Virus record (IMG/VR): IMGVR_UViG_3300032893_000021
Span: 1-64,000 of that record
Direction: 5' to 3' (one strand)
Source of the DNA: a virus
Length of the DNA stretch: 64,000 nt
Shown here: positions 1 to 64,000 of the stretch, one piece after another
Layout: every line of letters begins with the position of its first letter
Numbering within the stretch: position 1 is the stretch's first letter
The notes under the pieces: model-generated
The model's database searches: none
What the model saw: only the letters and a program-made list of their open reading frames with translations
Told to the model about the DNA's origin: nothing
Made by a program: the position numbers and the translations under genes

Positions 1-128
1 GTGGAGGATGGCGTGCGGGTGTCAGACTGGAACGAGGCGCCGTGCAGCGAGTACCCGGACGACCCGGAGTGGAAGCCGTGCGAGTGCTGCCGGACCATCA
101 CGGCCCACCATTTCCGGGCGGTCGAGCC

Positions 129-695
129 ATGACGCACCCGACGCCGTGGTCCCTCGGCGAGGACGCCGCGGGGAGCCGCTGGATCACCGCCGCGGACGGC
201 TTCCGCGTGGCGTCGGTGTCCGCCATGGCCGATGGCGACGCGGAGCTCATCGTCGCGTCCGTGAACGCAGTCCCGGCGGCGCAGGCCAAGGACGGCATGA
301 CTCGACGCGATCCCGCCGAGAAGCGGGCACTGCTCGCGCTCTACCGCAACCATCCATCGACCCCGGCCGACACCCGCTACACACGGAGGGCGTATCGGGC
401 CGCGACGGAGCAGCGCGAGATGCTGCTCGCGTGGGCCGCGACCCAGCCTGACTACCGGCTGCTGTACTGCCGCAATCTCGGCCCCAAGGCGCTGGCGTGG
501 ATCAGGGCGAATCAGCCCGCCCAGCCCGCCCCTGCCGCGCCGGTGGACCTTCGGATCGAGTGCGACCGGCTAGCCGATGCGCTCTGGGCTGTGTTCATCG
601 AGCGCGGCGATCCAGAGGCGGCGTCGGTCGCATCGATCCTCCGGCACTACGCAACGACGCTGATCCTCAGGGACGAGGAGACTGACCATGACTGA
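129..695 (+). CDS. Hypothetical phage protein
   Basis: ATG at 129 in the 42..695 frame (MTHPTPWSLG...); coding-like codon pattern. Confidence 0.6.
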   Translation: MTHPTPWSLGEDAAGSRWITAADGFRVASVSAMADGDAELIVASVNAVPAAQAKDGMTRRDPAEKRALLALYRNHPSTPADTRYTRRAYRAATEQREMLLAWAATQPDYRLLYCRNLGPKALAWIRANQPAQPAPAAPVDLRIECDRLADALWAVFIERGDPEAASVASILRHYATTLILRDEETDHD

Positions 696-769
696 CGACA
701 GGCTGCGCGAGGCGGCGCAGGCCGAGAGTTGGCCGACGCCATCGCCGACGCATACGAGGAGGACAAGCC

Positions 770-1963
770 GTGACCACCCACCGCCACCTCGACTCCGCCA
801 AGAAGTGGACGTCCCCCGTCACCGACCCGGACCTCTCGCCCTACGCGCTCCAGTCGGCGCTCGCGTCCGAGGCGTCCGCCCGCGCCGCCGCCGACGCCGC
901 GCTCGACGCCCGCGTCACCGCGCTGGAGGCGGCCGTTAAGGCGCTCCAGACTCAACCCGACAACCCCGCCCCCGCGCCCCCCGTCGGCTCGGCGTTCGCC
1001 GACTCGCTCGCCAACACCGAGGTCGGCGGCCCGTCCCGGAACGCCGTCTCACAGCGGTTCCGCGCCACCGGCCCGCAGGTCGTGTCGATCCGGGGCTACA
1101 ACATCGGCGCGACGCACCCCGGCTACGGCGCCGGGACCGGCGGCACGTGGTCGATCACCGTCGAGGAGGACGACGGCACGGGCCTCCCGTCCGGTCGCGT
1201 CATGGGCGGCGCGACGGAGGTCAACCCGCCCGACGACTTCCCGCTCGTGCCGCTGTCCGCGACGGTCACGCCCGGGAGGCTCTACCACCTCGTCTACCGC
1301 AACACCGACCCCGACCCCGCGGCCAACTACAGCAGCGTCGACGACCTGTTCCTCCGCACGCCCACCAGCCCTCGCCAGCCGACCCTCCCCGACTCCGACT
1401 GGGCCACGCTGCTCAAGTCCGGCCCCGGGCCGTGGGCGGAGCGCCCGGGCTTCTCGCCCATCATCGAGGTCGCCTACGCCGACGGCACGCGGCAGGGCCT
1501 CGGCTACATGGAGGTGTGGGTCCGCTCGCCGCAGCAGGTGTCCGGCCAGCTCATGGCGCGCGAGCTGTTCCCGTCGCCGGTCTTGGCGCGCGGCGTCACG
1601 CTCCGCGTCATGCGCGTCTCGGGCACGTCGCCGCTCCTCGTCAACTTCGGCGGCCTCAGCGCGTCGATCCCCGCCTCGTCCGTGGCCGTCCAGCCGGAGT
1701 ACGGCAAGGACGGGTGCAGCGCGAGCCTCGTCACCGCGATGTTCATCGGGCACGCCACCGGGAACGAACTTCGCCTGTCCTGCCCCGCCGACACCGTCTA
1801 CGCCGTGTTCGCGGTGCGCAAGGGGACGCACTACGGCCTCTCGTGCGTCGCGCCGGGGAAGGGGCAGGTGAGCGCCGACGGCGGCCTGACGTGGGGCCCG
1901 TTCACGCAGGACGGGGCCGGGCCGCTCGACGAGGGCGACCTCCAGTTTGGGCTCGTGTCGTGA
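770..1963 (+). CDS. Hypothetical protein with N-terminal coiled coil and beta-rich body, possibly virion-associated
   Basis: GAGGAGG upstream of GTG 770; heptad segment ARAAADAALDARVTALEAAVKAL, then a Pro linker and a G/S/T/aromatic-rich domain. Confidence 0.6.
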   Translation: MTTHRHLDSAKKWTSPVTDPDLSPYALQSALASEASARAAADAALDARVTALEAAVKALQTQPDNPAPAPPVGSAFADSLANTEVGGPSRNAVSQRFRATGPQVVSIRGYNIGATHPGYGAGTGGTWSITVEEDDGTGLPSGRVMGGATEVNPPDDFPLVPLSATVTPGRLYHLVYRNTDPDPAANYSSVDDLFLRTPTSPRQPTLPDSDWATLLKSGPGPWAERPGFSPIIEVAYADGTRQGLGYMEVWVRSPQQVSGQLMARELFPSPVLARGVTLRVMRVSGTSPLLVNFGGLSASIPASSVAVQPEYGKDGCSASLVTAMFIGHATGNELRLSCPADTVYAVFAVRKGTHYGLSCVAPGKGQVSADGGLTWGPFTQDGAGPLDEGDLQFGLVS

Positions 1964-2204
1964 GGCGATCGACGATATTTCCAGACCCATGTCGACGCGT
2001 ACATCAAGGCGAAGTTGCAGAGAGGGAACGATGAGAGTCATCCAGAACGACCTTGAGGTCCGGCCGCGCCGCACCCGGCTGGCGAGGCGGCTCCGCGTCA
2101 GGTGGCTCGGGGCCAGGCGCGGCGCCCTCTCGCTCCGCGAGCGGGCCGCGCTCCGGCTGGCCCCGTGGCTCGCCGAGGGCGACTGAGCAGAATGGGGTCG
2201 ATTA

Positions 2205-4160
2205 CTGGCGCTGCGCGTTAGGGGCCGCTGGCCGGAGCTCTCGGTCGAGGCGGTCGACCTCCTCGCGGACGCCGTCCGCGCCGAGAGGTTCGCCTCGATG
2301 CGCGCCCGCGAGGCGCGGCGGACCATGTCGACGCGCTCGTTCTCGGACGGCTACAGGCGGTTCCGGGGACGGGTCGCCACCCCGTGGTTCCACGACGTCT
2401 GGTACGCGGCGCTGGACGCGCCCGAGCTCGACCGGATCCTGATCCAGGGGCCACGGGAGCACGCGAAGACGTCGGTCGTCCTGACGTACGCCCTCCGCCG
2501 CCTCGCGGAGGACCACCGGCTCCGGGTCGGGATCATCTCCGGCTCGGACGACCTGGCGATGAAGTTCCTCAAGGAGCTCCGCTACGAGTTCGAGGGGAAC
2601 GAGGCGCTCCGCCGGGACTTCAACGGCGGGGCCGACTGGCGCGGCGACCAGTGGACCGACCACGAGTTCGTCCTCTCGGACGCGCGGACCGGCACGGACG
2701 GCATCAGCGGCAAGGACGTGTCCGTGTTCTCGGTCGGCCAGGGCGCCCAGATCAGCTCGCGCCACTGCGACCTCCTCATCGTGGACGACGTCGAGAGCGC
2801 CAAGTCGGTCAAGAGTGAGCTCGTCCGCCAGGCGACCCGGGAGTGGTGGGCCCGCGAGGTCGCGCCCGTCCTCTCGGCTGGAGGCAAGCTGGTCGTCCTC
2901 GGCACGCGGAAGCACTTCGACGACCTCTACGCCCATCTCATCGAGGGCGACCCGGACCTGTCCGAGGACGAGGCGCAGACGTGGCACATCGTGGACGTCG
3001 CGAAGTCGGTCTGGCGCCCGGGCCTGCCCGAGTGGGCGGAGGGCTCGCAGATCTGGCCCGAGATGTGGAGCGTCCCGGCCCTCCGGAAGCGCAAGCGCGA
3101 GCTGGACCGGGCGGACCTCCTGGCCTGGCCGCAGGAGTACCTGAACGAGCCGCGGCCGTCCGGGGTCCAGATGTTCTTCCCGGAGCGCTGGCCGACGTTC
3201 CGGCGGGCCCCGTGGGGCCTGACGTTCTACCAGGGCTGGGACCTCGCCATCAGCACGAGGGAGCAGGCGGACTACACATGCGGCTGGACGGTCGGCGTCT
3301 CGGCCTCGAACGAGGTCTACCTCCTGGAGCAGCGCCGCGGCCACTGGGACTTCAACAGGACGCTCGCCGAGATCGGGGACATGGGGCGCCGCTGGTCGGA
3401 GGAGCCGTCCGGGACGCTGGCCGCGGTCGGCATCGAGTCGGTCGCGTACCAGGCGGCCGCCGTGCAGGAGGCCCTGCGGCGCACGATGCTGCCGATCGTC
3501 CCGGTCAAGGCGGACAAGGAGAAGACGGTCCGCGCCCGCCTGCTCGAGGCGCGCGCCGGGCAGTTGATGGTGTTCCGGCCGGACCCGCCGCCCCCGTGGT
3601 GGGACGAGTTCGCGGCCGAGGCATCGTTCTTCCCGGACGGGGCCCACGACGACCAGGTTGACGGGCTGGCCCATGCCGTCCGCCTCGCCGGGTGGTCGTC
3701 CGAGTCGATCGCCTACGCGATGGGCGTCTGGACCTGCTCCAAGTGCGGGCACATGTTCATCTGGGTTGCCGGGCGGCCGTGCCCGTCGTGCGGCGAGCGC
3801 GCCCCGGCCGAGTTCGGCGACCCCGAGCTCGAGCGGCGCGGCGCGCTGGGGGCCGGGATCGAGTTCTGGCGCGGCGGCGGCGACGCAGGGCCGGGCATCG
3901 CGCAGCTCTCGCCACGGGACAGGGACGCCGCCGACATGGTCGAGGCCGGGGAGCCGCCCGCCTACGACCCGGCCACGTGGGCGGAGGTCCGCGCCTCGCT
4001 CCGGAGGGTCGCGGAGTGGTACGCGGACGGCGGCCAGGACGTCAAGTCGCAGATCGCGCTCGAGATGGCGGGCGCGCTGGAGGCCAGGTCGAGGGAGCCC
4101 GAGCGCCCGGCCGAGATCGCGTGGACGGTCTACGGCGGCGGCGGGAACGGTGCCCACTGA
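2205..4160 (+). CDS. terL: Terminase large subunit with C-terminal Zn-ribbon extension (start CTG 2205 or ATG 2298)
   Basis: Walker A-like QGPREHAKTS, Walker B LLIVDDVE, coupling motif VVLGTR, RNase H-like nuclease motifs GWDLAIS..DYT, GIESVAYQ and HDDQVD. Confidence 0.93.
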   Translation: MALRVRGRWPELSVEAVDLLADAVRAERFASMRAREARRTMSTRSFSDGYRRFRGRVATPWFHDVWYAALDAPELDRILIQGPREHAKTSVVLTYALRRLAEDHRLRVGIISGSDDLAMKFLKELRYEFEGNEALRRDFNGGADWRGDQWTDHEFVLSDARTGTDGISGKDVSVFSVGQGAQISSRHCDLLIVDDVESAKSVKSELVRQATREWWAREVAPVLSAGGKLVVLGTRKHFDDLYAHLIEGDPDLSEDEAQTWHIVDVAKSVWRPGLPEWAEGSQIWPEMWSVPALRKRKRELDRADLLAWPQEYLNEPRPSGVQMFFPERWPTFRRAPWGLTFYQGWDLAISTREQADYTCGWTVGVSASNEVYLLEQRRGHWDFNRTLAEIGDMGRRWSEEPSGTLAAVGIESVAYQAAAVQEALRRTMLPIVPVKADKEKTVRARLLEARAGQLMVFRPDPPPPWWDEFAAEASFFPDGAHDDQVDGLAHAVRLAGWSSESIAYAMGVWTCSKCGHMFIWVAGRPCPSCGERAPAEFGDPELERRGALGAGIEFWRGGGDAGPGIAQLSPRDRDAADMVEAGEPPAYDPATWAEVRASLRRVAEWYADGGQDVKSQIALEMAGALEARSREPERPAEIAWTVYGGGGNGAH

Positions 4161-4253
4161 CCCCCCCAACCCCCCCAAACCCCCCTTTACTAGTACGGTA
4201 CGATGGTGTCGTGGGGACCGCGCGGGCGGCCCCGGGCGCCGGGAGGGACCGAG

Positions 4254-5595
4254 ATGGGTCACGAGTTCGAGTACGGAGAGGGGACCGAGTGCCGCCGCTG
4301 CGGCCAGCCGCGCGGCTGGCACCGCCCGGCCCAGGACAGGACCGGCGAGGCGCGCGCCAGCGCCGACCGGGGCCGCTGCGACGCCGTCCGGCGCCTCTAC
4401 GCCCGGCGCGCACCGGCGCCGCGCGCGCTGGCGGCCGCGCGGTAGGATGCGCGGGGCGCCCTGCCCCGACGCCCGAGGAGGATCCAAGGGGTGAGCGACG
4501 AGGCCGAGCCCGGGGCCGAGCCCGAGACCGTCATCGCGACGGCGCGCGTGATCCTGGACAACAACAAGGCCAGGCCGGTGGTGCTGAGCGTGCCGCGCGA
4601 CATCACCGTCGAGGAGGCGCTGTCCGTCGCTGGCTGGGTCACCGGAGCGCTGACGGCGCTGATCGCCGGAGAGCGCGCGAAGGCCGAGGCAGAGCAGGCG
4701 AGGCTGACCGGGACCATCTCCGCCGAGGAGGCCCGCCGCAGGATCATCATCCAGTGAGGACACGGCCGTGCCGCGCCTGCGGCGGGGTCCACTGCCATCA
4801 CGGCTACGAGGGGCGGGACGACAAGTGCGCGTGGTGCGGCGGGGTCCTGGGCGAGCCGCCCCCCGCGGCCGCCGAGAGGGAGCCGCTGATGCCGCTCCTC
4901 GACGCCTGGGCCGAGCGGGACCGGAGGTACTCGCGGCGCCGCGAGCCGCCGACCCCGGCCGAGGTCTCCGCGGCCCGGGTCTACCGGGCGCGCGAGGTGG
5001 AGGCCCTGGCACCGGCCGACAGGCCGCTGGCCCGGGCCGCCCTGTCTCGCCTGTCCTTCGGCTTCGCGGACCAGCGCTGGTGAGCGCCGCCGGTCCGTCG
5101 CTGTTCCAGGCCCTCGTGTTCGTCATGACCGTGGAGGGGCCGGAGGCCTCGTCGGGGCCGCTCACGGGGCTCGCGGTCGGGCTCGAGATGGCGTCCCGCC
5201 ACCCGGAGGAGGCGACGGCCGCGCTGGAGGCGCTCAGGGCGATGTACGTGGCGAACGCGCGGGCCGCCGGGACGCGCCCGGGGCCGCCCGCCGTGGCGGA
5301 CCGGCTCGCGGAGATGATCAGGGAATGGAGGCTGGTATGATCTCGGACGCCGACCTCTTGCGCATCATCAACCGCTGGTAGGAGGGCCCTAGTGCCTAGG
5401 CGCCGCAAGACTGTCAGGACGGAGCAGGTCGACAACGGCTGGGCGGTCGCGACGATCGCGTACGAGCGCGAGCCGGGGACAGGCCGCGTCACGGCCCGCG
5501 TCGTGGGCTACAAGCCGAAGAGGTGGCACCCCCGCTACTGGCGCGCCGTCGCGATCGCCGTAGCCACGATGGCGCGCCGGAGGCTCCGCCGGTGA
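4254..5595 (+). other. Run of small hypothetical ORFs (4254-4445, 4491-4757, 5080-5340, 5392-5595)
   Basis: Short ORFs with SD-like GGAG motifs or overlapping start/stop codons; no recognised family. Confidence 0.5.
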
Positions 5596-5990
5596 CGGCG
5601 CCGTCCTGGCTCTGGGTCCTGCTCGGCCTTGCGCTCGTCGGCCTCGCCGGGGCCCTCTGGGCCAAGACGTCGGCCGACGACGCCGAGGCCAGGGCGGAGG
5701 GCGCCCGGGCCCCGCTGCCGCCCGACCTGCCCCGCGAGCCCGCGGACCTCGCGCGCGTCGGGACGTGGCGCTCGGTCCAGACGCCGCTCGGGCCGCGGCT
5801 CGCCCACGTCGAGCTGTCGGGCGACGGCACGTGGGGCGCCAAGGTCTACCCGGGAGGCGCCTCCCGCAAGCTCTACTCCGGGTCCTCCGGGGCGGCGACC
5901 GCCGACGAGGCCGTCGCGCTCGCGGTCGCCGGGCTGGCGGCGCTCTTGTCGGACCCTCCCGCGATCCCCGGCGAACTCCCCAAAGAATAG
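5592..5990 (+). CDS. Membrane-anchored hypothetical protein
   Basis: GTGA overlap with upstream ORF; N-terminal hydrophobic helix WLWVLLGLALVGLAGALWA. Confidence 0.6.
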   Translation: MTAPSWLWVLLGLALVGLAGALWAKTSADDAEARAEGARAPLPPDLPREPADLARVGTWRSVQTPLGPRLAHVELSGDGTWGAKVYPGGASRKLYSGSSGAATADEAVALAVAGLAALLSDPPAIPGELPKE

Positions 5991-5993
5991 GGG

Positions 5994-6022
5994 TTTACGC
6001 CCAGTCCCCGGAGTGCTATGAT
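5994..6022 (+). promoter_or_regulatory. Sigma70-type promoter TTTACG-N17-TATGAT, probably leaderless into ATG 6030
   Basis: Exact 17-nt spacer; same design as the promoters at 17595, 18639-18701 and 29976-30037. Confidence 0.7.
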
Positions 6023-6029
6023 CCCGGGG

Positions 6030-6323
6030 ATGAAGAGCGTGACGGCGACCGAGTTCGACAAGACGTGGCGACGCCTGACCGGCGCGGCCGAGGTCACCGC
6101 GTACGGCAGGGTCATCGGCGTCTGGACGCCCAGCTGGTCCCCGGCGTCTGCCTCGGGTGGCGAGGTCCCGGCCCCGCCGCCCGCATCCGGTCCCGGGCGC
6201 CAGCCTGGACCGGATGCGGGCGCGCCGGGAGACCCACCCCTCTCGGCGCGCCCGCCGTCGCCCGTCCCGAAGCCGACGTCGACCAGGCCCCGGAAGTCGA
6301 GGGGAATGGAGCTCCGGCCGTGA
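6030..6323 (+). CDS. Phd/YefM-like antitoxin or DNA-binding protein with Pro-rich tail
   Basis: N-terminus MKSVTATEF...AEVTAYGRVIGVWTP resembles the Phd/YefM beta-alpha-beta start. Confidence 0.45.
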   Translation: MKSVTATEFDKTWRRLTGAAEVTAYGRVIGVWTPSWSPASASGGEVPAPPPASGPGRQPGPDAGAPGDPPLSARPPSPVPKPTSTRPRKSRGMELRP

Positions 6324-7070
6324 CGCTCCACGGCTGCCAGCACGGGCTGATCGCGGAGCGCTGCCCGTTCGAGGTCACGCCCTCGAACGTCGACGAGGCG
6401 CTGGCGGCCCTCACCAGGGGGCGCCGGATCGCCGCCCGCGACAGGGTCTACGCCTCGCCCGAGGCCGTCGCGGTCGCCCCCGGCGGGTACGGCCTCGCGC
6501 TGAGGCCGGACCGCCGCCTCCGGGGGCTCGAGTGCAGATTCGAGAGGCGGACGGCGTGAAGCGGACGAAGCGCGGCCGCCGGGCGGCGCCCGGGCTCGTC
6601 GACTGGTCAGCCTTCCCGATCAGCCCGGCACCCCCGCTCCGGCGCCGGTCCCCGCGGCTCGACCCGACCGCCAGGTTCTACCGCGACGCGATGTGGCGCG
6701 AGGGCGAGCTCCACTCGCTCGCCCGCCGGTCACGGGACGCCGGACTGGGCAGCCTGGTCGTGATGCCAGCGGGGGCCGTCCTGTACGCCTGCGGCACGTT
6801 GCCGAAGTCGTGTGAGGGCCGGAGATGATGATCCGCGACGGCCGCAGGCCGATCGGCGGGTACCGCCCCGGCGCCGACACGCCAGCGGCGGGGGCGCCAG
6901 GGCGGCCGGGCAAGGAGGAGGACCCGGCCCGGGCCGCCCGGCGCCGCGAGCTCCACGCCGCGTGCCAGCGCCGCCACTACGCCCGCAACCGCGAGTACTA
7001 CGCCCAGTGGCAGCGCGACCACGCAGCCGAGGCCAACGCGAGGCGCCGGGCGCGGAGGGCGGCCGGGTGA
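6320..7070 (+). other. Three small overlapping hypothetical ORFs (6320-6559, 6556-6828, 6825-7070)
   Basis: Chained GTGA/ATGA overlaps. Confidence 0.5.
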
Positions 7071-7420
7071 CCATCCAGCCGTACATGGGGCGGCAGGCCC
7101 GCCGCCTGACCGTCGCCCTGATCGCGGACGCCGCGACGTTCGCCGCGTTCGCGTGGCTCGTCGGCATGAACGGCGCCCACGTCGAGCGCAATCCCCTCGT
7201 GGGGGCCGTCTACGCGGGCGGCGGCGTCATGGGCGTCGTGGCCCTCAAGCTCGCCGCAGCGTGGCTCCTGGAGTGGCGCGCGCGGTCCTCGCGGGCCGAG
7301 GTGGGCCGGTGGTACGCGGGCGGCTTCGCGCTGCTCTCCTCGCTCGCCATCGCGGGCACCGTGGTGGGCGCGGGCTTCAACGTCGCGTCGCTGCTCGACT
7401 CGATCCGGGGAGCCGTCTGA
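7067..7420 (+). CDS. Small multi-pass membrane protein (ExNP motif)
   Basis: Three hydrophobic segments and an ERNPLV loop. Confidence 0.6.
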   Translation: MTIQPYMGRQARRLTVALIADAATFAAFAWLVGMNGAHVERNPLVGAVYAGGGVMGVVALKLAAAWLLEWRARSSRAEVGRWYAGGFALLSSLAIAGTVVGAGFNVASLLDSIRGAV

Positions 7421-7779
7421 TGCGCTTCCGGGGCACCCTCGTCCGGCCGCTCGCGGACCAGGCCGACCTCGACGGCAACTTCATCGATCCCGCGGGGGTC
7501 GAGTTCACCAATCCAGTCACGGTGTTCGTCGAGTTCGACTACCGCAACCCGGTCGGCCGGGCGGTGGTGTCGCGGGCGCCGGACGGCTCGCTCGTGGCCG
7601 AGGGGGAGCTGGGGATCGACAAGCCTGCGGGCCTGCGCATCGCGGCCGGGGTCGCCAGCCTCGGAGACTTGAAGCGCACGCAGGGCGGCCGCGTCATCTC
7701 GGCCTGCCGCCTCAACGCCATCGGCCTGACGCCGAACCACAGCGATCCGGGCCAGCCGGAGATCGAGGAGGTCCCATGA
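7420..7779 (+). CDS. Degenerate HK97-type prohead-protease-like protein
   Basis: Pattern DLDGNFIDPAGV..PVTVFVEFDYRNPVG..DGSLVAEG..GRVISACRLNAIGL follows the prohead protease fold, but the catalytic His and Ser are not evident. Confidence 0.45.
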   Translation: MRFRGTLVRPLADQADLDGNFIDPAGVEFTNPVTVFVEFDYRNPVGRAVVSRAPDGSLVAEGELGIDKPAGLRIAAGVASLGDLKRTQGGRVISACRLNAIGLTPNHSDPGQPEIEEVP

Positions 7780-8920
7780 CCCAGCCGAGGGCCACGTCGA
7801 CCCAGGGCCTCCACATCCACGCGTGGCAGCCGGTCGGGCTCGTCGAGATCAGGATCCCGTCCGGGATCGGCTGGGAGCCGGGCCACGACGTCGTGTTCGC
7901 CTGCGCCTGCACGGCCGTCAAGAGCGTCCCGGTCCTGCACCGGTCTGACGTGGCGGCCGCGGCCGCCGCCACGGCGCGCCTGGACGACGAGGACGGCGCG
8001 TGATCGAGCAGGCCCCCAGGCCCCTGATCGTGTCCGAGTCCGTCGTCTCCCTGGTCGAGGAGCAGGAGGGCACCCTGCTCTCGCTCCTCGCGCCCGGCTG
8101 GCCGGTGGCGGAGAGGTGGGCCGAGACGGTCAGGCGCTGCCGGATGGCGTCGATCTCGCTCCGCGACGCCGCGTGGACGGTCCTCGCCGAGGTAGCCGAC
8201 GGCCACCCGACGTGCTGGGTCTGACGTGAGGGGCTACCGCGCGGTCCTCGTCCCGTCCCTCGACGAGCAGCGGGCGATCGGCCTGGGGCACTTGATCGAT
8301 CCCGAGGACGCCGCCCGCTTCGTGCGGTCGCTGATCGGCGTCCCGTCCTCGGACGCCGGGCCCCTCCGGGTCCTCGAGCGCGTCTGGGTCGAGGACGGCC
8401 GCCTGCTCGGCGAGTGGCGGCTCCTCCACGACGCCCCGTCGGTCGTGCTGGCGTGAAGCCCGCGACCCTCTACGACCACGTCCACGGCGTCGCCCACCTG
8501 ATCGAGCGGTGGACCGAGCGGGACGAGGCGGACCCGCTGCGGGCGCGCCGCGCGGTCCTCGCCTGCGGGTCCGCCGACCCGTTCACGGGTCCCAGGAACT
8601 GGTGCGTCACGGGAGCCGCGAGCCTCGGCTACTGCAGATTCCGCGACCACCGGGCGATGCCCAGGTGCGGCCCGTGCGCCGAGGCCCTACCGGAAGCGCC
8701 CGCGGGCGGCTAGGATGGGGCGGTGAACAGCCAAGCGCCCGATCAATCGGACACCTACGGCGTCGCCGCCGCGCGGGCCTGGGCCGCCGCGGTCCATTCC
8801 TTCTGGAAGCAGCTCCGCGCGTCCGGCATGCCGCCCAGGGAGGCGCTCGCCTGCACCGTCGCGATGATCCGGGCGGCCAGCCCGTCGCGCGTCGACTCCA
8901 ACGAGGAGGACTCGAAGTGA
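7776..8920 (+). other. Run of small hypothetical ORFs (7776-8003, 8000-8224, 8226-8456, 8453-8713, 8723-8920)
   Basis: Overlapping start/stop chain; several Cys pairs. Confidence 0.5.
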
Positions 8921-9216
8921 ACCTGACTCCAGACCAGTGGCAGGCGGCGGTCGCCGTCCTCGTCCCGCTCGTCGTGGGCCTCCTGAAGCAGGCCCGGCTG
9001 CCGGACGTCTACAACGCCCTGATCGCGATCGCGGTCTACGTCGTCGCCGGGCTCGTCGCCGTCCCCGTCTCGGGGCAGGCCCTCACGATCGACAACATCG
9101 TCCCCGCCATCGCCACGTTCACGGCCGTCGGGACCATCGCGTACCAGCTGTTCTGGAAGTCGTTCGAGTCGACCGCGGCGGCGGCTAGGCTGCGCCTCGG
9201 CCACGGACCGGCCTGA
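8917..9216 (+). CDS. Putative holin
   Basis: GAGGAGG SD, GTG 8917; about 99 aa with three hydrophobic segments and a basic C-terminus; lies upstream of two peptidases. Confidence 0.6.
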   Translation: MNLTPDQWQAAVAVLVPLVVGLLKQARLPDVYNALIAIAVYVVAGLVAVPVSGQALTIDNIVPAIATFTAVGTIAYQLFWKSFESTAAAARLRLGHGPA

Positions 9217-9507
9217 CCCGTGGCCCGCAAGAGGGGCGGGCGCGGACTCGCCCGGCGCGTCCGAGGGCTGGAGCGCGAGCTCCGGCGGCGCGACCACGAG
9301 CTGGCCCGCTACCGCGCAGACGTGATGGCGGGCGTCCTCCTGCTGCTCCAGGAGCACGCGCCGCTCGACTCGGGAGACGCAGGGGTTCACGCGTACTACG
9401 ATCCCCTGCTGGGTCGACACCAGGGATGGCCGGGGCCGCACTACTGGCTGCCGGGGCCGCCCCGGCCCGAGAACACGTCCGGGGGGACTGGGGGCGGCGG
9501 GTGACGA

Positions 9508-9813
9508 ATGGACTTCGAGGCCGTCGGCAAGCTGATCTCCGATGTCGGCGTCCCGCTCGGGATCCTGATCGTCTTCGCGTGGATGCTCGCCACCGGGCGG
9601 CTCCGCACCCAGCAGGAGACGGAGCGGCTCACGGAGTCGCTCGAGTACGCCGAGCGGCTCCGGGCCGAGGAGCACGAGGCGAGGCTCAGGGCCGAGGAGC
9701 GGACCGACGAGGCCATCAAGGTGATGGAGGAGCACACCGAGCTGCTGCGGGAGATCGAGCGTGACATACTACGCCAGGGCGGGAGCCGCCGTGCCCAGCG
9801 TGACGGAGGGTGA
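9508..9813 (+). CDS. Membrane protein with coiled coil (lysis-cassette type)
   Basis: N-terminal TM GVPLGILIVFAWMLA followed by an E/R-rich helix. Confidence 0.55.
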   Translation: MDFEAVGKLISDVGVPLGILIVFAWMLATGRLRTQQETERLTESLEYAERLRAEEHEARLRAEERTDEAIKVMEEHTELLREIERDILRQGGSRRAQRDGG

Positions 9814-9982
9814 GCCGGTCGGGGGGCGCGACTCCAGGCGCGCAGAGGAGCGCGCCGCGTCCGAGGCGCTCATGCGCCGGGCTGACAGGTCGATCAAGCG
9901 GGCCCGCGCCGTCGAGGCCAACGTGCGGCGGATGCTCGCCGTGTACCTCGAGCGCGAGGCGAACGGAGGCGGCGGAGGGTAG

Positions 9983-10303
9983 TTGGATGCGGCAACCCAA
10001 TCGCTCCTCGCCACATCGCTGGTGTCGGTATACGCCGCCCTGCTTGCGGTCGGGGCCGTGTCCACGGCCGTCCGCGTGGCGCAGTTCCGCCGCACCGGCC
10101 GCCGCCCTCCGCGCCTCCTCAAGAGGGATCTCGCGCTCCTGTCCGGGCACTCGGTCGCGCTCGCGGCGGTCCTGGTCCCTCGCGCCCTCGGCATCCTCGA
10201 CGCTGTCGACGGCAGCGCGGTCTGGTGGGTACTCGTGGGGGGCGGCCCGATCGTCGCGATCACCGTCTACGTGTACTACGAGCTCTTCGTGATCGGGCAC
10301 TGA
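9983..10303 (+). CDS. Small three-TM membrane protein
   Basis: GGAGG then TTG; three hydrophobic segments. Confidence 0.55.
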   Translation: MDAATQSLLATSLVSVYAALLAVGAVSTAVRVAQFRRTGRRPPRLLKRDLALLSGHSVALAAVLVPRALGILDAVDGSAVWWVLVGGGPIVAITVYVYYELFVIGH

Positions 10304-10713
10304 TGGACCAGCGGATCCTGCTCTACGTCAAGTGGCGGGACGGCGACTGCGTCGCCCGGTTCGCGAACCACCCGCTCTGGGCGACGCGCTGGCCGATGCT
10401 CCAGGGCCTGCCGGACCCGGGGCCCTGCCGCGACCGCTTCGGCGCGCTCCTCGACGCCGTCCGCCCGGTCCCGGCGATGCACCTCGAGGGCGACCACGTC
10501 CCGGACGCGGACGGGCACGCGATGGGGGCCAAGGCGCCCGACGACGCGGCGCACCTCTGGGGCGTCTGCGCAGGGCACCACACGGGGACGTCGGCCGGGC
10601 GGCAGTGGGCGACGCACGCCGAGGTCAGGCGGGCGGCGGCGCTCTACATCGCCGCCGCCAACGAGGCGGCCGCGGCGCGCTGGATGAGGCCGCCGGAGGC
10701 GGTGGCGTCGTGA
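10303..10713 (+). CDS. HNH-like nuclease domain protein
   Basis: RDGDC...LEGDHV...LWGVCAGHH pattern typical of phage HNH proteins. Confidence 0.5.
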   Translation: MDQRILLYVKWRDGDCVARFANHPLWATRWPMLQGLPDPGPCRDRFGALLDAVRPVPAMHLEGDHVPDADGHAMGAKAPDDAAHLWGVCAGHHTGTSAGRQWATHAEVRRAAALYIAAANEAAAARWMRPPEAVAS

Positions 10714-11362
10714 GCCGCGCCGCGCTCGCCGTCCTGTCGCCGACGCTGGTCGTCTACGCCCCGGCGTCCGGGACCAAGGCCGACCTGCACTACCTGCAGA
10801 CGGCGCTGGCCGACGCGGCCGCGGATCTCGGCATCAGGGTGCTCGTCGTCCCGGGCCCCGCCGACGTCGTCAGCCTGGTCGACTGGCCCGGGATCGCCGA
10901 GGCCGCCGAACGGGTCTCCGAGGCGATCGCCCTGCGCCTCTCCGAGGGGCCGCCGTGAACTGGCTGGTGGCAGTCCAGGCCGTCGCCATCGTGGCCGTCG
11001 TCGCCATCCTCGACTACGCCCGCAGGTCAGCCGAGCGAGCCCGCGCCAGCGCCGCGTCGGAGGCGGCCGACAACCTCGCCCGGGCCCTCCGCGCCGAGGC
11101 GGCCCTGGACGCCTGCGAGGCCGACAGGGTCAGGGACCGGCCGCGCGCCCCGGCCGTCGTCTCGCCCGAGGCGAGGACGGCCCTGCGCAGGACCGTCCCG
11201 TGCGGTCACTGCGGCGGCTGGCACCTGAGGGCGTGCCCGCGCCTGAAGCGGATCAGGTACAGGCCCGACGGAGCGACGCCGCTCGAGGCCGAGTACTGGC
11301 AGGACTGGACGGACGAGGACGTCGTCTGGCCTGAGTCAGTGTACGAGGAGGGAGAGGCATGA
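10710..11362 (+). other. Two hypothetical ORFs (10710-10958; 10955-11362, TM plus coiled coil plus CxxCxxxHxxxC)
   Basis: GTGA overlaps; motifs read directly from the translation. Confidence 0.55.
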
Positions 11363-12132
11363 CGTACCATCACAAGCACGTCTCGGAGCTGCCGGACAGC
11401 CCGGTGGTCGAGTGCACCTGGGCGACCGGGGTCGAGCTGGCCCGGGCCGCCCTGTACGGGACCACGCGCGAGCCGCCCGCCACGGGCGTCGAGCGCGAGG
11501 CGCTCCGCGTGGCCGGGGGCGGCTCCAACGAGGGCGGCTCGACCTACATGCAGATGGCGGCCGGGTGCCAGCGCCGCTACGGCTGGTCGCCGTCCGTGAC
11601 CGAGTCCCTCGTGGCGGCGCCGGGCCGCGGGTACTTCCTCGGCGTCCAGGGCGAGTACGCCGCGCTGCCCGACCACTACAGGCGCTGGGACCCCGGCTTC
11701 GCGGCCGGGCACTCCGCCGTGGTCTACAACATCGACGGGCCGCTGATGTGGTGCGACCCGCTCGTGCCGCCGACCGTCGACGGATGGGTCGGCGAGCCGA
11801 TCTCGTGGCCGACCGTCACGGCCTACTTCAGGGCTCTGCCGGGGGCGCACATCGCGACCGCGAAGCTGGCCGTCCCGCCGCCCGCCTGGCACATGACGAT
11901 CGCCAGCGGGACGCGCGACATCGAGTACGCCCGCATGTCCCCGACCGGCTGCGTCGCCGAGTGGCTCCACTACCCGTGGAGCGGCCACGCGTCCGGCGCC
12001 CCCATCGCGACGCCGGTCGACAGGAAGACGTGCTCGACCGGGTCGGTCAACAGGCTCGCCGTCGTCAAGACCGGGAAGCTCGCCGGGAAGCTGGTCCGCG
12101 AGACGTCCCAGGTCGTGTTCCACCAGGCGTAG
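11359..12132 (+). CDS. Papain-fold (C39-like) cysteine peptidase, candidate endolysin
   Basis: ECTWAT (Cys), GHSAVV (His), WCDPL (Asp) in C39-like spacing; GAGGGAG SD. Confidence 0.6.
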   Translation: MTYHHKHVSELPDSPVVECTWATGVELARAALYGTTREPPATGVEREALRVAGGGSNEGGSTYMQMAAGCQRRYGWSPSVTESLVAAPGRGYFLGVQGEYAALPDHYRRWDPGFAAGHSAVVYNIDGPLMWCDPLVPPTVDGWVGEPISWPTVTAYFRALPGAHIATAKLAVPPPAWHMTIASGTRDIEYARMSPTGCVAEWLHYPWSGHASGAPIATPVDRKTCSTGSVNRLAVVKTGKLAGKLVRETSQVVFHQA

Positions 12133-12142
12133 GAGGATCAAA

Positions 12143-13039
12143 GTGGACTACAGGCTGGGGCGGCGTCCCCCCAAGGGCGCCCCGGCGCTGATGCTCGGGC
12201 CGCTGCTCACCGGGAAGATCCCGGCCCACCCGGCGAGCGAGGACTACCTCGCCGCCCTCGGCGGCGGCTGGCAGATGCTCGGCAACGACCAGTACGGCGA
12301 CTGCGTCGCCGTGACGTGGGCGAACGTCCGGAGGCTCGTCACGGCCGTCATCGGCCCGGGCGAGCGCTACCCGACGATGGCCGACGTGATCGAGGTCTAC
12401 AAGACCCAGAACCCGGGATTCCCGTCGCAGGACGACGGGATGGACATCCAGACGCTGCTCGAGTGGCTCGTCTCGACGGGCGGCCCGGACGGCGTCAAGG
12501 CGCTCGCGTTCGCCAAGGTCGACCTGTCCTCCAAGGACGAGGTCGAGGCGGCGCTCGCGATCTTCGGCTTCCTCTGGACCGGCATCAACGTCCAGAGGGC
12601 GAACATGGACGACTTCGACGCGGGGCGGCCCTGGGACTACCACCCCGGGAGCCCGGTGGAGGGCGGCCACTCGGTCGTCTCGGGCGGCTACACCGGGGCC
12701 GCGTCGGGCGCCGACGAGCGGTTCATCACGTGGGCGGCCGAGACGTCGTTCACCGACGCGTTCTGGGCGCGCGAGGCAGAGGAGGCCTGGGTCGTGATCT
12801 GGCCCGAGCACCTCGGGACCGGGACATTCGAGCAGGGGATCGATCAGAAGGCCCTCGCCGACGCCTACACGGCGTTGACGGGGCGCCCCTTTCCCGTCGC
12901 CCCCGGTCCCCGGCCCGACCCCGCCGACGCCGCCCTCGCCGACTCCGTCAGGGTGTGGGCTTCTGCTCGGCACTCTGGCGCTAACCGGCGCGCTGCTATG
13001 GCTGTGGAGGCGTGGTTGACGGCCAAGGGCCTGGCGTAG
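12143..13039 (+). CDS. Papain-like (C1-type) cysteine peptidase
   Basis: MLGNDQYGDCVAV (Cys), GGHSVVSGGY (His), FITWA; AGGAGG SD. Confidence 0.7.
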   Translation: MDYRLGRRPPKGAPALMLGPLLTGKIPAHPASEDYLAALGGGWQMLGNDQYGDCVAVTWANVRRLVTAVIGPGERYPTMADVIEVYKTQNPGFPSQDDGMDIQTLLEWLVSTGGPDGVKALAFAKVDLSSKDEVEAALAIFGFLWTGINVQRANMDDFDAGRPWDYHPGSPVEGGHSVVSGGYTGAASGADERFITWAAETSFTDAFWAREAEEAWVVIWPEHLGTGTFEQGIDQKALADAYTALTGRPFPVAPGPRPDPADAALADSVRVWASARHSGANRRAAMAVEAWLTAKGLA

Positions 13040-13089
13040 GATTGGCCGGGGCCCCTCCCCGGGGCCCCCCTCTCACCCGGAGGACGGTA

Positions 13090-16000
13090 CTGGCGAACCC
13101 GAACGCGATCGCAGCGGGACTGGCGGCGAGGGCCCAGGCGCAGGGGGCGCTGGCCGGTCCCGGCTCCTCGCCCCTGACCGCCTCGTACAACCAGTGGGTC
13201 GCCGGGTCGCCGGTCGGGGGCGCGGCCCTCCCGGCCCCGTTCTACGACTTCCTCGCCGGGGCGTTCGGGCCCCTGTCCCCGATCCAGCCGATGCCGGTCG
13301 ACGTCGTCCCCCGGGACGACGAGGGCCGCCCGCTCCCGCGCCGCTGGCAGTACCCCGTCGGCTGGAACCTCCCGGTCGGACAGCCAGGCACGGAGGGCTA
13401 CCGGCTCGCCTCCTACGCCACGCTCCGCCGCCTCGCCGACGGGTACTCCGTGATCCGGGCGATGCTGAACATCCGCAAGAACGAGATGTCAGGCCTCAAC
13501 TGGGACGTCGGCGCCACGGGCGACGCGCAGTCGAGGACGAAGGGTGACAAGGGGGCCGCGAAGGACCAGCGCTCGCGGGCGGCCGAGGTCGTGCGGTGGT
13601 TCAAGCGCATCGACTCGAACTACTTCGGGTTCCAGTCGTGGTTCGAGGCCGGGCAGGAGGACCAGCTCGTCATCGACGCCGTGACCCTCCACCCGCTCCC
13701 GACGCGCGTCAAGGGGAAGGGCCTGTTCGGCTGCGGCGTCGCCGAGCTCGAGCTGATCAACGGCGAGACGATCAGGCCGCTCGTCAACATCCGGGGCGCC
13801 TCGCCGCGCTTCCCGGAGGTGGCGTACCAGCAGTACCTCTGGGGGGTCCCCCGCTCGGACTTCGCCGCGATGGCCCGGGACGAGGACGTCGAGGAGCTCG
13901 CGGTCGACTACGGCCTCGACGGTGTCGAGCCGGACGCCGAGTACACGCGGCGCGAGCTGCTGTACCTGCCGCGGAACCAGCGGACGTGGACGCCGTACGG
14001 GTTCAGCCCGATCGAGATGGCCCTGATCCCGGTCACGATCGGCATCCAGCGCCAGGGCTTCCTGCTCGACTACTTCACCGACGGGACGATCCCGGGCGTC
14101 TACGTCATCGCGGGCGAGTCGTACGTGACACCGTCCCAGCAGCGCGGGCTCCAGGACCTGATCAACGGGATCGCCGGGGACGTCGGGCAGAAGCACCGGG
14201 CGATCGTCCTGCCGCCGGGCTCCAAGACGGAGCCGCAGAAGGACATGACGTTCCAGCAGGCGGTCGACCAGGCGATCGTCGAGCAGGTCGCGATGATCCT
14301 CCACATCCAGCCGCACGAGATCGGCATGGTCCCGGGCGGCCGGACCAGCGGCCTGGGCGGCGCGGGCATGGCCCAGGTCCAGCAGGACTCGGTCGTCGAG
14401 AGCCGGACCGAGCCCGAGCGCAAGTGGTGGAAGGGGAAGTTCGACTGGCTGATCCAGGAGGTCATGGGCCAGGAGGACCTCGAGTGGAAGTGGCTCGACT
14501 TCGAGGAGGAGCAGGACGCCGAGCAGAAGGCGAACGCCGACAAGGCGGACGTCTCGATCGGCAAGCGCTCGATCGACGAGCAGCGCATCGACGACGGGCT
14601 CGACCCCTGGGACCTGCCGCTCACCAAGACCCCGTTCGTCATCGGCGGGCCGTCCGGCATCATCCCGCTCGACCCCTCCGTCCCGCCGCCCGCGGCGCCC
14701 GCCCCGGCCGGGCCCGGCGGCGCCCCGGGGCCCGGCGGCTCGCCCGCCCAGGGCGCCCTGGCGGAGGCGCTGAAGCCGGACGGCAAGGACGCCTCCAAGC
14801 CGAGGCACGACCCGGCCGCCGCGCTCCTGTCGGACAAGAAGAAGGACCGCCGGAAGGGCCGCAAGGAGCTGGCCGACCGGTTCGCCGACAACCTCAAGGA
14901 CGCCGTGAAGGACAAGCCCGCCGTCCTGGGCGGCGCCGCCGGGCCCGGCGCGGCACTCGAGCCGTCCTCCGCGGGCGAGGGGGCCGACAAGGCCAAGGGG
15001 GCCACGGTCGCCGACCTGATGAAGTGGCGCACCAGGTACAACGACTCGAAGCTGCCGCGGATCGTCCACGACTACCTGCTCCGCTCCTACCCGAAGGGCG
15101 ACATCGACTGGTCCGAGGACCCGGCCATCGCCTGGGAGTTCGATCCCCACGTCAAGCTGTCCGACATCGACATGGCGCGGCGCCCGGGCGGGCGCGACCC
15201 GTCGAAGGTGTCCGCGATCGCAGACACGGTCGGCAAGGGCGCGTCGATGGACCCGGTCGTCCTCGTCGAGTACGAGACGCCCGACGAGGCCGGGCTGAAC
15301 ATCGCCGACGGCTGGCACCGCACGCTGGGCGCCGAGAAGGCGGGCGAGGACGAGGTCCCGGCGTTCGTCGGGCGCGGCGTCCCGGACAAGTACCGCGACC
15401 TGATCGACGGCCGCATGCAGGACGACTCGGGCAGCAAGAAGAAGGCCGCGCTCGCCGAGCTGTCAGTCCTCGGGCGGTACGTCCGGAAGCACGGGTCGGC
15501 CGAGGGGTTCGAGGCCCGCGCGATGGACCCCGACGTGGTCAGGCTCTTCAAGGCCGAGACGGCGCGTGGCGAGACCGGCCCGGCCCTCGAGCGCGCCCGG
15601 CGCCGGGTCCTGAAGGAGGGCGGCAACCCGCAGGCCCTCCGCGACTGGTACAACGCGGGCGCCGACGGCCAGATCGACTGGGGCTCCGACGGCGACTTCG
15701 ACCAGTGCGTCTCGGTCGCCTCGAACTACATGTCGGACGAGGACGCCAGGGGCTTCTGCAACCTCCGGCACCAGGACGCCGTCGGCGGCGCGCCGGGGAC
15801 CGAGAAGAACTTCAGCGTCGGCTCGCCGCTGGCCTCCGGCCTCGCCCCGTACGACCTCGACACGGGCGAGCGCCCGGCCATCGGCCCTCGGTGCACGTCC
15901 TGCGGCGCCGCGCTGTTCCCGGGCTCGGCCGACTACGGCGACGGGCGATGCGCCGACTGCCAGATCAGCGAGGACGTCCAGCGCCGGTCGCCAGGCGAGC

Positions 16001-16842
16001 CGATGTTCAACGACTCGGCCCCGGCCGTCCTGCTCCGCGCGATCGAGGCGGAGCTCACGCGGCGCGGCGTCGACCTCGCCAAGTGGAACCCCGACCAGCC
16101 CCGCGACGACAGGGGGCGGTGGACGGCGGGCGGCGGCCCGTCCGGCGAGGTCCCGGTCGTCCAGGACACCCGGAAGATCGGCGACTTCCCGCAGGAGGTC
16201 CAGGACGCCGCCCGGTCGGTCACCGCGCGCGCCGCGGCCGCCGAGCCCAGGGTCACCGCAGACATGGCGCACATCGCGTCGGCCACCGGCGGGAACCTGA
16301 ACGAGCGCTTCACGGGGCCGGACGGCAAGGAGCACGGGACGCTCGACGCCGTCCTGAAGAGCGACAGCTCGACCGCCCGCAAGATCGCGGACGACATCCG
16401 CGACAAGGGGTACACGACGGCCCAGTCGGCGGCCCAGGTCTACGACGCCCTCCGGTACACGGTCACGTACCCGGCGGGCGAGTACGCCAAGGGGGCCGAG
16501 CGGGCGATGGACGACCTGAAGGCGGCCGGGTACGAGCCGCTGCGCGGCAAGGACTTCTGGAGCGACGCGAGCCAGGGGTACGCCGGGGTCAACACCGTCT
16601 GGGGCGACCCGCGCACCGGGCAGAGCTTCGAGGTCCAGTTCCACACCCCGGAGGCCCTCCAGTACAAGGAGGGCGTGGGGCACCCGGTCTACGAGGCCTG
16701 GCGCGCGCAGCCGGAGGGCTCGGCCGCCCGGGCGTACTACGACTCGAAGGTCAACGAGGCCTGGCAGCCGATCCGGGACGCGGTCCCCTACCTGGACGCG
16801 CTCAAGGACTTCATGACGGGGATGTTCCCGCCGCGGAACTAG
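13090..16842 (+). CDS. Portal protein fused to a ParB-like domain, a small Cys/Trp domain and a RelA/SpoT-like nucleotidyltransferase (start CTG 13090)
   Basis: Portal features (DQLVIDA, LELINGETIRP, YLPRNQRTWTPYGFSPIE, YFTDGTIPG, SIDEQRIDDGLDP) over about 13090-14650. ParB motif DPVVLV..IADGWHRTLGA at about 15250-15340. Synthetase motifs KSDSSTARKI, DALRYT, GYAGVN, FEVQFHT at about 16350-16650. Confidence 0.88.
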   Translation: MANPNAIAAGLAARAQAQGALAGPGSSPLTASYNQWVAGSPVGGAALPAPFYDFLAGAFGPLSPIQPMPVDVVPRDDEGRPLPRRWQYPVGWNLPVGQPGTEGYRLASYATLRRLADGYSVIRAMLNIRKNEMSGLNWDVGATGDAQSRTKGDKGAAKDQRSRAAEVVRWFKRIDSNYFGFQSWFEAGQEDQLVIDAVTLHPLPTRVKGKGLFGCGVAELELINGETIRPLVNIRGASPRFPEVAYQQYLWGVPRSDFAAMARDEDVEELAVDYGLDGVEPDAEYTRRELLYLPRNQRTWTPYGFSPIEMALIPVTIGIQRQGFLLDYFTDGTIPGVYVIAGESYVTPSQQRGLQDLINGIAGDVGQKHRAIVLPPGSKTEPQKDMTFQQAVDQAIVEQVAMILHIQPHEIGMVPGGRTSGLGGAGMAQVQQDSVVESRTEPERKWWKGKFDWLIQEVMGQEDLEWKWLDFEEEQDAEQKANADKADVSIGKRSIDEQRIDDGLDPWDLPLTKTPFVIGGPSGIIPLDPSVPPPAAPAPAGPGGAPGPGGSPAQGALAEALKPDGKDASKPRHDPAAALLSDKKKDRRKGRKELADRFADNLKDAVKDKPAVLGGAAGPGAALEPSSAGEGADKAKGATVADLMKWRTRYNDSKLPRIVHDYLLRSYPKGDIDWSEDPAIAWEFDPHVKLSDIDMARRPGGRDPSKVSAIADTVGKGASMDPVVLVEYETPDEAGLNIADGWHRTLGAEKAGEDEVPAFVGRGVPDKYRDLIDGRMQDDSGSKKKAALAELSVLGRYVRKHGSAEGFEARAMDPDVVRLFKAETARGETGPALERARRRVLKEGGNPQALRDWYNAGADGQIDWGSDGDFDQCVSVASNYMSDEDARGFCNLRHQDAVGGAPGTEKNFSVGSPLASGLAPYDLDTGERPAIGPRCTSCGAALFPGSADYGDGRCADCQISEDVQRRSPGEPMFNDSAPAVLLRAIEAELTRRGVDLAKWNPDQPRDDRGRWTAGGGPSGEVPVVQDTRKIGDFPQEVQDAARSVTARAAAAEPRVTADMAHIASATGGNLNERFTGPDGKEHGTLDAVLKSDSSTARKIADDIRDKGYTTAQSAAQVYDALRYTVTYPAGEYAKGAERAMDDLKAAGYEPLRGKDFWSDASQGYAGVNTVWGDPRTGQSFEVQFHTPEALQYKEGVGHPVYEAWRAQPEGSAARAYYDSKVNEAWQPIRDAVPYLDALKDFMTGMFPPRN

Positions 16843-17080
16843 CGGCGTCACCGCCCGGCCCGGCGGTCAGGTGGTGCGCCTCGTCCGGCGTGATCCGGAG
16901 GTAGTCGAGGCCGCCCCGCTCGATCGCCCGCGCGAGGCCCTCGCCCGGGACCGCGGTCCAGCCGCGAGCGCCCGGGTCCCAGCGCTCGACGGCGCCGCTC
17001 GCGTCGCCCATCCGCAGGACCGCGAGCGGGTCGTCGGGGTGGGTGCGGAAGTAGAGCCATCCCAGCTCGGTCGTCGTCAT
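16811..17080 (-). CDS. Small protein (89 aa) convergent with the portal 3' end; candidate immunity protein
   Basis: GGAAGG SD and ATG at 17080 (MTTTELGWLYFRT...ERWDPGARGW...RITPDEA); overlaps the portal end by 32 nt. Confidence 0.6.
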   Translation of the reverse strand: MTTTELGWLYFRTHPDDPLAVLRMGDASGAVERWDPGARGWTAVPGEGLARAIERGGLDYLRITPDEAHHLTAGPGGDAASSAAGTSPS

Positions 17081-17169
17081 GGACCTTCCTTCCCGCCCAG
17101 GCTCGGGGCTCGCGCCCTGGCGGCCTCGTCCGCCCGGCACCCCATCGTACCGCCCGCGCTCCCGGCTGG

Positions 17170-17553
17170 CTACCGGCTCGAGGCCTCGTACTGCGCCCAG
17201 GTCTCGAACCAGTCGTGGACCGGGACCGGCCCCAGCGAGGGCCCGACCGCCCCGAGGATGCCCTGGCGGCGGGGGGCCTCGCCGGTCAGCGCCCGGAGCG
17301 CCGTCTGCCAGGCCTCGCTGTACTCGCCGTGCGCGTACGTCCCGCCGAACATCGGCCCGGCCATCCCGGGCCGCGGGGGGGCCTTCACGATCGGGCCTGC
17401 GCCAGCGGGCCCGAGCTCCAGGGTCGCCTCGGGGTAGTCGCCGTCCGGCTCGTCGCCGCCCGGGACGTTGACCAGCGTGACCCCGGCCTTGCCGTGGTAC
17501 GCGCACGCGGCCGAGTCGAACGTGCCGCGAAAGATCGTGAGCCGCAATCCCAT
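17170..17553 (-). CDS. Hypothetical early protein
   Basis: GGAGG SD, ATG 17553 (MGLRLTIFRG...GPMFGGTYA..PVHDWFET); just downstream of the minus-strand promoter. Confidence 0.7.
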   Translation of the reverse strand: MGLRLTIFRGTFDSAACAYHGKAGVTLVNVPGGDEPDGDYPEATLELGPAGAGPIVKAPPRPGMAGPMFGGTYAHGEYSEAWQTALRALTGEAPRRQGILGAVGPSLGPVPVHDWFETWAQYEASSR

Positions 17554-17594
17554 CTCGTGCCTCCTGCCCGGGGCCTCCGCCCCGTCGCGAGTCA

Positions 17595-17623
17595 AGTGTA
17601 GCGCGCAGCGCCGAGGATGTAAA
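17595..17623 (-). promoter_or_regulatory. Sigma70-type promoter TTTACA-N17-TACACT
   Basis: Reverse complement of agtgta(17595-17600)...tgtaaa(17618-17623); 17-nt spacer. Confidence 0.7.
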
Positions 17624-17631
17624 CCCCCCTC

Positions 17632-18599
17632 CTAGAACATCTCGTCGTACTCGGCCCGGGAGACGAAGCGCAGGACGCTCGTCGCCCCGTGCCCGTGCCC
17701 GGCCGCGTGGTACGCGATGTCGCAGGGCGCCGTCCACTCGACGCGCCAGGTTCCGGGCCCGACGCACTCGAGGAGGCGGTACTCGCCGCAGCGGTCCTCG
17801 GGGTCCTCGCCGGGCCCGAAGTGGATCCGGCCCTGGAAGTCGACCCGCCCGGTCTGACCGGCCCTGCGCGCGCTCATGCGAGCTGCCTCACGGTGCCGAG
17901 GCATCGCAGGCAGGGGACCCAGCGTCGGCCCCCGATCGAGCGCTCGGCGCCCTCCCGGCGCCTGTTGCCGCAGCGGCAGCGCCAGCCGGACGTCGCCGCC
18001 CGGGCGCGCGCCCTCGTGCAGTCCATGCAGACGGCCCAGGGGCCGAGGCCCAGGGGCTTGCCGCAGCCCTCACAGGGGCTTCCCATCGCGTCCTCCCTTC
18101 AGACAGCGTAGCCGAGCATGGAGTCGTCGGCGTCCGCCGCGGCCTCGCGGAGCGCCTCGCCCGTCAGGTACCCGTGGACGTAGGGCCGGAATGGGTTCGT
18201 GTCGCCCGGCTCCCCGGCCTCCATGTGCGCCAGGTGGGGCCAGTACATCCCGTCCCAGGACGCCGCGGCCAGGTTCAGCAGGTCCCCAGCCGTCCAGGGC
18301 TCGTCCGTCTCGAAGTCGTCCCCGTAGCTGTTGAACGCGGCGCCGTGGCGGGCGTAGACGTGGCCTCGCGTCATGCGGCCCAGGAACTCGCTGCCCGGGA
18401 CCCAGTACGCCTCGCCGTCCGGCCCGCGAAGGTCCCGGGCGCCCGAGCGGGTCCGCGCCGTCCAGCCGACCTTGACGAGCGTCAGCCGCTCGCCGTACCG
18501 CTGGACGTGGACGTCGATGTCGACCCAGGACTCGTAGCCCTCGGCCGGGATGTCGATCCGGTGGGCGCGGTGCGTGTCGCGCCGCTCGCCGTCTCCCAT
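17632..18599 (-). other. Three minus-strand hypothetical ORFs (18599-18099, 18086-17874 Cys-rich, 17877-17632)
   Basis: GGAGG SDs before ATG 18599 and 18086; ATGA overlap at 17874-17877. Confidence 0.65.
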
Positions 18600-18638
18600 C
18601 ACGCTGCCTCCTTGCCGGGGCGCTCGCCCCTCGAGGAC

Positions 18639-18701
18639 AGCATAGCAGGTCACGTCCGCGAAGTAAAGCCCCTTTACATAGCCTGGCGGATCCGGTATGA
18701 T
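18639..18701. promoter_or_regulatory. Back-to-back divergent promoters: minus TTTACT-N17-TATGCT, plus TTTACA-N17-TATGAT
   Basis: Core agtaaagcccctttaca at 18662-18678; both spacers are 17 nt; gene orientation flips here. Confidence 0.8.
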
Positions 18702-18744
18702 GGTCCCGGCGGCGGGCGAGGGCCCGCCCGACGGAGGAACGAAG

Positions 18745-18990
18745 ATGGCGGCACCCCGGAAGATCCAGGTCCGCACCGAGCCGGACCGCGTGATCGTGAA
18801 GCTCGGCGGCCTCGTCCTCGACATCGGCCCAACGGGCGACTGGAACGGCCTGACCGTCGAGGCGTACCCCGAGGCTGGCAAGATGTCCGGCGCGCGCGTC
18901 GAGCGCGAGGACTGGGAGCGCGGCCGCATGGGGCCCCTCGAGCCGGGCGAGGTCTCGACGTACCGGGTCCGGCCCGGGACGGCGTCATGA
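18745..18990 (+). CDS. Hypothetical early protein
   Basis: GGAGG SD, ATG 18745. Confidence 0.6.
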   Translation: MAAPRKIQVRTEPDRVIVKLGGLVLDIGPTGDWNGLTVEAYPEAGKMSGARVEREDWERGRMGPLEPGEVSTYRVRPGTAS

Positions 18991-19469
18991 AGGTCCTCGT
19001 CACCGGTGACCGGAACTGGGGTCGCGACTGGGACGACCGCGAGGTCCTCGAGGCGGCCCTGGCCTCCTCCGGCGTCTCCGCCCTCGTCACCGGCTGCGCC
19101 CGGGGCGCCGACCTGATGGCCGAGCGCTGGGCGTCCGCGCGGGGGGTCCCGATCGAGCACCACCCGGCCGACTGGGCCCGCTACGGGCGCGCCGCCGGGC
19201 CGGTCCGCAACGCCGAGATGCTGGCCGCCCGGCCGGGCCTCGTCCTGGCCTTCCACCGGGACCTCGGGGCGTCCCTCGGGACTGCGGACATGGTCCGGCG
19301 GGCGCTGGCGGCCGGGCTCCGGGTCGAGGTCCTCCCGGCCGCCGAGGGCCGCTGCGGCGCCTGCGGCGCGGCCTGCGAGCCCGGCATGCACGCACACCAG
19401 GCGTGCTGCCGCCATCCGCGCGCCGAGGCCGGGCCCTGCCTCGACTGCGGGGCCCGGGTGGGTGGCTGA
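18987..19469 (+). CDS. SLOG-superfamily (DUF2493/YspA-like) protein
   Basis: MKVLVTGDRNW..GCARGADLMAERWA..ADWARYGRAAGPVRNAEML..VLAFH..GTADMV. Confidence 0.8.
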   Translation: MKVLVTGDRNWGRDWDDREVLEAALASSGVSALVTGCARGADLMAERWASARGVPIEHHPADWARYGRAAGPVRNAEMLAARPGLVLAFHRDLGASLGTADMVRRALAAGLRVEVLPAAEGRCGACGAACEPGMHAHQACCRHPRAEAGPCLDCGARVGG

Positions 19470-19471
19470 CG

Positions 19472-19926
19472 ATGCTCGCCGGGCTGCGCGCCGGGGACCG
19501 GGCCCTCCTCCCGAACGGGACGGCCGTCACGGTCGTCCACCGGTACGCCGAGCGCGGCAAGTGGCTCGCGGTCTGCCGCAAGCCTGACGGGACGAGGGGC
19601 ACCTGGCCGCTCGCCTCGCTGCGCCCGGCCCCGGCGGCGGGCCTCTCGGATCCGCCCGCCGGGCTGGGGAACCGGCAATGAGCGCGATGGGCCAAGTGCC
19701 GGTTGTCCTCGGGCGCGAGGTCGGCGTCGCCGTCGTCCATACCGAGGGCGGCACCGTGATCCGGTGGCGCGTGCGCGGCGGGGACGGGGGCGATGAGCCC
19801 CGCGCCGTCATGGCCGTCGTCGCACGCCTCTTGCGCGACGCGGGCGACACGCGGGCGGCCGACGCCGTCGAGCGCGCGATGGCCCTCGTGGGCAACGGCC
19901 TAGCCGCGGCTCCGGCGGACGGGTAG
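19472..19926 (+). other. Two small hypothetical ORFs (19472-19681, 19678-19926)
   Basis: ATGA overlap chain. Confidence 0.45.
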
Positions 19927-19927
19927 G

Positions 19928-20422
19928 ATGGACGACGTGGACGCGATGACTGACCTGACGGCGCTCCCGACCGAGGCGCTGGTCGAGATCAGGGAGGCGC
20001 TGAAGTACAACCCCGACCAGCCGCGGGACGAGCGCGGGCGCTGGACGGCGGGCGACTCCACCGGCGCCGCCTGGGCCGACGCGAAGGCGCGGATCGCCGC
20101 CCACGGCCCCGGCAACTGCTACCCGGCCGCCGCCACCCTGGCGATGCGAGCCGACGAGCTCGGGCTCCGCAACGCGCGCGTCGTCCACGCCACATGCACT
20201 GGGCAGGGCGCCATCGCCGGGAAGGCGTTCGGCCACGCCTGGGTCGAGGCGGACGGCCCGCACGGCATCCGCGTGGCCTACGACTACAGCGGCGGCAAGG
20301 AGGTCGAGCTCCCGGCGTCGTTCTACCGGCAGCTCGGAGAGGCGCGCGGCGTCAGGGAGTACACGCCGCGTGAGGCGATGGTCCAGATGGTGAAGACGGG
20401 GCACTACGGGCCGTGGGCCTGA
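19928..20422 (+). CDS. Tagged cargo protein with a Cys-His-Asp (transglutaminase/papain-like) domain
   Basis: K|YNPDQPRDERGRWTAG tag, then GNCYPAA, FGHAWVE, VAYDYS. Confidence 0.65.
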   Translation: MDDVDAMTDLTALPTEALVEIREALKYNPDQPRDERGRWTAGDSTGAAWADAKARIAAHGPGNCYPAAATLAMRADELGLRNARVVHATCTGQGAIAGKAFGHAWVEADGPHGIRVAYDYSGGKEVELPASFYRQLGEARGVREYTPREAMVQMVKTGHYGPWA

Positions 20423-21900
20423 CCGGGCTGTTCACCGAGGCTGGCCGCGCCGGGGTCGCCCTGGCGCCGGACCACCGCGCGCGCGCCGAGGCGGCCAGGA
20501 CGCTCCGCTCGGACGCCCGCCGGGAGGCGACCCTCGCCCCGGTCGTCGAGCGCGTCCGGCGCGAGCTGCTGGAGGCGGCGCGCGAGGGCGCCGTCCTGCG
20601 CGAGCCGGTGGCCCGGAAGTTCGACCCGTCCGAGCCGCGGGACGAGCGCGGCGAGTGGACGGCCGGTGGAGAGGATTCGATCAGGACGGAACTATCGTCG
20701 GCGCGCGAGGCGATGGATGCGGCCAACGACGCGATGTACATGGCCGAGCAAGACGGAGACGACGACGCATACGACCGAGCGGCAGCAAGGTGGGCGGAGG
20801 CCAACAGCCGACACGAGGCCGCCGAGGACGCGCTGCGCGGGCTTGGCAAGCGCGACGGAGACAACCAGCATTCCGGATCTGCGACCAAGGCCGAGTGGGA
20901 CGAGGGGGCGCACCCCCGCGTCCCGGCCGGGCAGGAGGGCGGCGGGGAGTTCACGGACGGCGCGGGCGGCATGACGCTGGAGCGGTACCGCGACGAGCGG
21001 GCCCGGATGGAGGCCCTGACGGACGCCAACCGGGCGGAGCTCCGGGGCGGGTCCATGACCGGCCCCCCGCCGCGGACGGCGGCCGGTGTCGGCCCCCCGG
21101 CGGACGTGTGGGCGGCGTGGCACGAGCGTGCCGAGTACAACGTCGCCCAGGCGGCCGCCCAGCGCGGCGAGACGGCGGAGGAGTTCACATCGAAGCTCCA
21201 GGCCCAGGCGGCCGCCCTCGTCGACAAGTCTGACGTCAGGGTCCGGTGCACGCCGGACGTCCTCGGGAAGATCCTCGGGGACGGCAGGTTCAAGTCCCAG
21301 TTCGAGACGAGGACCTCGAACGGCCTGCTGAACCTGGCCACGCGCAGCGGCATGGAGACGCAGGCGTTCGGCTACGCGCCGCGCCTCGACACGTCCGCGC
21401 GCCCGGTCTACGGCTACATGAACACGCGCGGCCTGACCGGGGCCGACGAGGAGAAGAGCTTCTGGCTCCAGCAGTACGGCGGCGCGATCGTCCACCTCTC
21501 GGACGCCGTCCGGGACCGGACGACCTTCACGTTCGGCGACTCGCTCCCGATGTCGGGCGTGCCGTGCCCCGTCTCCGACCCGCGCTGGGAGGCGACCGAC
21601 CCGCAGTACGACCATCTCGGCTGGCACGTCGACCGGTCGTCCTTCCCGCCGGGGCTCGACTACTCGGAGCAGTACCCGGCCGCGTGGTCGTGGATGGTTC
21701 GGGAGGGGCCGGACGCCGACGCGGTCGCCGCGACGACGCCGTCCGGGGCCACGCTCGACTACATCGAGGCCCAGGTCCACGGCGGCGTCAGCGCCTCCGA
21801 CATCGCGTCGGTGGAGCTGCCGTCCGAGCCGGACCCGGCGCTCAAGGCGCTCCTCGACGGGGCGTCGATCCCATACACGGTGTACGGAGGCAAGTCGTGA
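20413..21900 (+). CDS. Doubly tagged protein with a C-terminal DUF3626-like domain
   Basis: Tags at 20617 and 20887. C-terminal GRFKSQFETRTSNG..RPVYGY..QYG..RTTFTFGDS..YIEAQVHGGV matches the DUF3626 pattern as recalled. Confidence 0.65.
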   Translation: MGLTGLFTEAGRAGVALAPDHRARAEAARTLRSDARREATLAPVVERVRRELLEAAREGAVLREPVARKFDPSEPRDERGEWTAGGEDSIRTELSSAREAMDAANDAMYMAEQDGDDDAYDRAAARWAEANSRHEAAEDALRGLGKRDGDNQHSGSATKAEWDEGAHPRVPAGQEGGGEFTDGAGGMTLERYRDERARMEALTDANRAELRGGSMTGPPPRTAAGVGPPADVWAAWHERAEYNVAQAAAQRGETAEEFTSKLQAQAAALVDKSDVRVRCTPDVLGKILGDGRFKSQFETRTSNGLLNLATRSGMETQAFGYAPRLDTSARPVYGYMNTRGLTGADEEKSFWLQQYGGAIVHLSDAVRDRTTFTFGDSLPMSGVPCPVSDPRWEATDPQYDHLGWHVDRSSFPPGLDYSEQYPAAWSWMVREGPDADAVAATTPSGATLDYIEAQVHGGVSASDIASVELPSEPDPALKALLDGASIPYTVYGGKS

Positions 21901-22127
21901 ACCAGATCATCGCGGTCCAGCCGCCGGGCCGCTACCTCGTCGCCGACCCGGCCACGAGGCTCGGGCGCGTGCTCGACACGGCGGAGCGCGTCCTGTACCC
22001 GCCGTCGCCCGTCGACACGATCGCCTCGCGCGGCTACTGGGAGGAGTACGACGGCCCGCAGGACGCCCTGTCGGGCCTGCTGGAGGGCGTCCGCGAGATC
22101 GCGGCGCCGGAGGAGAGGACCCGATGA
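21897..22127 (+). CDS. Small hypothetical protein (possible immunity partner)
   Basis: GGAGG SD; GTGA overlap with the DUF3626-like gene. Confidence 0.6.
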   Translation: MNQIIAVQPPGRYLVADPATRLGRVLDTAERVLYPPSPVDTIASRGYWEEYDGPQDALSGLLEGVREIAAPEERTR

Positions 22128-22357
22128 CCAGCATAGCCCCGCCGATCTGCGGCGGCTGCAAGCACCTCCGTGGGAACCTGATGGACCCCAAGTGCGACGC
22201 GTTCCCCGAGGGCATCCCGCGCGAGATACTGCTCTCGGAGGCCGACCACCGCACGGCGTTCCCGGGGGACAACGGCATCCAGTTCGACCCGCGCGACAAG
22301 CGCGCCGAGCGGTACGCCGCCACGCTGTTCGACGACATCCCCGCCGCCGGGGTCTGA
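22124..22357 (+). CDS. Small Cys/His-rich protein (CxxCxH...CDAFPEGIP...DHR)
   Basis: GGAG SD, ATGA overlap; metal-binding residue pattern. Confidence 0.7.
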   Translation: MTSIAPPICGGCKHLRGNLMDPKCDAFPEGIPREILLSEADHRTAFPGDNGIQFDPRDKRAERYAATLFDDIPAAGV

Positions 22358-25300
22358 GTGCCCGACCTCCTCTCGGCGCTCCCGACCGCCGACCTCGCCC
22401 GCCTGCGCGCCGACCTGCTCCGCTACTCGGAGGACGAGGCGCGGGACGACAGGGGGCGGTGGACGGCGGACGGGGGTTCGGTGGACGTCGGGCCCGGCTT
22501 CCGCACGTCGGGCGTCCCGCGCGAGTACGGCGACCGCGTCCTGTCGACGGTGGGGCGCCTGTCGGCCCAGTTCCCCGGCGTCCGCATCGCGGTCGACGCC
22601 CGGACCGGCGACGACTTCCGGGCGACCTCGACCGGCAGGGACAAGCCGGGGACGGTGACGATCGCCCGATGCGAGGGCAACGCCCTGCGCGGCCAGACCA
22701 TCGTGCTCAACGGTGGCCAGGTGTCCCTCGACGACGTCAACCCCCTGACGGCCGTCCCCGGCCCCGAGGGCGTCGCGGCCCACGAGTTCGGCCACGCGGT
22801 CGACGCGTACATGATGACGGCCGGGGCCGGTCTCAAGGACCTCGGCGGGGACGCGATGCGCGACTACCTCGACTGGCGCCAGCGGCTCCTCTCGACGCAG
22901 GGCATCCGGGGCTTCGGGTCGTCCTACTTGACGGGGCGCCTCGACGCCTCGGGGAGGTACGAGCGGGTCCGCCTCGGGTGGTCGAAGCTGTCCTGGTACG
23001 CGGGCACCGACCCGCGCGAGGCCGTGGCGGAGGCGTTCAGCGCGGCGTACACGCCCGGCAGCCCGGGCTACGACCACCCGGCGTGCGCCGAGCTCCGCGA
23101 CGTGCTCGCGAGGGCCGGGTCGGCCGCTTCGGCGTCGGGCAAGGCCGTCAAGTTCGACGACTCCGAGGAGCGCGTCCCGGCCGGGTCGCCCAACGGCGGC
23201 CAGTGGACCTCCGGCGGCGAGGCGCTCGCGTCCGAGGCGGCGGCGTACGAGGCGCGGTGGCCGAACAAGGCGGTGCTCGACACGGTCCCCGAGGGCCTGA
23301 CGCCGGAGCAGACCGCGCTCCTCGCGTCGCTCGGGCTCGACAAGCCCCAGCCCGCGATCCAGCCGGACTTCGCCGCGATCGCCGACCCGCACCACGGCCT
23401 TGAGGCGGTCCGCGAACTCGCCCGGCTGCGCGAGGCGTTCCCGTCGATCCGCGTCTCGTCGCTGGAGATGCGGATGCCGTCGACGCTGATCAACTCGTCT
23501 CCGTCGGACGACCAGCGCGTCGTGGCCCGGACGGTCATCGACTCGATCGTGCTCAACCCCAACTGGTACGGCAAGGACGGGCCGTCCCTCGACCAGTTCT
23601 CGGACGGCGCCAAGTACCACCCCGACGGGTGCGGGACCCCGGCCGGGTGCATCACCCACGAGTTCGGCCACGTCCTCGACCACGCCCTCGAATACGACCA
23701 GACCGCCGCGGGCGAGGCGTACCGGCAGTGGCGCTCCGACTACCTCTCGTCGGGCACGCGCATCTCCGCCTACGCCCGCACGAACGAGTGGGAGGCGATC
23801 GCAGAGGTGTTCTCCGCCGCGTACGCCCCCGGCTCGCTGGCCACGGGCAACTGGGGCGCCGTCGGCCTCCGGGACGTCCTTTCCTCGACCGGCGTGTACA
23901 CGGGCAAGGCGGCGACGGCCGACCTCGCCAAGTGGAACCCCGACCAGCCTAGGGTACCCGCGGGCGAGCCAGGCGGCGGCCAGTGGGAGGGCGGCTCGCC
24001 GGTCGCCGGGGCGTTCCGGTCCGCGCTCGACGGGATGCCGAGGCCGTCCGGCTCGATCGCCGCCCAGGTCGCGTTCCACGACTGGTTCAAGCAGGCCTCC
24101 GGGGGCGACGGGCAGTGGGACGTCTCGGCGCTCTCGCGGCAGCCGGACACGGGGCGCTTCTCCGCCTCGATGGCCGTCCTCTCCGCCTCGTTCCCCGACG
24201 TCACGGGCGGCGTCGGCGTCAAGGTGACGGACGGCTACGCGATCCACGCCGGGGTCGGGACCGACGCCGTCGCGTGGGCCGACTCCCTCGCGTACCCGCA
24301 GACGGTGACGCTCGAGAAGATGATGTGGGCGACCGGGGCGACCCGGCTCCAGTGGGGCGACGAGGCGTCGAACGGCTTCCACCCCGAGGGCTGCTGGGCA
24401 CCCGAGGGCGTGGCCGCGCACGAGTTCGGGCACCTCGTCGACGCCGTGCTCCGCGACACGGCGGACGACGAGAGGGTCGCCGACCTGAACGCCTTCCTCC
24501 TGACCCACACCGCCTCGGGCTACGGCGCGCGGTCCGGCACCGAGAACTTCGCCGAGTGGTTCGCGGCCGCGTACTCCCCGACGTCGCCGCTGGCGGGCTC
24601 CGCCGACTGCCGCGACTTCCGGGCGATCGTCGAGTCGTCGATGGTCCGCAAGTACGACGCCAGCGAGGCGCGGGACGAGCGCGGCCGCTGGACGGCCGGG
24701 GGCGGCGGGCTCGACGGCCTGACGCTCCGGCTCGACGGCGTCCACCCCGACATCCGCCCGGGGCTGGAGTCGACGCTCGCCCGCATGGCCGACCGCTACC
24801 CCGTCCTCCGCGAGCGCGGCCTGATCGTCAACCGGCTCCCGACGATCGGCGGCGCCCTCGCCGACACGGCGTACCCGATGCCCCAGACGTTCTACAAGGC
24901 GTCCATCAACCTGAGCTCCGCGTACGAGCGACCCGGCGACCCGAGGTGGGCCGAGGAGCCCGGGTGGTCCGTGTCGCAGGGCCCCGAGGGCACGCTGGTC
25001 CACGAGATCGGGCATGCGCTCGACATGTACAACGGCGGCGCCGGGGCTCGGGCACTGGAGGCGTCCGGGCCGTCGCGGGGCGCGTACGGCGGGACCCGGT
25101 ACGGCACGGCGGCCTCGCTGTACGGCGCGACCGGCGGCCCCGACGAGCGGTTCGCCGAGGCGTTCGCGCAGGTCAACCTCGCGCCGGAGTCGGAGTGGTC
25201 GCCGGACGCCCGGATCGTCGCCGCGCTGTACCCGCCCGTCACCAAGGCCGCGGCGCCCGACTTGACCAAGTCGCTCCGGTTCCTCGACCGGGCGCGCTCG

Positions 25301-26704
25301 ATCCTGCGGGCCGGGTTCCTCGCGGCCCTGGTCGGCGGCGCCCGGGACGCCGCGGCCGAGGCGGGCGAGGACCCGGACCTATGGGGCGAGGGCGACTTCG
25401 GGGACGAGGCGGACGCCCTCGTCGAGGGCCAGCACCACTGGATCGCCGGGCTGGCGTCGGTCCTCGCGCTCGGGCAGCTCACAGAGGGGATGCTCTCGTC
25501 GCGGGCGGGGCTCTACGCGAGCGGCATGTACGGCGCGTACGAGTCCGGCTTCGCGGACGGCGTCGGGGCGTCACGGCCGGGCTGGACGGCCACGTGGAGG
25601 ACGGAGGGCGACAAGGAGGTCTGCGAGCTCTGCGCCGACCGCGACGGGGCGTCCTGGCCCGCCGACGGGTCGTACCCGCTCCCCGGCGAGGGCGGCTTCG
25701 GCGACCAGTGCGACGGAGGCCCGAACTGCCGGTGCGCGGTCGACTACACGTACGACGGCGACGCGGCCCAGGCCCCCGACGCCCCAGAGGAGCCGCTCGA
25801 CGTCGCGGCCGCCGCCACGGCCGACCTGCTGAAGCTCCGCGACGGCGCTATGTGGGACGAGTACTGGAACTCTAGGTCCCCGGCCAAGGTCGCCGACCCG
25901 GACTGGACGGAGCTCCCGACCCCGACGCTGCTCCGGGTGGCGGCGGTCCTGCGCAAGTACAGCGAGGACCAGCCGCGAGTACCGGCGGGCAGCGCAGAGG
26001 GAGGCGAGTTCGCGTCGGCCGGTGGCGAGTCGGCCCACCTCGCGGCCATGTCGAGGATGGACGCGGCCGGGGTCGCGGCGTACGTCGAGGCCCACACGGG
26101 CACCAGGGTCGACTACTCCCGCACGGACAACTACGGTCACGCGATCCCCGACGCCAAGCCGAAGATGTCGTGGCTCCGCCCGGCGATGGCGCGGTTCGTC
26201 GCGCTCCACGAGCAGTTCCCAGGAGTGACCGTCACCAAGATCGGGTTCGGGACCGCGTCCGGCAAGAACGCGGGCAGCGTGCTCGCGTTCTGCACCAGGG
26301 ACCCGTGGAACGGGACCTCGGAGATCACGCTGGTCACGACGTACTGGGCCGGGCACTGGGGCATCAATATGGCAGAGGGCTGGAACGCGGCCGGGCCGAG
26401 CCCGGAGGCGATCATGACCCACGAGTTCGGCCACGCCGTCGACGCCGCCGCCTTCCGGGCGGCGGACCAGCAGACGGTCTACCCCGACTCCGACCTCGGG
26501 TGGCGCCTCAACACCTTCATGAAGGCCCCGGCGATCTCGGGCTACGGGCGGTCGGACGACTCCGATCTCCGCAAGGAGAAGTTCGCCGAGCTGTTCGCGG
26601 CCGTGTACGCGCCGACGGGGAACCCACCGGCAGACCAGGAGGCCGGGCTGCGGGCGTACCTCGCGGCGGCGCTCGGGACCGCCAAGGCCGCGCTCGTCGG
26701 CTAG
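22358..26704 (+). CDS. MuF (head morphogenesis) polyprotein with five zincin-like metallopeptidase domains
   Basis: HEFGH/HEIGH at about 22781, 23657, 24419, 25001 and 26420, each followed by S-x-Y...E-x-x-AE-x-F. MuF signature WRTEGDKEVCELC..GGPNCRC at about 25594-25740. Confidence 0.8.
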   Translation: MPDLLSALPTADLARLRADLLRYSEDEARDDRGRWTADGGSVDVGPGFRTSGVPREYGDRVLSTVGRLSAQFPGVRIAVDARTGDDFRATSTGRDKPGTVTIARCEGNALRGQTIVLNGGQVSLDDVNPLTAVPGPEGVAAHEFGHAVDAYMMTAGAGLKDLGGDAMRDYLDWRQRLLSTQGIRGFGSSYLTGRLDASGRYERVRLGWSKLSWYAGTDPREAVAEAFSAAYTPGSPGYDHPACAELRDVLARAGSAASASGKAVKFDDSEERVPAGSPNGGQWTSGGEALASEAAAYEARWPNKAVLDTVPEGLTPEQTALLASLGLDKPQPAIQPDFAAIADPHHGLEAVRELARLREAFPSIRVSSLEMRMPSTLINSSPSDDQRVVARTVIDSIVLNPNWYGKDGPSLDQFSDGAKYHPDGCGTPAGCITHEFGHVLDHALEYDQTAAGEAYRQWRSDYLSSGTRISAYARTNEWEAIAEVFSAAYAPGSLATGNWGAVGLRDVLSSTGVYTGKAATADLAKWNPDQPRVPAGEPGGGQWEGGSPVAGAFRSALDGMPRPSGSIAAQVAFHDWFKQASGGDGQWDVSALSRQPDTGRFSASMAVLSASFPDVTGGVGVKVTDGYAIHAGVGTDAVAWADSLAYPQTVTLEKMMWATGATRLQWGDEASNGFHPEGCWAPEGVAAHEFGHLVDAVLRDTADDERVADLNAFLLTHTASGYGARSGTENFAEWFAAAYSPTSPLAGSADCRDFRAIVESSMVRKYDASEARDERGRWTAGGGGLDGLTLRLDGVHPDIRPGLESTLARMADRYPVLRERGLIVNRLPTIGGALADTAYPMPQTFYKASINLSSAYERPGDPRWAEEPGWSVSQGPEGTLVHEIGHALDMYNGGAGARALEASGPSRGAYGGTRYGTAASLYGATGGPDERFAEAFAQVNLAPESEWSPDARIVAALYPPVTKAAAPDLTKSLRFLDRARSILRAGFLAALVGGARDAAAEAGEDPDLWGEGDFGDEADALVEGQHHWIAGLASVLALGQLTEGMLSSRAGLYASGMYGAYESGFADGVGASRPGWTATWRTEGDKEVCELCADRDGASWPADGSYPLPGEGGFGDQCDGGPNCRCAVDYTYDGDAAQAPDAPEEPLDVAAAATADLLKLRDGAMWDEYWNSRSPAKVADPDWTELPTPTLLRVAAVLRKYSEDQPRVPAGSAEGGEFASAGGESAHLAAMSRMDAAGVAAYVEAHTGTRVDYSRTDNYGHAIPDAKPKMSWLRPAMARFVALHEQFPGVTVTKIGFGTASGKNAGSVLAFCTRDPWNGTSEITLVTTYWAGHWGINMAEGWNAAGPSPEAIMTHEFGHAVDAAAFRAADQQTVYPDSDLGWRLNTFMKAPAISGYGRSDDSDLRKEKFAELFAAVYAPTGNPPADQEAGLRAYLAAALGTAKAALVG

Positions 26705-26860
26705 GGGTGCCTGGGGCTGGCCCTGCGGCCCGGCAGCGCCTAGAGTTGGGCCCTCGGTCCAGCTCGGGAGGCGAAGTTGAGAACCAGGATCGCGAGCATC
26801 CGGGTCGGGGTGGGCACCCCCGAGATCAAGCGCGTGCCAGAGCGAATAGGAGGCCCGACC

Positions 26861-27178
26861 GTGGCGTTCCAGATCCGCGACGACCAGCAGGTCACCCTGA
26901 CCGCCTCGGCCCTCGACGACGAGGGCAACCCGGCGGCCGCCACCATCGCGTTCAGCTCGTCGGACGAGACGGTCGCCGCCGTCACCGACAACGGGGACGG
27001 CACGGCGCTGCTCGTGGCGTCGCCCGGCGAGGGCGGCCTCGGCACGGCGACCGTCACGGCGACCGTGACTGACCTGTCCGGCGACGCAGTCATCACCGGG
27101 ACGTTCGACGTCGAGGTCGTGGCGGGCGACGCCGTGACCGTGAACATCACCCCCGGCGCGCCCGAGCCGAAGGCATAG
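26861..27178 (+). CDS. Small Ig-like (Big-type) virion protein
   Basis: AGGAGG SD, GTG 26861; VTLTASALD..FSSSDETVAAV..GTATVTAT. Confidence 0.65.
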   Translation: MAFQIRDDQQVTLTASALDDEGNPAAATIAFSSSDETVAAVTDNGDGTALLVASPGEGGLGTATVTATVTDLSGDAVITGTFDVEVVAGDAVTVNITPGAPEPKA

Positions 27179-27181
27179 CCG

Positions 27182-28094
27182 TCAGGGGCGGCGCCCCGTC
27201 ATCTCCGAGAGCCGGGCGGCCGTCATCGGCCCGGCCGTCCGGCCAGAGCATCCCTGGCACCTCCCGCCCGGCGTCCCGGGCCGGATCGTGACCATGCAGG
27301 ACGGGGACAGGCACCGCCGCGTCTCGCGCTCGACCCAGGCGCGCGCCCGGGCGGTCGAGCGCGCCCCCACGTAGCCTCCGTGGACCCTGCAGACCCAGAC
27401 GTCCGTCCGGCGGACGTACGGGCGCTCCGCGCGGGCCGCGGTCCCGGCCGGTACGACGCGCCACCACGGGGAGGCCGCGGGCCACCACGCCGAGCAGGCG
27501 GCGCACCATCTGACCTCCCGGCCGCCGACCGTCCGCGTCACGTCCGGGTCCCCGGCCGCCGGGACGGCTTCATCCAGACTGGGCGGCCGTACCGGGGCTC
27601 CGCCTCCCCCCCGGGCTCCGCCTCCCCGGGCTCCGCCGGGTCGTAGCCCTCGAGCCGGGCGAGCGCGCGGTACCGCTCCGGCAGGGAGCCAGCGTCGCCC
27701 GTGTCGAGGAAGCGGCGGATGGCCGCCGTCTCGGCCGGGGTATGGGCCCGGAAGGCCCAGCCGTGGACGACGCGGTTGCGGCGCCGCTGCTCCAGGGCGG
27801 CGGGCGAGCCCCTACCCGGCATCCCGGTCGCCTCCCTCGTCGTCCGGGTCGTCGGGGTCCGGCTGTCGGTCCGCCACCTCCTGCGCCCGAGCGAGCTGCG
27901 CGACGATCGGGTCGGGCCCCTCGGCCTCCCAAAGGCGCTGGCAGAGCTCCCACGCCTGGTCCTTGAGCCGCCCGGCGGCCTCGTTGCCGGGGCGGTTGTA
28001 GCCGCCGCGCCTCCATGCCTCGAGCCGCCGCCGCTGCCGGGCCTCGGCCCGGCGGGCGACGATCTGGAGGCGGCGCGCCGAGACCATGTCCATC
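27182..28094 (-). other. Three small minus-strand ORFs (28094-27812, 27822-27538, 27541-27182 Cys-rich)
   Basis: GGAGG/GGGAGG SDs; overlapping chain. Confidence 0.55.
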
Positions 28095-28109
28095 GTCCCC
28101 CTCCTCCTT

Positions 28110-28919
28110 CTACCGGGCCAGGACGAACGCTCGGGCCTTGTTGACGACCAGCGGGAGGTCGTCGGGGCCCTTGACGTAGGGGCTGATCCAGATCTGCCGG
28201 TGCAGGTTGAGCGTCGAGTACCACTGGTTCCGCCAGTGCCCGCCCACGATCCAGCGGTGGCTCCATTCGACGTGCCCGTGCTCGGGCTCGTGCTCCGGCC
28301 CCGCCGGTCGCCGGAGGCGGACCACCGTGACGTACTCGTGGGGCAGGCGAACCCGCTCCGCCCGGCGCAGATAGGCCCGCGGCGGGCGCTCCTTGGTCCA
28401 GACCGCCATGGTCTGGTTGAGCAGCCGCCAGACCGCCTGAACCTGCGTCTGGACCTTGAGGTGGCCACGGTTCGGGAGGCCCTCCGGGATCATCGCCCCG
28501 ATGTCCCAGAGGACGGTGTGAGTCGGCACCCAGCGGCTGGCCCGCCGGGCCTCCCGGGCCGCCGCCGGGTCCTGCGCGTCGAGTTCATCCGGGACGTCCT
28601 GATCGTGGTAGAGCGTCAGCATGACGCTGGCCCCGTTGGCCTGCCACGCGGCGACCGACCACGTCAGGGTGGCCGCCGGGACCTCCGAGCCGTCCACGCG
28701 GATGCGGACCTCGCCGGGCTCCGGTGTGATCGACAGCGGGCGGGGGAAGATGACGAGCCCGTTGCGGGTGATCAGGTCCTCCTCGATGAGCGGCTTGGGC
28801 CGGAAGCCGTCGATCGCGGCCTCGACCACCTTCATCATCTCGGGCTCGACCCAGACCGGCTCCGCGTTGAACACCCGGGTGGCCTCGGACCGGGCCCACC
28901 AGTCGGCCATCCAGATCAT
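28110..28919 (-). CDS. Phage hypothetical protein (HRWIVGGHWRNQWY..IWISPYVKGP); N-terminus possibly in the 29044-28916 frame
   Basis: Strong coding pattern; the C-terminal motif is recalled from other phage proteins. Confidence 0.65.
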   Translation of the reverse strand: MIWMADWWARSEATRVFNAEPVWVEPEMMKVVEAAIDGFRPKPLIEEDLITRNGLVIFPRPLSITPEPGEVRIRVDGSEVPAATLTWSVAAWQANGASVMLTLYHDQDVPDELDAQDPAAAREARRASRWVPTHTVLWDIGAMIPEGLPNRGHLKVQTQVQAVWRLLNQTMAVWTKERPPRAYLRRAERVRLPHEYVTVVRLRRPAGPEHEPEHGHVEWSHRWIVGGHWRNQWYSTLNLHRQIWISPYVKGPDDLPLVVNKARAFVLAR

Positions 28920-29047
28920 GCCCTCGCCGTCGACGTCCTGACCGCGGTGGCGGCCATCCATCTGCGGGCGAACCGCTCGCCCACGTCGCTCGCGAGGAAG
29001 TTGTAGATGTCGATCTGCACGTCGAGCGCGTCCTGCCAGCCCATCGC

Positions 29048-29930
29048 CTACGTCCCCCCGCCCACGCTGCGGGCGCTGGCGGCGAGCAGCGAGGCCTCGG
29101 GCACCGGCGCGTTGGCGGCCGGGTCGTAGTGGTCGAGGTCGCCCGCGACGATCGCGGTGAGGTCGAACGCCGCCCCGTAGGCGGCCTCCGCCTCGCGGCA
29201 CGCCGCCGAGTCGAGCCCGGCGTCCAGGAGCGCCATCGACGCCGCGATGTGCTTGCGGACGTCGGCAGCGGCCTTCCGCGCCTGCGCGCGGCGGTCCTTC
29301 CCGTTCTCCATCTCGTTCCTCCTCTGGCCGGGCCTCCCGGGCGCCAACGCCGTCGAGACGCGCGGCTCGCCCTGCTCGCCCGGGTCGCCGTCGGCGGCGT
29401 CGCGCACGAGCGCGTAGAGGCGCTCGCGCTCCTCCGGCGTGTAGGGCTCCTGCCCCGGCATCATCCCGTCTTCGGTCATCGGACCTGTCCCCCCCTCTCC
29501 GCGTCGCGCATCTCGGCGCGGTAGCGGCTGTCGTCCGGGGCCGCCCAGTAGGACTCGGGCGGCCCGTCCGGCTCGAACTCCGGCTCGGCGGGCTCGACGT
29601 CGAACCCGTCCGACCCGTCGCAGTCCGGGTCGTTGCAGTAGGCGATGACGCCCGTCGGGAACTCGCGGTGGGCCTCGTGGTCGAGGACCGCCTCGACGCC
29701 GCACGTCGGGCACTCGCGGCGCTCCGTCCACTCGCGGTCGGCGCCGCCGATCTGGTACTCGCGCCCGGTCACGCCGGGCGGGTAGTTCGACAGGGTCATC
29801 GCGCGGCCTTCCGCGCCAGCGCGAGAGCGAGCGCCAGGCGCCGCGTGATCGCGTCCGCGTAGGCCCGGCAGGCCGGGCACGTCGCGAGCGCGCCGCCCCC
29901 GTGGGGCTTGCCCGTGTGGCCAGATCCCAT
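29048..29930 (-). other. Small minus-strand early ORFs (29930-29796, 29799-29476, 29479-29048)
   Basis: Directly downstream of the minus promoter at 29976-30004; SD motifs and ATGA overlaps. Confidence 0.55.
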
Positions 29931-29975
29931 CATCGTCAACCTCCGTGACTGGGGCCTCCGCCCCGATCCGTCCAC

Positions 29976-30037
29976 AGCATAGCCGGTCCGCGGATCATTG
30001 TAAACCCCTTTACATAGGTTCCCAGACCGGCTATGCT
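29976..30037. promoter_or_regulatory. Back-to-back divergent promoters TTTACA-N17-TATGCT on both strands
   Basis: Core tgtaaacccctttaca at 29999-30014; both spacers are 17 nt; gene orientation flips here. Confidence 0.8.
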
Positions 30038-30082
30038 CGCGACGGAGCCCGGCGAGGGCCGGGCGCTCGAGGAGGAAGCTGG

Positions 30083-31773
30083 ATGGGCGGCACGAGCCTC
30101 GGCCCCTGCGGGTGCGACCTGCTGGAGGGCCGCTGCGCCCGGCATCGGGCGATGATGGAGGCGATCCACGACGCGTGGTACGGCCTGGTTCCGATGAGCG
30201 GCACGACAGACGCGATCTGGGCCCTGAGCGACGGCTACGGGACGCCGGGCTTCGTGCCCGCCCAAGGCCACGACTGGAGCGGCATCCGGGACAGCTCGAT
30301 CGGGGCCGTCGAGGCCATGTACGCGGCCGCCACGGGAGGCGCGCGATGAGCGCGGCTGGCGGTCGCGATCCGCTCTGGCCCGCCGGGGACCGCCCGATGT
30401 GCGGCGAGTGCAAGGCGGTCCCGGTCTACATGGCCGGACTCTGCGGAAGCTGCTGGGCCGCGAAGGGCCGCGCCGCGGCTGCCGTGACGTGCAGCGGGTG
30501 CGGCCACGCCCACCACTGGCGCGAGTGCCAAGCCGACGTGCTGGGGCTGCTGGGCACGGCCTACCGCTGCCCGTGCCGTAGACGCGGCCCGCGCGGGTCC
30601 GAGGGGCCGGAGGTCGGCGGGACGAGCATCCGCTCGACGCTCGGGGCAGCGGACGTGGTCCTCGGGGAGGTCGAGGAGCGCACCTGGACGGTCGTCCAGC
30701 ACGAGGTCGACGGCTTCCCGGTCCCGGGCTCGACCGGCCGCCGGGAGGTCAGCCGCGAGGTGCGCTTCGCCTTCCGGCTCGAGGCGGAAGCCTGGGCCGA
30801 GGCGCAGCGCGCGGAGGGGTTCACCGAGTTCCACTTCAGCCACACCGCCTGCGGGTACTACGGGCCGACCGACTCGCTCGGGAACTGCTGGACCGCCACG
30901 GCGCGCCGCCGGATCGCCCGCTCGGGTGACCGGGTCGAGGTCGTTTGGCCCGGCAGCGCCTTCGAGGGGCGGACCGGGGTCGTCGAGCAGGCGTTCGACG
31001 AGACGGCCAACGTCGTCCTCGACTCGCCCGGCGTCCGCGAGCCACACATGAACTTCGGGCTCCAGGAGCTGCGGGTCCTCGACGAGGCCTGGGAGGACAA
31101 CATGGAGAGGTTCGCGAGGGGCGACTCATGACGGACACCCTGTTCGGCATCGCCGCCGTCGCGGCGATCGCGTACACCGTGACGGACCTCGTCCGGCGGC
31201 TCGACCGCTGGCTCGACCGCAAGACCGGGATGACGGCGCGCTGGAGCCCGCCGCGGCAGGCGCACCGGGGACGGCGGAGGTGAGCGTCAGCAGGTCCTGC
31301 GACCGCTGCCGCATGGCGCGCCAGCGCGTCCTGGACGGGCGCCCGGTCAGCGTCGTCCGGCGGTACACGATGTCGGTCCAGGTCCCCGGCGGCGGGGCCC
31401 GCTACGGCTTCGGCGCCATCGACCTGTGCGACGAGTGCTGGGAGGAGGTCTGCCAGCCGAAGCAGCGCCCGACGCGCGGGACGCCGCGCAAGCACCCGTC
31501 GATGCTGGGGGCCGGGCGATGAGCCGCCGCCCGCTCCCGCCGGTCCGCTCGACCCACACCGGGGTCGCCGAGGCGGACGCCGCCTGCTCCGACTGCCAGT
31601 TCACGGCCGAGGGCAAGAACGCGCTCGGCCTCGGGAACGTCCACGCGCGCCGGACCGGGCACGAGGTGGTCTGCTCCCAGACGATCGTCGCGGTCTACAA
31701 CCGCAACGACGGAGCCGGGGCGCCCGAGCGCCGGGGCGCCGCGACGGACAGGCTGTTCGGAGACGTGCCGTGA
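30083..31773 (+). other. Plus-strand early island ORFs (30083-30349, 30346-31131, 31128-31283, 31280-31522, 31519-31773), several Cys-rich
   Basis: GAGGAGG SD at the start; continuous ATGA/GTGA overlaps. Confidence 0.6.
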
Positions 31774-32516
31774 GGGTCCTCTGCGGCTGGACGGACCTTC
31801 AGCCCGAGACGCGCGCCGCGCTCGACTCCTCGGGCTACCCCGTCGAGTACGTCGACTGCCGTGGCGACCAGTCGCGCTACCACGGCGCGCTCGAGGCGGC
31901 GTGGAGGGTCGGCGGCGACCTCGCCGTGGTCGAGCACGACATCGTCCCGTGGCCCGGCGCCCTCGCGGAGCTCGAGGCCTGCTGGCGCTCCTGGTGCGCG
32001 TTCCCGTACGAGCTGTCGGTCGGCTACGGGTCGTGGCTCGGCTGCGCCCGGTTCTCGGCCAGCCTGCTCGACGCGGTCCCGGACGCGCCAGCGGCCGTCG
32101 ACCGGCTGCGCGACGACGGGACGCCCCGGCGCTACTGGGCGCGCCTCGACACCCGGCTGGCCCAGGTCCTCGAGGCGAACGGGCACCGGCAGCACCAGCA
32201 CTGGCCAGCGGTCGGGCACCTCAACCCGGCCCAGAGGTTCCTCGGGGCGGTCAACTGCTCGGCATGCGGGGCGCCGGTCCCGCCCGAGCAGATGCGCCTC
32301 GGGCCGCCGCCGTACGCCTGCCGGTCCTGCGGCTGGACGCCGCGCTGCGCCGAGTCGGTCTACCGGCGCGGAGAGCGCCTGCCGTGCCCGAACAGGGCCC
32401 GTATGATTGCGCTCGGCTCGCCGGGCGCCGCATGGACTCCCCTCTGCGGGACCCACGAGAACACCGACCGCTGGGCCAACTACCCGGACATCGACTGGAG
32501 GCCCGTCACGGCGTGA
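31770..32516 (+). CDS. Glycosyltransferase-like (minimal GT-A) protein with C-terminal Zn ribbon
   Basis: VVEHDIVPWPG..WCAFPY..LGCARFS..LD..HQHWP; paralogous to 54199-54891. Confidence 0.6.
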   Translation: MRVLCGWTDLQPETRAALDSSGYPVEYVDCRGDQSRYHGALEAAWRVGGDLAVVEHDIVPWPGALAELEACWRSWCAFPYELSVGYGSWLGCARFSASLLDAVPDAPAAVDRLRDDGTPRRYWARLDTRLAQVLEANGHRQHQHWPAVGHLNPAQRFLGAVNCSACGAPVPPEQMRLGPPPYACRSCGWTPRCAESVYRRGERLPCPNRARMIALGSPGAAWTPLCGTHENTDRWANYPDIDWRPVTA

Positions 32517-32986
32517 GGATCGAGATAGGCGGCGGCGCCGTCCCCGTCGACGCGACCACGATGAACCTCGACCCCGTCCACGGGGAGGGCGAGTGGAGGC
32601 GTCCTGCCCAGGACGTCCCGTGGCCCTGCGAGGACGGGACGGTCGAGTCGGTCCGCGCCTCCCACGTGATGGAGCACGTCCCGGCCGCGGACCGGATCGC
32701 CGTGTTCAACGAGGCGTGGCGCGTCCTCCGGCCCGGCGGCTCGTTCGAGGTCGTCGTCCCGATCCTGTCGGCGTCGCTCGGGCCGTCCGGCCAGGTCTTG
32801 TTCGACTGGGGGGCGCTCGCCGACCCGACCCACGTGTCACTCTGGGTCCGGGAGTCGTTCGCCTACTTCACGGGCGCGATCCGCCCCAACGCCGAGTACG
32901 GCATCTCGCTCTGGCGCGAGCAGTCCTGGAGGGTCGAGCGCCAGCCGTTCGGCGACGAGGGGCACTGGACCGGGGTGAAGCCGTGA
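32513..32986 (+). CDS. Class I SAM-dependent methyltransferase
   Basis: IEIGGG..WPCEDGTVESVRASHVMEHV..EAWRVLRPGG..DPTH. Confidence 0.85.
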   Translation: MRIEIGGGAVPVDATTMNLDPVHGEGEWRRPAQDVPWPCEDGTVESVRASHVMEHVPAADRIAVFNEAWRVLRPGGSFEVVVPILSASLGPSGQVLFDWGALADPTHVSLWVRESFAYFTGAIRPNAEYGISLWREQSWRVERQPFGDEGHWTGVKP

Positions 32987-33762
32987 CCGTGGCGGCCGTC
33001 TCGATGGTCAAGGACGAGGCCGACTTGATCGGGGCCGCCGTCCGGCACATGATCGACCAGGTCGACCTCGTCATCGTCGCGGACAACGGCTCGACCGACG
33101 GGACGCGGGACGAGCTCTCCGACCTCGCCCGCGCCTACCCGGGCTGGCTGGAGGTCGTCGACGAGCCGCGGGCGGCGTACCTCCAGGCCGAGACGATGAA
33201 CCGCCTCGCCGAGCGGGCCGCCGGGGCCGACTGGATCGTGCCGTTCGACGCTGACGAGCGGTGGGAGGCAGTCTCGTCCTGCTGCGTCTCGTCCCTCCTC
33301 GACGGGCTCCCGGAAGCAGTCCAGATCGTCGCGGCCGAGACGTACGACGTCGTCCCGGCGCCCGGGGCGGAGCCGTGGGGCGGACCTCTCCTCCACCGTC
33401 CGGGGTCGCTATGGGAGCTGCCGGGCCACGGCAAGGTCGCCTACCGGCCCGGGTCCGGGCGGCGCCTCGTCCAGGGGAGCCACGCCGTGGAGGGGCTCGC
33501 GACCCCGTCCCCGGACGGCTCGCTCCGCGTCCTCCACCTGCCGTTCCGGTCGCTCGAGCAGGCGCGGCGCAAGCTGCGCAACGGCAAGGCGGCCGTCGAG
33601 GCGGCCGGGGAGGCGCTTCCGCCCTCGTCCGCGTGGCACTGGCGCGAGTGGGGCGCGCTCGACGACGAGGCCCTCGCCGCGTGGTGGGCGGACTGGACCC
33701 GCCCGGAAGGCCTGGAGCCCGTCCCGTGGAGGGGGCCGCGCGAGCAGGAGGCGATGCCGTGA
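32983..33762 (+). CDS. GT2-family glycosyltransferase
   Basis: MVKDEADLI..VADNGSTDGT..ADWIVPFDADE. Confidence 0.88.
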   Translation: MTVAAVSMVKDEADLIGAAVRHMIDQVDLVIVADNGSTDGTRDELSDLARAYPGWLEVVDEPRAAYLQAETMNRLAERAAGADWIVPFDADERWEAVSSCCVSSLLDGLPEAVQIVAAETYDVVPAPGAEPWGGPLLHRPGSLWELPGHGKVAYRPGSGRRLVQGSHAVEGLATPSPDGSLRVLHLPFRSLEQARRKLRNGKAAVEAAGEALPPSSAWHWREWGALDDEALAAWWADWTRPEGLEPVPWRGPREQEAMP

Positions 33763-34325
33763 CGCCCGAGGTGATGGCCTTCGTCCGGTCAGCCCTGCCG
33801 GGCGACCTCGTCCGCGGCCGCGACGTCCTCGAGGTGGGGTCGCGGGACGTGAACGGCTCGCCGCGCCACTACCTCAAGTCACTCTCCCCGGCGTCGTACA
33901 TCGGCGTTGACGCGGTCGACGGGGACGGGGTCGACCTGGTCCTCCAGGCCGAGGGCCTGGAGGCGCACTTCGGAGCGGACCGGTTCGGGGTCGTCGTCTC
34001 GACCGAGATGCTCGAGCACGCCGAGGACTGGAGGACGGCGCTCCTCGGGATGATGGCAGTGGCGGCCCCGGGCGGCGTCCTCGTCCTGACGACCCGGTCC
34101 CCCGGCTTCGACCGGCACGAGTGGCCTGGTGACTACTGGAGGTTCACGACCGCCGACCTCGCGGCCGCCCTCGACGGGTGGATCGGCGTCGTCTCGGTCC
34201 CGGACCCGTACTACCCGGGCGCGTTCGCCTCGGCCCGCAAGCCGGAGCCGTGGGACCGCGCCCGCGCCGCCGGGCGGCTCGAGTCCGTCCTGCCCAGCCC
34301 GGCCCCCGAGGAGGAGACGCCGTGA
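33759..34325 (+). CDS. Class I SAM-dependent methyltransferase
   Basis: VLEVGSRDVNGS..YIGVD..GVDLV..STEMLEH..PGGVLVLT..DYWRFT. Confidence 0.85.
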   Translation: MTPEVMAFVRSALPGDLVRGRDVLEVGSRDVNGSPRHYLKSLSPASYIGVDAVDGDGVDLVLQAEGLEAHFGADRFGVVVSTEMLEHAEDWRTALLGMMAVAAPGGVLVLTTRSPGFDRHEWPGDYWRFTTADLAAALDGWIGVVSVPDPYYPGAFASARKPEPWDRARAAGRLESVLPSPAPEEETP

Positions 34326-34732
34326 AGATCCTATGGCACCCGACCTGCGGCGGGGTCGTCGCGCCGCCCGAGGACGGCGCCTGGGCCCTCTGCCGCTGCG
34401 GCAACAGCGCCATCCGGCTGGTCGACCGGACCCGCGTGGTCGCCGAGGCCGCCTCCCGAGACGGCTCGCGGGACGCCCGCATCATCGGCCTCCACAACGG
34501 GTACCTCAACGCCGGGGTCGGGGAGGCCCTCTCGGACCTGTCCTGGAGGACACGCTGGGCGCTCGCCCGCTCGATCACGCCAGACCACTACTTGTACGCC
34601 AGGCGGGAGAGCCCGCTCGTCGTCTTCGAGCCCGGCGAGACGTACGACTCGTCGTGGAGCGAGTGGCCCGAGCCTGTCGCCCTGGGCCCACTGTTCTTTC
34701 CGTCGGATCCGGGCCGCGGACGAGTCCCTTGA
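34322..34732 (+). CDS. Hypothetical protein
   Basis: GAGGAG SD, GTGA overlap; HxxC..CxCG. Confidence 0.55.
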   Translation: MKILWHPTCGGVVAPPEDGAWALCRCGNSAIRLVDRTRVVAEAASRDGSRDARIIGLHNGYLNAGVGEALSDLSWRTRWALARSITPDHYLYARRESPLVVFEPGETYDSSWSEWPEPVALGPLFFPSDPGRGRVP

Positions 34733-35403
34733 TCTCCTCCTACGCCGTCGCCACGCCCAGCCGCGGGCTGATCCACTCGCGGACGGTCGAGGCAGTGGCG
34801 CGCGAGTCGGCCGACACGCCCGGCTTCACGGGATGGGCGATCACGCACGACCTGCCGATACCGCTCGCCCACGAGCAGGCCGTCGCCTCGGCGATCGGGC
34901 GCTGGCTCCCGGAGGCGGTCATCATGGTCGAGGAGGACGTGATCCCGCCCGAGGGCTCGTTCGGGGCGCTGCTCCTCGCACTCGAGGCGGGGGCCGACGT
35001 CGCCGGTGTCGACTACCCGGTCGGAGAGGACTGGGGCTGCGCGGTCCGCGACGAGGCAGGGGCGGTCCTATGGGTCGGGACCGGCCTGGCGGCCCTGTCC
35101 GTCCCCGCCCTCGAGCGCCTAGAGCGGCCGTGGTTCAGGACGGACCGCCGCTGGCTCAGGGGCCCCGACGGCGGCTGGCACGACGTCCCGGCGGCGCCCG
35201 ACGAGCGCGACCGCTTCGGCCAGCAGGACATAGAGCTCTGCCGCCGGGTCCGCGAGGCGGGCGGCCGCGTCTCGGTCGTCCCCGGGATGACGGCCGCCCA
35301 CGCCCAGGTCCGCGGGATGGGGCGCCAGGGCTCCAACGTCGGCTGGCACGACGTCCGCCTCAGGACCGAGATCCGCGAGCAGTACCCGGGGGACCGCGGA
35401 TAG
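34729..35403 (+). CDS. Glycosyltransferase-like (GT-A) protein
   Basis: TTG start; VATPSRG..MVEEDVIPP..VGTGLA..PWF..QQDIELC. Confidence 0.7.
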   Translation: MISSYAVATPSRGLIHSRTVEAVARESADTPGFTGWAITHDLPIPLAHEQAVASAIGRWLPEAVIMVEEDVIPPEGSFGALLLALEAGADVAGVDYPVGEDWGCAVRDEAGAVLWVGTGLAALSVPALERLERPWFRTDRRWLRGPDGGWHDVPAAPDERDRFGQQDIELCRRVREAGGRVSVVPGMTAAHAQVRGMGRQGSNVGWHDVRLRTEIREQYPGDRG

Positions 35404-35472
35404 GCTGTACGCGCGCCCCCCGCCCGCGCTAGGCTCTGGCGCGACAGGCACCTGGGCGCGAGGAGGCTGGTA

Positions 35473-38088
35473 CTGGCGACGCGGGCCGGTAGGGGCGACG
35501 ACATCGAGTACGGCTGGGTCCCGATCGTCAAGGTCGAGCGGGACCCGCTCGACCCGTCGGTCAGGATCGTCTACGGGAAGGTGACCGACGGGACGGTGGA
35601 CTCGGACGAGCAGATCGTCGACCCCGAGTACGCCCGGAAGGCGATGGCCGACTGGTACGAGACGGCCGCGAACGTCCGACAGATGCACAGCACGAACCTG
35701 CCACCGGCGGGCAAGGGCATCATGCTTGAGCACCGCGACGGGGACGGGGCCGAGGGCGGCGAGTGGGTCCGGTCCCGCGTCGTCGAGCCGACCGCGGTCA
35801 AGCTCTGCGACGAGGGGGTGTACGGCGGCTACTCCGTCGGGATCGCCCGGCCCCGGATCGTCCGTGACGCCCGGGCCCGCGGCGGGCGCATCGTAGGCGG
35901 GCGCATCGTCGAGATCAGCCTGGTCGACCGGCCCGCCAACTACAACGCCAAGTTCGCCCTGGCGAAGGCCGACCGGTCCGGCAGGATGGCCTACGTCGGG
36001 AAGGTCGTCTCGCTCCGGCCCGCCGAGGTGGACCCGGCGCCGCGCGCGCCGCGCATCCGCGAGGGCTCGGTCATCAAGATCACCGAGGCCGACGGCTCAG
36101 TCGCCACGGGGCGCGTCGTCACGGCCGGGGCGCGCTGGGCGCGCATCGACACGCTCGGCTACGGCGGGACCGGGATCGAGCTAGTGGACCGGCGGGGCGC
36201 GAGCGTCGAGAAGTACAGCGACTCACAGGAGCGCGACGACCACGGGCGCTGGTCCGGAGGTGGCTCGGGCGAGGGCACCCGGTCATGGCAGGACAGGGTC
36301 CCACCGGCCCACCAAGGGCGCGAGGGGCACGATGTCCACCTCGTCCTCAACGGCGGGGCCAACGTTCGCGGCACGGTGTCGTCGGTGACGCCCGACAAGA
36401 CAGTCTTCCGGACGGGAGCCACGACGGCCGGGTCGAGCCCCGGCATGAGGACGAACGGGGATCCCCCCCAGACGTACGTCGACCACTCGGAAGTGGCCCA
36501 GATCAAGGACTACACGACCAACGAGCGCGTGAGCCCGAACAACATCGTACTCGGCACAGTCAAGGCGCAGGCGGGGCCTAATCCGGCCGACATGGAGGAC
36601 TCTGTGGCAGACGACGCGGACACCACCAAGGGGGCCGACCTCGCGTCTGCCGCCGAGAACATCGCCGACGCGGCGGACGACCTCAAGGACGCGGCCGGGG
36701 ACCTCGGCGACACGGCCGGTGGGGACGACTCGGACGACGGGGACGACTCGGACGCCGACAAGGCGGCCAAGGGCAAGGTCCCGCCCCAGTTCCTGGAGCA
36801 CCAGAAGCCGAAGGCTGGCGCCGACGCACCGGCCGACGGCGCTGCGGACGACGACTCCGCCGACAAGGCCGCGGGCCGCAAGTGCCCGTCCTGCGGCGGG
36901 ATGTTCGGCGACTCGGACAAGTGCGTGAAGTGCGGCAAGGCCTGGACGACCGACGGCACCGACGACGCCGAGAAGGCCGAGCGCAAGGCGGCCAAGGCCG
37001 CGCGCAAGGCCGCCAAGGCCGCGGCGGCCAAGATCGTCGCGGCGCCCGGCGACGGCGAGGAGGTCTCCTACCTCGTCCGGCGCGCGCACGACGTCACCTG
37101 CGGAGCATACGGGACGGACGCGCTGGCGGCCGCCTACCCGTCCGTCGAGAAGAGGCTCGGGGACGCGCTCGGCGCGTCCGCCCGCGACGCGGCCTACGCG
37201 GCCCTCGCGTCCGAGGTCCGGGAGGGCGGGACGCCAGCGGGCATCGTGGCGCTCGGCAAGGCCATCTCCGCCCTCGACGCCCTGTCGGGGCACGCCGAGG
37301 CGCTCGCCGCGGCCCGCGAGGGCCTCGTCGAGGCGTTCCGCGCGGCCAACAAGGACGCCGCCGAGCCGGTCGGGCTCCCGAGCCCGTCCGAGACGATCAC
37401 GCCCGGCCAGTTCCGGCGCGGCTACATCTCGGAGGGCCACCAGGACCAGGGCGGCACGGGCCACCCGCACGCGACGATCCCGTCTGCCACCCACCCGCTG
37501 GACCCCGCCTCGATCGACCGCGGTCCGCTGACGGACGGGCACCAGCGCTACCTGGCCTCCAAGATGGCCGAGGTCCACGACGGCCTCGCCGACTGGAGGC
37601 CCGAGCTCTGCCTGATGGACGCCGGTGGCTCGAACGCCTTCGACCGGCAGCCGTACCCGTCGCCGTCCCAGAGGCCGCCCGCCCTGCCGTCGATCCCCAA
37701 CCGGTCGGCGGACTCCGGCCCCGTCCCCGTGGTCGCCGTCCCGGCCGCGGCGCCCGTCGCCAAGACGTACACCCCCGAGGAGTTCGAGGCGGCCCTCTCG
37801 AAGGCCACCGCGCCCCTCGCCACCAAGATTGCCAACCTGGAGCAGGCGTACGAGGACCTCGCGTCCTCGCCTGACACGACGGCCGCCGCCCCGCGCGGGC
37901 TCCGGCAGCCGTCGGCCTCGGACAAGCTGGCCACCGCAGACGCCGCCAAGGCCGCGCGCAAGGCGCGGAAGGCGGAGAAGCGCTCGCGGCGCGCCGGTTT
38001 CTACGAGGACCTGGCAGGCTCCTCCGACCCCGTCACCCGGAACCGAGCGGTCGACTGGCTCGCCCGCCACGGCCGGTCCATCAACTGA
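35473..38088 (+). CDS. Prohead protease (HK97-type) fused to a tagged insert and a scaffold region (start CTG 35473)
   Basis: DSDEQIVD..VRQMH (His)..YGGYSVGI (Ser)..EISLVDRPAN. Acidic and KA-rich scaffold-like C-terminal half, with an internal GGAGG-GTG at 36604. Confidence 0.85.
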   Translation: MATRAGRGDDIEYGWVPIVKVERDPLDPSVRIVYGKVTDGTVDSDEQIVDPEYARKAMADWYETAANVRQMHSTNLPPAGKGIMLEHRDGDGAEGGEWVRSRVVEPTAVKLCDEGVYGGYSVGIARPRIVRDARARGGRIVGGRIVEISLVDRPANYNAKFALAKADRSGRMAYVGKVVSLRPAEVDPAPRAPRIREGSVIKITEADGSVATGRVVTAGARWARIDTLGYGGTGIELVDRRGASVEKYSDSQERDDHGRWSGGGSGEGTRSWQDRVPPAHQGREGHDVHLVLNGGANVRGTVSSVTPDKTVFRTGATTAGSSPGMRTNGDPPQTYVDHSEVAQIKDYTTNERVSPNNIVLGTVKAQAGPNPADMEDSVADDADTTKGADLASAAENIADAADDLKDAAGDLGDTAGGDDSDDGDDSDADKAAKGKVPPQFLEHQKPKAGADAPADGAADDDSADKAAGRKCPSCGGMFGDSDKCVKCGKAWTTDGTDDAEKAERKAAKAARKAAKAAAAKIVAAPGDGEEVSYLVRRAHDVTCGAYGTDALAAAYPSVEKRLGDALGASARDAAYAALASEVREGGTPAGIVALGKAISALDALSGHAEALAAAREGLVEAFRAANKDAAEPVGLPSPSETITPGQFRRGYISEGHQDQGGTGHPHATIPSATHPLDPASIDRGPLTDGHQRYLASKMAEVHDGLADWRPELCLMDAGGSNAFDRQPYPSPSQRPPALPSIPNRSADSGPVPVVAVPAAAPVAKTYTPEEFEAALSKATAPLATKIANLEQAYEDLASSPDTTAAAPRGLRQPSASDKLATADAAKAARKARKAEKRSRRAGFYEDLAGSSDPVTRNRAVDWLARHGRSIN

Positions 38089-38114
38089 CGCATCCCCACA
38101 GGGGAGGAGAGTTT

Positions 38115-39908
38115 CTGGCAACCCTGTTCAGGGCGGGCGACTTCCGCCCGTCGTCCGGCAAGGCCCGGACCGAGCTGGCGACCCAGGCCGCCGAGCTCGT
38201 CAAGGGCGAGGGGTACGCCCGCGTCGGCGGCAACAGGCCGCTGCGGAGCACCTCGAAGATCATGGACCACGGCATGCGCCTCGCGAAGGCCATGCGGAGG
38301 GTGTCCGAGCGCTCCCGCCGGGACGGCGCCGACGCCTTCAAGTCGATGAACCCGTCGTTCATCACCGAGTTCGGCCGCTTCTACGCCGCCCAGCCGCAGC
38401 AGCAGGCGATGACCCAGCTGTTCGCCGCGGTCCAGGAGCTGGCCGCCTCCGTCGGCAAGACGATCTCGCTCTCGTCGCCGCTCTCGACGGGCCTCGTCCC
38501 GTACGACCTCGTGGCCCCGAGCCGCCTGATCTACCCGGTCTACTCGCCCCTCCGCAACAAGCTCCCCAGGACCCAGGGCCAGGGCACGTCCCGCCGGGTC
38601 AAGGTGTTCACCGGCATCTCGGGCTCGCACACAGGCGGCCAGTCCGTCCTGCGCTGGTCCATCCCGGAGTTCCCGGGCGGCGGCGGGCTCGCCGCGACGA
38701 ACTGGCCCAACCAGCTCCCGGCCGCGGGCTCCCAGCACGCCGAGGACGTCACGATCCCGTACAAGTTCTTCGGGATCACCGAGGCCCTCTCGTGGCTCGC
38801 CCAGTTCAGCGGCCAGGGCTTCGAGGACATCTCGGCGCTCGCGAACCTGATCCTGCTGCAGGAGGCCATGCTCGCGGAGGAGCACACGATCCTCCAGGCG
38901 AAGATCGACAACGTCTCGGCCCCGTCCGCGCCCACCGTCGCTGCCCGCACCGCGGCCACCGGCGAGACGGCCCTGTCGGGCGTCACCACGGCGGTCTACG
39001 TCAAGGTGACGGCCACCACGTTCTTCGGCGAGTCCCTGCCGTCCTCGGCGGGCACGGCGAACTGGTCGGCCGGTCAGGTCTGCGACGTCACGATCGTCCC
39101 GACCGCGGGCGCGGCCCAGTACAACATCTACGTCACGACCGGCACGGCCGCCGGGACGTACTACCTGATGGCCTCCGGCGTCGGCGGCCACAAGTACACC
39201 CTGCAGGGGGCGCTCCCGACGGGCGGCACCCAGCCCCCGACGGCCGACTCCGGAACCGGCAACTCCAACGACTACGACGGCCTGTTCCCGATCCTCGACG
39301 GGTCGACCCACACGGGCTCCTACCCGGCGTCCGGCTACAAGGCCGGGTACATCAACCAGTCCGTCGGCAGCCAGCTGACGATCGCCGTCCTCGCCGACAT
39401 GTGGCGCGGCCTCTGGGACAACACGGCGTCGAACAACGCCTCGGACTCCGGCGGCTTCCGGGCCGACCCGGCCGAGCTGCTCGTCGAGGGCACCGACTCG
39501 GCGAACTTCGCCGAGAACATCCTCGCGCAGTCCTCGGGCGGCCAGCAGGCGTACCAGATCCGCATCGACATGGACGACGTCGGGAACATCCGCGCTGGCG
39601 CCGCGGTCTCCCAGATCCAGAACCCGATCACGCGGTCGATGGTCGCCCTCGTCACCCACCCGTACATGCAGCAGGGCAACGCGCTGGCGCTGACCTACCA
39701 GCTGCCCCAGTCGTTCTCCAACGTCGGCAACGCCTGGGAGGTCACGAACGTCCAGGACTACGTCAGCATCAGCTGGCCGGTCATCGACGTCACGTTCCGG
39801 TACTCGCTCTTCCAGTACGGCGCCCTCGTCGGCATCGCCCCGCAGTTCTCCGGCCGCCTCGGCGGCATCCAGAAGTCGGGCGACTCCACGAACGGCAACT
39901 GGGCCTAG
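38115..39908 (+). CDS. Major capsid protein with an inserted FN3/Ig-like domain (start CTG 38115)
   Basis: Follows the protease/scaffold; GLVPYDL..LIYPVYSPLRNKLPR..GQG, AMLAEEHTIL, YGAL..APQF; followed by a hairpin. Confidence 0.85.
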   Translation: MATLFRAGDFRPSSGKARTELATQAAELVKGEGYARVGGNRPLRSTSKIMDHGMRLAKAMRRVSERSRRDGADAFKSMNPSFITEFGRFYAAQPQQQAMTQLFAAVQELAASVGKTISLSSPLSTGLVPYDLVAPSRLIYPVYSPLRNKLPRTQGQGTSRRVKVFTGISGSHTGGQSVLRWSIPEFPGGGGLAATNWPNQLPAAGSQHAEDVTIPYKFFGITEALSWLAQFSGQGFEDISALANLILLQEAMLAEEHTILQAKIDNVSAPSAPTVAARTAATGETALSGVTTAVYVKVTATTFFGESLPSSAGTANWSAGQVCDVTIVPTAGAAQYNIYVTTGTAAGTYYLMASGVGGHKYTLQGALPTGGTQPPTADSGTGNSNDYDGLFPILDGSTHTGSYPASGYKAGYINQSVGSQLTIAVLADMWRGLWDNTASNNASDSGGFRADPAELLVEGTDSANFAENILAQSSGGQQAYQIRIDMDDVGNIRAGAAVSQIQNPITRSMVALVTHPYMQQGNALALTYQLPQSFSNVGNAWEVTNVQDYVSISWPVIDVTFRYSLFQYGALVGIAPQFSGRLGGIQKSGDSTNGNWA

Positions 39909-39916
39909 CACTTCAC

Positions 39917-39954
39917 GCGGGGCGGGCGGTGCTCTCCCTCACCGCCCGCCCCGC
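39917..39954 (+). terminator. Strong hairpin after the capsid gene (terminator or mRNA stabiliser, no U-tract)
   Basis: gcggggcgggcggtg - ctctccct - caccgcccgccccgc, a perfect 15-bp stem. Confidence 0.65.
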
Positions 39955-39975
39955 CGGGACCATAGGAGGCGCAAC

Positions 39976-40278
39976 GTGCCCTTGTTCCAGCTCCTCGGGG
40001 GCGCCCGGGGCCTCGACATGCCCGACGGGTCGTCCGTCCAGGCCGACAGGCATGGGCGGGTGGTCGTGCAGGACGAGGCGGCGGCGTCCATCCGCGGGAG
40101 CGCGGCCATGAGGCGCTACGACGCCATCGTCGAGATCGCTCCGGCGCGCTACTCCGCCGGGGCGGTCGACGGCCGGGAGTGCCCGTCCTGCGGGCGCTCG
40201 TGCTGGCCCTGGACAACCGAGTGCGGCAGGTGCGGCTCCGCCCTGGCGCCAAGCGACGGAGGCTCATTGAGGACATGA
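39976..40278 (+). CDS. Small Zn-ribbon protein; paralog of 53927-54202
   Basis: AGGAGG SD; MPDGSSV..GRVVV..CPSCG..W..CGRCG. Confidence 0.65.
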   Translation: MPLFQLLGGARGLDMPDGSSVQADRHGRVVVQDEAAASIRGSAAMRRYDAIVEIAPARYSAGAVDGRECPSCGRSCWPWTTECGRCGSALAPSDGGSLRT

Positions 40279-40823
40279 CCGTCTACCTCCAGCACACCTT
40301 CTACAGCATCGGCATCCCCGAGACGGGGCACGTGCACAACCGGAACGCGCCGCCCGAGGACGAGACGCCGACGGCGATCGACTGCGATCTGTGCGAGCCG
40401 TACCTCGTCAAGAACGCCGGTGCCGTGTACGACACCCGCCTCCTGCCGCCGACGCAGGCCCAGGCCGAGCGCGCCGAGCGCGAGTCCGGCCAGGGCAGCA
40501 CGGCGGCCGAGATCGGGGAGCGGATCGCCGAGGCGCTGGAGGGCCGCCCCGCGCGGCGCGGTCGCAAGGACAAGGCCGCGGCGGCGGACGGGCCGGAGGT
40601 CCGTGTCGTCGTCGACGGGGGCTGACCAGGGATGGGGCGGCCGAAGCGGCTATGCCGCCTCTGCGCCCGCCCGGGCCAGTACACGGTAGAGAACTGCTCG
40701 GACTGCGGGCACCCGCACTGCAGCGAGCACATAGTCTGGACGGGCGACCGATGGCGATGCCGGAGGTGCGCCCGCCGGGCGACCGGTCGGGGCAACCAGG
40801 CCGGGGAGGCGGCGGAGGCGTAG
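40275..40823 (+). other. Two small ORFs (40275-40625; 40632-40823 Cys-rich)
   Basis: ATGA overlap; Cys pairs. Confidence 0.55.
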
Positions 40824-40940
40824 GGTGGCGAAGGGCACGGTCAGTCCCAAGGGCGACCTCGGGATCGCGGTGCGCCGCGCCGAGCCGTCGCCGGTCCGGC
40901 GCCTCGCCGACGCCATCGCATCTCTCTTGAGGAGGACTTC

Positions 40941-41810
40941 CTGACCAGCATCCCGTCCATCCGCATCCCGCTCCTGGGCGGGAGGCTCGCCTACCTCGCG
41001 CGGCGCGAGGACGCCGCGATCACGGCCCAGCAGCTGTTCGCGACGCGCCTCTACGCGCTCCACCGCGACCGGCACGGGCACGTCATCTCCGACAACCGCG
41101 ACGACTTCGACCTCCTCCGCGGTCTGGGCTACGACCTCGGCTCCGGGGCGGTGACGAACGTCGGGGTCATGGCGATGGCCAACGACTATGCGTGGTCGGC
41201 CCAGCTGAACCTGTCGACGATCGGCCTCGCCAACTACCACGCCTGGGGCACGAACGCGACCGCCGCCGCCGCGACCGACATCGCGCTCGGCACGCTCGCC
41301 GCGCCGACGACGACCACCGCCGTGACCGGGACGGCGTCGAACGTCTCGACGGCCAACTCCCAGCAGTACCGCACCGTCGCGACGATCTCGGCTGGCGGCT
41401 CCCTTGCCATCACCGAGTGGGGCGTCCACTCCCTCGCGACCCTGACCTCGTCCACGGGCACCCCGTTCACGGCCACGTCGGCCACGACATGGACGGACAC
41501 GGGCTCCGCCCAGACCGCGTCCTCCGCGACCGTCCGCGGCCTCCAGCAGACCATCGTCAAGCCGGGCACCACGACCGTCTGGGGCCTGAACCTCTCGAAC
41601 ACGACCCACATCGGCACGCTCGCCGTCGGGGCGCTCGCGTCGGGCTGGTTCAAGGTCGCGGACGGCACGGGCGGCTCGACCCCGGGCGCCACCGAGGCGT
41701 TCACGATCCTGCCGGTCATGCTCGACCACAAGCAGTTCTCGGCGATCAACGTCATCAACGGCGACTCCATCCAGTTCACCTACACCCTGACGCTGAACTC
41801 CGGCGGGTAG
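40941..41810 (+). CDS. Thr/Ala-rich virion structural protein (start CTG 40941)
   Basis: GAGGAGG then CTG, in frame with 41151; AITEWGV..DHKQFSAINVINGDSIQFTYTL tail-associated pattern. Confidence 0.7.
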   Translation: MTSIPSIRIPLLGGRLAYLARREDAAITAQQLFATRLYALHRDRHGHVISDNRDDFDLLRGLGYDLGSGAVTNVGVMAMANDYAWSAQLNLSTIGLANYHAWGTNATAAAATDIALGTLAAPTTTTAVTGTASNVSTANSQQYRTVATISAGGSLAITEWGVHSLATLTSSTGTPFTATSATTWTDTGSAQTASSATVRGLQQTIVKPGTTTVWGLNLSNTTHIGTLAVGALASGWFKVADGTGGSTPGATEAFTILPVMLDHKQFSAINVINGDSIQFTYTLTLNSGG

Positions 41811-41884
41811 CCCCGTCCGGGGGGGGAGCGCGAGCCGGGGGCGGGCGCCCGCGGGGCCCCGCCCCCACAGCGATCGAGGTGTAG

Positions 41885-42349
41885 GTGGCGAACAACGTCA
41901 AGATTCCCGCGACGGGCTCAGGCGACGCCACCCCGACGATCGCGTCCGAGGGGATCGGCTCGACGCCGGTCGTCCAGTACCAGCAGATGAAGCTGGTCGA
42001 CGGGACGGTCGGATCGACCACGCCCGTCGACGCGGGCCCCGGCGCCCCCGCCAACGGCCTCCGCGTCGTCGACGCCACGTCGTCGACCCCGACCTCCACC
42101 AACGTGTCGGGAACCACGACATCCACGACCCTGCTCGCGGCGAACGCGAGCCGGGCGGGCGCGACGTTCTTCAACGACTCGACGGCCACCCTGTACCTCC
42201 TGCTCGGCTCCGGCACGGCCTCGGCGACCAGCTTCACGGTCAAGATCGCCTCGGGCGGGTACTACGAGCTGCCCTACGAGTACGAGGGCCAGGTGGTCGG
42301 CGTCTGGAGCGCGGCGGCCGGGGCGGTCCGGATCACCGAGCTCGTCTGA
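41885..42349 (+). CDS. Virion structural/decoration protein
   Basis: LLAANASRAGATFFNDSTATLYL..GVW; beta-sandwich-type sequence. Confidence 0.65.
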   Translation: MANNVKIPATGSGDATPTIASEGIGSTPVVQYQQMKLVDGTVGSTTPVDAGPGAPANGLRVVDATSSTPTSTNVSGTTTSTTLLAANASRAGATFFNDSTATLYLLLGSGTASATSFTVKIASGGYYELPYEYEGQVVGVWSAAAGAVRITELV

Positions 42350-42351
42350 CG

Positions 42352-44655
42352 ATGGCCGCCGCGTACCGCAACAGGGCCGCGTCCGCCGGGTCGACGACCT
42401 CGATCACGGCGACCGTCCCGTCCGGTGTCGTCGACGGCGACGTCATGGTCCTCGTGGTGGCCACGGTCGGCCAGCCGACCTGCACGACGCCGACGGGGTG
42501 GGCACCCCTGCTCAACAACCTCGCCGCGAACATCGGCCAGCGCTTGTTCTGGAGGGTCGCCGCGTCCGAGCCGTCCTCGTACTCCCTGACGCTCGGCAGC
42601 GCGGTGTACAGCGTGACGACGGTGGTCGCGTTCTCGGGCGTCGACCCGGTCATCCCCACGCCCTCGCAGTACGCCGGTCAGACGGCCTCCGCGTCGGCGA
42701 GCATCGTCTCGCCCGCGCTCGGGTCGTGGGCGTCGTGCAACGGCGTCGACGTGAACTTCGCCGCCTCCCGAGTCGGGACGGCGATCACGCAGCCGGGCGG
42801 CTACTCGGACACCGGGAACACGAACTCCGGCGGCGCGGGTCAGCTGGAGGCCGAGGCCTCCTACTCGATCCTCAGCGGCGTCACCACGGTCGGGTCGGTC
42901 ACGGCGACGACGTCCGGCGGCGACTACAACTCGGGCCAGCACGTGTTCCTCCGCTCGTCCGGGTCGGTCGGTACGGCCTACGCGGCCGCCGCCGCGAAGA
43001 CGACGTCCCTGTACGCGGCCCGCTTCGACTCGGGCTCCGGCTTCGGGGCGGCCTACTCGTCGCCGTCGTCGCCGTCCTCGTACCCCGCCACGCTCGCCTC
43101 GCCGGACAGGGCGACCGCCGTCATCATGGGCGAGTCGTCGCCCGGGTACGACGCGGCGGCGTTCCCGTTCCTGGTCGCCTCCGGCTGGGGGACGCGCTAC
43201 GGGAACGCGCCCGGCGCGGTCAACTACCCCAACGGCCTCGCCGCCGTCAGCGGCGCCGTCGCCATGTCGGGGAGCACGACGCCGTACCTCGAGGCGTGGC
43301 CGTGGAGCGCTGGCTTCGGCTCCAAGTACGCCGACCCGGGGACGCTGCCCGAGGCCGACTGCTACAGCATCGCGTTCACGCCGTCGAAGGCCGCCGTCAT
43401 CGTCGGCATCAACGCCTCTCCGTACATCGGGGCGTGGCACTTCGCCTCCGGCTGGGGGTCCAGGTACTCGAACCCGGCGTCGCTCCCGACCCTGATGGGC
43501 AACGCACTGGCCGTGTCGCCGGACGGCAAGGCCGTGATCGCCGGTGACTCGTCGGCGTCGTTCCTGAGCGCGTACCACTGGGACGACTCGACCGGCTTCG
43601 GGTCCAAGTACTCCGCCCCCGGCACGGCCCTCCCGGGGAGCCCCAACTCGATCGCGTTCAGCCCCGACGGGTCGGTCGTCCTGTTCGCGCTGAACTCCTC
43701 CCCGTACGTCTCGGCCTACGCCTTCAACAGCACGACCGGCTTCGGCTCCAAGTACGCCGACCCGGTGATCGGCCCGGGGGTGGTCGTCTACGGCGCGGCG
43801 TTCACGCCGGACGGCAAGGCGGTCGTGCTCGGGATCTCCGGCTCGCCGTACATGGCGGCGTTCCAGTGGGTTCCCGGCACCGGGTGGGGATCGCGGATGA
43901 ACTCCCCGCTCTCGTCGCCCGGCGCGGACATGGGGTTCCCGGTCATCATGGCCTCGCCGCCCGACCAGTACGACCTGTCGGTGCTCTCCGACTCGCCGCT
44001 CGCGTACCTGCGGCTCGACGAGTCGAAGGGCTCCGTCCCGGCCGACTCGTCCGGCAACACGAGGACGTGGGTGTACGGCGGGACGGTGCGTCAGGGGGTC
44101 CAGGGGATCGGGGTCGGGGGCGGCGCGCTCGGCCTCGACGGGTCGACGGGCTACGTGGGCGACACGGCCGACAACTTCATGCCGACCGGCAACGGGTCGT
44201 GGACCGCCGAGGCGTGGGTCCGGGTCCCGGCGTCGGCGAACGCGCAGGCCGTCGGGTGGGGGGCCTACTCCGCGAACCAGTCGTGGTTCCTCGGCTGGGA
44301 CTCGTCGGGGCACATGTACGCGGTGCTCTACGGCGGGTCGAACAACTTCCTCGACACCGCGTCGAACGTCTCGGACGGGGCCCTCCACCACATCGCGGCG
44401 ACCTGGGACGGGACGCACCTCGTCGGCTACCTCGACGGGGTCCGGGGGTCGGGCGGCATCCTGACGCCGGGGATCACGGGGGCCGTCCCCGCGTCCCAGT
44501 CGATCTACGTCGGGGTCTGGTCCGCCTACATGGGCGGGTCGATCTCGCGCGTGGCGCTGTACGGGACGGCGCTCTCCGCCGCGAGGATCGCCGAGCACTA
44601 CGCCATCGGCGCCGCCGTCCCCGGCGTCCGGCTCGTCCGGCACAGGTCGGTCTGA
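42352..44655 (+). CDS. Virion protein with beta-propeller-like repeats and a C-terminal LamG/ConA-like domain
   Basis: Repeats GFGSKYADP..AF(S/T)PDG..SPY. C-terminal DSPLAYLRLDE..WTAEAWV..HHIAATWDG..YLDG..VALYGTALSAARIAEHY. Confidence 0.75.
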   Translation: MAAAYRNRAASAGSTTSITATVPSGVVDGDVMVLVVATVGQPTCTTPTGWAPLLNNLAANIGQRLFWRVAASEPSSYSLTLGSAVYSVTTVVAFSGVDPVIPTPSQYAGQTASASASIVSPALGSWASCNGVDVNFAASRVGTAITQPGGYSDTGNTNSGGAGQLEAEASYSILSGVTTVGSVTATTSGGDYNSGQHVFLRSSGSVGTAYAAAAAKTTSLYAARFDSGSGFGAAYSSPSSPSSYPATLASPDRATAVIMGESSPGYDAAAFPFLVASGWGTRYGNAPGAVNYPNGLAAVSGAVAMSGSTTPYLEAWPWSAGFGSKYADPGTLPEADCYSIAFTPSKAAVIVGINASPYIGAWHFASGWGSRYSNPASLPTLMGNALAVSPDGKAVIAGDSSASFLSAYHWDDSTGFGSKYSAPGTALPGSPNSIAFSPDGSVVLFALNSSPYVSAYAFNSTTGFGSKYADPVIGPGVVVYGAAFTPDGKAVVLGISGSPYMAAFQWVPGTGWGSRMNSPLSSPGADMGFPVIMASPPDQYDLSVLSDSPLAYLRLDESKGSVPADSSGNTRTWVYGGTVRQGVQGIGVGGGALGLDGSTGYVGDTADNFMPTGNGSWTAEAWVRVPASANAQAVGWGAYSANQSWFLGWDSSGHMYAVLYGGSNNFLDTASNVSDGALHHIAATWDGTHLVGYLDGVRGSGGILTPGITGAVPASQSIYVGVWSAYMGGSISRVALYGTALSAARIAEHYAIGAAVPGVRLVRHRSV

Positions 44656-44665
44656 GGAGGCGGCG

Positions 44666-45214
44666 ATGGCGTACTACGCGCCCGAGGTCATGCCGATCGG
44701 CGGGATCATCCTGTGGTCCGGCTCGATCGCCTCGATCCCCTCCAACTGGCAGCTGTGCGACGGCACGAACGGGACGCCCGACCTGCGCGACAAGTTCGTG
44801 GTCGGCGCGCGACAGGACAACGCGGGCGTCGCCAACACCAACCTGACCGGGTCGCTCACCCAGTCCGGCGCGGCGGCCGCCTCGAGCCACTCGCTCTCCA
44901 CGAGCGTCGCGGTCAGCGCCCATACGCTGTCCACGAACGTCTCGCTCTCGAGCCACACCCTGACGACCAACGTCGCGATCGCGGCCCACACCCTCAACAC
45001 GTCGTCGACCTTCCGGACCTCGTCCGCCTCGACCTCGGCGGCCGTCACGGGGCCGACCAGCCTGACGCACACGATCACCCAGCCCGTGGTTGGAGACCAC
45101 TCGATCACCCAGCCGGTCGTCTCCGCCCACTCGATCACCCAGCCGGTCGTCGCCGACCATACGACCGCCTGGCCCGGCTACTATGCGCTCGCGTACATTC
45201 AGCGAATCGCGTAG
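44666..45214 (+). CDS. Tail collar-domain fibre protein with His repeats
   Basis: MPIGGIILWSG..WQLCDGTNGTPDLRDKFVVGA ... PGYYALAYIQRI; periodic His. Confidence 0.75.
   Translation: MAYYAPEVMPIGGIILWSGSIASIPSNWQLCDGTNGTPDLRDKFVVGARQDNAGVANTNLTGSLTQSGAAAASSHSLSTSVAVSAHTLSTNVSLSSHTLTTNVAIAAHTLNTSSTFRTSSASTSAAVTGPTSLTHTITQPVVGDHSITQPVVSAHSITQPVVADHTTAWPGYYALAYIQRIA
45068..45160 (+). repeat. Three 30-nt tandem repeats (cac-w-cgatcacccagcc-s-gt) encoding H(T/S)ITQPVVxx
   Basis: Directly visible in the sequence. Confidence 0.8.
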
Positions 45215-45229
45215 AGGGGAGCATGGCCG

Positions 45230-45499
45230 ATGAAGGCGAAGGTCTTCGAGGAGGAGGTCGCGCGCCTCCGGGAATCCCTGCCGGACGGCTGGGCATGGAC
45301 CGGCCTCAAGCTGCACGACGAGACCACGGACGAGATGCACGGCGAGATGTGGACCGCGACCGTCCGCTCCAGGCTGCCGCCGCTCGACGGGTCGGGCGGC
45401 GTCATCCTCTGGGAGCGGGAGGGCCCTCCGAGGGCGACCCCGGCCGACGCGCTGGACGCCGTCAGGGGGGAGATCAGGAAGCAGGCGCGCCGTGGGTAG
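45230..45499 (+). CDS. Small hypothetical protein
   Basis: Short ORF between the fibre and glycosyltransferase genes. Confidence 0.5.
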   Translation: MKAKVFEEEVARLRESLPDGWAWTGLKLHDETTDEMHGEMWTATVRSRLPPLDGSGGVILWEREGPPRATPADALDAVRGEIRKQARRG

Positions 45500-46238
45500 G
45501 GGGAAGGCCTCGAAGGCCGGGACCGCCCCCGCCGCCGTGCAGGACCCCCCGCCCGGGGACGTGTTCGTCGCCGAGGCCCCCGTCCCGGACCGCGAGGACT
45601 CGGTCCTGATCGGCTGCCCGACGTACAAGGGCCTCGCCCCGATCCTGAAGGAGTGGCTCGAGCACGTCGCCGCCCTCCACTGGAAGAACCGCCGGACCAT
45701 CCTGGTTGACAACACGGCCGACGGCGGGAAGTACGCCGACCGGGTCAGGCGCAAGTGGACGAAGGTCTACGGCGACCTCGACGTCCGCCACGTCGAGCCC
45801 TCGAAGGACTGGGAGGATACGTTCTACCGCTCGTGGAGGGTGATCGCGGACCACGCCGAGTTCAACGGGTACGACTGGGTCTGGAGCCTCGAGCAGGACG
45901 TGATCGTCCCCGAGCTGACGCTCGACACGCTCCTCAACGTGGCTGGCTACATCAAGGCCCCGTTCGTGACCCACACCTACCCGTACCATAACGGCCGCCC
46001 GGGGTACTACCAGGGCCTCGGGTGCACCCTGATGAAGATGGAGCTCCTGATCGGGGCCCTCGGGATCGCGTACAAGCGGGTGCCGCTGGTCGAGGGAGCG
46101 GTCTACGACGTCGCCAAGCGCGGCACGCACGCGTCGCTCCACGAGGTCCTCGCGATCGAGCACCGCGACAACGACGGCCGGTACTGGCAGTTCGGCACCC
46201 TCGACGGCGAGGAAGCCGCCGTCCGCATCGAGCCGTAG
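45492..46238 (+). CDS. GT-A fold glycosyltransferase
   Basis: VLIGCPTY..ILVDNT..YDWVWSLEQDVIVP..GLGCTLM. Confidence 0.8.
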   Translation: MGRGKASKAGTAPAAVQDPPPGDVFVAEAPVPDREDSVLIGCPTYKGLAPILKEWLEHVAALHWKNRRTILVDNTADGGKYADRVRRKWTKVYGDLDVRHVEPSKDWEDTFYRSWRVIADHAEFNGYDWVWSLEQDVIVPELTLDTLLNVAGYIKAPFVTHTYPYHNGRPGYYQGLGCTLMKMELLIGALGIAYKRVPLVEGAVYDVAKRGTHASLHEVLAIEHRDNDGRYWQFGTLDGEEAAVRIEP

Positions 46239-46248
46239 CCGGGGCTGA

Positions 46249-49200
46249 TTGAGCCTCCTCACACTCCTCCACGGGGCGTCGACCGGCGGCGGGACGACCT
46301 ACACCTCGACCCTGACCGCCAGCATGTCCCCGGCCGCCTCGTCGTTCTCAAGGGCGTCGAAGCGCGCGCTGACCGCCACGGAGGGTCCAGCCGGGGCGCT
46401 CGCCCGCCTGTCGGCCAGGGCGATGGCCGCCTCCGTCACCCCGTCCGGCTCGGCCGCCCGCCGCACGGCGCGCTCGCTGGCGGCGTCCGTCAGCCCGGCC
46501 GGTGTCCTCCTGCGGGCCCTTCCGCACTCGATGACCGCCTCAATGGGCCCGGCGGGCGCCGCCGCCCGGCGGACGGCCCGGGCCCTTGCGGCGTCCTCCG
46601 GCCCGGCCGGTTCGCTCGTCCGCACCGGGATGCCGGTCAGGATGACGGCCTCGGAGTCCCCGTCCGGGTCGGCGGCCCGGCGGACGGCCCGCGCCCTCGC
46701 GGCCTCCGTCACCCCGGCCGGGGCCCTCTCGCGCTCGGCTTCGAGGGCCCTGTCGGCTACCATCTCGCCTGCGGGGTCGGCGGCCAAGCGGGCGGCGCGC
46801 TCGCTGACTGCGGCCGAGGGTCCGTCCGGGTCGCTGCTCCGCTTCACGACGCGAACGCTCGCCGGGTCCATCGGCCCGGCTGGCGCTGCCGCTCGGGCGT
46901 TCCCCCACGCCCTCGCCGCCTCGATCGGGTTCGGCCCCCCAGGCTCGTCCGGCCTCGGCGCCCTGCTCGGCGCCGCGGTCCCCGGCTCGACCGTCCTCGG
47001 CTCGTACGGCGCCGCCGCGACCGACGCGCTGACGAGGTCGACCAGGCGCGCCCTCGCGGCCGCGGCGTCCTCGTCTGGGGCGCTCGGAAGGGCCGGGATG
47101 CCGGTCCGCCTGACGGCGGCGATCGGGCCCGCAGGGGCCGCCGTGCGCTCGACCGCCAGGAAGCTCTCGGCCTCAGTCACCCCGGCCGGGACGGTCCTCC
47201 GGGCGTACGTCCGGGCCCTCGCGGCCTCCGTCGCACCGGCCGGTGCGCTGGCGCGCGCATCCGCAGTCCCGCTCTCGGCCTCGATCTCGTCGGGCGGGGC
47301 GTACGCTCGCCGCACCTCGAGGGCGCTCGCGGCCGCCGTCTCCCCGTCCGGCGCGGCGGCCAAGGCCGTTGCGAGGGCGCTGGCCGCCTCGGTCACCCCG
47401 ACCGGGACGGTCCTGCGGGCCCAGGTCCGCGCCCTCTCGGCCTCCGTATCCATGTCGGGGTCAGTCTCGCGGAGCGCCGCCCGGTCCCTCGCGGCGTCGA
47501 TCGGACCGGCTGGCGCCGCCGTCAGGTCGACCGCACGGGCCCTCGCCGCGTCCGCCTCGCCGTCCGGCGTCCTCGGCCGGGCCGGGATGCCGGTCAGGAT
47601 GGCCGCCTCGGTCACGCCAGCCGGGGCCGCCGCCCGCCGCACGGCGAGGGCGCTTGCCGCCGCCGTCGCCTCCTCGGGCGCCCTCGCGCGCTCGGGGATG
47701 CCGGTCAGGATGACGGCCACGATCGGCCCGGCCGCCTCACTCACCCGCTCGTTCCCGTACCGCCTCGCCGCGTCGATCGGCCCGGCCGGGACTCTCGCCA
47801 GGTCCGCCGCGCGCCAGCTGGCCGCGTCCCTCTCGCCCGCCGGGGCCGTCCTCCGGGCGCAGGTCAGGACCCTGGCAGCGTCCGTCACCCCGTCCGGGGC
47901 CGCGTCCAGGAGGACGGCGCGCCCCATGCCAGCCTCGCTGTCGCCAGCCGGGGCGGCCGCCCGCGCCGTGGCAAGGGCGCTCGCCGCGTCCGTCTCGCCC
48001 GCCGGGGCGATCGGCCGGGCCGGGATGCCGGTGCGGATGACGGCTGCCCTCGCGGCATCCGGCGCCGCCGCCCGGCGGACGGCCCGCGCCCTGATCGCCT
48101 CCGCGTCCCCGGCCGGGGTCCTCGTCCGCACCGGGATGCCGGTCCGCCTGACGGCGGCCGTCGCACCGGCCGGTGCCCTGCTCAGGGCGTTCCCCTACCG
48201 GCTCGCGGCGTCCGTCGCGCCAGCCGGTGCGATCACCAGGTCGACTGCCCGCGCCCTGTCCGCGTCGCTCTCCGCGGCCGGTTCGGCCTCGCGCGGCTTC
48301 CCGTACAGGATGACGGCCTCGGTCAGCCCGGCCGGGACGGTCCTGCGGGCGTTCCCGTACCGGCTGGCCGCGTCGGTCACCCCGGCGGGCGCCGCGGCCC
48401 GGCGGACGGCGCGCCAGCTGGCGGCCTCGGCCTCGCCGTCCGGCGTCGTCTGGCGCTCCTTCCCGTACCGGCTCGCGGCCGCGTCACTCTCTCCTGCCGG
48501 GGCCGTCCTCCGGGCGCTCCCGCACACGATGTCGGCAGCCGTCTCCCCGGCCGGGTCCGCGGCCCGCCTGACGGCGCGCAGGCTGGCGGCGTCCGTCGGC
48601 CCGTCCGGCTCGATCGCCCGGGCGGCCTCCAGGGCCCTGTCCGCGTCGATCGGCCCCGCGGCCTCGCTCGCACGCCTGGCGGCCCGGGCCCTCGCGGGTG
48701 CCCTGTCGCCCGTCGGGTCCCTCGAGTCGTCCGGCGGCAGGTTCGTCTACCTGACGGCCGCGATCACGACGTCCGCGTCGGTCGCCATGTCGACCTCGAG
48801 GAGGCTCGCCGCCGCCCTGCCACCGGCCGGTGCGCTGGCCAGGGCGCGCCTCGTCTCGCTCGCGGCCGCCCTATCGTCGTCAGCCTCGCTGGCCCGGCGC
48901 ACGGCCCGGGCGCTGGCCGGGGCCTCGTCACCCGCCGGGGCGGCGTCCCTCAGGACCGGCGTCCCGCTCGCCGGGACCGCCTCCCCGGCCGGTTCGGCCT
49001 CGAGGTCCACCGCCAGGAAGCTCTCCGCCTCGGCCTCCCCGGCCGGTTCGCTCGCCCGGGCGGCCTCCAGGCAGCTCGCGGCCGCCGTCTCCGCCTCGGG
49101 CGCCCTCACCCGGCGCACTGGCCGCCTCCTCGCCGCGTCGGCCTCGGCGTCCGCCTCGCTGGCGCGGGCGTCCTCGAGGGCCCTGTCAGCCGCGCTCGAC

Positions 49201-49875
49201 GCGGCCGGGTCACTCGCGTGGTCCCATCTCGGGCCGACCCTGGTCGATCTGGCCGCGTCGCTGTCCCCGTCCGCCGCGCTGGCCAGGACGACCGCTCGCG
49301 GGCTGGCCGGGGCGGCCTCACCGGCCGGTGCCCTGTCGCGCGTCGGGACGAGGGCGCTGGCCGCGTCGGTCTCGCCAGCGGGCGCCGCCGTCCGCAGGAC
49401 GGCGCGGAGCCTCGCCGGGGCACTCGGGGCGGCCGGGGCGGCCTCGAGGTCCACCGGCGTCCCGCTCGCGGCCTCGATCGCCTCGGCCGGTTCGATCCTG
49501 AGGACGAGGCCGGTCCAGCTCGCCGCCGCCCTCACGTCCGCCGCCGCCCTCGCCCGCTCGACGGCTCGGTCCATGACGGCCTCGACGCTGCCCTCGGGGG
49601 CGATCGCGCGCCGCGTCTCGGTGGCCCTCCGGGCGGCCCTCGGCCTCCTCGGCTTCCTCGCGTCCCAGTTCAGGCCGAGCATCCGGGCCGACCGCGTCTC
49701 CGCCGCCGACTACGCCGCCTTCTCGGCCGCGGCGTCCGACGCGGCGGCGGCTACCGTCGCGACGGCCGATGGGGTAGCCTTCGGCGTGGGGACGGCGGAC
49801 TCCGCCGGGCACGCCGTCGCCCAGGCAGCCTCGGCGACGTACGCCGTCGCGGTGTCGGACGCCCTGACGGACTGA
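46249..49875 (+). CDS. 1208-aa Ala/Ser/Arg tandem-repeat protein (period about 21 aa)
   Basis: Dozens of RxLAASxSPAGxxxR units; same strand and spacing as neighbouring structural genes. Confidence 0.7.
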   Translation: MSLLTLLHGASTGGGTTYTSTLTASMSPAASSFSRASKRALTATEGPAGALARLSARAMAASVTPSGSAARRTARSLAASVSPAGVLLRALPHSMTASMGPAGAAARRTARALAASSGPAGSLVRTGMPVRMTASESPSGSAARRTARALAASVTPAGALSRSASRALSATISPAGSAAKRAARSLTAAEGPSGSLLRFTTRTLAGSIGPAGAAARAFPHALAASIGFGPPGSSGLGALLGAAVPGSTVLGSYGAAATDALTRSTRRALAAAASSSGALGRAGMPVRLTAAIGPAGAAVRSTARKLSASVTPAGTVLRAYVRALAASVAPAGALARASAVPLSASISSGGAYARRTSRALAAAVSPSGAAAKAVARALAASVTPTGTVLRAQVRALSASVSMSGSVSRSAARSLAASIGPAGAAVRSTARALAASASPSGVLGRAGMPVRMAASVTPAGAAARRTARALAAAVASSGALARSGMPVRMTATIGPAASLTRSFPYRLAASIGPAGTLARSAARQLAASLSPAGAVLRAQVRTLAASVTPSGAASRRTARPMPASLSPAGAAARAVARALAASVSPAGAIGRAGMPVRMTAALAASGAAARRTARALIASASPAGVLVRTGMPVRLTAAVAPAGALLRAFPYRLAASVAPAGAITRSTARALSASLSAAGSASRGFPYRMTASVSPAGTVLRAFPYRLAASVTPAGAAARRTARQLAASASPSGVVWRSFPYRLAAASLSPAGAVLRALPHTMSAAVSPAGSAARLTARRLAASVGPSGSIARAASRALSASIGPAASLARLAARALAGALSPVGSLESSGGRFVYLTAAITTSASVAMSTSRRLAAALPPAGALARARLVSLAAALSSSASLARRTARALAGASSPAGAASLRTGVPLAGTASPAGSASRSTARKLSASASPAGSLARAASRQLAAAVSASGALTRRTGRLLAASASASASLARASSRALSAALDAAGSLAWSHLGPTLVDLAASLSPSAALARTTARGLAGAASPAGALSRVGTRALAASVSPAGAAVRRTARSLAGALGAAGAASRSTGVPLAASIASAGSILRTRPVQLAAALTSAAALARSTARSMTASTLPSGAIARRVSVALRAALGLLGFLASQFRPSIRADRVSAADYAAFSAAASDAAAATVATADGVAFGVGTADSAGHAVAQAASATYAVAVSDALTD

Positions 49876-50213
49876 GGAGGCGCTCAGCGAGCGAACCGCC
49901 CAACCGGTACACCGTAGGGAATGCCGTCACGGTCTCCGGGACCTACACGAACAAGAAGACGGGCTCCACGGTCGACCCCGACGTGGCATGCGTCGACGTG
50001 GTCGACCCGACCGGCAAGACGACGACGTACCGCACGGACGACGTCGGGTCTCCGATCGTCCGCGCCTCGTCCGGCGTCTACACCCTCGACGTCGACACGT
50101 CCGCGAAGCCGGGCCGCTGGCAGTACCGCTGGTGGTCTCCGCCCGGCGGCTCGGTCCAGACAGCCGGGGCGGGCGAGTTCCTCGTCTCGGCCTTCCCGGC
50201 CCCGGTCCCGTGA
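49872..50213 (+). CDS. Small beta-rich virion protein (probable CTG start overlapping the upstream stop)
   Basis: YTVGNAVTVSGTY..VDPD..DPTG..GVYTLDV..GRWQYRW; no ATG/GTG ahead of this body. Confidence 0.6.
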   Translation: MRRRSASEPPNRYTVGNAVTVSGTYTNKKTGSTVDPDVACVDVVDPTGKTTTYRTDDVGSPIVRASSGVYTLDVDTSAKPGRWQYRWWSPPGGSVQTAGAGEFLVSAFPAPVP

Positions 50214-50569
50214 CGGAGCAGTACGCCAACGGCGCCAGGACGACCGTCGCCTCGCCGGTCGGGAGCGGCGACGGGACGGTGTCCGTGGCGAGCGCGACCG
50301 GGTTCCCGACGTCCGGGAACTTCCGGCTCCTCGTCTGCCGCGCCGACCTGACGAACGCCGAGCTGATGCTCGTGACCTCGGTCGCCGGGACGACCTTCAC
50401 GGTCTCGAGGGCGGCCGAGCCGTACGGCGGCGCCCAGAGCGCCGTGTCCCACGCGTCCGGGGAGGTCGCGGCCCACGTCCTGACGGTCGCCTCGCTCCCG
50501 ACCGGCGGGGCGGCCCCGCCCGCGGTCACGGCGGCTGCGCTCCTCTACGCCTACCAGAACATGAGGTGA
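50210..50569 (+). CDS. Small virion protein (VASATGFP..FTVSRA..HASG domain)
   Basis: GTGA overlap; domain shared with the tail tube N-terminus. Confidence 0.65.
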   Translation: MTEQYANGARTTVASPVGSGDGTVSVASATGFPTSGNFRLLVCRADLTNAELMLVTSVAGTTFTVSRAAEPYGGAQSAVSHASGEVAAHVLTVASLPTGGAAPPAVTAAALLYAYQNMR

Positions 50570-50573
50570 CCTG

Positions 50574-50996
50574 ATGGCTGCCGGGACGAGCCCCATCTTC
50601 TACGCGACCCCGAAGACGGCCGCCGTTCAGTTCGCGAACGGCGACGGCACGTCCCTGAAGACGCTCCTCACCGCTGGCTCGAACGGCAGCCTCGTCCTGG
50701 GCGTCGAGGCGACCACGACCGACACGGCCGCCAACGACGTGGGCCTCTACGTCCAGATCGGCGGGTCGGGCACCAACTACCCGATCGGCGGCAAGCGGGT
50801 CCCGGCCGGGTCGGGCGACGCAACCGCCTCCAACCCGACCGCGGCCGTGCAGGTCCTCGACGTCGGCCAGTTGCCGTTCCTGCTGCCTGACGGCACGCTC
50901 CAACTCGGCGCGGGCGACGTTCTGAAGGCCGGTGTGCAGGCGGCCGTGACCTCGGCCAAGACGCTCACGCTGCTCGCCCAGTACGGCGACTTCTAG
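50574..50996 (+). CDS. Virion structural protein
   Basis: GAGG SD; beta-rich, ends AQYGDF. Confidence 0.65.
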   Translation: MAAGTSPIFYATPKTAAVQFANGDGTSLKTLLTAGSNGSLVLGVEATTTDTAANDVGLYVQIGGSGTNYPIGGKRVPAGSGDATASNPTAAVQVLDVGQLPFLLPDGTLQLGAGDVLKAGVQAAVTSAKTLTLLAQYGDF

Positions 50997-51713
50997 GTGT
51001 CGAGGGTCCTCGTCCCGAGCAAGCACGCAGGGGTCCCGAGGCAGCAGGCCGTCCCGTTCCCGGGCGCCTCCAAGTGGTCCAACCCTGTCTGGATGCGGCC
51101 TGGGCTGTCGAGCCCCTACGCCCGCGACTTCACGGCCATGCCGGGCCGGGCGTCCCTCGACCGCGTCGTGCGCAACCGCGGCTTCTCCACGCCGTCGACC
51201 AGCATCCTCGTGCCGGGCGGAGGGCAGCCGGTCGAGGTGTACTTCGACACGCAGGGAGCCGCGGTCTACTGGCAGGCCCCCCCTGGCGACTGGGAGATCG
51301 TCGTCGAGTTCAGCGGCTACTCTGCTGGCAATGGCGGAATCGAGATGGTCGGCCCGTTCACCGTCGACGCCTCCGGCACGGGGCAGGCGTGCACCCAGTA
51401 CAACAACCCGGCCGGAGTCGTCAACTGGGGCCTGTCGAGCTGGGCGTACGCCTCGTCCGGCAACACCGCGACGTGGACCGGCGGTCCATTCAACGACCAG
51501 CGCCGCATGTGGCAGACCCTGAGGAAGTCCGGCACGGCGTACACCGGCAAGCACAGCGACGACGGGTCGACGTGGACGTCGTACCAGACGGCCAACACAT
51601 GGGCTGGCACGCCGGTCTGGATCGGCGTGGGCCGGTTCTACACCGCGATCCAGTTCTGGTGGCGGCTGTGGCGGGTCACGGTCTGGCCCGGCCCGACGTT
51701 CTTCCCAGGCTGA
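50997..51713 (+). CDS. Putative lectin/beta-sandwich receptor-binding protein, copy 1
   Basis: Aromatic-rich; APPGDWEIVVEF..LRKSGTAYTGKHSDDGSTW. Confidence 0.6.
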   Translation: MSRVLVPSKHAGVPRQQAVPFPGASKWSNPVWMRPGLSSPYARDFTAMPGRASLDRVVRNRGFSTPSTSILVPGGGQPVEVYFDTQGAAVYWQAPPGDWEIVVEFSGYSAGNGGIEMVGPFTVDASGTGQACTQYNNPAGVVNWGLSSWAYASSGNTATWTGGPFNDQRRMWQTLRKSGTAYTGKHSDDGSTWTSYQTANTWAGTPVWIGVGRFYTAIQFWWRLWRVTVWPGPTFFPG

Positions 51714-52411
51714 TGTACGCGAAGCAGCAGCGCCGGTCCGCCTACCCGACCCGGGTGCCGCAGGTCGGCGTCCCGTTCAACCAGCGGACGTGGTCCAACC
51801 CCGTGCGCTACCGGATGTCGTCCTACGGCCGCGACTTCACGGCGTTGCGCAACCGGCCGGACCTCGACCGGCGCGTCGCCAACCGCGGCTTCAGCGCGCC
51901 CGCGGCGAGCATCCTCGTCCCGGGCGGCGGGCAGGGTGTCGAGGTGCTGCTAGACGCATCGGCCGCGGCGCTCTACTGGCCTGCTCCGCCCGGCGACTGG
52001 GAGATCGTCGTCGAGTTCGCTGGCTACACGGCCATCGCCAACACCGAGATGGCCGGGCCGTTCGCCGTCGACTCAAGCGGCACCGGCGTCGGCGCCTCCC
52101 AGTACAACAACTCAGCCGGGATCTACTGTTGGAACCTCGTTTCGTGGGCCTACAGCAGCACGGGCGGGTCGGCCGCGTGGTCCAGCCCGATCACACGCCA
52201 ACACATGTGGCAGACGCTGAAGAAGTCGGGCACGACCTACACAGCCAGGCACTCCGACGACGGCTCGACGTTCACCGCCTACACGGCCAACACCACGTGG
52301 GCCGGGACGCCCGCGTGGATCGGCTTCGGCCGGTTCACCGCTGGCACGATCGGCTGGTACCACCTCTACCGGCTCAACGTCTACCCGGCACCGGCCTTCT
52401 TCACCGGCTAG
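51713..52411 (+). CDS. Putative lectin/beta-sandwich receptor-binding protein, copy 2
   Basis: End-to-end paralog of 50997-51713. Confidence 0.6.
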   Translation: MYAKQQRRSAYPTRVPQVGVPFNQRTWSNPVRYRMSSYGRDFTALRNRPDLDRRVANRGFSAPAASILVPGGGQGVEVLLDASAAALYWPAPPGDWEIVVEFAGYTAIANTEMAGPFAVDSSGTGVGASQYNNSAGIYCWNLVSWAYSSTGGSAAWSSPITRQHMWQTLKKSGTTYTARHSDDGSTFTAYTANTTWAGTPAWIGFGRFTAGTIGWYHLYRLNVYPAPAFFTG

Positions 52412-52461
52412 GCAGCGGCAGGCCCGAGGCGCTAACCTCTCCATAGGAGGAACGGACCCGA

Positions 52462-53424
52462 GTGACGACAGGGCTGACACCGTACATCACGCCCAAGGTC
52501 CTGCTCGCGACCAACTACGGCGTCGACTGGAAGTCGTTCCCGCGCCAGGGCGCCTCGTCAGAGGACCAGCTGGCGGCGCAGCTCGACGCCTGCTGGAAGG
52601 CGACGTCGGAGGCGGACGCGGTCGCGAACCAGTCGCTCAGGGCCGGGGTCGACACGGAGACGGAGTTCGGGCCCGACCTCGCCGTGACCGTCCCCGGCAA
52701 CGGCTGGGCCAGGATGAGGATGACGAGGTCCCCGGTCCTCCGGGTCGTCGGGGCCGCCGCCGGTCCCGCGGCCGCCACGCCGCCGGTGGCCCTCTCGCCG
52801 ATCCCGGCCACGTCACTCGTGGTCGAGCACGGTGGGCAGCACCAGACCGGGACCATCGTCCCCGCGGGCGGGTCCCCGTCGCCGACCACCATCCTCGTCG
52901 CGCCCGGCTACGTCTCGTGGGCCCTCGGGCGCAACGGCTACATGCTGCAGGTCACCACCGTCTCCGGGTTCCCGGTCGCCGGGATCGACGCCGCCGCGGC
53001 CGCCGGGGACACCGAGATCCACGTCGACGACGTCTCCGGGTGGTGGGACCCGGACCAGGGGCTCGGCGCGGCCGGGACGGTGGCCGACCCGCCGACGCGC
53101 GAGGACGTGTCCGTGTCGGGCATGACGCCCGACGTCCCGGGCGCCATCTCGGGGCCCGGGACGCTGACGCTGGCGGCGCCCCTCCAGTTCCCGCACGTCC
53201 CGCTGGTCGGCGGCCTGACCGGGCCCGACCAGCGCGTCCTCCTGACGGCGATGCCGCAGACCCTCCAGAACGCCGTCCTCTACTTCGCGACCTACTTCGG
53301 CCTGATGCGCGGCTCGGCCGCGCTCGCCCCCCAGCAGGCACGCGGCGCGATCGGCGGCGTGGCCCGCCAGGACTGGTACGAGCGAGGGGAGAAGGCCGTC
53401 GCCCGGTTCGCGAGGACCTGGTGA
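52462..53424 (+). CDS. Putative head-tail adaptor
   Basis: AGGAGG upstream; PYIT..ATSEADAVANQSL..MPQTLQNAV; position before the tail genes. Confidence 0.6.
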   Translation: MTTGLTPYITPKVLLATNYGVDWKSFPRQGASSEDQLAAQLDACWKATSEADAVANQSLRAGVDTETEFGPDLAVTVPGNGWARMRMTRSPVLRVVGAAAGPAAATPPVALSPIPATSLVVEHGGQHQTGTIVPAGGSPSPTTILVAPGYVSWALGRNGYMLQVTTVSGFPVAGIDAAAAAGDTEIHVDDVSGWWDPDQGLGAAGTVADPPTREDVSVSGMTPDVPGAISGPGTLTLAAPLQFPHVPLVGGLTGPDQRVLLTAMPQTLQNAVLYFATYFGLMRGSAALAPQQARGAIGGVARQDWYERGEKAVARFARTW

Positions 53425-53930
53425 GCATCTACTCGGTCGAGCACTGGGCGGCGGACGGCCTCAGCGGCCTTGAGTCGCCGGGCCTCGACCCGGTCCAGTC
53501 ATGGGTCGCCCCGCCCCCGCCCGGGTCGGCCTTCATGACCACGCCGCAGGCCTTCGTCTGGGGCGGCAGGGGCCGCGAGACGAGACTCACCCTCCCGCGC
53601 GCGCGCTCGGCCGCCGACGCCGCCGCCGGGCGGGCCGGGCAGCGGCAGGCGAGACACCAGCTGACGGTCTGGGTCATGTGGGCGTCGGACGTCTCGATCT
53701 CGGTCCAGGACCTGTTCCCGGTCCTCCTGCGGACCGTCCTCGACTTCTTCCGGTACGCCGAGCTCGGCCAGACGATCGCCGACCCGACCGACGGCTCGAC
53801 GTCCGTCCTCCAGACCGTCGGCGAGGACATCGAGTGGCGGTACGGCCCGCCCGTGGCGTCGGGGGACGGCCTCTACCTCTACCACGCCGCCGAGCTGACC
53901 GTCGCCGCGGTCGAGGCCTGGCAGTCATGA
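53421..53930 (+). CDS. Putative tail terminator/completion protein
   Basis: Size and position between adaptor and tail tube. Confidence 0.5.
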   Translation: MSIYSVEHWAADGLSGLESPGLDPVQSWVAPPPPGSAFMTTPQAFVWGGRGRETRLTLPRARSAADAAAGRAGQRQARHQLTVWVMWASDVSISVQDLFPVLLRTVLDFFRYAELGQTIADPTDGSTSVLQTVGEDIEWRYGPPVASGDGLYLYHAAELTVAAVEAWQS

Positions 53931-54202
53931 GGGTCGCCGTCGACAGGTCCGTCCGCGAGGTCGTGATGGCGGACGGGACCTCCTACCCGGTCGGGGCGTC
54001 CGGCCGTGTGGTCGTCACGGAGCCATCCCACGTCGAGGAGCTCCGTCGGCGCGGCCCGGTGGACGGCCGGGGCTCGACGAGGGGTGACTACGCCGCCGAG
54101 GTCAAGGCGCCCCCGCGCGGGTCCGGCGGCTGGACCTGCGCCTGCGGCTGGGACGGCTGGGAGTGGACGAGGCGCTGCGGCCGCTGCGGGGCGCCCCGGT
54201 GA
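53927..54202 (+). CDS. Small Zn-ribbon protein; paralog of 39976-40278
   Basis: MADGTSY..GRVVV..CACGW..W..CGRCG. Confidence 0.6.
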   Translation: MRVAVDRSVREVVMADGTSYPVGASGRVVVTEPSHVEELRRRGPVDGRGSTRGDYAAEVKAPPRGSGGWTCACGWDGWEWTRRCGRCGAPR

Positions 54203-54891
54203 GCTGGCCGCCGGACCCGCTGGTGTACGTCCCGTACGTCCCCGGCATGCTCAGGCCGGAGACGGAGGCCGCCCTCGCGCCCCACAACCCGGTCCATGCC
54301 GTGCTCGACCCGGAGGACCCGGCCGCCTACTGGGGCCTGCTCTCGGGCGTCTGGGCGGACGGCCTGACGTTCGCGGTCGTCGAGCAGGACGTGGTCCCCG
54401 AGCCCGGGACGGTGGAGGGGTTCGCGGCCTGCCCGCAGGGGTGGTGCGCGGTCCCGTACCTCTGGGGCGACCTGCCCCTGACGGCGTTCGGGTGCGTGCG
54501 CTTCCGCGACTCGTTCATCGCGCGGCACCCGGACGTGTTCTGCAGGATCCCCGAGGCGCAGCGCGACTGGAGGTCGCTCGACTCGATGGTGATCGGCGAG
54601 CTGCACCGGCGCGGCGAGTCCGAGCACGTCCACGGGCCCAGGGCCCTGCACCTGCGCGACCCCGAGCCGAAGGCGGCCAGGCTAGCGTTCCGGGGCCCCG
54701 TGCGGCTACGCTGGGTCGGGGACGGGCGCCGCCGCCTCGACGGGGTCCCGGCCGCCGACACGGAGCTGGGCGACCCGGCGATGGTCGCGATAGCGCTGGA
54801 GTCCGGCCTGTACGTGCGGGCCGGTGGAGACGACGAGCCCCGGCGAGCCCGGGCGACGGCGCCCGAGGATGCGCCGAGAGGAGGTACTTGA
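54199..54891 (+). CDS. Glycosyltransferase-like protein; paralog of 31770-32516
   Basis: LRPETEAAL..VVEQDVVPEPG..WCAVPY..FGCVRF..SLD..HVHGP. Confidence 0.6.
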   Translation: MSWPPDPLVYVPYVPGMLRPETEAALAPHNPVHAVLDPEDPAAYWGLLSGVWADGLTFAVVEQDVVPEPGTVEGFAACPQGWCAVPYLWGDLPLTAFGCVRFRDSFIARHPDVFCRIPEAQRDWRSLDSMVIGELHRRGESEHVHGPRALHLRDPEPKAARLAFRGPVRLRWVGDGRRRLDGVPAADTELGDPAMVAIALESGLYVRAGGDDEPRRARATAPEDAPRGGT

Positions 54892-56117
54892 CCACCGGAT
54901 ACGGCAGCATCCCGCTGTCCTCCCTCCAGGCCTTCACGGAGGCGGCGCGGGTCTCGGCCACCAACCTCAACCCAGGCTACACGACGCTCGCCGCGGCCGT
55001 CACCGGCACCGGCGGGACCTCGATCAGCGTGACCTCGGCAGCCGGGTTCCCCGGCTCGGGACCGTTCTACGTCATGATCGACGCCGAGCAGATGCAGGTC
55101 ACCGCTGGCTTCGGGACCACGTCCTGGACCGTCAGCCGCGGCGCCAACGGGACCACGGCGGCGACGCACGCCAGCGGCGCGCTCGTCTTCCAGTCCGCCA
55201 CGTCGCTCATCCCCATCGAGCCGATCATGTTCGAGCCGATGGTCGACCGCTACATGCCCGCCCTGATGCGGAACTCGTTCGTCGCCTTCTACGAGTCGAT
55301 GATCGTCTCGGAGCGCTCCGAGCTGAAGGGGCTCAAGATGCCCCAGACGTTCGAGGTCCTGCCGAACCTCCTCGGCTTCGCGGTCAAGGGCGGCGTCGTC
55401 CCGTCACAGAGCCCAACCGGGGTCTACACCTGGGACTTCTCCCCGACCCTCGCGGCGGACGACATCTCCGGGCTAGGCGCCGAGATGGGCTCCGACACGG
55501 CGTTCTACCACATCGCCGCCCTGTACTGCGACCAGCTGGTCCTCGAGTTCGTCCGCGGGACTGACGCGGCCCAGGCCACGGTCGACTTCATCGGGCAGAT
55601 GGCCTTCCAGATGGGCGCCCGGACCCCGGGCCTGACCCGCCTGGACCTGAACATGATCAACCCGGCGTACACGTCCACGTTCATCGACTCGGCGACGATC
55701 GGGACGACGCCGTTCAACGACATGTCCAGCGCGAAGGCGACCCTCAAGAACGGCATCCAGCAGCTCTACTTCCTCAACGGGAAGCTGTACTCGACCGCGA
55801 TCGCCCGCCCGACGCGCGCGCTCGATGTCGAGCTGGTCCAGTGGTTCGACGACTCGACCGAGCTCTCGAACGCCATGAACGCGGTCGGGAACGGGGTCGA
55901 GCGGAAGCTGAGGCTCGCCGCGACGGGCACGCAGATCGCCTCGACCGGGGTCAACCGCTCGCTGACGCTCGACGCGTACCTCTACTGGAGGACGTTCCCC
56001 TTCAAGGCCGAGAACGAGACCTGGCGGGTGACGTACACCGGCACGACCGTCTACGACGACACGGCCGGGCGCGACTGGAAGATGACGCTCGTCAACGACC
56101 TCGCCGCGGCGGCCTGA
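54888..56117 (+). CDS. Major tail (tube) protein with an N-terminal accessory domain
   Basis: GAGGAGG then TTG 54888; GVYTWDFSP..CDQLVLEF..TLVND; upstream of TAC and tape measure. Confidence 0.75.
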   Translation: MTTGYGSIPLSSLQAFTEAARVSATNLNPGYTTLAAAVTGTGGTSISVTSAAGFPGSGPFYVMIDAEQMQVTAGFGTTSWTVSRGANGTTAATHASGALVFQSATSLIPIEPIMFEPMVDRYMPALMRNSFVAFYESMIVSERSELKGLKMPQTFEVLPNLLGFAVKGGVVPSQSPTGVYTWDFSPTLAADDISGLGAEMGSDTAFYHIAALYCDQLVLEFVRGTDAAQATVDFIGQMAFQMGARTPGLTRLDLNMINPAYTSTFIDSATIGTTPFNDMSSAKATLKNGIQQLYFLNGKLYSTAIARPTRALDVELVQWFDDSTELSNAMNAVGNGVERKLRLAATGTQIASTGVNRSLTLDAYLYWRTFPFKAENETWRVTYTGTTVYDDTAGRDWKMTLVNDLAAAA

Positions 56118-56118
56118 C

Positions 56119-56547
56119 ATGGGCGCCTGGGAGGACGCGTGGCAGAGGTTCGAGGCGGAGGCGGGGCCGGTCCTCTCCTCCGCCCTGTCCGACGCCGCGC
56201 CGTACTCCACAGGGGAGCTCGCGGCGAGCATGACGTGGGAGGACCAGCAGGGGCGGCTGACGGCCGGGTCCTCCGACGCCCGCGGGCCGATCGCGGCCTA
56301 CGTGACGCGGGGGACGGCGCCCCACGGGATCGATCCCGTCTACGCCTCCGTCCTCCACTTCTTCGCGGGCGACGGCACCGAGGTGTTCGCGTCCCACGTC
56401 GATCACCCCGGCACGGCCGCGAACCCGTTCCACATCGACGCCTGGGGGGCGGCCCGGGACGGCGTCCTCGCCGCGTTCCGGCGAGAGATGCCGGGCGCGG
56501 CGCTCTCCTACCTCAACCCGTGGCGCAACAGGACGCTGGAGGTGTAA
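56119..56547 (+). CDS. HK97 gp10-like tail/neck protein
   Basis: APYSTGELAAS..YVTRGTAPH..VDHPGTAANPF. Confidence 0.7.
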   Translation: MGAWEDAWQRFEAEAGPVLSSALSDAAPYSTGELAASMTWEDQQGRLTAGSSDARGPIAAYVTRGTAPHGIDPVYASVLHFFAGDGTEVFASHVDHPGTAANPFHIDAWGAARDGVLAAFRREMPGAALSYLNPWRNRTLEV

Positions 56548-56551
56548 TGGC

Positions 56552-57082
56552 ATGGGGTTCCTCTCAGGCTTCGAGCATGTGACGATCCGGTTCAACGACC
56601 GGTTCCAGGTCGACGAGGCCGGGAAGTGGTGGGTCCGGGTCCAGACGTCCCTCGAGCGCAAGGCGTTCCGGCGGGCGCAGGCCAAGCTGATGACGCCGGT
56701 CATGGTGGCCAAGGGCAAGGACGTGTCAACGACGGCGAACGTCTCGTCGGCCGAGTACGTGGACGAGCTCGTGTTCGCCGCCGTCCTCGACTGGAACTTC
56801 ACGGACCGGGAGGACAAGCCGCTCCCGCTCGCCCCCGACGCCGCCAAGCGCGAGAGCATCGACGCGCTCCCGGAGGAGGTCGTCGAGGCGATCCACAAGG
56901 CGGTCCGGGACGGGACGCCCGGGGCGGACACCTCCGAGGACGGGCTCAAGGGGGACGAGGCCGAGCGCGAGCGCTTTCCGGAAGGCGGTCAGGGACGTCC
57001 TGATGTTCCCGTCGCGGGAGAGGGACCCCGAGGCGGAGCAGACCCTGGCGGAGATCCAGGCGGCCCGGCTGATGTGGCGTGA
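56552..57082 (+). CDS. Tail assembly chaperone (G)
   Basis: VLDWNFTD..PLPL..SIDALPEEV; directly upstream of the tape measure. Confidence 0.75.
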   Translation: MGFLSGFEHVTIRFNDRFQVDEAGKWWVRVQTSLERKAFRRAQAKLMTPVMVAKGKDVSTTANVSSAEYVDELVFAAVLDWNFTDREDKPLPLAPDAAKRESIDALPEEVVEAIHKAVRDGTPGADTSEDGLKGDEAERERFPEGGQGRPDVPVAGEGPRGGADPGGDPGGPADVA

Positions 57083-57242
57083 GCTCGGCGTCCCGGCGAC
57101 GGCCGACGCCGACGGCTGGACAGTCTCGCGCTGGGAGCGCGTCCTGACGGCCCTGCCGGAGATCGTCACCTTCGAGAACACCGAGGCCAGGGCCCGGGCC
57201 GAGTCGGACGCGAGGGCCCACAGCCAGCAGAGAAGGCGGTAG
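56976..57242 (+). CDS. Tail assembly chaperone extension (T), probably reached by frameshift
   Basis: +1 frame open from TTC 56976 (FRKAVRDVLMFP...) to TAG 57242; overlaps the G ORF. Confidence 0.55.
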   Translation, partial: FRKAVRDVLMFPSRERDPEAEQTLAEIQAARLMWRELGVPATADADGWTVSRWERVLTALPEIVTFENTEARARAESDARAHSQQRRR

Positions 57243-57246
57243 GGTA

Positions 57247-60200
57247 CTGGCGTTCGACGAGGAGTACGTCGTCCTCCTCGCCCTGGAGGCGCGCGAGAAC
57301 GCGGTCCGGGCCGTCGAGTCGGTCGACCGCTCCCTCAACAAGCTGGCCGGGTCGTCCGGGCGCGCCAGGCGCTCCCTCGAGGGGATGTCCGGCGCCCAGA
57401 AGGCGCTCGGGATCGGCCTCGGGGCCGTGGCCGCCGGGGTGGCGACCTACTTCGTGGCCGCGGAGCACTCGGCCGCCGAGCTCCAGACGGCGATGGCGAC
57501 CGTCCAGGTCAACGCCAACCTGACCGGGGACGCCGCGGCCGCGATGGGGCAGCAGATCGAGGAGGCCGCCGTCGGCACGACCGCCTCGGCGACCGACATG
57601 GCCCGCGCCCTCGGGCCGATCGCCGGAGAGCTGAGGAGGATCCAGGGCGGCTCGCTCGACGCCGCGTCCGCGACCGAGGTCCTGTCCTCGGCCCAGGACC
57701 TGGCAGCCGGGTCGGGGACCTCGCTCAGGTCGACCACCAAGGCGATCACGGACCTCCTCCTCGTCTACCACAAGCACGCCGAGGACGCGGCCTCCGTCTC
57801 GGACTCGCTCCAGCAGGCCCACGCCGACCTCGGGATCGGCGTCGACCGGCTGGCGATGATGCTCCAGCGGCTCCAGCCGAGGATCGCCGGGTCCGGCGTC
57901 GACATGCAGCACCTGCTCGGCATCGTCCGCGAGCTGGCCCCGGCCGTCGGCTCCGGCCAGCGGGCGATGATGATGGTCGGGAACATCCTCTCGATCCTCC
58001 AGAACCCGTCGAAGGCGGCCCAGTCCGCGCTCGCCTCGCTCGGCGTCACGCTGACCGACTCGACCGGGAAGTTCGTCGGGTTCTCGAAGGCGGTCGACCT
58101 GATCAAGGGGGCGTACGACCAGCTCCCGGCCGCGGTCGGCAAGACGGCCGCGTCCCAGCGGCTCGCCAAGGACGAGGCGATGCTCGCCAAGCTGGCGACC
58201 GAGGCGTCCTCGAAGGCCGTCACCGCCCACAAGAACGCCCTGACTGCCGACGTCAAGGGCCTCCTCGCCCACGGGGCCCAGCTGACCCAGAACACCCTGC
58301 TCCAGGCCCTGTTCGGCAGGCAGGCCAACATCGCGTCGTCGCTCATCACGGGCGGGTCCGCCGCGATCGAGGACAACACCACGGCGCTCGCGAGGAACAT
58401 GACGGCCGCGCAGGCGGCCGCGACGACTGACGCGACGGTGTCCGGGCAGCTCGAGGTCCTCCACAAGATGCTGTCCACCGTCTCGGCCGCGATCGGGTCG
58501 GTGTTCATCCCGGCCACCGCGTCCGCGCTCCACGCCGTCGTGTCGATCCTCCAGCCGATCGCGGCCTGGATCGTCGCGAACCCCCAGATCGCGACCACGG
58601 CCCTCGCGGTCGCGGGCGCCGTCGCCGGGCTGGGGGCGGCCCTGGTGTTCGTCAAGCCGCTGGTCATCGGGGCGGCGGAGGAGCTCATCGGGCTCCTGGG
58701 CCCGGCCATCGCGCTCGCGGCCCCGGTAGCGCTCGTGGCCGCCGCGGTCCTCGGGCTCAGGACCGGCATCGGCCCGGTCGACTCCGCCCTCGACTCGCTG
58801 AGGCACGGGATCGACCTCGTCGTCCCGCCGTTCGCGGCGTTCGCGTCTGCGCTGGCGGCGCTCCTGTCTGGCTCTGGCTCCGTCGGGTCGGTCGCGAACG
58901 CGGCCGAGGGCCTCGGGCGCACGCTCCTCGGCCTGGCGTCCGCCGCCTCCGCCTGGGCCGTCGCGGCGGTCCAGAACGTCATGCCGCAGGTGATCGACAC
59001 GCTCGAGCAGGTCGGCGCCGCGGCCGCGGCCTGGGTCGCCGACCAGGTCCCGAAGTGGGTCGCGACGGCCCAGGGCTGGATCGGCGCCGCGGCGGACTGG
59101 CTCCAGACGACCGGAGTCCCGCTGTTCGTCAACGCCGTGGGCGTCCTGATCGACAAGGCCGTCGGGGTCATCGGGGACGGCAGCACGATCACCGCGGTCG
59201 TCAAGCAGCTGTCGCAGTGGGCAACCGCGCTCGCGGCGTGGGCCATCACCGCCGGGGCCGAGGCGGCCGCGGCCCTCGTGGCCTGGATCACGGCGACCCT
59301 CGTCAGCAAGGGGCCCGAGATCATCGGCGGCCTATGGACCCTCGCCTCGAGCATCGTGTCAGGCCTGGTCCAGGGCATCCTCGCGGACCCCGGCAAGGTC
59401 GCCCAGGCCGTGCTCGTCCTGCTGACCGGCGCGACGGTCGTGCACATGGTGGCGGCCGCGGCGGGCGTCCTCGCCGAGGCGTTCAACGCCGCCTACGCCG
59501 CCGCCGTGGCGGCCGGGCAGATGCTGGTGGCCGCCCTGCGCGGGCTGCTCCTCGGGACCGCCGTGACGGAGGTCGCGGCCGAGGCGGGCGCCGAGATGGG
59601 CGACGAGCTGATGGCGTCGTTCATGGCCGTGGCGGCGGGGCCCGCGGCGGCGGCGGAGGCCGCCACGGCGGGGGAGGCGCTCGCGAGCGGGGTCGGGGCC
59701 GGGATCGCGGGCGGGGTCGGAATCGGGGCGATCGCCACCGGCCTCGGGACGGCGCTCGTCGCCGCCATCCCGATCGCGCTCCTCTGGGCCGCCTCGAAGG
59801 CCAAGTACACGGACACCACCGCGGCCCAGAAGGCCATCATCTCGGCCGCCACGAGCACGGGCCACCGGTACGCCATGCCAGCCGGGTCCTCGGGATCGCC
59901 GGTCATGATCGAGACGGGCGGCGCGAGCGCGGCGGACATGGCCGTCTCCGCGACGACGCGGGCGGTCGACAAGCTGACCGGCTCGCTGGGCGCCGAGGCC
60001 AACGCGTGGTCGTACTCGGCCGAGGCGGTCCAGGCGGCCCAGAACGCCTTCCGCGAGGGCGAGCGCTCGGCAACCGCGAGCGGCAACGCCATCTCGGCGT
60101 CGGCGTCCGACTGGAGCAACGTCTGGATCGACTCGATCCACGGCGCGGTCCAGGTCTCGAACGCGGCAGCGTCCAGCCTCGGGCGCCCAATCTCGTCGGC

Positions 60201-61047
60201 GATCCAGCGCGCGCACGACATCGCCGTGCGGATCGCCTCCTCGACGCCCGGCGACGTCGCCAGCGCGATCAAGGACGGCGCCGCCGCCGTGACCTCCGCC
60301 ATGGGCCAACTGAACGCGGACCTGGCCAAGATCGACCCCAAGACGGGGAAGCTCAAGGCCGGGAAGGCGGGCGCCGGTGTCATGCCCAACTACGCCGACC
60401 AGATCCGGCAGCAGCAGACGGCGGTCGAGGCCGCGACCGGGCAGCTGACGGCGGCCCAGATCGCGGCGATCCAGAAGGGCCACGACAAGTTCGCCCAGGC
60501 CGGGCTGGCGAACGGCGTCGCGATCGCCCACGGGCTCGGCTCGTCATACGACCAGATCAAGGCCGACGCCGGGGCGGCGCTGCAGGGCGCCCAGGACCAG
60601 CTGACTGCGCTCCAGGCCGCGGCCGGTGCGAACGGCTACAGCACCGGCGTCACCTACGCCAACAACCTCGCCAACGGAATCGCGACCGGTGAGGTCTCCG
60701 TGAAGGCCGCGCTGCGGAACATCGGCCAGCTGCTGCACGCCGAGAGCCCGCCCGGGCCGCGCAGCCCGCTCCACGAGATCGACCTATGGGGCGCCCGGAC
60801 CGGCCAGGCGTTCGTCGACGAGTTCGCCAGGTCGCTGTCCGGCCTGTCCGCCGCCGCCGCCGCACCGCTGTCCGGCGCCGCCTCGGCGATGGCCGCCCCG
60901 CTCGCGGCCCCAGCCTCCGCCTCCGGGCGGCGCGGCGACGTCCACGTCTACCTCGACGGCAAGCGCGTGTCGGGGGCCGTCAGCCACCTGCTGTTCGACG
61001 AGGAGCGGACCTACGGCGGGGCGGCGAACCCGCTGAGCCCGTTCTGA
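57247..61047 (+). CDS. Tape measure protein (start CTG 57247 or ATG 57385)
   Basis: Long Ala-rich helical ORF; LQNPSKAAQSALASLGVTLTDSTGKF and QALFGRQA core motifs; periodic Trp; VHVYLDGKRVS C-terminus. Confidence 0.9.
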   Translation: MAFDEEYVVLLALEARENAVRAVESVDRSLNKLAGSSGRARRSLEGMSGAQKALGIGLGAVAAGVATYFVAAEHSAAELQTAMATVQVNANLTGDAAAAMGQQIEEAAVGTTASATDMARALGPIAGELRRIQGGSLDAASATEVLSSAQDLAAGSGTSLRSTTKAITDLLLVYHKHAEDAASVSDSLQQAHADLGIGVDRLAMMLQRLQPRIAGSGVDMQHLLGIVRELAPAVGSGQRAMMMVGNILSILQNPSKAAQSALASLGVTLTDSTGKFVGFSKAVDLIKGAYDQLPAAVGKTAASQRLAKDEAMLAKLATEASSKAVTAHKNALTADVKGLLAHGAQLTQNTLLQALFGRQANIASSLITGGSAAIEDNTTALARNMTAAQAAATTDATVSGQLEVLHKMLSTVSAAIGSVFIPATASALHAVVSILQPIAAWIVANPQIATTALAVAGAVAGLGAALVFVKPLVIGAAEELIGLLGPAIALAAPVALVAAAVLGLRTGIGPVDSALDSLRHGIDLVVPPFAAFASALAALLSGSGSVGSVANAAEGLGRTLLGLASAASAWAVAAVQNVMPQVIDTLEQVGAAAAAWVADQVPKWVATAQGWIGAAADWLQTTGVPLFVNAVGVLIDKAVGVIGDGSTITAVVKQLSQWATALAAWAITAGAEAAAALVAWITATLVSKGPEIIGGLWTLASSIVSGLVQGILADPGKVAQAVLVLLTGATVVHMVAAAAGVLAEAFNAAYAAAVAAGQMLVAALRGLLLGTAVTEVAAEAGAEMGDELMASFMAVAAGPAAAAEAATAGEALASGVGAGIAGGVGIGAIATGLGTALVAAIPIALLWAASKAKYTDTTAAQKAIISAATSTGHRYAMPAGSSGSPVMIETGGASAADMAVSATTRAVDKLTGSLGAEANAWSYSAEAVQAAQNAFREGERSATASGNAISASASDWSNVWIDSIHGAVQVSNAAASSLGRPISSAIQRAHDIAVRIASSTPGDVASAIKDGAAAVTSAMGQLNADLAKIDPKTGKLKAGKAGAGVMPNYADQIRQQQTAVEAATGQLTAAQIAAIQKGHDKFAQAGLANGVAIAHGLGSSYDQIKADAGAALQGAQDQLTALQAAAGANGYSTGVTYANNLANGIATGEVSVKAALRNIGQLLHAESPPGPRSPLHEIDLWGARTGQAFVDEFARSLSGLSAAAAAPLSGAASAMAAPLAAPASASGRRGDVHVYLDGKRVSGAVSHLLFDEERTYGGAANPLSPF

Positions 61048-61048
61048 C

Positions 61049-62968
61049 ATGGCGACCGGGATCCTCGTCACCATAGCGTCGGTCGACCGGACGCAGTCAG
61101 CCCCGCTGTCGACCGCGCCGGACGGGAACCAGAGCTGGATCACGATGACGGAGCAGGTCCCCGGGACCTCGACCGCGCGCATCCTCCTCTACGACCCGGA
61201 CAACTCGATCTGGGTGGACCGGCTGTCCCTGATCACCGTCAGCGACCTGGCGAACCCCGGCAAGAACGTGTTCAACGGCTACGTCAACAGGCGCGAGATC
61301 ATCGTCGTCGCGACCTACCGGTTCTGGCAGCTGGACTGCGTCGATCTGAACGCGGTCCCGGACACGACGAACGTCGGCGTCCCCAACGGGACGGCCTGGC
61401 AGCTCGACCAGTCGGGCCAGTACATCCCCGTCGACCCCAACGCGATCGTGATCGGCGGGTCCGACTCCGAGAACGTCCAGCGCCTGTTCGCGGCCTACTG
61501 GGCCGGTCCGGTCGACGTGGACACAACGACGTACGTCGACACGATCTCGCCGGACCTGGGCCTCGTCGAGCCGGTCGTCTGGAACAGGGTCTCGCTCCGG
61601 AACGCGCTCGACGACATCGCGACGCTGGCCGGGCCGTACACGCGCTGGTGGATCGACGCAGACGCCTTCCTCCACTGGACGTCGGTCCCACAGGCCGGGG
61701 CCCCGTCCGGCGGCGGCGGCGTGACCGGCTCGCTGCCGATGCTCTTCCCCCAGTCGGACGCCCCGCTATGGCCGCCCGCCCCGTACGCCGTCTCGGACTC
61801 CCCGGACGGCGTCACCTCCATCTCGTACGAGAACTTCAAGTACGTGATGGACGACACGGGTGCTGCCGCCAGCCTCTACGCGAACGGCGCGACGGACTAC
61901 ACGATGGCCCTCAACCCGCGGCCCACGCCGGACGGTGTGGTGGCCGCGGTCGACGTCCCGCCGCCGGTCCGGCCGAACAACGGCTCCGACTACGTCGTCT
62001 ACCTGACCGCCGCCGTCCAGGTGTACGGGGTGGACTGGTCGGATCCCGACAACCCGGTGAGGCTCGACACGACGACGCCCTACGGCTCGGCCGGGACGTT
62101 CGTGAACACGACGTACGAGTCGATCCCCTCCTCGGACGGGACGGTCAAGCAGTACTACGTGATCCACACCGACGGATCGCTGGTGTTCCCGGACGGCTAC
62201 GCGATCTGGTCGGGCCTCGTCTCGATCCGCATCTACCCGTACACCTCGAACCCCAACCACAAGGGGGCGGACCTCGGGGTCGGCGGCACCGGCTGGGTCC
62301 AGGACGGCGACCCGTCGTGGCTGTCGAGGTACATCGACCTGCCCTCGGCGTCCTCCCAGGCGGCCCGCGACACGCAGGGCGGGACCGCCCTCGACTACGC
62401 CTCCGACTCGCTGATCCGCGGGTCGTGCGACGTGGTCTACCCGTCCGTCCTGTTCCGGGCCGGGATGGGCCTCGAGGTCACCAGCGCCCCGGCCGGTCTG
62501 GACGCCGAGACGTTCATGATCACCAAGGTCACGACGACCTTCCTGTCCGGCACGGACCTGCGGCGCGCGGCGCTCGAGTGGGGGACCGGCCCCTTCGGGA
62601 CGCTGGGGATGCGCGAGCAGGCGAAGCGCAAGGCGGCGAAGAAGCTGGGGGCCACGATCCACCGGGTCTGGTTCACGAACGCGAACCCGTCGCCCGGGTC
62701 GACCGTGACCGCCAAGACGCAGCTCTGCAACCACGCCGGGGAGCCGTGGCACATCCGCGGGAAGCCGGTCGACTGGTCGGTCCAGGTCTTCGACCGCCAC
62801 GGCAACGACGTGACGGCCGCCCAGAAGCGCCGGACCTCCTTCGCCCACGGCTGGAAGCTGTCGGCCACGTCGTCGCTCACCGACCACTACGGCAGGGCGT
62901 CCACCCGCCTGACGCTCTCGACCTCGAAGGGCCTACAGTACTTCATGACGGCGACGACGCCGGACTAG
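61049..62968 (+). CDS. Tail tip/baseplate hub-like minor tail protein
   Basis: Immediately follows the tape measure; VFNGYV..LDCVDLN..SLRNALDDIA..WWIDADAFLHW..FMITKV. Confidence 0.7.
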   Translation: MATGILVTIASVDRTQSAPLSTAPDGNQSWITMTEQVPGTSTARILLYDPDNSIWVDRLSLITVSDLANPGKNVFNGYVNRREIIVVATYRFWQLDCVDLNAVPDTTNVGVPNGTAWQLDQSGQYIPVDPNAIVIGGSDSENVQRLFAAYWAGPVDVDTTTYVDTISPDLGLVEPVVWNRVSLRNALDDIATLAGPYTRWWIDADAFLHWTSVPQAGAPSGGGGVTGSLPMLFPQSDAPLWPPAPYAVSDSPDGVTSISYENFKYVMDDTGAAASLYANGATDYTMALNPRPTPDGVVAAVDVPPPVRPNNGSDYVVYLTAAVQVYGVDWSDPDNPVRLDTTTPYGSAGTFVNTTYESIPSSDGTVKQYYVIHTDGSLVFPDGYAIWSGLVSIRIYPYTSNPNHKGADLGVGGTGWVQDGDPSWLSRYIDLPSASSQAARDTQGGTALDYASDSLIRGSCDVVYPSVLFRAGMGLEVTSAPAGLDAETFMITKVTTTFLSGTDLRRAALEWGTGPFGTLGMREQAKRKAAKKLGATIHRVWFTNANPSPGSTVTAKTQLCNHAGEPWHIRGKPVDWSVQVFDRHGNDVTAAQKRRTSFAHGWKLSATSSLTDHYGRASTRLTLSTSKGLQYFMTATTPD

Positions 62969-62980
62969 AGGAGCCGCCCA

Positions 62981-64000
62981 GTGGGCAACCCCGATTACCC
63001 CTCGAACGGGCAGGCCGAGAGGGTCGACGCCCTCGTCGGCATCGATGACACAGCGCGCCTGAAGCTGGGCCTCGGGGACGTCGCAGTGCCGGGCGCCTCG
63101 ACCGACGCCGCATGGCACGCGGCCGGGACCCACCTGTCCGGAGACGTCCTCGGGACGACGTACGGCGGCGACGACGCCGTCTCGCTGGGCGCCGTCTCGT
63201 CCGGCGGCTCCGTGGTCCCGCTCGCGGGCGACGCGGCGGGCGGGGCGCACTCGGCCGTCCTGGCGCCCGCACCGTCCGGCCTCCACCTGGCGCAGGCGTC
63301 CGGCACGCTCTCGGCCGGGACGTACGGCTACCGGGTGACGGCCAAGACGGCGGCCGGGGAGTCCCTCGCCTCCGTCGAGGCGACCCTCGGCATCTCGGCG
63401 TCCCACGGCGTGGCGCTGACGTGGTCCCCGGTCCCGGGCGCCGTCCGGTACGGCGTCTACGGGAGGACCGCCGGGTCCGAGCAGTGGCTCGCCGACACGG
63501 CGGGCCCGGTCACGTCGTACACCGACGACGGGTCCGGCTCGCCGTCCGGCGCGCTCCCGTCGGCCTCGACCGCCTTCACCGGCCTCGCGGCCGGATGGGA
63601 CGGCTCCGAGCCGAGGGCCATCGCGGTCGACGCCGCTGGCCGGGCCGCTGTCTCCGCGGCGGGCGCCTGGGCCGGGTCGGCCTACGCGGTCCCGGTGGCC
63701 GTCGACGCGAACGGCAACGTGATGACGACGCGCCTCGCGCCGTCCGGCGGCCTCGCCTACACCCTGGCGAAGTCGGGGATGGCGGCCACCGCGGCCGGGC
63801 AGCTCCTCGTCGTCGAGGGCCCGTCCGGGGAGAGCGCGTTCGTGACACGGGTGACGATCTGGAACCCAGGCATCCAGACGACCCCCGGCATCACCGAGTT
63901 CGCGGTCCGCAGGACGACGACCACGGGGACGGGCGGGACGCAGACACCGGCGGCCCACGGCGCGTTCGGGTCGTACGGCGGCGTCTGCCGGTCGCTCCCC
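62981..64000 (+). CDS. Minor tail/fibre protein, truncated by the window end
   Basis: GAGGAG SD, GTG 62981, open to the end; FN3-like LSAGTYGYRVTA..GESLAS..LTWSPVPGAVRYGVYGRT..YTDDG. Confidence 0.65.
   Translation, partial: MGNPDYPSNGQAERVDALVGIDDTARLKLGLGDVAVPGASTDAAWHAAGTHLSGDVLGTTYGGDDAVSLGAVSSGGSVVPLAGDAAGGAHSAVLAPAPSGLHLAQASGTLSAGTYGYRVTAKTAAGESLASVEATLGISASHGVALTWSPVPGAVRYGVYGRTAGSEQWLADTAGPVTSYTDDGSGSPSGALPSASTAFTGLAAGWDGSEPRAIAVDAAGRAAVSAAGAWAGSAYAVPVAVDANGNVMTTRLAPSGGLAYTLAKSGMAATAAGQLLVVEGPSGESAFVTRVTIWNPGIQTTPGITEFAVRRTTTTGTGGTQTPAAHGAFGSYGGVCRSLP

Follow-up and report, generated by a model that had tools for sequence, protein, structure and literature searches.

The small alarmone synthetase SaEAS produces (p)ppGpp as well as (p)ppApp, at a rate of ~1e5 per minute, and shows toxicity in the cytoplasm, while its D121A substitution is inactivating and an inactive crystal form has been described (Ahmad et al., 2025, PMC12691689). 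The carriers named in the sections of that paper cited here are LXG, XopAD, MuF, DUF4157 and Rhs/PAAR, the portal not being among them. Apk1/Tas1 is a (p)ppApp synthetase of the P. aeruginosa T6SS (PDB 6OX6), and Apk2 denotes (p)ppApp synthetase toxins that are fused to MuF and whose immunities are Tis1-like and Aph1 (Ahmad, 2023, PMC10083569). DdrB-like ParB and RelA/SpoT domains recur in polyvalent proteins, and PBECR and 2H domains have been documented in fusion with MuF or portal (Iyer, Burroughs, Anand, de Souza and Aravind, 2017, PMC5512222). Loading into the head and delivery with the DNA have been proposed for MuF toxins, which have a swappable C-terminal toxin ('RelA-like' included) with, as a rule, a small ORF behind it; the SPP1 head contains 1-2 copies of MuF (Jamet et al., 2017, PMC5576092). 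Fusions of portal genes with additional head-protein domains have been reported in Microbacterium phages (portal-MuF fusions of actinophages; Jacobs-Sera et al., 2020, PMC7302621) and are annotated in Arthrobacter phage Sonali. Finally, the T7 portal Gp8 binds the host's RelA/SpoT synthetases and reduces the (p)ppGpp level (Kronborg et al., 2026, preprint, 10.64898/2026.01.27.700999). Toxin cargo of the polyvalent or MuF type is already known from phage heads; what is new in the gene reported here is the portal as its carrier.

The gene lies in a window of 64,000 nt, positions 1 to 64,000 of the record of an uncultured high-GC phage (89 kb, ~82% complete). It is an uninterrupted ORF of 1276 codons with a GTG start in the ORF listing and translation; its database copy (P0002), which starts at a TTG at 13042, is 1266 aa long. 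GC3 is 0.94-1.00 in a single frame between 13162 and the stop, so portal and extension form one coding frame, but in the first 50 codons it is just 0.78 and the true start is therefore uncertain. All the motif strings quoted in the earlier note are in the translation where it had placed them, as are its Lys-bounded module borders ('ADLxK' also stands in the consensus of relatives), and its observation of a multi-module portal gene is confirmed.

Table 1. Features of the portal gene and the adjoining ORF, with the starts of the motifs
Feature	Residues	Position (nt)	Strand	Basis
Whole gene: portal and putative C-terminal cargo extension of ~700 aa		13012..16842	+	ORF, GC3, start context, Logan contig
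Portal core	~100-560	13309..14691	+	Pfam, phrog_2662, tblastn
Linker, Pro/Ala/Gly-rich, then Lys/Asp-rich	561-666	14692..15009	+	translation
ParB/Srx-fold module	667-865	15010..15606	+	AF2 model, Foldseek, profile, invariant columns
Module B, small, helical (WGSDGDFDQC..GFCNLRH)	866-931	15607..15804	+	phrog_6439, AF2 model
Disordered capsid-like peptide, after K: NFSVGSPLASGLAPYDL		15805..15882	+	alignment to capsid protein, pLDDT
Zinc-knuckle-like element, CxxC...CxxC	961-983	15892..15960	+	strings, conservation
Leader helix and 'tag', …LLRAIEAELTRRGVDLAK-WNPDQPRDDRGRW-TAGGG		16024..16131	+	motif scan, AF2 model
SaEAS/Apk1-type small alarmone synthetase (RelA/SpoT SYNTH)	1045-1276	16144..16839	+	sequence, fold, invariants
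89-aa ORF, convergent, with 32 nt shared with the portal 3' end		16811..17080	-	GC3, BLASTP, hhalign
ADLMKW	667	15010
IADGWHR	764	15301
VLKEGGNPQ	866	15607
GFCNLRH	914	15751
CTSCG	961	15892
CADC	980	15949
DLAKW	1021	16072
KSDSSTARK	1116	16357
DALRYT	1145	16444
GYAGVN	1189	16576
EVQFHT	1207	16630

Judged by its sequence matches, the gene encodes the phage's only portal. Pfam Phage_portal (PF04860) matches residues 294-458 at E=5.8e-10 (39.3 bits, the cut-off being 39.1) and has no other match in the 89-kb record; phrog_2662 matches residues 100-637 at E=1.2e-37, covering only positions 23-509 of the 717 in that profile; and tblastn finds genes annotated as portal in phages of Thermoanaerobacterium, Brevundimonas and Arthrobacter. 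MuF (PF04233) is absent from the portal protein in a Pfam search and is encoded by a separate gene of the record. Similarity in the linker is common to close portal relatives. In solved portals the C-terminal end faces the capsid interior.

The AF2 model of residues 660-1045 has a mean pLDDT of 79.3, the ParB part lying mostly above 90 per 10-residue block and consisting of a beta-alpha core (~707-790) followed by a helical extension. All 19 Foldseek matches of this model at E<=1e-3 are of the ParB/KorB/Noc/PadC/Spo0J or sulfiredoxin type: the PDB contributes ParB 6sdk (E=6e-5), KorB, Noc and PadC as well as Arabidopsis sulfiredoxin 6ky4 (TMt 0.74, rmsd 2.7 A). In the BFVD, viral ParB/Srx proteins are matched. 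Searching the PDB with a seven-sequence profile gave only marginal matches (E 0.019-2), 10 of 11 being ParB/KorB/Noc/Spo0J or free serine kinase. The module itself has no Pfam match, PF02195 is precomputed on its relatives, and D766, G767, H769 and R770 (D-G-x-H-R) are invariant in a 42-sequence alignment. The predicted fold thus bears out the ParB/Srx-like module proposed from sequence.

Module B is matched at residues 869-933 by phrog_6439, a family of unknown function (E=8e-11), and occurs in relatives with or without the ParB module; it has no Pfam match, and an Atlas search was uninformative. In the peptide that follows, residues 935-957 align with residues 61-83 of the capsid protein (12/23 identical, E=7.6e-4); the motif is kept in all 22 relatives covering the region, and pLDDT is <50 over most of its length. 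The Cys-rich knuckle, found at the same place in relatives, has a weak, sub-threshold match to the Pfam zinc ribbon zf-ChsH2 (E=0.029). The leader helix corresponds to helix 344-358 of the AF2 model, and the tag has the conserved form K-x-N-P-D-Q-P-R-D-x-x-G-R-W. Its strict motif, Q.R[DNE]..G[RKQ][WFY], occurs three times in the window (16096, 20018 and 36226) and never in reversed translations; the tag's coding DNA at 16087-16109 recurs at 20009-20031, and of 150 family representatives 13 have a tag just upstream of their synthetase domain.

By sequence, the C-terminal domain matches SaEAS (PDB 8VX3) at E=6.4e-14, and its family profile retrieves from the PDB 8VX3 (3.3e-56) and then Tas1 (2.6e-11). 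The AF2 model (pLDDT 95.0, pTM 0.90) also has 8VX3 as its first Foldseek match (TM 0.69/0.78), followed by Tas1 (6OX6), RelP/RelQ, CapRel and Rel. NCBIfam assigns the domain to the XopAD C-terminal region (E=4e-24), and the family search yielded 2851 representatives at E<=1e-3. The domain escapes Pfam RelA_SpoT entirely, so that its assignment depends on the SaEAS/Tas1 clade and the fold. A family alignment of 46 sequences has K1116, K1124, D1145, R1148, E1207 and Q1209 as its invariant columns, and D1145, in DALRYT, aligns with SaEAS D121, in agreement with the earlier reading of four motifs as the synthetase core. On these results the C-terminal domain is a synthetase of the RelA/SpoT type that belongs to the SaEAS/Apk1(Tas1) clade and has its catalytic residues intact. 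Portal, ParB-like and RelA/SpoT-like, the three domain calls of the earlier note, are accordingly all supported, with structural matches for both the ParB and the synthetase region.

Among 77 relatives with the same middle modules, 69 have the portal core and none the synthetase, and the fusion of portal with ParB is found in 25 of 45 viral carriers. Related portals have the arm in common up to the tag and then carry other terminal domains: 28 proteins have tails of at least 150 aa, which fall into 11 clusters and include Zeta-toxin, NUDIX, ART and kinase-like ones. On these comparisons portal with ParB is a common architecture whose tails differ. Portal with synthetase is rare, comprising the present gene, a second complete portal-tag-synthetase gene between large terminase and MuF genes (L057) and, probably, the 5'-truncated P0012, which repeats the order ParB...knuckle...leader-tag-synthetase at 53-61% identity. 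The synthetase family also occurs on MuF head proteins (P0014, P0016, P0025 and P0027; 4/9 scanned).

The convergent 89-aa ORF, whose frame is supported by GC3, is the probable immunity (inhibitor) gene of the synthetase domain, because it is the genome's best match to the small ORFs after synthetase genes. It alone among 105 small ORFs of the genome has BLASTP matches at E<=0.01 to ORFs directly after synthetase genes in viral loci, it ranks first of the 105 in hhalign against each of three cluster profiles (P=0.0026-0.016, 42-56 columns), and it shares the invariant Trp and the E-[IV]-[TS]-x-x-E-A helix. The small ORF is on the synthetase's strand in 70 of 80 other loci, whereas here it is on the opposite one. 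No cluster profile was significant by HMMER (best E=0.21), no close relatives were found in viral contigs, and neither a Pfam family nor Tis1 was matched. Complex prediction with the synthetase gave a median ipSAE of 0.57 (0.57, 0.39, 0.69) against 0.00 for the best of three controls; in the tool's calibration, no more than 7 of the 80 solved complexes scored at or under 0.60, as did both of the mismatches that passed (of 110). With partner pLDDT of at least 67 and contact agreement of at least 47%, the prediction weakly backs the pairing. Neither an alarmone hydrolase (HD_4, NUDIX, MazG) nor an integrase was found in the ~82% complete record.

Our best explanation of the whole, to which we give a probability of about 60%, is a portal with a polyvalent cargo arm that delivers a synthetase toxin, the 89-aa protein acting as restraint. 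The C-terminal end of the portal is extended into an arm consisting, in order, of a flexible linker, a ParB/Srx-fold module that may be nucleotide-binding or nuclease-type, a small helical module, a disordered peptide resembling a stretch of the capsid protein, a zinc knuckle, the tag-bearing leader helix, and the synthetase. Because it is fused to the portal, the arm would enter every procapsid with the portal dodecamer, in up to 12 copies, and the earlier suggestion that up to 12 copies per head are injected at infection is plausible. Injection would need cleavage, because the portal stays in the virion and an uncleaved synthetase could not be injected; the arm may be cut at its disordered linkers, in head maturation or on entry, although a Pfam scan of five head-region proteins turned up no canonical prohead protease. 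The freed synthetase would exit with the DNA and in the next cell use ATP to pyrophosphorylate purine nucleotides at the 3'-OH, yielding (p)ppGpp and/or (p)ppApp. ATP/GTP might thereby be drained and host growth turned off early in infection, or cells without the immunity protein intoxicated, while in the producing cell the 89-aa protein would restrain the enzyme.

It may instead be, although we think it rather unlikely, that the synthetase works in the producing cell and is not injected, late portal expression merely timing its synthesis. Late alarmones from a free or cleaved arm could then serve, for example, host-metabolism arrest, superinfection exclusion or lysis timing, with virion copies incidental or trimmed off. 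The retention of the portal in the capsid agrees with this, full-length Apk2 is less toxic than its isolated toxin domain, so that fusions may be regulated (Ahmad, 2023), and in-cell control would suit the placing of an immunity-like gene in a convergent block of its own. Yet the synthetase family is found repeatedly on head-internal carriers (MuF and portal) behind a common tag, a pattern that head loading explains more easily than timing alone, and related portals exchange the tail for other effector-type domains.

Delivery of an alarmone-making toxin also has to be weighed against a different product and against error. A tRNA-pyrophosphorylating toxSAS (cf. CapRel, FaRel2, PhRel2), blocking translation via the tRNA CCA end, would share the catalytic motifs common to the entire superfamily, and CapRel and FaRel/FaRel2 are among the fold matches (7ztb, E=3e-4; 8pu1 and 8pu3, E=2e-3 to 4e-3). 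This identity is nonetheless improbable: the family profile is significant for SaEAS and Tas1 only, with no tRNA pyrophosphokinase at E<=1, these two lead the fold ranking by several orders of magnitude, and both are described as nucleotide pyrophosphokinases. Least probable by far, and largely refuted, is a fusion that arose artificially, through misassembly or an overlooked frameshift, or a synthetase that is dead and survives only as a structural remnant. The record is metagenome-assembled, and the Logan contigs of run X1 break at 14314-14343, inside the portal core, but the single frame of high GC3 extends over all junctions, and a Logan contig of 52,342 bp from this run matches 14314-17200 with 0 mismatches and 0 gaps at ~76x depth, as an independent assembly of what is probably the source sample rather than an independent sample. 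Exact short pieces are also present in a second sample, X2, one of them (16704-16974) running over the end of the gene, relatives at 55-60% identity have portal, linker, ParB, module B, knuckle and tag as a single protein, and the join to the synthetase is repeated in L057 and P0012. Misassembly of the fusion is thus unlikely; it and a frameshift, which the earlier note had named as what could undo its reading, were looked for and neither was found. Against a dead remnant, all six family-invariant residues are kept and the AF2 model is very confident.

Of the known systems, SaEAS of Streptomyces albidoflavus is the closest solved relative by sequence and fold, with the same catalytic Asp and an identical FEVQFHT strand. 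It is described as free, Sec-exported and without an immunity gene, whereas the phage domain is a portal C-terminus without signal peptide context, with a head-cargo-type tag in front and a probable immunity ORF adjoining. Apk1/Tas1 belongs to the same clade, being second-best to the family profile and by fold, and Apk1 and Apk2 likewise join a delivery domain to a synthetase toxin at the C-terminus, with a small protector as neighbour, Apk2 also in a phage head context. Here, however, the portal itself serves as carrier and both PAAR and MuF are lacking, no HD-type hydrolase was found in the phage record, and the small-ORF family is not detectably Tis1-like and lies on the opposite strand. 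As in polyvalent proteins, several effector-type domains stand in one late, head-associated polypeptide, and several zincin-like matches in the neighbouring 1448-aa protein recall the MPTase theme of Iyer et al. (2017). In the sections of that study cited here, RelA/SpoT occurs on MuF and in polyvalent proteins but not on the portal, and the order portal, ParB, module B, capsid-like peptide, knuckle, tag and variable tail is not described. MuF toxins resemble the present protein in having a head-internal carrier and a swappable C-terminal toxin, but the portal protein lacks a MuF domain, the portal is a 12-mer against 1-2 MuF copies per SPP1 head, and the reported MuF toxins come from temperate phages, whereas no integrase was found here. 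T7 Gp8, too, ties a portal protein to the alarmone pathway, although with opposite sign and mechanism: it inhibits the synthetases of the host, whereas the present portal has a synthetase of its own.

The portal gene of this uncultured virus encodes a portal core continued by a C-terminal arm of ~700 residues, which runs from a linker through a ParB/sulfiredoxin (ParB/Srx) module (residues 667-865 of the 1276-residue form), a module B, a capsid-like peptide, a knuckle and a leader helix with a short tag to a synthetase domain (1045-1276). An earlier note had read this protein as a portal with ParB-like and RelA/SpoT-like domains. All 11 motif strings that it quoted lie where it placed them, portal and extra modules share a single frame by GC3, and profile matches, Foldseek folds and invariant residues support both the domain identities and the overall reading. 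The ORF has two possible starts, at 13012 and at TTG 13042, because its first 50 codons show low GC3 and the database copy begins at the TTG, right behind the codon that ends the preceding gene; beyond 13162, GC3 stays at 0.94-1.00 in one frame across portal and arm up to the stop codon. A frameshift or misassembly that artificially joined separate genes had also been considered. The IMG/VR record comprises 89,286 bp at ~73% G+C, is ~82% complete by CheckV, and includes the window as its first 64 kb. An independent Logan assembly of X1, a sequencing run that is probably from the source sample of the record, contains a 52,342-bp contig that matches 14314-17200 without a difference at ~76x depth and a further contig of 2,069 bp matching 12900-14343, while a run from a second sample, X2, has short stretches that match exactly, one of them spanning the end of the portal gene. 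Run depths and the short joints and loose ends in the Logan data reflected contigs of other organisms at 90% likeness and were left out. Together the Logan contigs, the GC3 profile and the relatives of the protein make a misassembly or frameshift very unlikely.

The portal core was matched by Pfam Phage_portal (PF04860) at residues 294-458, with 39.3 bits against a cut-off of 39.1 (42.1 bits in the whole-record scan, where it was the sole match in the 89-kb record), and by phrog_2662 ('portal protein') at residues 100-637 (E=1.2e-37, profile positions 23-509 of 717). By tblastn, residues ~83-555 match annotated portal genes of Thermoanaerobacterium, Brevundimonas, Alicyclobacillus and Arthrobacter phages; in INPHARED no phage record covers 80% of the query, and each of the 25 matches listed is confined either to the portal core or to the synthetase. 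MuF proteins match phrog_2662 at positions 485-711 and the portal's match ends at 509, so this portal is without the MuF part found on some portals; Pfam likewise found no MuF domain (PF04233) in it. Portals are dodecamers whose C-termini point into the capsid interior. The large terminase and portal genes, a pair that is usually adjacent, are separated here by ~9 kb of mostly small ORFs (4160-13012). Downstream, the 1448-residue MuF-like protein has sub-threshold Pfam matches to zincin peptidases at residues 434-491, 624-694, 876-895 and 1343-1365, which would agree with several MPTase cassettes, possibly acting in the processing of head cargo.

Coordinates of the portal gene, its arm elements and neighbouring features
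Feature	Coordinates	Strand	Remark
Large terminase	2298-4160		head module
Portal ORF	13012-16842	+	1276 codons
Capsid-like peptide in arm	15805-15882
Matching stretch, capsid protein	38442-38510
Strict tag motif	16096-16122, 20018-20044, 36226-36252
Repeated tag-coding DNA	16087-16109, 20009-20031
89-aa ORF	16811-17080	-	first of convergent block; overlaps last 32 bases of portal gene
Four further ORFs	17170-18560	-	141, 90, 70 and ~153 aa; same convergent block, between head genes
495-aa protein	20413-21900	+	DUF3626-like C-terminal domain
MuF-like giant protein, 1448 aa	22358-26704	+	weak PHROG matches

The last ~230 residues of the portal protein returned a single PDB sequence match, 8VX3 ('SaSAS', E=6.4e-14), which is SaEAS, the exported alarmone synthetase described from Streptomyces albidoflavus (Ahmad et al., 2025, PMC12691689). 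A profile of the synthetase family retrieved 8VX3 (3.3e-56) and Tas1 (2.6e-11) from the PDB, with long Rel/RelA enzymes marginal only; relatives numbered 2851 at E<=1e-3 and 1214 at E<=1e-10 among 1.84 billion representatives. The generic motifs of such synthetases are K-S-x3-S-x2-R-K, D-x-x-R on the central strand, G-Y-x-G and E-x-Q-x-H/R-T. Across 46 aligned sequences, the portal and 45 short representatives, K1116, K1124, D1145, R1148, E1207 and Q1209 are invariant. D1145 lies opposite 8VX3 chain position 86 in the pairwise alignment, which corresponds to residue 121 as the construct begins at G36, and D121A is the change reported to inactivate SaEAS (Ahmad et al., 2025). The AF2 model of the domain is very confident (pLDDT 95.0, pTM 0.90). 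Foldseek, which had been proposed as a check, ranked 8VX3 best (E=8e-12, TM 0.69/0.78), then Tas1/Apk1 6OX6 (1e-7), followed by RelP, RelQ-type SAS, CapRel and Rel, and all those listed among the 29 PDB matches at E<=1e-3 are RSH synthetases of these kinds. The RelA/SpoT-like claim was thus borne out by sequence match, fold and the six invariant motif residues.

Pfam RelA_SpoT (PF04607) gave no match on this domain at E<=1 or E<=10, and the SaEAS/Apk1 clade appears too divergent for that model; with Pfam and NCBIfam, the separate domain matched only the C-terminal end of XopAD-type models. Since PF04607 fails, membership of the RSH superfamily rests on the sequence match, the fold and the motif residues, and judged by these the domain belongs to the SaEAS/Apk1 clade of RSH synthetases and retains its catalytic residues. 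SaEAS is described as making (p)ppGpp and (p)ppApp at ~1e5 per minute and as toxic in the cytoplasm (Ahmad et al., 2025), and SaEAS and the Apk enzymes as fast, toxic pyrophosphokinases (Ahmad et al., 2023, PMC10083569; Ahmad et al., 2025). By analogy, the most likely chemistry of the portal-borne domain would be (p)ppGpp/(p)ppApp synthesis. Alarmone hydrolase, NUDIX, MazG, tyrosine integrase and serine recombinase genes were not found in the 89-kb record, absences that carry little weight because only ~82% of the genome is covered.

For the ParB/Srx module, the assignment comes from fold. Taken alone, it gave no Pfam match, including PF02195 (ParB_N), and nothing in a PDB sequence search, and Atlas look-ups yielded sub-threshold leads only (Sulfiredoxin/ParB_N at 0.88 for residues 660-865, and a lead at 0.75 for 866-1020). 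PF02195 is precomputed on several relatives, including two of six stand-alone ones, and matches two of seven aligned homologues (best E=0.016). A profile of seven sequences, the module with the six stand-alone relatives, had 11 weak PDB matches (E 0.019-2), ten of them named KorB, ParB, Noc, Spo0J or free serine kinase, and its G-x-x-R region aligned with KorB and the serine kinase. In the AF2 model of residues 660-1045 (mean pLDDT 79.3) the ParB part is mostly above 90 by 10-residue blocks, and its 19 Foldseek PDB matches at E<=1e-3 are exclusively ParB-type N-domains (ParB, KorB, Noc, PadC, Spo0J) and sulfiredoxins, among them 6ky4 (TMt 0.74, rmsd 2.7 A). Matches in BFVD are viral ParB/Srx proteins. 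No variation occurs among 42 sequences at D766, G767, H769 and R770, which include the conserved active-site Arg of the G-x-x-R motif. The ParB-like claim therefore stood, and the ParB/Srx fold of the module is confirmed at the level of the predicted structure. For DdrB-like ParB domains, the marks described are an Asp or Asn ending strand 2 and an extra helix with a conserved Tyr (Iyer et al., 2017, PMC5512222).

Module B (866-931) has phrog_6439, whose function is not annotated, as its sole match, and Pfam and NCBIfam searches with module B and the knuckle separately gave none. Residues 935-957 resemble residues 61-83 of the capsid protein (12/23 identical, E=7.6e-4), and this motif followed by the Cys-rich knuckle is kept in each of the 22 relatives whose sequence extends over this stretch. 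The peptide is disordered in the AF2 model and may serve as a site for a maturation protease or as a peptide that binds the shell. The synthetase is directly preceded by the leader helix with its tag, K-W-N-P-D-Q-P-R-D-D-R-G-R-W, whose strict motif has three copies in the window and none in reversed translations; in the form K-[YW]-[NS]-x-[DS]-Q-x-R-D-x-x-G-R-W it precedes cargo-like domains in three head-region proteins. Of 150 representatives of the synthetase family, 13 have the motif immediately before the synthetase domain. The tag-coding DNA of the portal gene is itself repeated in the window, possibly as a recombination point for cassette exchange.

How widespread is this architecture? 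A search with residues 660-1045 found 77 other long proteins; 69 of them have the core of this portal family and 64, by BLASTP, the ParB module, and neither BLASTP nor the profile detected the synthetase in any of the 77. Of 45 viral contigs that carry the ParB module, 25 have it on a portal (one of 46 loci, L096, was dropped as matching the module B part only). Tails of the portal relatives (P0166-P0242) include Zeta toxin, NUDIX, ADP-ribosyltransferase, PI3/4-kinase-like and DUF5872 domains, with inteins in some. If nucleotides or alarmones are the substrates that they hydrolyse, NUDIX-tailed portals could oppose the portal-synthetase type. Tails of at least 150 residues, present in 28 proteins, form 11 clusters, of which the largest has 14 members and the synthetase tail is a singleton; the notion that all tails differ was rejected, as 14 of the 28 fall in one linked cluster.

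Seen from the synthetase, none of the 150 best representatives has a portal core. A PHROG comparison of nine long synthetase proteins showed MuF-type head domains on four and a portal core on none; one of eight searched with Pfam is a WXG100 protein. The best-scoring representative (P0010, 2495 aa) is of WXG100 type (type VII secretion), with three matched synthetase stretches. We analysed 80 of the 255 viral loci encoding a relative, in which eight carriers have a frame open to the locus start and are possibly incomplete. A single locus of the 80, L057, holds a complete gene (803 aa) that joins portal, tag-like motif and synthetase; it sits between large terminase and MuF genes and is without any middle modules. 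Its identity to the present protein is low (portal 30%, synthetase 32%) and the similarity of its synthetase places it 57th among the 80, which points to a separate join. In a further protein (P0012, 619 aa), the ParB module, knuckles, leader-tag and synthetase are repeated at 53-61% identity; this protein is probably cut by a contig end, since it begins in the middle of the ParB module. In the sequences surveyed, then, the union of portal and ParB is common, and that of portal and synthetase is rare but recurrent. None of 11 neighbour proteins matched the 80 synthetase loci by tblastn. The DUF3626-like domain of the 495-aa protein is homologous to ORFs right after synthetase carriers in two loci, L038 (989-1852) and L052 (tblastn E=3e-25 and 8e-12), so that the two cargo types co-occur in other phages.

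A same-strand ORF of at least 60 aa, mostly of 63-91 aa, follows the synthetase in 70 of the 80 loci. The largest cluster of these ORFs has 24 members, including that of L057, and clusters 0, 1, 3 and 4 are mutually related (hhalign probability 25-95%). No same-strand ORF follows the portal-synthetase gene here; the candidate immunity gene, the 89-aa ORF, is convergent. Among 105 small GC3-supported ORFs of the genome it alone reaches BLASTP E<=0.01 to the downstream ORFs, and against three cluster profiles it comes out on top of the 105 every time (P=0.016, 0.007 and 0.0026), with alignments spanning 42-56 columns compared with 1-14 for decoys. It also has the family's invariant Trp and C-terminal E-[IV]-[TS]-x-x-E-A motif. 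Complex prediction of the 89-aa protein with the synthetase lent weak support, with a median of 0.57 (best control 0.00), a range that according to the tool is more often wrong than right unless the complex is likely beforehand. HMMER profiles of the clusters found nothing significant in this genome (best E=0.21), and viral contigs yielded no relative when searched with the 89-aa ORF. Taken together, we lean somewhat towards the 89-aa protein being an inhibitor of the synthetase domain.

With 21 ORFs from loci L005-L081, the 89-aa ORF aligns (alignment A4) as an unnamed family of ~75 residues encoded, on viral contigs, directly after SaEAS/Apk-type synthetase genes. No Pfam family was found in any of 22 members, the family profile did not match Tis1, and its PDB matches to kelch and glycosyltransferase proteins (E 0.01-0.5) were judged to be chance. 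The 136-aa ORF of L057 had no Pfam or PDB match. Among ten neighbouring ORFs of the present portal gene the small downstream ones were without a Pfam match, and the four further ORFs of the convergent block, the 70-aa one being Cys-rich, matched no family.

These features can be joined in one tentative reading, to which we give a probability of about 0.3 as a whole. In this phage lineage the portal would be a fixed, 12-copy dock for swappable effector cassettes. The ParB module, the capsid-mimicking peptide, the knuckle, the leader helix and the tag, K-x-N/S-P-D-Q-P-R-D-x-x-G-R-W, in their conserved order, would steer processing during head maturation and the retention or ejection of the enzyme after the tag; the tag DNA would be a recombination point by which cassettes pass between head genes and between phages, and the cognate immunity gene, placed on the other strand within an early-type block, would be timed apart from the late toxin. 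The main reading, which we rate as more likely, is that the arm would be cut at its disordered linkers and the freed synthetase ejected together with the phage DNA, so that the recipient cell would be shut down early or intoxicated. The enzyme is joined covalently, and at a known copy number, to the one protein that no capsid can lack, and so it is bound to enter the procapsid unless the arm has been removed beforehand. The protein therefore offers a natural test case for whether, where and in what form toxins are stored in virions.

Phage polyvalent proteins, described as having at least two unrelated effector-type domains in a virion-gene context, are reported to combine ParB and RelA/SpoT domains and to place effector domains on MuF or portal proteins (Iyer et al., 2017); with ParB/Srx and synthetase domains on a portal, the present protein fits that definition by its domain composition. 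MuF toxins have been proposed to be head-loaded (Jamet et al., 2017, PMC5576092), and whether MuF/Apk2 toxins truly ride in virions and are injected is described as still unknown (Ahmad et al., 2023). Those toxins have an N-terminal MuF domain and a small immunity ORF downstream on the same strand, whereas the portal-synthetase protein lacks PF04233 and its candidate ORF is convergent and overlaps its 3' end; it would thus work like an Apk2-type MuF toxin but, without a MuF domain, is not a member of that group. The five carriers of SaEAS-type domains listed in section 9 of Ahmad et al. (2025) do not include a portal, and our literature searches turned up no published account of an alarmone synthetase borne on a portal, although the supplements of Ahmad et al. 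(2023, 2025), Jamet et al. (2017) and Iyer et al. (2017) may list such proteins. The arm shared by portals with Zeta-toxin, NUDIX, ADP-ribosyltransferase, kinase-like or synthetase ends suggests that portals, like MuF proteins, are general carriers of polymorphic cargo. The portal of another phage has been reported in a 2026 preprint to suppress host alarmone synthesis (10.64898/2026.01.27.700999). Our study adds a case in which the phage itself brings an alarmone synthetase, and control of alarmones at the start of infection may therefore be contested both ways.

Follow-up and report, generated by a model that had tools for sequence, protein, structure and literature searches.

The window analysed here comprises 64,000 nucleotides of an 89,286-base record from an uncultured high-GC phage, in which the capsid-junction peptide is repeated in a linker, predicted to be disordered, of a giant portal-enzyme fusion. 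The following features bear on this repetition.

13012-16842, plus strand: portal-enzyme fusion ('polyvalent' portal) of 1276 aa, read from GTG 13012, with the true start uncertain; identified by PF04860 and phrog_2662.
15616-15804, plus strand: small helical domain, portal residues 869-931 (...CNLRHQDAVGGAPGTE), which stops just before the Lys; identified by phrog_6439 and AF2.
15805-15858, plus strand: portal copy of the capsid junction peptide, K932-L949 of the portal fusion, where K932 is followed by NFSVGSPLASGLAPYDL.
15892-15960, plus strand: zinc ribbon (C961, C964 ... C980, C983) directly after the peptide; recognised by sequence, with a weak zf-ChsH2 match.
16081-16137, plus strand: K-WNPDQPRDDRGRW-TAGGG, a linker tag of the post-Lys kind that recurs in this phage's head proteins.
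16342-16722, plus strand: C-terminal cargo domain resembling small alarmone synthetases (RelA/SpoT-type), by phmmer and phrogs.
35473-38088, plus strand: putative prohead protease-scaffold fusion of 835 aa, encoded immediately before the capsid gene; it includes a zinc ribbon and has a weak protease match.
38115-38459, plus strand: capsid leader (delta-like), about 115 aa if the start is CTG 38115; its last residue is the conserved Lys (38457-38459).
38457-38510, plus strand: capsid junction peptide, K-TISLSSPLSTGLVPYDL, with which the mature N-arm is predicted to begin; near-invariant in the capsid family.
38460-39908, plus strand: major capsid body of predicted HK97 fold with an Ig/FN3-like insertion; phrog_13692 (E 6.4e-67) and VIA-align.

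The protein identities proposed in an earlier, sequence-only reading of this DNA were borne out, for the portal by PF04860 (residues 294-458; 39.3 bits, cut-off 39.1) and the portal family phrog_2662 (residues 100-637; E 1.2e-37), and for the capsid by its HK97-fold model. No Pfam families were found in portal residues 640-870. The small helical domain that follows is matched by phrog_6439 (residues 869-933; E 8.1e-11), is modelled by AF2 as helices over residues 2-66 of the segment 859-1039, and is found by regex in 29/30 portal-extension homologues. In the same model, pLDDT falls below 50 at portal residues 927-957; thus, the peptide is predicted to sit in a disordered linker between the helical domain and the zinc ribbon and, because of this disorder, to be accessible. 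The zinc ribbon matches zf-ChsH2 weakly and below the cut-off (E 0.065), and its C961, C964, G965, G978 and C980 are invariant in ten aligned copy-bearing portals. Tags similar to K-WNPDQPRDDRGRW-TAGGG also occur in the protease-scaffold protein and in a neighbouring 1448-aa protein, the latter being built with repeated zincin HExxH cassettes. For the C-terminal module, phmmer against PDB aligned query residues 72-198 to 8vx3_A (E 5.7e-14), which is SaEAS, an alarmone synthetase exported by Streptomyces albidoflavus (PMC12691689); phrog_2859, phrog_7625 and phrog_2841 match portal residues 1061-1250. Homologous portals carry PF02195 (ParB-like), PF00293 and PF06414 domains. By these matches, the fusion is a polyvalent protein, in which a portal domain carries the phrog_6439 domain, the zinc ribbon and the alarmone-synthetase-like domain as added modules.

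The second site lies in the capsid gene. The structural model places the capsid body in the HK97 fold, with an N-terminal helical leader outside it. VIA-align matched the model to the SPO1 capsid (Z 12.8, rmsd 6.5, 244 aligned), and 45 chains reached Z >= 8, mostly capsids and encapsulins among the matches listed; FN3-like matches cover residues 215-332. The best Foldseek matches were likewise capsids (E 5.4e-4), and tblastn found the 'major head protein' of Alicyclobacillus phage MMB025; no Pfam families were found in the capsid. The claim of a leader of about 115 aa holds, provided that translation begins at a non-ATG codon. We set aside a start at the first ATG, 38262, which would leave a leader of 65 residues: the N-termini of homologues (P0031, P0024, P0041) align upstream of it, to sequence from near CTG 38115. 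The sequence GGAGGAG, a Shine-Dalgarno (SD) sequence, precedes this CTG by 5 nt, and the Lys then becomes residue 115. Across homologues, leader length varies from 45 to 150 aa.

Several lines of evidence place a border at the Lys. AF2 predicts helices at residues 2-64 (ATG numbering), so that the helical leader stops two residues before the Lys, and pLDDT is below 50 at residues 65-94, the junction region, in a model whose mean pLDDT is 65. Structural alignments to mature capsids, among the matches listed, begin at model residues 62-98, mostly 71-92, and homology to distant capsids starts at query residue 64 (THSA-485A) or 67 to 75 (others). The capsid family comprises more than 1100 homologues; among 120 of them that were listed, the junction is visible in 109, and 106/109 have a basic residue at -11 (K in 101, R in 5). 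In conservation, the junction peptide equals the shell fold. On these grounds, the capsid site is the junction of a helical leader and an HK97-fold body after a near-invariant Lys/Arg, as at HK97 K103/S104. Because of this junction position, the conserved basic residue, the end of the helical leader and the HK97 precedent, we regard cleavage of the capsid at the Lys as a well-founded prediction.

The enzyme that would make such a cut is presumably encoded next door. The protease-scaffold fusion matches phrog_21715 (E 1.5e-14), a phrog without a named function, and Peptidase_S78_2 with E 0.016 and 15.7 bits, under the 24-bit cut-off. It has the motif ...EISLVDRPAN... in common with scaffold genes of 61/90 sources scanned, and one of its homologues carries the JGI name 'phage head maturation protease'. 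The protease assignment of the fusion is nonetheless a weak one. No junction peptide was detected in this phage's own protease-scaffold, either by regex or with an HMM of foreign copies.

The correspondence between the two sites, described in the sequence-only reading as an ungapped alignment with a Lys at the head of each, was confirmed in coordinates and letters. Window positions 15805-15858 read KNFSVGSPLASGLAPYDL, and positions 38457-38510, inside the capsid ORF, read KTISLSSPLSTGLVPYDL; the top BLASTP segment between portal and capsid is ungapped, with 11/18 residues identical and 14/18 positive (E = 0.001 for this single pair). The residues before the Lys differ, being GTEK in the portal and SVGK in the capsid. 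In a six-frame scan of the whole record with the capsid 19-mer, the portal site scored 59, a value reached by 0/1000 shuffled peptides (max 48, mean 30.1), and a Gumbel fit gave p ~1.7e-5 for the whole record. By regex, the pattern occurs at these two places alone within the window. With an HMM of 32 distinct non-capsid copies, all from other phages and excluding that of the phage under study, the capsid junction was recovered at E 1.6e-11 and the portal site at E 7.6e-10; the match ranked third had E 1.7. A putative third copy in the portal core, ...SIGKRSIDEQRIDDGLDPWDL (BLASTP to the junction, E 1.6), was rejected, as its basic residue is differently spaced; its GLDPW[DN]L is common to related portals. 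At the DNA level, the two copies agree in 39/57 bases and use different codons for a conserved Ser (AGC vs TCG) and for one Leu (CTG vs CTC). These synonymous differences rule out a fresh DNA duplication as the origin and indicate some age.

Such copies recur in relatives. Absence of the peptide from homologous portals, which would have refuted the sequence-only reading, is not what was found: 19/30 portal-extension homologues carry it, 17 by regex and two, in degenerate form, by eye. It was also found in 19/86 protease-scaffold homologues of another clade, and once in the scaffold of the distant phage THSA-485A, a Firmicute phage; placement in the protease-scaffold of other clades had not been foreseen in the sequence-only reading. 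A Lys stands directly before the peptide in 38/39 copies (17/17 regex portal copies, 19/19 scaffold copies, THSA-485A and P0154), and in the degenerate portal form P0148 it is found only further upstream. In ten aligned copy-bearing portals, K932, S935, P939, G943, P946, D948 and L949 are invariant, although overall identity among these portals is only 50-59%. The position of the cassette shifts within the portal extension while its Lys is retained: it directly follows the small domain in P0132-P0139, P0141 and P0161, is set off from it by 7 to 40 additional linker residues in P0142, P0145 and P0151, lies 100-180 residues later in P0140, P0143 and P0144, and precedes the small domain in P0146. 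Among the 11 portal homologues without the peptide, nine keep a Lys 3 to 11 residues from the ...PG motif of the domain, and one alone (P0156) has the exact ...SEK ending.

The distribution of the extra copy is patchy. It is absent from 15/16 near-complete relatives with about 50% capsid identity, and a marginal match in one of them, G009 (capsid 19-mer score 40 vs a shuffle maximum of 38), was not confirmed by profile search and is best regarded as noise. A metagenome scan with the alignment of copy-bearing scaffolds returned 58 loci, with a scaffold copy only in L230, from the same contig as G021. An IMG/VR scan with the portal alignment returned 10 loci, of which one alone was a close relative (L218), whose record has no capsid match. 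Among cultured hosts, related prophages were found in Streptomyces sp. NPDC093261, Actinoallomurus vinaceus and Arthrobacter terricola (L087, L089, L090).

A test for co-variation of portal and capsid peptides had been proposed earlier, and here the outcome was divided. We compared four capsid/copy pairs, matched by source and by equal length of the longest contig, so that their cognate pairing is inferential. Between lineages, capsid and copy have states in common, namely D vs N, a long vs a short version, and, in G021, PN/YN. Inside the close clade, however, there is no residue-level tracking, as 24/24 permutations do as well, and one portal copy has F where the capsid from the contig of equal length has Y. 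Overall, the sequence-only interpretation, of a capsid matured at this Lys and a portal copy that either imitates the capsid N-arm or reuses the protease site, is supported in part.

To sum up the observations, the copy exists, is conserved, recurs in several head-interior proteins almost always behind a Lys, and lies in predicted disorder. We propose that selection maintains the portal peptide as a functional copy of the capsid maturation junction, and our leading explanation, which in our judgement stands about an even chance of being right, is that it serves as a substrate determinant of the prohead protease, with cutting after the Lys. The capsid junction consists of a Lys followed by x-h-[ST]-h-x-[ST]-P...G-h-x-P-[YF]-[DN]-L, linking leader to body. 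In this scenario, the prohead protease, presumably the N-terminal domain of the 835-aa protease-scaffold, would recognise this junction and cut after the Lys, as HK97 gp4 does on gp5. The same determinant in the portal linker would cause the fusion to be cut at K932 during head maturation, so that the zinc ribbon, the tag and the alarmone-synthetase-like domain would be freed inside the head. In other clades, the cassette in the protease-scaffold protein might direct self-processing of the scaffold. That any cut occurs, where it falls and which enzyme makes it, we infer from the anatomy of the site.

This substrate explanation draws support from a match that far exceeds chance expectation and is unique in the genome, from the maturation-junction anatomy of the capsid site, and from the presence of copies in proteins expected to undergo processing inside proheads. 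It is further supported by a cassette that moves yet keeps its Lys, by the accessibility predicted for its disordered linker and by the putative protease gene beside the capsid gene, and elsewhere it has a precedent in protease sites common to capsid, portal and internal proteins. Other features argue against it. Nearly all of the shared stretch, 17 residues in length, falls on the prime side of the cut that we propose, and the residues before the Lys differ. Motifs described for prohead proteases are short and sit chiefly on the non-prime side. If a Lys alone marks cuts, its retention in nine of the 11 peptide-less homologues would make the long peptide needless for cleavage, and other post-Lys tags are already present at module borders. 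The weak protease assignment counts against this explanation as well. The lack of an extra copy in most near-complete relatives indicates that it is dispensable for the family.

A possible alternative, to which we give appreciably less weight, is that the peptide imitates the N-arm and docks where the start of the capsid N-arm binds, be it a groove of the coat or the scaffold. The inner face of the shell could then be joined to the portal extension here and to the scaffold in other clades; docking might seed assembly at the portal, occupy N-arm sites that stay vacant because a portal stands in place of a penton, or keep the zinc-ribbon/cargo module bound to the shell, and a cut after the Lys may also occur, exposing a capsid-like N-terminus. 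It is in favour of docking that conservation extends over all 18 residues at capsid-equivalent positions. The distal G-h-x-P-[YF]-[DN]-L is included, being kept in copies while the middle drifts (e.g., SPDPDG in G026), which points to binding over a surface that exceeds a protease cleft in length. Indels occur only in mid-peptide and in discrete forms; in both capsids and copies, the Lys stands at -11 or -7 relative to the Gly. The portal copy of P0143 is identical in 18/18 residues to the capsid junction of the phage studied here. The lineage-specific states common to capsid and copy point the same way, as does the fact that, among the genomes seen in full, either the portal alone (G000) or the scaffold alone (G021, G026) bears the copy, never both. 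A structural rationale for a scaffold-borne look-alike comes from HK97, whose scaffold domain and N-arm use about the same place in turn (PMC10275583). However, sporadic occurrence is a poor fit to a role at the core of assembly, a portal requires no signal to target it, the monomer model gives low confidence to the N-arm of the capsid itself, and residue-level tracking fails inside the close clade. A combination of the two ideas is also conceivable, though we advance it tentatively: a cleavable N-arm mimic on portal or scaffold might occupy the N-arm/scaffold site on the coat during assembly, couple its carrier to the growing shell and be released by the protease cut that also liberates the genuine N-arm.

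It is rather improbable that the cut instead falls after ...[YF]-[DN]-L, in which case the 18 residues would be a non-prime recognition sequence lost with the leader, and the mature capsid would begin at VAPSRLIYPV.... T4 gp21 reads the non-prime side of its sites. So do most characterised prohead proteases, as illustrated by the SPN3US motif (PMC10052503), and the similarity between capsid and copy ends exactly at this point, where capsids continue with V/L-A-P, portal copies with A-G and scaffold copies with Q-G. Such a cut, however, would leave unexplained the Lys/Arg 11 residues upstream, found in 106/109 capsid junctions and 36/36 regex copies. Besides, the helical leader ends at the Lys, the HK97 cut follows a Lys at the leader/N-arm border, several of the listed alignments to mature capsids reach back to model residues 62-82, and conservation equal to that of the shell fold would be unusual for a discarded propeptide. 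As for a functionless chance match or a neutral leftover of head-gene recombination or gene conversion, the mosaic, module-shuffling nature of polyvalent extensions and the dispensability of the copy in most relatives would allow it, but we find it hardly credible given the shuffling result, the positions invariant over ten portals 50-59% identical, the occurrence in three protein contexts and in a Firmicute phage, and the age implied by synonymous differences.

Many soil phages hang enzymes and toxin-like domains on their portal, MuF and scaffold proteins. To our knowledge, no mechanism has been described for the release or positioning of such head-borne modules inside the head. A conserved, transferable cassette of 18 residues, of the same kind as the coat maturation junction, is a candidate signal for either. 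The substrate explanation also predicts a specificity for an uncharacterised prohead protease, namely cutting after Lys with a long prime-side determinant, together with a mature N-terminus (T116, TISLSS...) for a large unstudied capsid family. Should docking prove true, it would bear on how the 12-fold portal is tied into the 5-fold vertex and might provide a means of loading HK97-fold shells with foreign proteins. Should the peptide be a cleavable N-arm mimic, it would represent a previously unrecognised way in which self-mimicry links portal, scaffold and coat, and, in the heads of actinophages, a general signal by which enzyme cargo is addressed and released.

Comparison with known systems places the peptide between several of them. 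The substrates of the T4 prohead protease gp21 have a cleavage motif in common. In SPN3US, gp245 cuts capsid, portal and ejection proteins (PMC10052503), and in 80alpha the Prp site is common to CP, SP and L27 (PMC5744158). As with the gp245 and Prp motifs, one short sequence in our phage would mark several head proteins for one protease, after which cargo would be freed in the head. The SPN3US, T4 and 80alpha motifs are short, lie mainly upstream of the cut and yield N-terminal propeptides. In our phage, by contrast, 17 residues downstream of the presumed cut form the start of the mature coat, and the portal copy lies deep in a C-terminal extension.

A close likeness is to HK97 gp5, which is cut at K103/S104 (PMC10275583). 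Both coats have a helical leader of about 100 residues on an HK97-fold body, a Lys junction into a flexible N-arm and a protease gene, putative in our phage, beside the capsid gene; in HK97 Prohead I, moreover, the scaffold domain sits roughly where the N-arm comes to lie once cleavage has taken place (PMC10275583). Our phage differs from HK97 in having its putative protease joined to a long separate scaffold that bears a zinc ribbon; this protease matches S78_2 weakly, and cleavage is a prediction. The consulted passages of PMC10275583 make no mention of a second copy of the HK97 junction in the HK97 portal. More generally, in the term-matched passages of the literature, we did not find a capsid-junction copy described in a portal or scaffold, and an earlier description is possible. 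With the polyvalent proteins of Iyer, Burroughs, Anand, de Souza and Aravind (2017; PMC5512222), our fusion has in common a portal joined to unrelated modules and an enzyme-like C-terminal domain, and the resemblance extends to the PF02195 domains of its homologues and the zincin cassettes of the neighbouring 1448-aa protein; the consulted part of that paper proposes processing by the proteins' own metallopeptidase domains and mentions no capsid-like junction peptide.

A T4-type capsid-targeting sequence was considered and rejected, since the portal peptide lies at residues 932-949 of 1276 and is not N-terminal, and a portal needs no targeting. Encapsulin cargo-loading peptides are C-terminal and the T4 capsid-targeting sequence is N-terminal, and neither resembles the shell protein. 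With these peptides and with the HK97 scaffold segment, the portal copy nevertheless has in common that it is a short linear peptide on an internal protein, directed, if its putative docking is real, to the inner face of an HK97-fold shell.

The record of this uncultured high-GC phage comprises 89,286 bases (~82% complete, ~73% G+C), the window being a part of it, and the features discussed here are as follows:

2187-4160, large terminase gene
13012-16842, portal fusion, 1276 aa (ORF list and translation)
15805-15858, portal copy of the capsid peptide, K932-L949
35473/35581-38088, protease-scaffold gene (phrog_21715 match)
38457-38510, junction of the capsid's helical leader with its HK97-fold body

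The portal domain is recognised by phrog_2662 (E 1.2e-37, residues 100-637) and, just over the cut-off of 39.1, by PF04860 (39.3 bits). The protease-scaffold gene lies ~21 kb downstream; its Peptidase_S78_2 match is sub-threshold, and its assignment as a protease is weak. The capsid gene follows directly. Our structure models are of middling confidence overall, and that of the capsid has a mean pLDDT of only 65; its fold is that of HK97: VIA-align scores the SPO1 capsid at Z 12.8 and finds 45 chains at Z of at least 8, mostly capsids and encapsulins among the matches listed, and Foldseek concurs. Capsid residues 215-332 (ATG numbering; window ~38904-39257) form an Ig/FN3-like insertion domain, modelled with high confidence, with Z 7-8 both to FN3 domains and to tail-muzzle domains of phicrAss001.

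The gapless alignment of portal K932-L949 with the capsid junction, proposed in the sequence-only reading, was reproduced, with 11/18 residues identical and 14/18 similar. In a scan of the entire record, in six frames, with the capsid 19-mer, the portal site scored 59, a value reached by none of 1000 shuffled 19-mers (maximum 48; Gumbel fit p ~2e-5). Only the capsid junction (E 1.6e-11) and, at E 7.6e-10, the portal site were picked out in this genome by a profile built solely from non-capsid copies of other phages; the next-best match had E 1.7. The two copies differ synonymously (e.g., Ser AGC vs TCG), and a fresh duplication is therefore ruled out. The portal core also holds a stretch, ...SIGKRSIDEQRIDDGLDPWDL (window 14554-14619, residues 515-536), with a faint likeness to the junction (BLASTP E 1.6) and the same Lys-to-Gly spacing, retained in the same-clade portals P0134 and P0144. 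More distant portals have GLDPW[DN]L in common, though their basic residue is spaced differently; this stretch is probably a general portal motif resembling the junction by chance.

The capsid family is a large one, with 1130 proteins at E <= 0.001 among 8000 candidates scored. Among the homologues listed, the junction is present in 109 of 120, the remaining 11 being N-terminally short or missed by our regular expression. In 106 of these 109, the residue 11 positions before the Gly is basic (Lys in 101, Arg in 5); the remaining three either contain an insertion or are members of a subfamily with the basic residue further upstream. The leader preceding this residue ranges from 45 to 150 residues, and the sequence following it is nearly invariant. 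In the AF2 model, the leader helices stop two residues before the Lys and confidence is low over the 30 residues that follow, as would be expected of an N-arm in a monomer; the alignments listed with solved capsids begin at model residues 62-98. The N-termini of homologues (P0031, P0024, P0041) align with window sequence that precedes ATG 38262, and CTG 38115, which from sequence seems to be the gene start, sits 5 nt past GGAGGAG; the earlier estimate of a leader of ~115 residues thus stands. HK97 has a 103-residue helical scaffolding domain, cut at K103/S104 and followed by a flexible N-arm (PMC10275583), a layout of leader, Lys junction and N-arm which this capsid shares. Given this anatomy and the HK97 layout, a cut after the junction Lys is a sound inference.

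Homologous portals were expected to carry the peptide, and most do. Used as a query, portal residues 860-1000 retrieved 30 proteins, including this phage's own: 17 have the peptide by regular expression (15 long forms, and 2 short ones whose Lys is at -7), two more (P0148, P0154) have degenerate versions visible by eye, and in 11 neither approach found any. Across an alignment of ten portals with an overall identity of 50-59%, seven positions of the peptide do not vary (K, S, P, G, P, D, L), and the copy of P0143 is identical to this phage's capsid junction at 18/18 positions. As modelled by AF2 from a 12-row alignment, residues 859-1039 of the portal fusion consist of a small helical domain, a segment containing the peptide (927-957, pLDDT < 50), and a zinc ribbon with a helix. 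The cassette comes straight after the small domain in P0132-P0139, P0141 and P0161. In P0142, P0145 and P0151 the two are separated by 7 to 40 linker residues, in P0140, P0143 and P0144 the cassette is displaced downstream by 100-180 residues, and in P0146 it stands ahead of the small domain. In most cases it is followed by a zinc ribbon.

Some scaffolds host the copy as well. In two related IMG/VR records, G021 and G026, the sole extra copy is in a protease-scaffold fusion, where ...LPxSW..K precedes it and a zinc ribbon follows. A search with this type of scaffold region returned 86 proteins, of which the 19 at the top of the list have the copy, all preceded by Lys and with N at the D/N position. 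The distant Thermoanaerobacterium phage THSA-485A, whose capsid is 29% identical to the present one, has a capsid start ...AK-TLNVASGLQMYNL and a protease-scaffold protein containing ...EK-DLTVASGLSNYNL (E 0.012 for the pair). In 16 records of 92% completeness or more, whose capsids are ~50% identical, an own-peptide scan and the profile found an extra copy only in G021; the profile's training set included G021 and G026, and the own-peptide scan found both independently. Of 89 capsid-centred loci with flanks of up to 10 kb, only L053 and L078 rose above their own shuffles. One to three zinc ribbons (CxxC...CxxC) occur in 39 of 54 distinct protease-scaffold proteins among those listed for this phage family (loci L003-L091), often as GGKxCPKCGKxYHADSKxxxCxxC and placed centrally within the scaffold part (e.g., L011 6965-9733); to our knowledge, no function has been described for zinc ribbons in scaffolds.

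That the copy would track the cognate capsid proved true only in part. Seven cognate pairs were available, three from the same record and four inferred from contigs of equal size and source; their summed identity of 90 was matched or beaten by 44 of 5040 permutations, a signal that stems from differences between clades. Lineage-level states do track, namely D vs N, short vs long form, and PN...YN in G021. The cognate order was the best of 6 for the three scaffold pairs, and 2 of 120 permutations did as well in a five-pair test with THSA-485A. Within the portal clade (four pairs), however, all 24 permutations were as good, a test with little power since the capsid peptides are near-identical; some conservative changes there do not track (copy F vs capsid Y, and GF vs GL in another pair).

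Both leading readings have in common that the copy presents the capsid junction to whatever reads that junction. We rank first, with confidence about evenly divided, that the junction would be reused as a protease determinant, because Lys precedes nearly every copy, the setting is predicted to be disordered, the host proteins are a scaffold to be degraded and a portal with cargo to free, and SPN3US and 80alpha offer precedents. Against this, the shared part comprises 17 residues on the prime side, while the non-prime sides of copy and capsid differ; 9 of the 11 peptide-less homologues still have a Lys only a few residues from the end of the small domain; and the distal G-h-x-P-[YF]-[DN]-L is conserved while the middle drifts. 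Such points better suit a binding peptide, so we tentatively keep, as a clearly less probable reading, that the copy mimics the capsid N-arm. The rationale is that genomes seen whole have the copy on portal or scaffold, never on both, and that the HK97 scaffold and N-arm take turns at about one site (PMC10275583). As a variant, a cut placed after [DN]-L appears improbable, and we give hardly any credence to the copy being a neutral remnant.

Beyond the zinc ribbon and helix, the portal fusion has a tag K-WNPDQPRDDRGRW, then a C-terminal domain (16342-16722, residues ~1111-1237) matching 8VX3 (E 5.7e-14), the structure of SaEAS, an exported alarmone synthetase from Streptomyces albidoflavus (PMC12691689). 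By tblastn, the portal matched 137 records, including those of Streptococcus phages and, over residues 1114-1262, of Ralstonia phages. The linker tag, [KR]-[YWF]-x-x-x-[QE]-x-R...G-x-W-..GG, recurs after Lys/Arg and ahead of modules in three proteins:

16081-16137, tag in the portal fusion
22358-26704, 1448-aa protein
35581-38088, protease-scaffold protein

In P0143 and P0144, where the copy lies further downstream, the tag begins two residues past the small domain's EK (...EK-IV-KYSPDQPRD...). The 1448-aa protein has five zincin-like cassettes (HE[FI]GH), and its middle part is MuF-like; its Pfam matches (Peptidase_M91, ATLF) are all below cut-off, and its weak phrog matches are to a head maturation protease and a portal C-terminus. 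Among the related records G001-G030, 28 of the 29 portals found are long open frames (878-1722 aa; 622 aa in G029) with varying C-terminal extensions, and precomputed Pfam annotations of portal homologues include ParB, NUDIX, zeta-toxin-like PF06414 and DUF5872; the extension is a very mosaic cargo region. The sequence match of the C-terminal domain here suggests a (p)ppApp/(p)ppGpp-synthetase-like cargo carried by the portal and comparable to the MuF-linked SAS proteins mentioned in PMC12691689, and the whole portal fusion fits the class of phage polyvalent or portal-fused effectors (PMC5512222).

Follow-up and report, generated by a model that had tools for sequence, protein, structure and literature searches.

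Ten add-on modules of an uncultured, high-GC phage are headed by the same short peptide. The phage is known from an 89,286-bp IMG/VR record, of which positions 1 to 64,000 (the window) are treated here. This peptide, called the tag below, is best explained as a widespread junction tag that heads head-associated polyvalent modules and that likely serves as a prohead-protease cut site, freeing modules carried in the capsid; we give this reading a probability of roughly 45%. The class of proteins that bear it, the phage-type polyvalent proteins, is known, but the tag itself appears undescribed in the literature. Term searches of the main text of two papers on that class (PMC5512222; PMC9503650) found no conserved inter-domain peptide; their supplementary alignments may show one.

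Anatomy of the Tag

Six-frame regular-expression scans of the window and of the whole record recovered ten tag peptides, in frame and all on the plus strand (Table 1). This confirms, record-wide, the observation of ten copies made in an earlier, sequence-only reading of this DNA. The codons of the aromatic residue lie at nt 16084, 20006, 20620, 20896, 22424, 23153, 23933, 24653, 25958, and 36214; in nine of the ten tags this is 3 bases past the K/R codon used as the coordinate in that reading. Tag 4 is the exception, in which K is followed by A-E-W, so that two residues separate K from W, and in which one additional residue precedes the R. All ten tags lie within long frames of high third-position GC (the portal protein, ORF 19928, ORF 20413, the MuF polyprotein, and the protease-scaffold protein).

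Table 1. Tags and tag-bearing proteins, with nucleotide positions in the window.
Feature	Position	Strand	Description
Portal protein with C-terminal extension	13012..16842	+	Pfam Phage_portal, phrog_2662
Tag 1, subtype A, K-WNPDQPRDDRGRWTAGGG	16081..16137	+	In portal protein
164-aa stand-alone protein	19928..20422	+	25-residue leader helix, tag, one Cys-His-Asp-type module
Tag 2, subtype A, K-YNPDQPRDERGRWTAG	20003..20053	+	In ORF 19928-20422
495-aa protein	20413..21900	+	Leader, tag, short acidic helical segment, tag, DUF3626 module
Tag 3, subtype A, K-FDPSEPRDERGEWTAGG	20617..20670	+	In ORF 20413-21900
Tag 4, subtype B, K-AE-WDEGAHPRVPAGQEGGGEF	20887..20952	+	In ORF 20413-21900
1448-aa polyvalent protein (MuF polyprotein)	22358..26704	+	Five tagged zincin-like modules, MuF-like region
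Tag 5, subtype A, R-YSEDEARDDRGRWTADGG	22421..22477	+	In MuF polyprotein
Tag 6, subtype B, K-FDDSEERVPAGSPNGGQW	23150..23206	+	In MuF polyprotein
Tag 7, subtype B, K-WNPDQPRVPAGEPGGGQW	23930..23986	+	In MuF polyprotein
Tag 8, subtype A, K-YDASEARDERGRWTAGGG	24650..24706	+	In MuF polyprotein
Tag 9, subtype B, K-YSEDQPRVPAGSAEGGEF	25955..26011	+	In MuF polyprotein; leader-like helix (ELPTPTLLRVAAVLRK) ahead of tag
Prohead serine protease domain, assemblin/S78-like fold	35485..36030	+	Alignment A4, AF2, Foldseek
Protease-scaffold-like protein, called from first GTG	35581..38088	+	Protease domain, tag, conserved C-terminal region
Tag 10, subtype A, K-YSDSQERDDHGRWSGGG	36211..36264	+	In protease-scaffold protein

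The tag is about 25 residues long and has sharp limits: hydrophobic-x-K, an aromatic residue, xxx(Q/E)xR, a turn to G, (R/Q/E)(W/F), and a Gly-rich run. Two subtypes had been distinguished, and both forms are present, but they constitute one motif, since adding a 5-residue loop to subtype A, after R-x-x-x-G and before (Q/E)(W/F), gives subtype B (alignment A1).

A loose regular expression finds 10 matches in the five tagged proteins, against a mean of 0.209 and a maximum of 3 in 2,000 residue shuffles, and 17 six-frame matches in the whole record, against 4.05 +/- 2.01 (maximum 10) in 200 Markov-1 simulations, and a chance origin of the tags is therefore excluded. Four of the seven surplus six-frame matches occur in frames with a third-position GC of 0.63-0.77, and the other three (0.83, 0.85, and 0.93) in open frames of 218, 491, and 83 aa, respectively; the Q/E-x-R-D core of the tag is absent from all seven. 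A profile built from the ten tags matches just these five ORFs within the 89-kb record. Past 36.3 kb the regular-expression scan found no tag in the record, and the tape-measure and other tail genes are tag-free, as the sequence-only reading had held.

Among the tags of the window, identical residues are encoded by identical codons in 82 of 139 cases, and synonymous codons vary from tag to tag. Judged by eye against a per-residue codon-usage table, this looks about what codon usage allows. The tag residues are retained from low-GC to 74%-GC genomes. These comparisons point to conservation of the tag at the level of the peptide and not of the DNA.

Distribution in Other Phages

Among 1,835,955,588 protein cluster representatives, the tag profile matches 5,862 at E<=1e-3, 1,027 at E<=1e-10, and 104 at E<=1e-30, and the highest copy number is 17 tags in one protein. 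The proteins matched belong to the known polyvalent class, with effectors joined to portal, MuF, or the prohead protease. The first tag lies inside the first 60 residues in 119 of 201 proteins, and the sequence after the last tag spans 121-500 residues in 170 of them and 60 residues or fewer in just 4. Successive tags are spaced by a median of 236 aa (IQR 177-296, n=388). This topology supports the view that the tag is a header that opens modules, as had been proposed, both at this locus and across thousands of further phage proteins. From position -6 outward and from +20 outward, within-protein identity is at background (0.06-0.09), so the modules are not duplicates of one another.

There are proteins at both extremes of this arrangement. 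In Barnyard gp16 and in Nocardia phage P3.1 the tag starts 2-10 residues from the N-terminus (11/201 proteins overall). P0012 and P0111 end 1 residue past the tag match and P0082 ends 10 residues past it, an observation that runs counter to a cleavage role.

The core of the tag is universal (Q+4, R+6, D+7, G+10, and W/F+12), and at positions -3 to +3 similarity within proteins exceeds that between proteins 1.3- to 3.3-fold (e.g., 0.72 vs. 0.36 at -1). A phage-specific N-terminal edge beside a universal core is what a phage-specific recognition edge would look like. Leaders, too, are alike within one phage (in the window, and at loci L064 and L036) and differ between phages. Ahead of the tag, composition is ordinary and folded-like up to -1, and a flexible Gly/Ser-rich stretch follows the tag.

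The sequence-only reading had placed every tag behind a lysine or, once, an arginine, and had proposed a profile scan that would find the tag in head modules, after Lys and before enzyme domains. The scan bears out the linkage to head genes and the position at the head of modules, but Lys at -1 is a majority feature and no rule: K occupies -1 in 429 of 777 tags (55%; counts that lean towards K because the searching profile itself contains K), K/R stands at -1 or -2 in 568, and 127 have no K/R within -4 to -1. In the window, K directly precedes the aromatic residue in 8 of 10. These figures do not fit an HK97-type site with Lys before the new N-terminus in every copy.

Linkage to head genes is seen elsewhere as well. 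In 80 prophage loci (1.29 Mb) that were picked via the protease regardless of tag presence, 11 of 11 tags scoring at least 15 bits are on the protease strand, from -2064 to +1551 nt of the protease domain. In IMG/VR, neighbors of tag genes include portal, MuF-like, protease, and major head protein genes. Among the best 119 named-database matches, counted from the listing, Phage_Mu_F, Phage_portal, Portal_Mu, or Peptidase_S78 is present in 20 and an ADP-ribosyltransferase family in 32, alongside Zeta_toxin, InPase, LPD1, 2H phosphoesterase, and DUF3626. ART-PolyVal, InPase, LPD1, and Phage_Mu_F are above cut-offs in other tag carriers.

Tagged Proteins of the Head Module

In the MuF polyprotein, four tagged HExxH(xxD) zincin-like modules are followed by a MuF-like, Cys-rich region and a fifth tagged zincin-like module. 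The MuF-like region, at approximately residues 1065-1150 of 1448, is marked by the C-terminal matches of phrog_595 and phrog_2662, and P0011 and P0015 are close architectural homologues of the whole protein. The AF2 model of residues 1-265 has a pLDDT of 65.8, and its Foldseek matches are weak and to zincins only; the tag is modeled with low-to-moderate confidence (pLDDT 53-63), and no docked structure was seen in this model.

According to the sequence-only reading, eight of the ten tags lead to an enzyme domain, which is true in a loose sense. The five HExxH modules have Pfam zincin matches below cut-off. ORF 20413-21900 matches Pfam DUF3626 (E 3.8e-12) and phrog_8314, and the C-terminal 252 aa of the portal protein match the small alarmone synthetase SaSAS (PDB 8vx3; E 6e-14) as well as the NCBIfam XopAD C-terminal region. 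The portal protein thus runs from portal core through additional modules to the tag and a small-alarmone-synthetase-like module. The module of ORF 19928 (Transglut_core3, E 0.0084, below cut-off) gives a transglutaminase-like lead, and its look-alikes in the Atlas are mostly viral hypothetical proteins.

Protease homology begins at 35485, upstream of the first canonical start codon (35581). The protease domain is followed by a small beta module, the tag, a second small beta module, an acidic/KA-rich region with a zinc ribbon, and the conserved C-terminal region. His68 and Ser117 are invariant among the 61 sequences of alignment A4. The AF2 model (pLDDT 83.6) has T4 gp21 (5jbl) as its top Foldseek match (probability 1.00, TM 0.60-0.67), with herpesvirus proteases ranking after it; the match to Pfam Peptidase_S78_2 is weak (E 0.023). 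Judged from alignment and model, the earlier assignment is upheld: this is a genuine assemblin-fold prohead protease that lies in the same cluster and is itself tagged between modules.

Other head and packaging genes of the record are the large terminase (2187-4160), a capsid-like gene at 38.3 kb, and the tape measure at 57.1 kb, with the portal at 13012 and the protease at 35.5 kb. The tag is tied to the portal, MuF, and protease genes, as the sequence-only reading had it, and the rest of the locus is without it. Its picture of plug-in modules also fits, in that just 10 of the 119 proteins homologous to the protease-scaffold protein have the tag, at varying positions, and P0126, the sole homologue of ORF 19928, retains tag and module behind a different leader. 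The tag is not general to polyvalent proteins: most of those protease homologues are without it, and among 7 head proteins taken from halovirus HCTV-5 and cyanophage PSS2 the profile gave 0 matches.

Relation to Known Systems

Polyvalent proteins, their multi-zincin forms, and fusions of effectors with portal, MuF, or the capsid-processing serine peptidase are already described in earlier work (Iyer et al., 2017, PMC5512222; Iyer et al., 2022, PMC9503650), and calling the locus a new system was an overstatement. Packaging, processing, and injection have been predicted for the class in this work, processing by Iyer, Burroughs, Anand, de Souza, and Aravind (2017, PMC5512222). Like these proteins, those of the window have several effector-type domains per polypeptide (five HExxH modules with a MuF-like region in one, and the SAS-like module of the portal protein), are encoded among head and packaging genes, and show interspersed HExxHxxD zincin-like peptidases and modules joined to MuF, portal, and the serine peptidase of capsid processing; of the hub domains, zincin and MuF are putative here, seen only as motifs, PHROG matches, and sub-threshold Pfam matches.

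MuF polymorphic toxins share with this locus the use of MuF as a capsid-associated carrier, variable toxic domains, and a place in the head-morphogenesis region (Jamet et al., 2017, PMC5576092). They consist of an N-terminal MuF, one C-terminal toxin, and an immunity gene, whereas the MuF-like region here is internal and has modules on both sides, five of them zincin-like. Its internal position rules out the N-terminal-MuF architecture, and the main text of PMC5576092 makes no mention of a linker, junction, cleavage, or conserved motif.

In published descriptions, internal and ejection proteins of T4-type and phiKZ/SPN3US-type heads are cut at a shared motif. This motif is L/I-x-E in T4 and S/A/G-x-E in phiKZ. 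In T4, a short N-terminal leader directs internal proteins into the prohead, and gp21 then cuts. The window's head module resembles this CTS/gp21 processing in having an assemblin-fold prohead protease with a predicted gp21 fold. On the other hand, the tag bears no likeness to either cut motif (T4-type L/I-x-E is ruled out, as the tag consensus is without it), its conserved part comes after the presumed cut, and it is common across phyla. Like the tag, the cargo-loading peptides of encapsulins and the C-terminal targeting tail of the HK97 protease are short and conserved and sit on a flexible tether, and they direct cargo to an HK97-fold shell; we know of no sequence likeness between the tag and either of them.

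Role of the Tag

Under the preferred reading, modules would enter the head by two routes, either attached to a domain anchored in the head (portal, MuF, or prohead protease) or behind an N-terminal leader that is short and phage-specific. The tag would be the element read by the head-assembly machinery, most likely as the site where the assemblin-fold prohead protease cuts off the leader or anchor and parts the modules. The products would be separate modules, typically of 180-300 residues, each starting at or near the tag core, and the freed modules would lie loose in the capsid and exit with the DNA. In this explanation we infer packaging, cleavage, the cutting enzyme, the cut position, and ejection. 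Since folded-like composition reaches -1, cleavage immediately ahead of the aromatic residue would abut structured sequence, and removal of leaders of only 2-10 residues seems pointless.

The strongest alternative, which on balance we find unlikely, is a binding signal without cleavage, i.e., a short linear motif that docks modules on a head component while the polyproteins stay whole. Held by a Gly-rich tether, an aromatic ... R-turn-W hairpin would dock on the capsid inner surface, scaffold, portal, or MuF and serve loading, retention, or priming of exit through the portal. A precedent is the binding of HK97-fold shells by encapsulin cargo-loading peptides and by the tail of the HK97 protease. 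Docking would suit a tag that may stand at any position (internal, close to the N-terminus, or at the extreme C-terminus), that is followed by a flexible tether, and that is predicted to be weakly structured alone; according to Iyer et al. (2017, PMC5512222), transfer without cleavage is the case for N4 vRNAP and for some polyvalent proteins of plasmids. However, portal-fused modules would have to be cut before they could exit the capsid, capsid surfaces evolve fast and so make an unlikely partner for a core this invariant across phyla, and loading would not need several tags on one anchored protein.

It is improbable that the tag is a processing site for another peptidase, namely the zincin-like metallopeptidases of polyvalent proteins or a JAB/MPN peptidase. 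Interspersed zincin-like peptidases are proposed to process polyvalent proteins by Iyer et al. (2017, PMC5512222), and the five zincin-like modules of the window each adjoin a tag. An M67/JAB-type peptidase gene follows the tagged gene in Barnyard and P3.1, and the tag terminates in a GGG run. HExxH is found in 57 of the 119 tagged proteins but not in the other 62, and five paralogous zincins in one protein resemble diversified effectors more than one processing enzyme.

Least probable by some distance is a junction without a reader, a structural linker or recombination scar easing domain shuffling, for although tags sit exactly at module boundaries, modules are exchanged between phages, and P0012 and P0111 stop at the tag as if genes had been split, synonymous sites are not homogenised, residues persist across that range of GC contents, tags are confined to head-module genes, no recognized conjugation family (relaxase, T4SS) occurs among the Pfam accessions listed for the best 119 matches, and an inert linker would not retain some 12 near-invariant positions.

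The interpretation offered by the sequence-only reading is, as a whole, partly supported. This tag, widespread in phage head genes, is probably a mark of modules that travel inside the capsid and are separated from one another there by cleavage.

Gene Content and Probable Host

The virus record IMGVR_UViG_3300032893_000021 is a single contig of 89,286 bp with a G+C content of ~74%, and the window covers its first 64 kb. The host is probably an actinomycete, because the closest cellular relatives of the head protease are found in Actinomycetota prophages (Actinoallomurus, Streptomyces, Arthrobacter, and Amycolatopsis; at most 52% identity). Among 50,697 phage records, no named relative was matched by megablast of 12 kb or by tblastn of the 1448 a.a. 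MuF polyprotein, and no relatives of this polyprotein were found in GTDB; tblastn with the 25 a.a. tag itself returned six weak phage records, Barnyard and P3.1 among them. In the 8 kb between the MuF polyprotein and the protease (27200-35400), the only frames that pass a strict third-position GC filter are 29476-29994 (minus) and 30004-31131 (plus).

Genes of the window and tagged genes of two named phages
Feature	Positions	Strand	Remarks
Large terminase	2187-4160		profile search
Portal (tagged)	13012-16842	+	profile search
ORF 19928 (tagged)	19928-20422	+	164 a.a.
ORF 20413 (tagged)	20413-21900	+	495 a.a.
MuF polyprotein (tagged)	22358-26704	+	1448 a.a.
Protease-scaffold protein (tagged)	35581-38088	+	
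Capsid-like gene	~38.3-39.9 kb		phrog_13692, function unnamed; profile search
Tape measure	57148-61047		profile search
Mycobacterium phage Barnyard gp16 (locus L122)	8337-8972		tag after M-A
Nocardia phage P3.1 (locus L121)	11989-12699 and 11478-11816		tag after M-A-R-R-K

Ten Copies of One Peptide in Five Head-Module Proteins

The ten tags that a sequence-only reading had placed in five proteins are all present, in the coding frames of five plus-strand genes. A loose regular expression gives 10 matches in these proteins against a mean of 0.209 (maximum 3) over 2,000 residue shuffles, and 17 matches in the six frames of the whole record, where 200 simulated sequences average 4.05 ± 2.01. The seven additional six-frame matches fall in frames with a third-position GC of 0.63-0.77 (four matches) or in open frames with 0.83-0.93 (three matches), and none of the seven contains the Q/E-x-R-D core. 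A chance origin of the ten tags is excluded. A profile of the ten tags matched no further ORF of the record, which bears out the earlier remark that tail genes carry none. Two subtypes had been proposed, and both forms are indeed seen, but they are not separate motifs: the longer form differs from the shorter one by an insertion of five loop residues between R-x-x-x-G and [QE][WF]. Synonymous codons vary between the tags of the window, and selection therefore acts on the peptide rather than on a DNA cassette; homogenization at the DNA level or a recombination cassette was rejected on the same grounds.

The anatomy of the tag was derived from 443 canonically spaced copies in 119 proteins. From -6 outward on one side and from +20 outward on the other, tags within a protein are no more alike than background (identity 0.06-0.09); the flanking modules are therefore unrelated, and the tag forms a separate unit of ~25 residues. 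Its universal core consists of Q/E (+4), P (+5), R (+6), D (+7), G (+10), R/K (+11), and W/F (+12), followed by T/S-x-G-G-G. The N-terminal edge, on the other hand, is protein-specific, and so phage-specific, with identities within and between proteins of 0.72 and 0.36 at -1, 0.30 and 0.09 at -3, and 0.61 and 0.33 at +1. Residues before the tag have an ordinary composition up to -1, while positions +15 to +24 are rich in Gly, Ser, Pro, and Thr (0.63 and 0.38 vs. a background of 0.27); the tag thus abuts the preceding sequence and is flexibly tethered to the following one. An AF2 model of polyprotein residues 1-265 (pLDDT 65.8) has a leader helix at 10-22 and gives the tag a pLDDT of 53-63 with a single bridge between its R and W positions (29/35), and the 12 residues after the tag (37-48) are disordered in the model of the first polyprotein module. 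These values are too weak to assign a structure in which the tag packs against its module.

The Tag as a Header of Modules

In 119 of 201 proteins, the aromatic residue of the first tag lies within residues 1-60 (at 1-5 in none, at 6-10 in 11), whereas 121-500 residues remain after the last tag in 170 of the 201 and 60 or fewer in only 4; the median spacing between tags is 236 a.a. A tag thus stands ahead of every module, and this topology decides that the tag is the header of a module. The converse arrangement, a trailer of the preceding module, had been suggested by the Gly-rich linker that comes after rather than before the tag, and was rejected on the same counts. It also follows from these counts that proteins without a head-anchored N-terminal domain open with a short leader plus tag. 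The polyprotein of the window carries a leader of the form ALPTxxL...R..L.[KR]Y both at its N-terminus and ahead of its last module, and ORF 19928 has one at its N-terminus as well. Leaders are also alike within one phage in the IMG/VR loci L064 and L036; between phages, the orthologous modules P0126 (a database protein) and ORF 19928 have different leaders. Locus L064 (7.6 kb, minus strand) has at least six consecutive tagged ORFs, five of 176-201 a.a. and one of 582 a.a.; among the four ORFs compared, three share a homologous leader of ~35-45 residues and one has a shorter, different leader. L064 is the split-gene counterpart of a polyvalent protein, and offers a good natural test set for the role of the leader.

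An enzyme domain had been claimed behind eight of the ten window tags. This holds loosely, as the modules include zincin-like, DUF3626, and alarmone synthetase-like domains and a transglutaminase-like lead, while two tagged segments are non-enzymatic (ORF 20413 has an acidic helix behind one of its tags, and the protease protein a small beta module). The MuF polyprotein has five HExxH(xxD) zincin-like modules by sequence, with Pfam matches below the cut-off (ATLF, E-value 3.2e-4) and weak zincin fold matches (best Foldseek E-value 7.7e-3). Their weak matches are to M34-type zincins (lethal-factor-like, Pro-Pro endopeptidases) and MMPs, a likeness that may serve as a lead at the level of the fold only. 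DUF3626 was recognized by Pfam behind one tag, and a Cys-His-Asp module behind another yields transglutaminase-like leads only. For the last module of the portal (16084-16839), a small alarmone synthetase of solved structure (PDB 8vx3, "SaSAS") is matched at an E-value of 6e-14, and models of the XopAD/skwp family are matched in their C-terminal region; the module is therefore a predicted RelA/SpoT-type nucleotide pyrophosphokinase borne on the portal.

Distribution and Linkage to Head Genes

A degenerate DNA pattern for R-D-[DE]-R-G-R-W has at least 123 matches in at least 120 IMG/VR loci; among the matches listed, 28 have the full upstream context by regular expression, and many ORFs carry 2-5 copies each. 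At the protein level, 8,000 candidates from a set of 5.8 billion proteins were scored with a profile from an alignment of 58 tags (A2/A3), and 591 of them passed E ≤ 1e-3; an HMM scan of all 1.84 billion cluster representatives detected 5,862 at E ≤ 1e-3, 1,027 at ≤ 1e-10, and 104 at ≤ 1e-30, with up to 17 tags in one protein of 7,334 a.a. Among the best 119 of the 591 hits, 20 proteins match head families (15 Phage_Mu_F, 3 Phage_portal, 1 Portal_Mu, and 2 Peptidase_S78), 32 carry ADPrib_exo_Tox or ART-PolyVal, and 42 have no Pfam match. Zeta_toxin, GNAT families, ParB-type domains, 2H phosphoesterase, InPase, LPD1, DUF7178, DUF3626, and NUDIX also occur in these 119. ART-PolyVal, InPase, and LPD1 are marked as polyvalent-protein domains in their Pfam names or descriptions, and passages of Iyer et al., 2017 (PMC5512222) handle InPase as such. 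Because of these marks, the tag carriers are assigned by domain content to the phage-type polyvalent proteins of that study. The tag is missing from some polyvalent proteins, and none was found in seven head proteins of the halovirus HCTV-5 and the cyanophage PSS2. In the tagged virus records, PF04233 gave sub-cut-off matches in four of five, which speaks neither for nor against MuF as an obligatory companion. Three polyvalent database proteins end soon after a tag match (P0012 and P0111 one residue past it, P0082 ten), as if the gene had been split or frameshifted at the junction.

In IMG/VR, tagged ORFs either are portal fusions themselves or lie beside genes for portal, MuF-like, protease, and major head proteins. 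In a tag-blind sample of 80 prophage loci chosen through their protease (1,293,517 bases, at most 10 kb on each side), 11 tags of at least 15 bits were found in eight loci, all on the protease strand and all between -2064 and +1551 nt from the start of the protease domain, with none elsewhere. A functional tie between the tag and capsid cargo is likely, at roughly 80% in our estimate. Among the homologues of the protease-scaffold protein listed, 11 of 120 are tagged, the window's own protein included, either past the protease domain or N-terminally ahead of it. Since the tag is rare in these homologues and varies in site, tag and module together form an optional insert, a pattern with which the earlier plug-in picture agrees.

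The Prohead Protease

The assignment of a prohead protease is sustained by structure prediction: the domain is modeled at a pLDDT of 83.6 and best matches T4 gp21 (5jbl; Foldseek probability 1.00, TM 0.60-0.67), followed by herpesvirus proteases. Its homology (...YGWVPIVKVE...VYGKVTDG) starts at least 96 nt upstream of 35581, which is the first in-frame ATG/GTG/TTG and the start in the public protein record. The frame is open from a TAG at 35401-35403, with only CTG (35452, 35467, 35473) and ATC (35503, 35524, 35566) as candidate codons. Because the homology extends upstream into a region with these codons only, the gene probably has a non-canonical start codon, or else the sequence contains an error. 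The C-terminal two thirds of the protein (36600-38088) contain an acidic, KA-rich stretch and a CxxC...CxxC zinc ribbon, beyond which 60 aligned homologues strongly conserve motifs of His, Asp, and Cys (R-x-HD-x-TCAAY, PG-x-F-x-RPYISAGH, GPLT-x-GH, and HD...P-x-LC-x-M); this region resembles a conserved domain more than a simple scaffold.

How the Tag Might Be Read

A leader or an anchoring domain would carry the protein into the prohead, where the tag would act as a signal. Its most probable reader is the prohead protease, acting at the phage-specific edge, and the modules would then be released with the tag core at their N-terminus. That the tag is a processing site of this protease is a tentative proposal, to which we give slightly less than even odds. 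Co-folding the protease domain (alignment A4) and the tag (A3) scored 0.00 in a run without controls and weighs neither way.

A putative cut exactly after Lys, as formerly suggested, is doubtful. With counts that lean towards K because the search profile itself contains K, Lys directly precedes the aromatic residue in only 429 of 777 tags; K/R stands at -1 or -2 in 568 (background expectation 0.22) and at none of -4 to -1 in 127. Furthermore, in the small, very basic proteins Barnyard gp16 and those of Nocardia phage P3.1, the tag begins after 2-5 residues. Together with the C-terminal tags and the untagged polyvalent proteins, the Lys counts and these short N-termini argue against a strict cut after Lys. 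The basic proteins are annotated as "head/capsid maturation protease", a label that is probably wrong, as no protease motif was seen in them; they look like tagged internal head proteins. Each is followed by a JAB/M67-type peptidase gene, and in Barnyard a MuF-like gene comes next.

The facts on Lys, termini, and absence of the tag are explained by a role of the tag core in its own right, in binding, exit, or turnover, no less well than by a pure cleavage site. One such alternative, that the tag is a binding signal on a polyprotein that stays uncut, is unlikely in our estimate. Processing of the tag by zincin or JAB peptidases is quite improbable; passages of two earlier papers (Iyer et al., 2017, PMC5512222; Iyer et al., 2022, PMC9503650) do describe several zincin-like peptidases spread along a polypeptide that they are predicted to process. 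A linker that nothing reads is highly improbable for a peptide with a universal core.

A broader and rather speculative proposal is a two-part cargo code of tailed phages. A phage-specific leader or anchor would load the prohead, the universal core would be read by the assemblin-fold protease that frees the modules, and the exposed aromatic N-terminus with an R-turn-W hairpin would serve as a portal exit signal or a timer. N-terminal Tyr, Phe, and Trp are bacterial N-degrons, so a timer would clear injected toxins soon after infection.

Prior Knowledge and Significance

No model in Pfam, PHROG, or NCBIfam covers the tag. Literature searches on motif strings, polyvalent proteins, MuF, capsid targeting, and ejection proteins returned no description of it in the portions of the papers covered, and the supplementary alignments of Iyer et al., 2017 may show it. 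Effectors fused to MuF, portal, and the capsid-processing serine peptidase are described in passages of both Iyer papers (PMC5512222, PMC9503650). The "new system" of the sequence-only reading is accordingly known in part: both the class of proteins and the notion of effectors that are packaged in the head and processed have already appeared in print, and the tag itself is what was not found in the literature.

How tailed phages load, choose, separate, and eject proteins that travel with their DNA is known for a few models only, and for polyvalent and MuF- or portal-fused effectors, a very large class, the route from loading to ejection is so far only predicted. With a short tag of sharp bounds, the cargo question becomes testable, as the tag is a defined peptide heading thousands of modules across bacterial phyla. 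As an annotation marker, it divides giant phage ORFs into modules, flags domains of no known role as probable injected effectors, and points to genes that are probably misannotated, among them those for the small basic "capsid maturation protease" found in mycobacteriophage Barnyard and in Nocardia phage P3.1. If the two-part code were true, a leader plus tag would let any protein be loaded into, and delivered from, such capsids.
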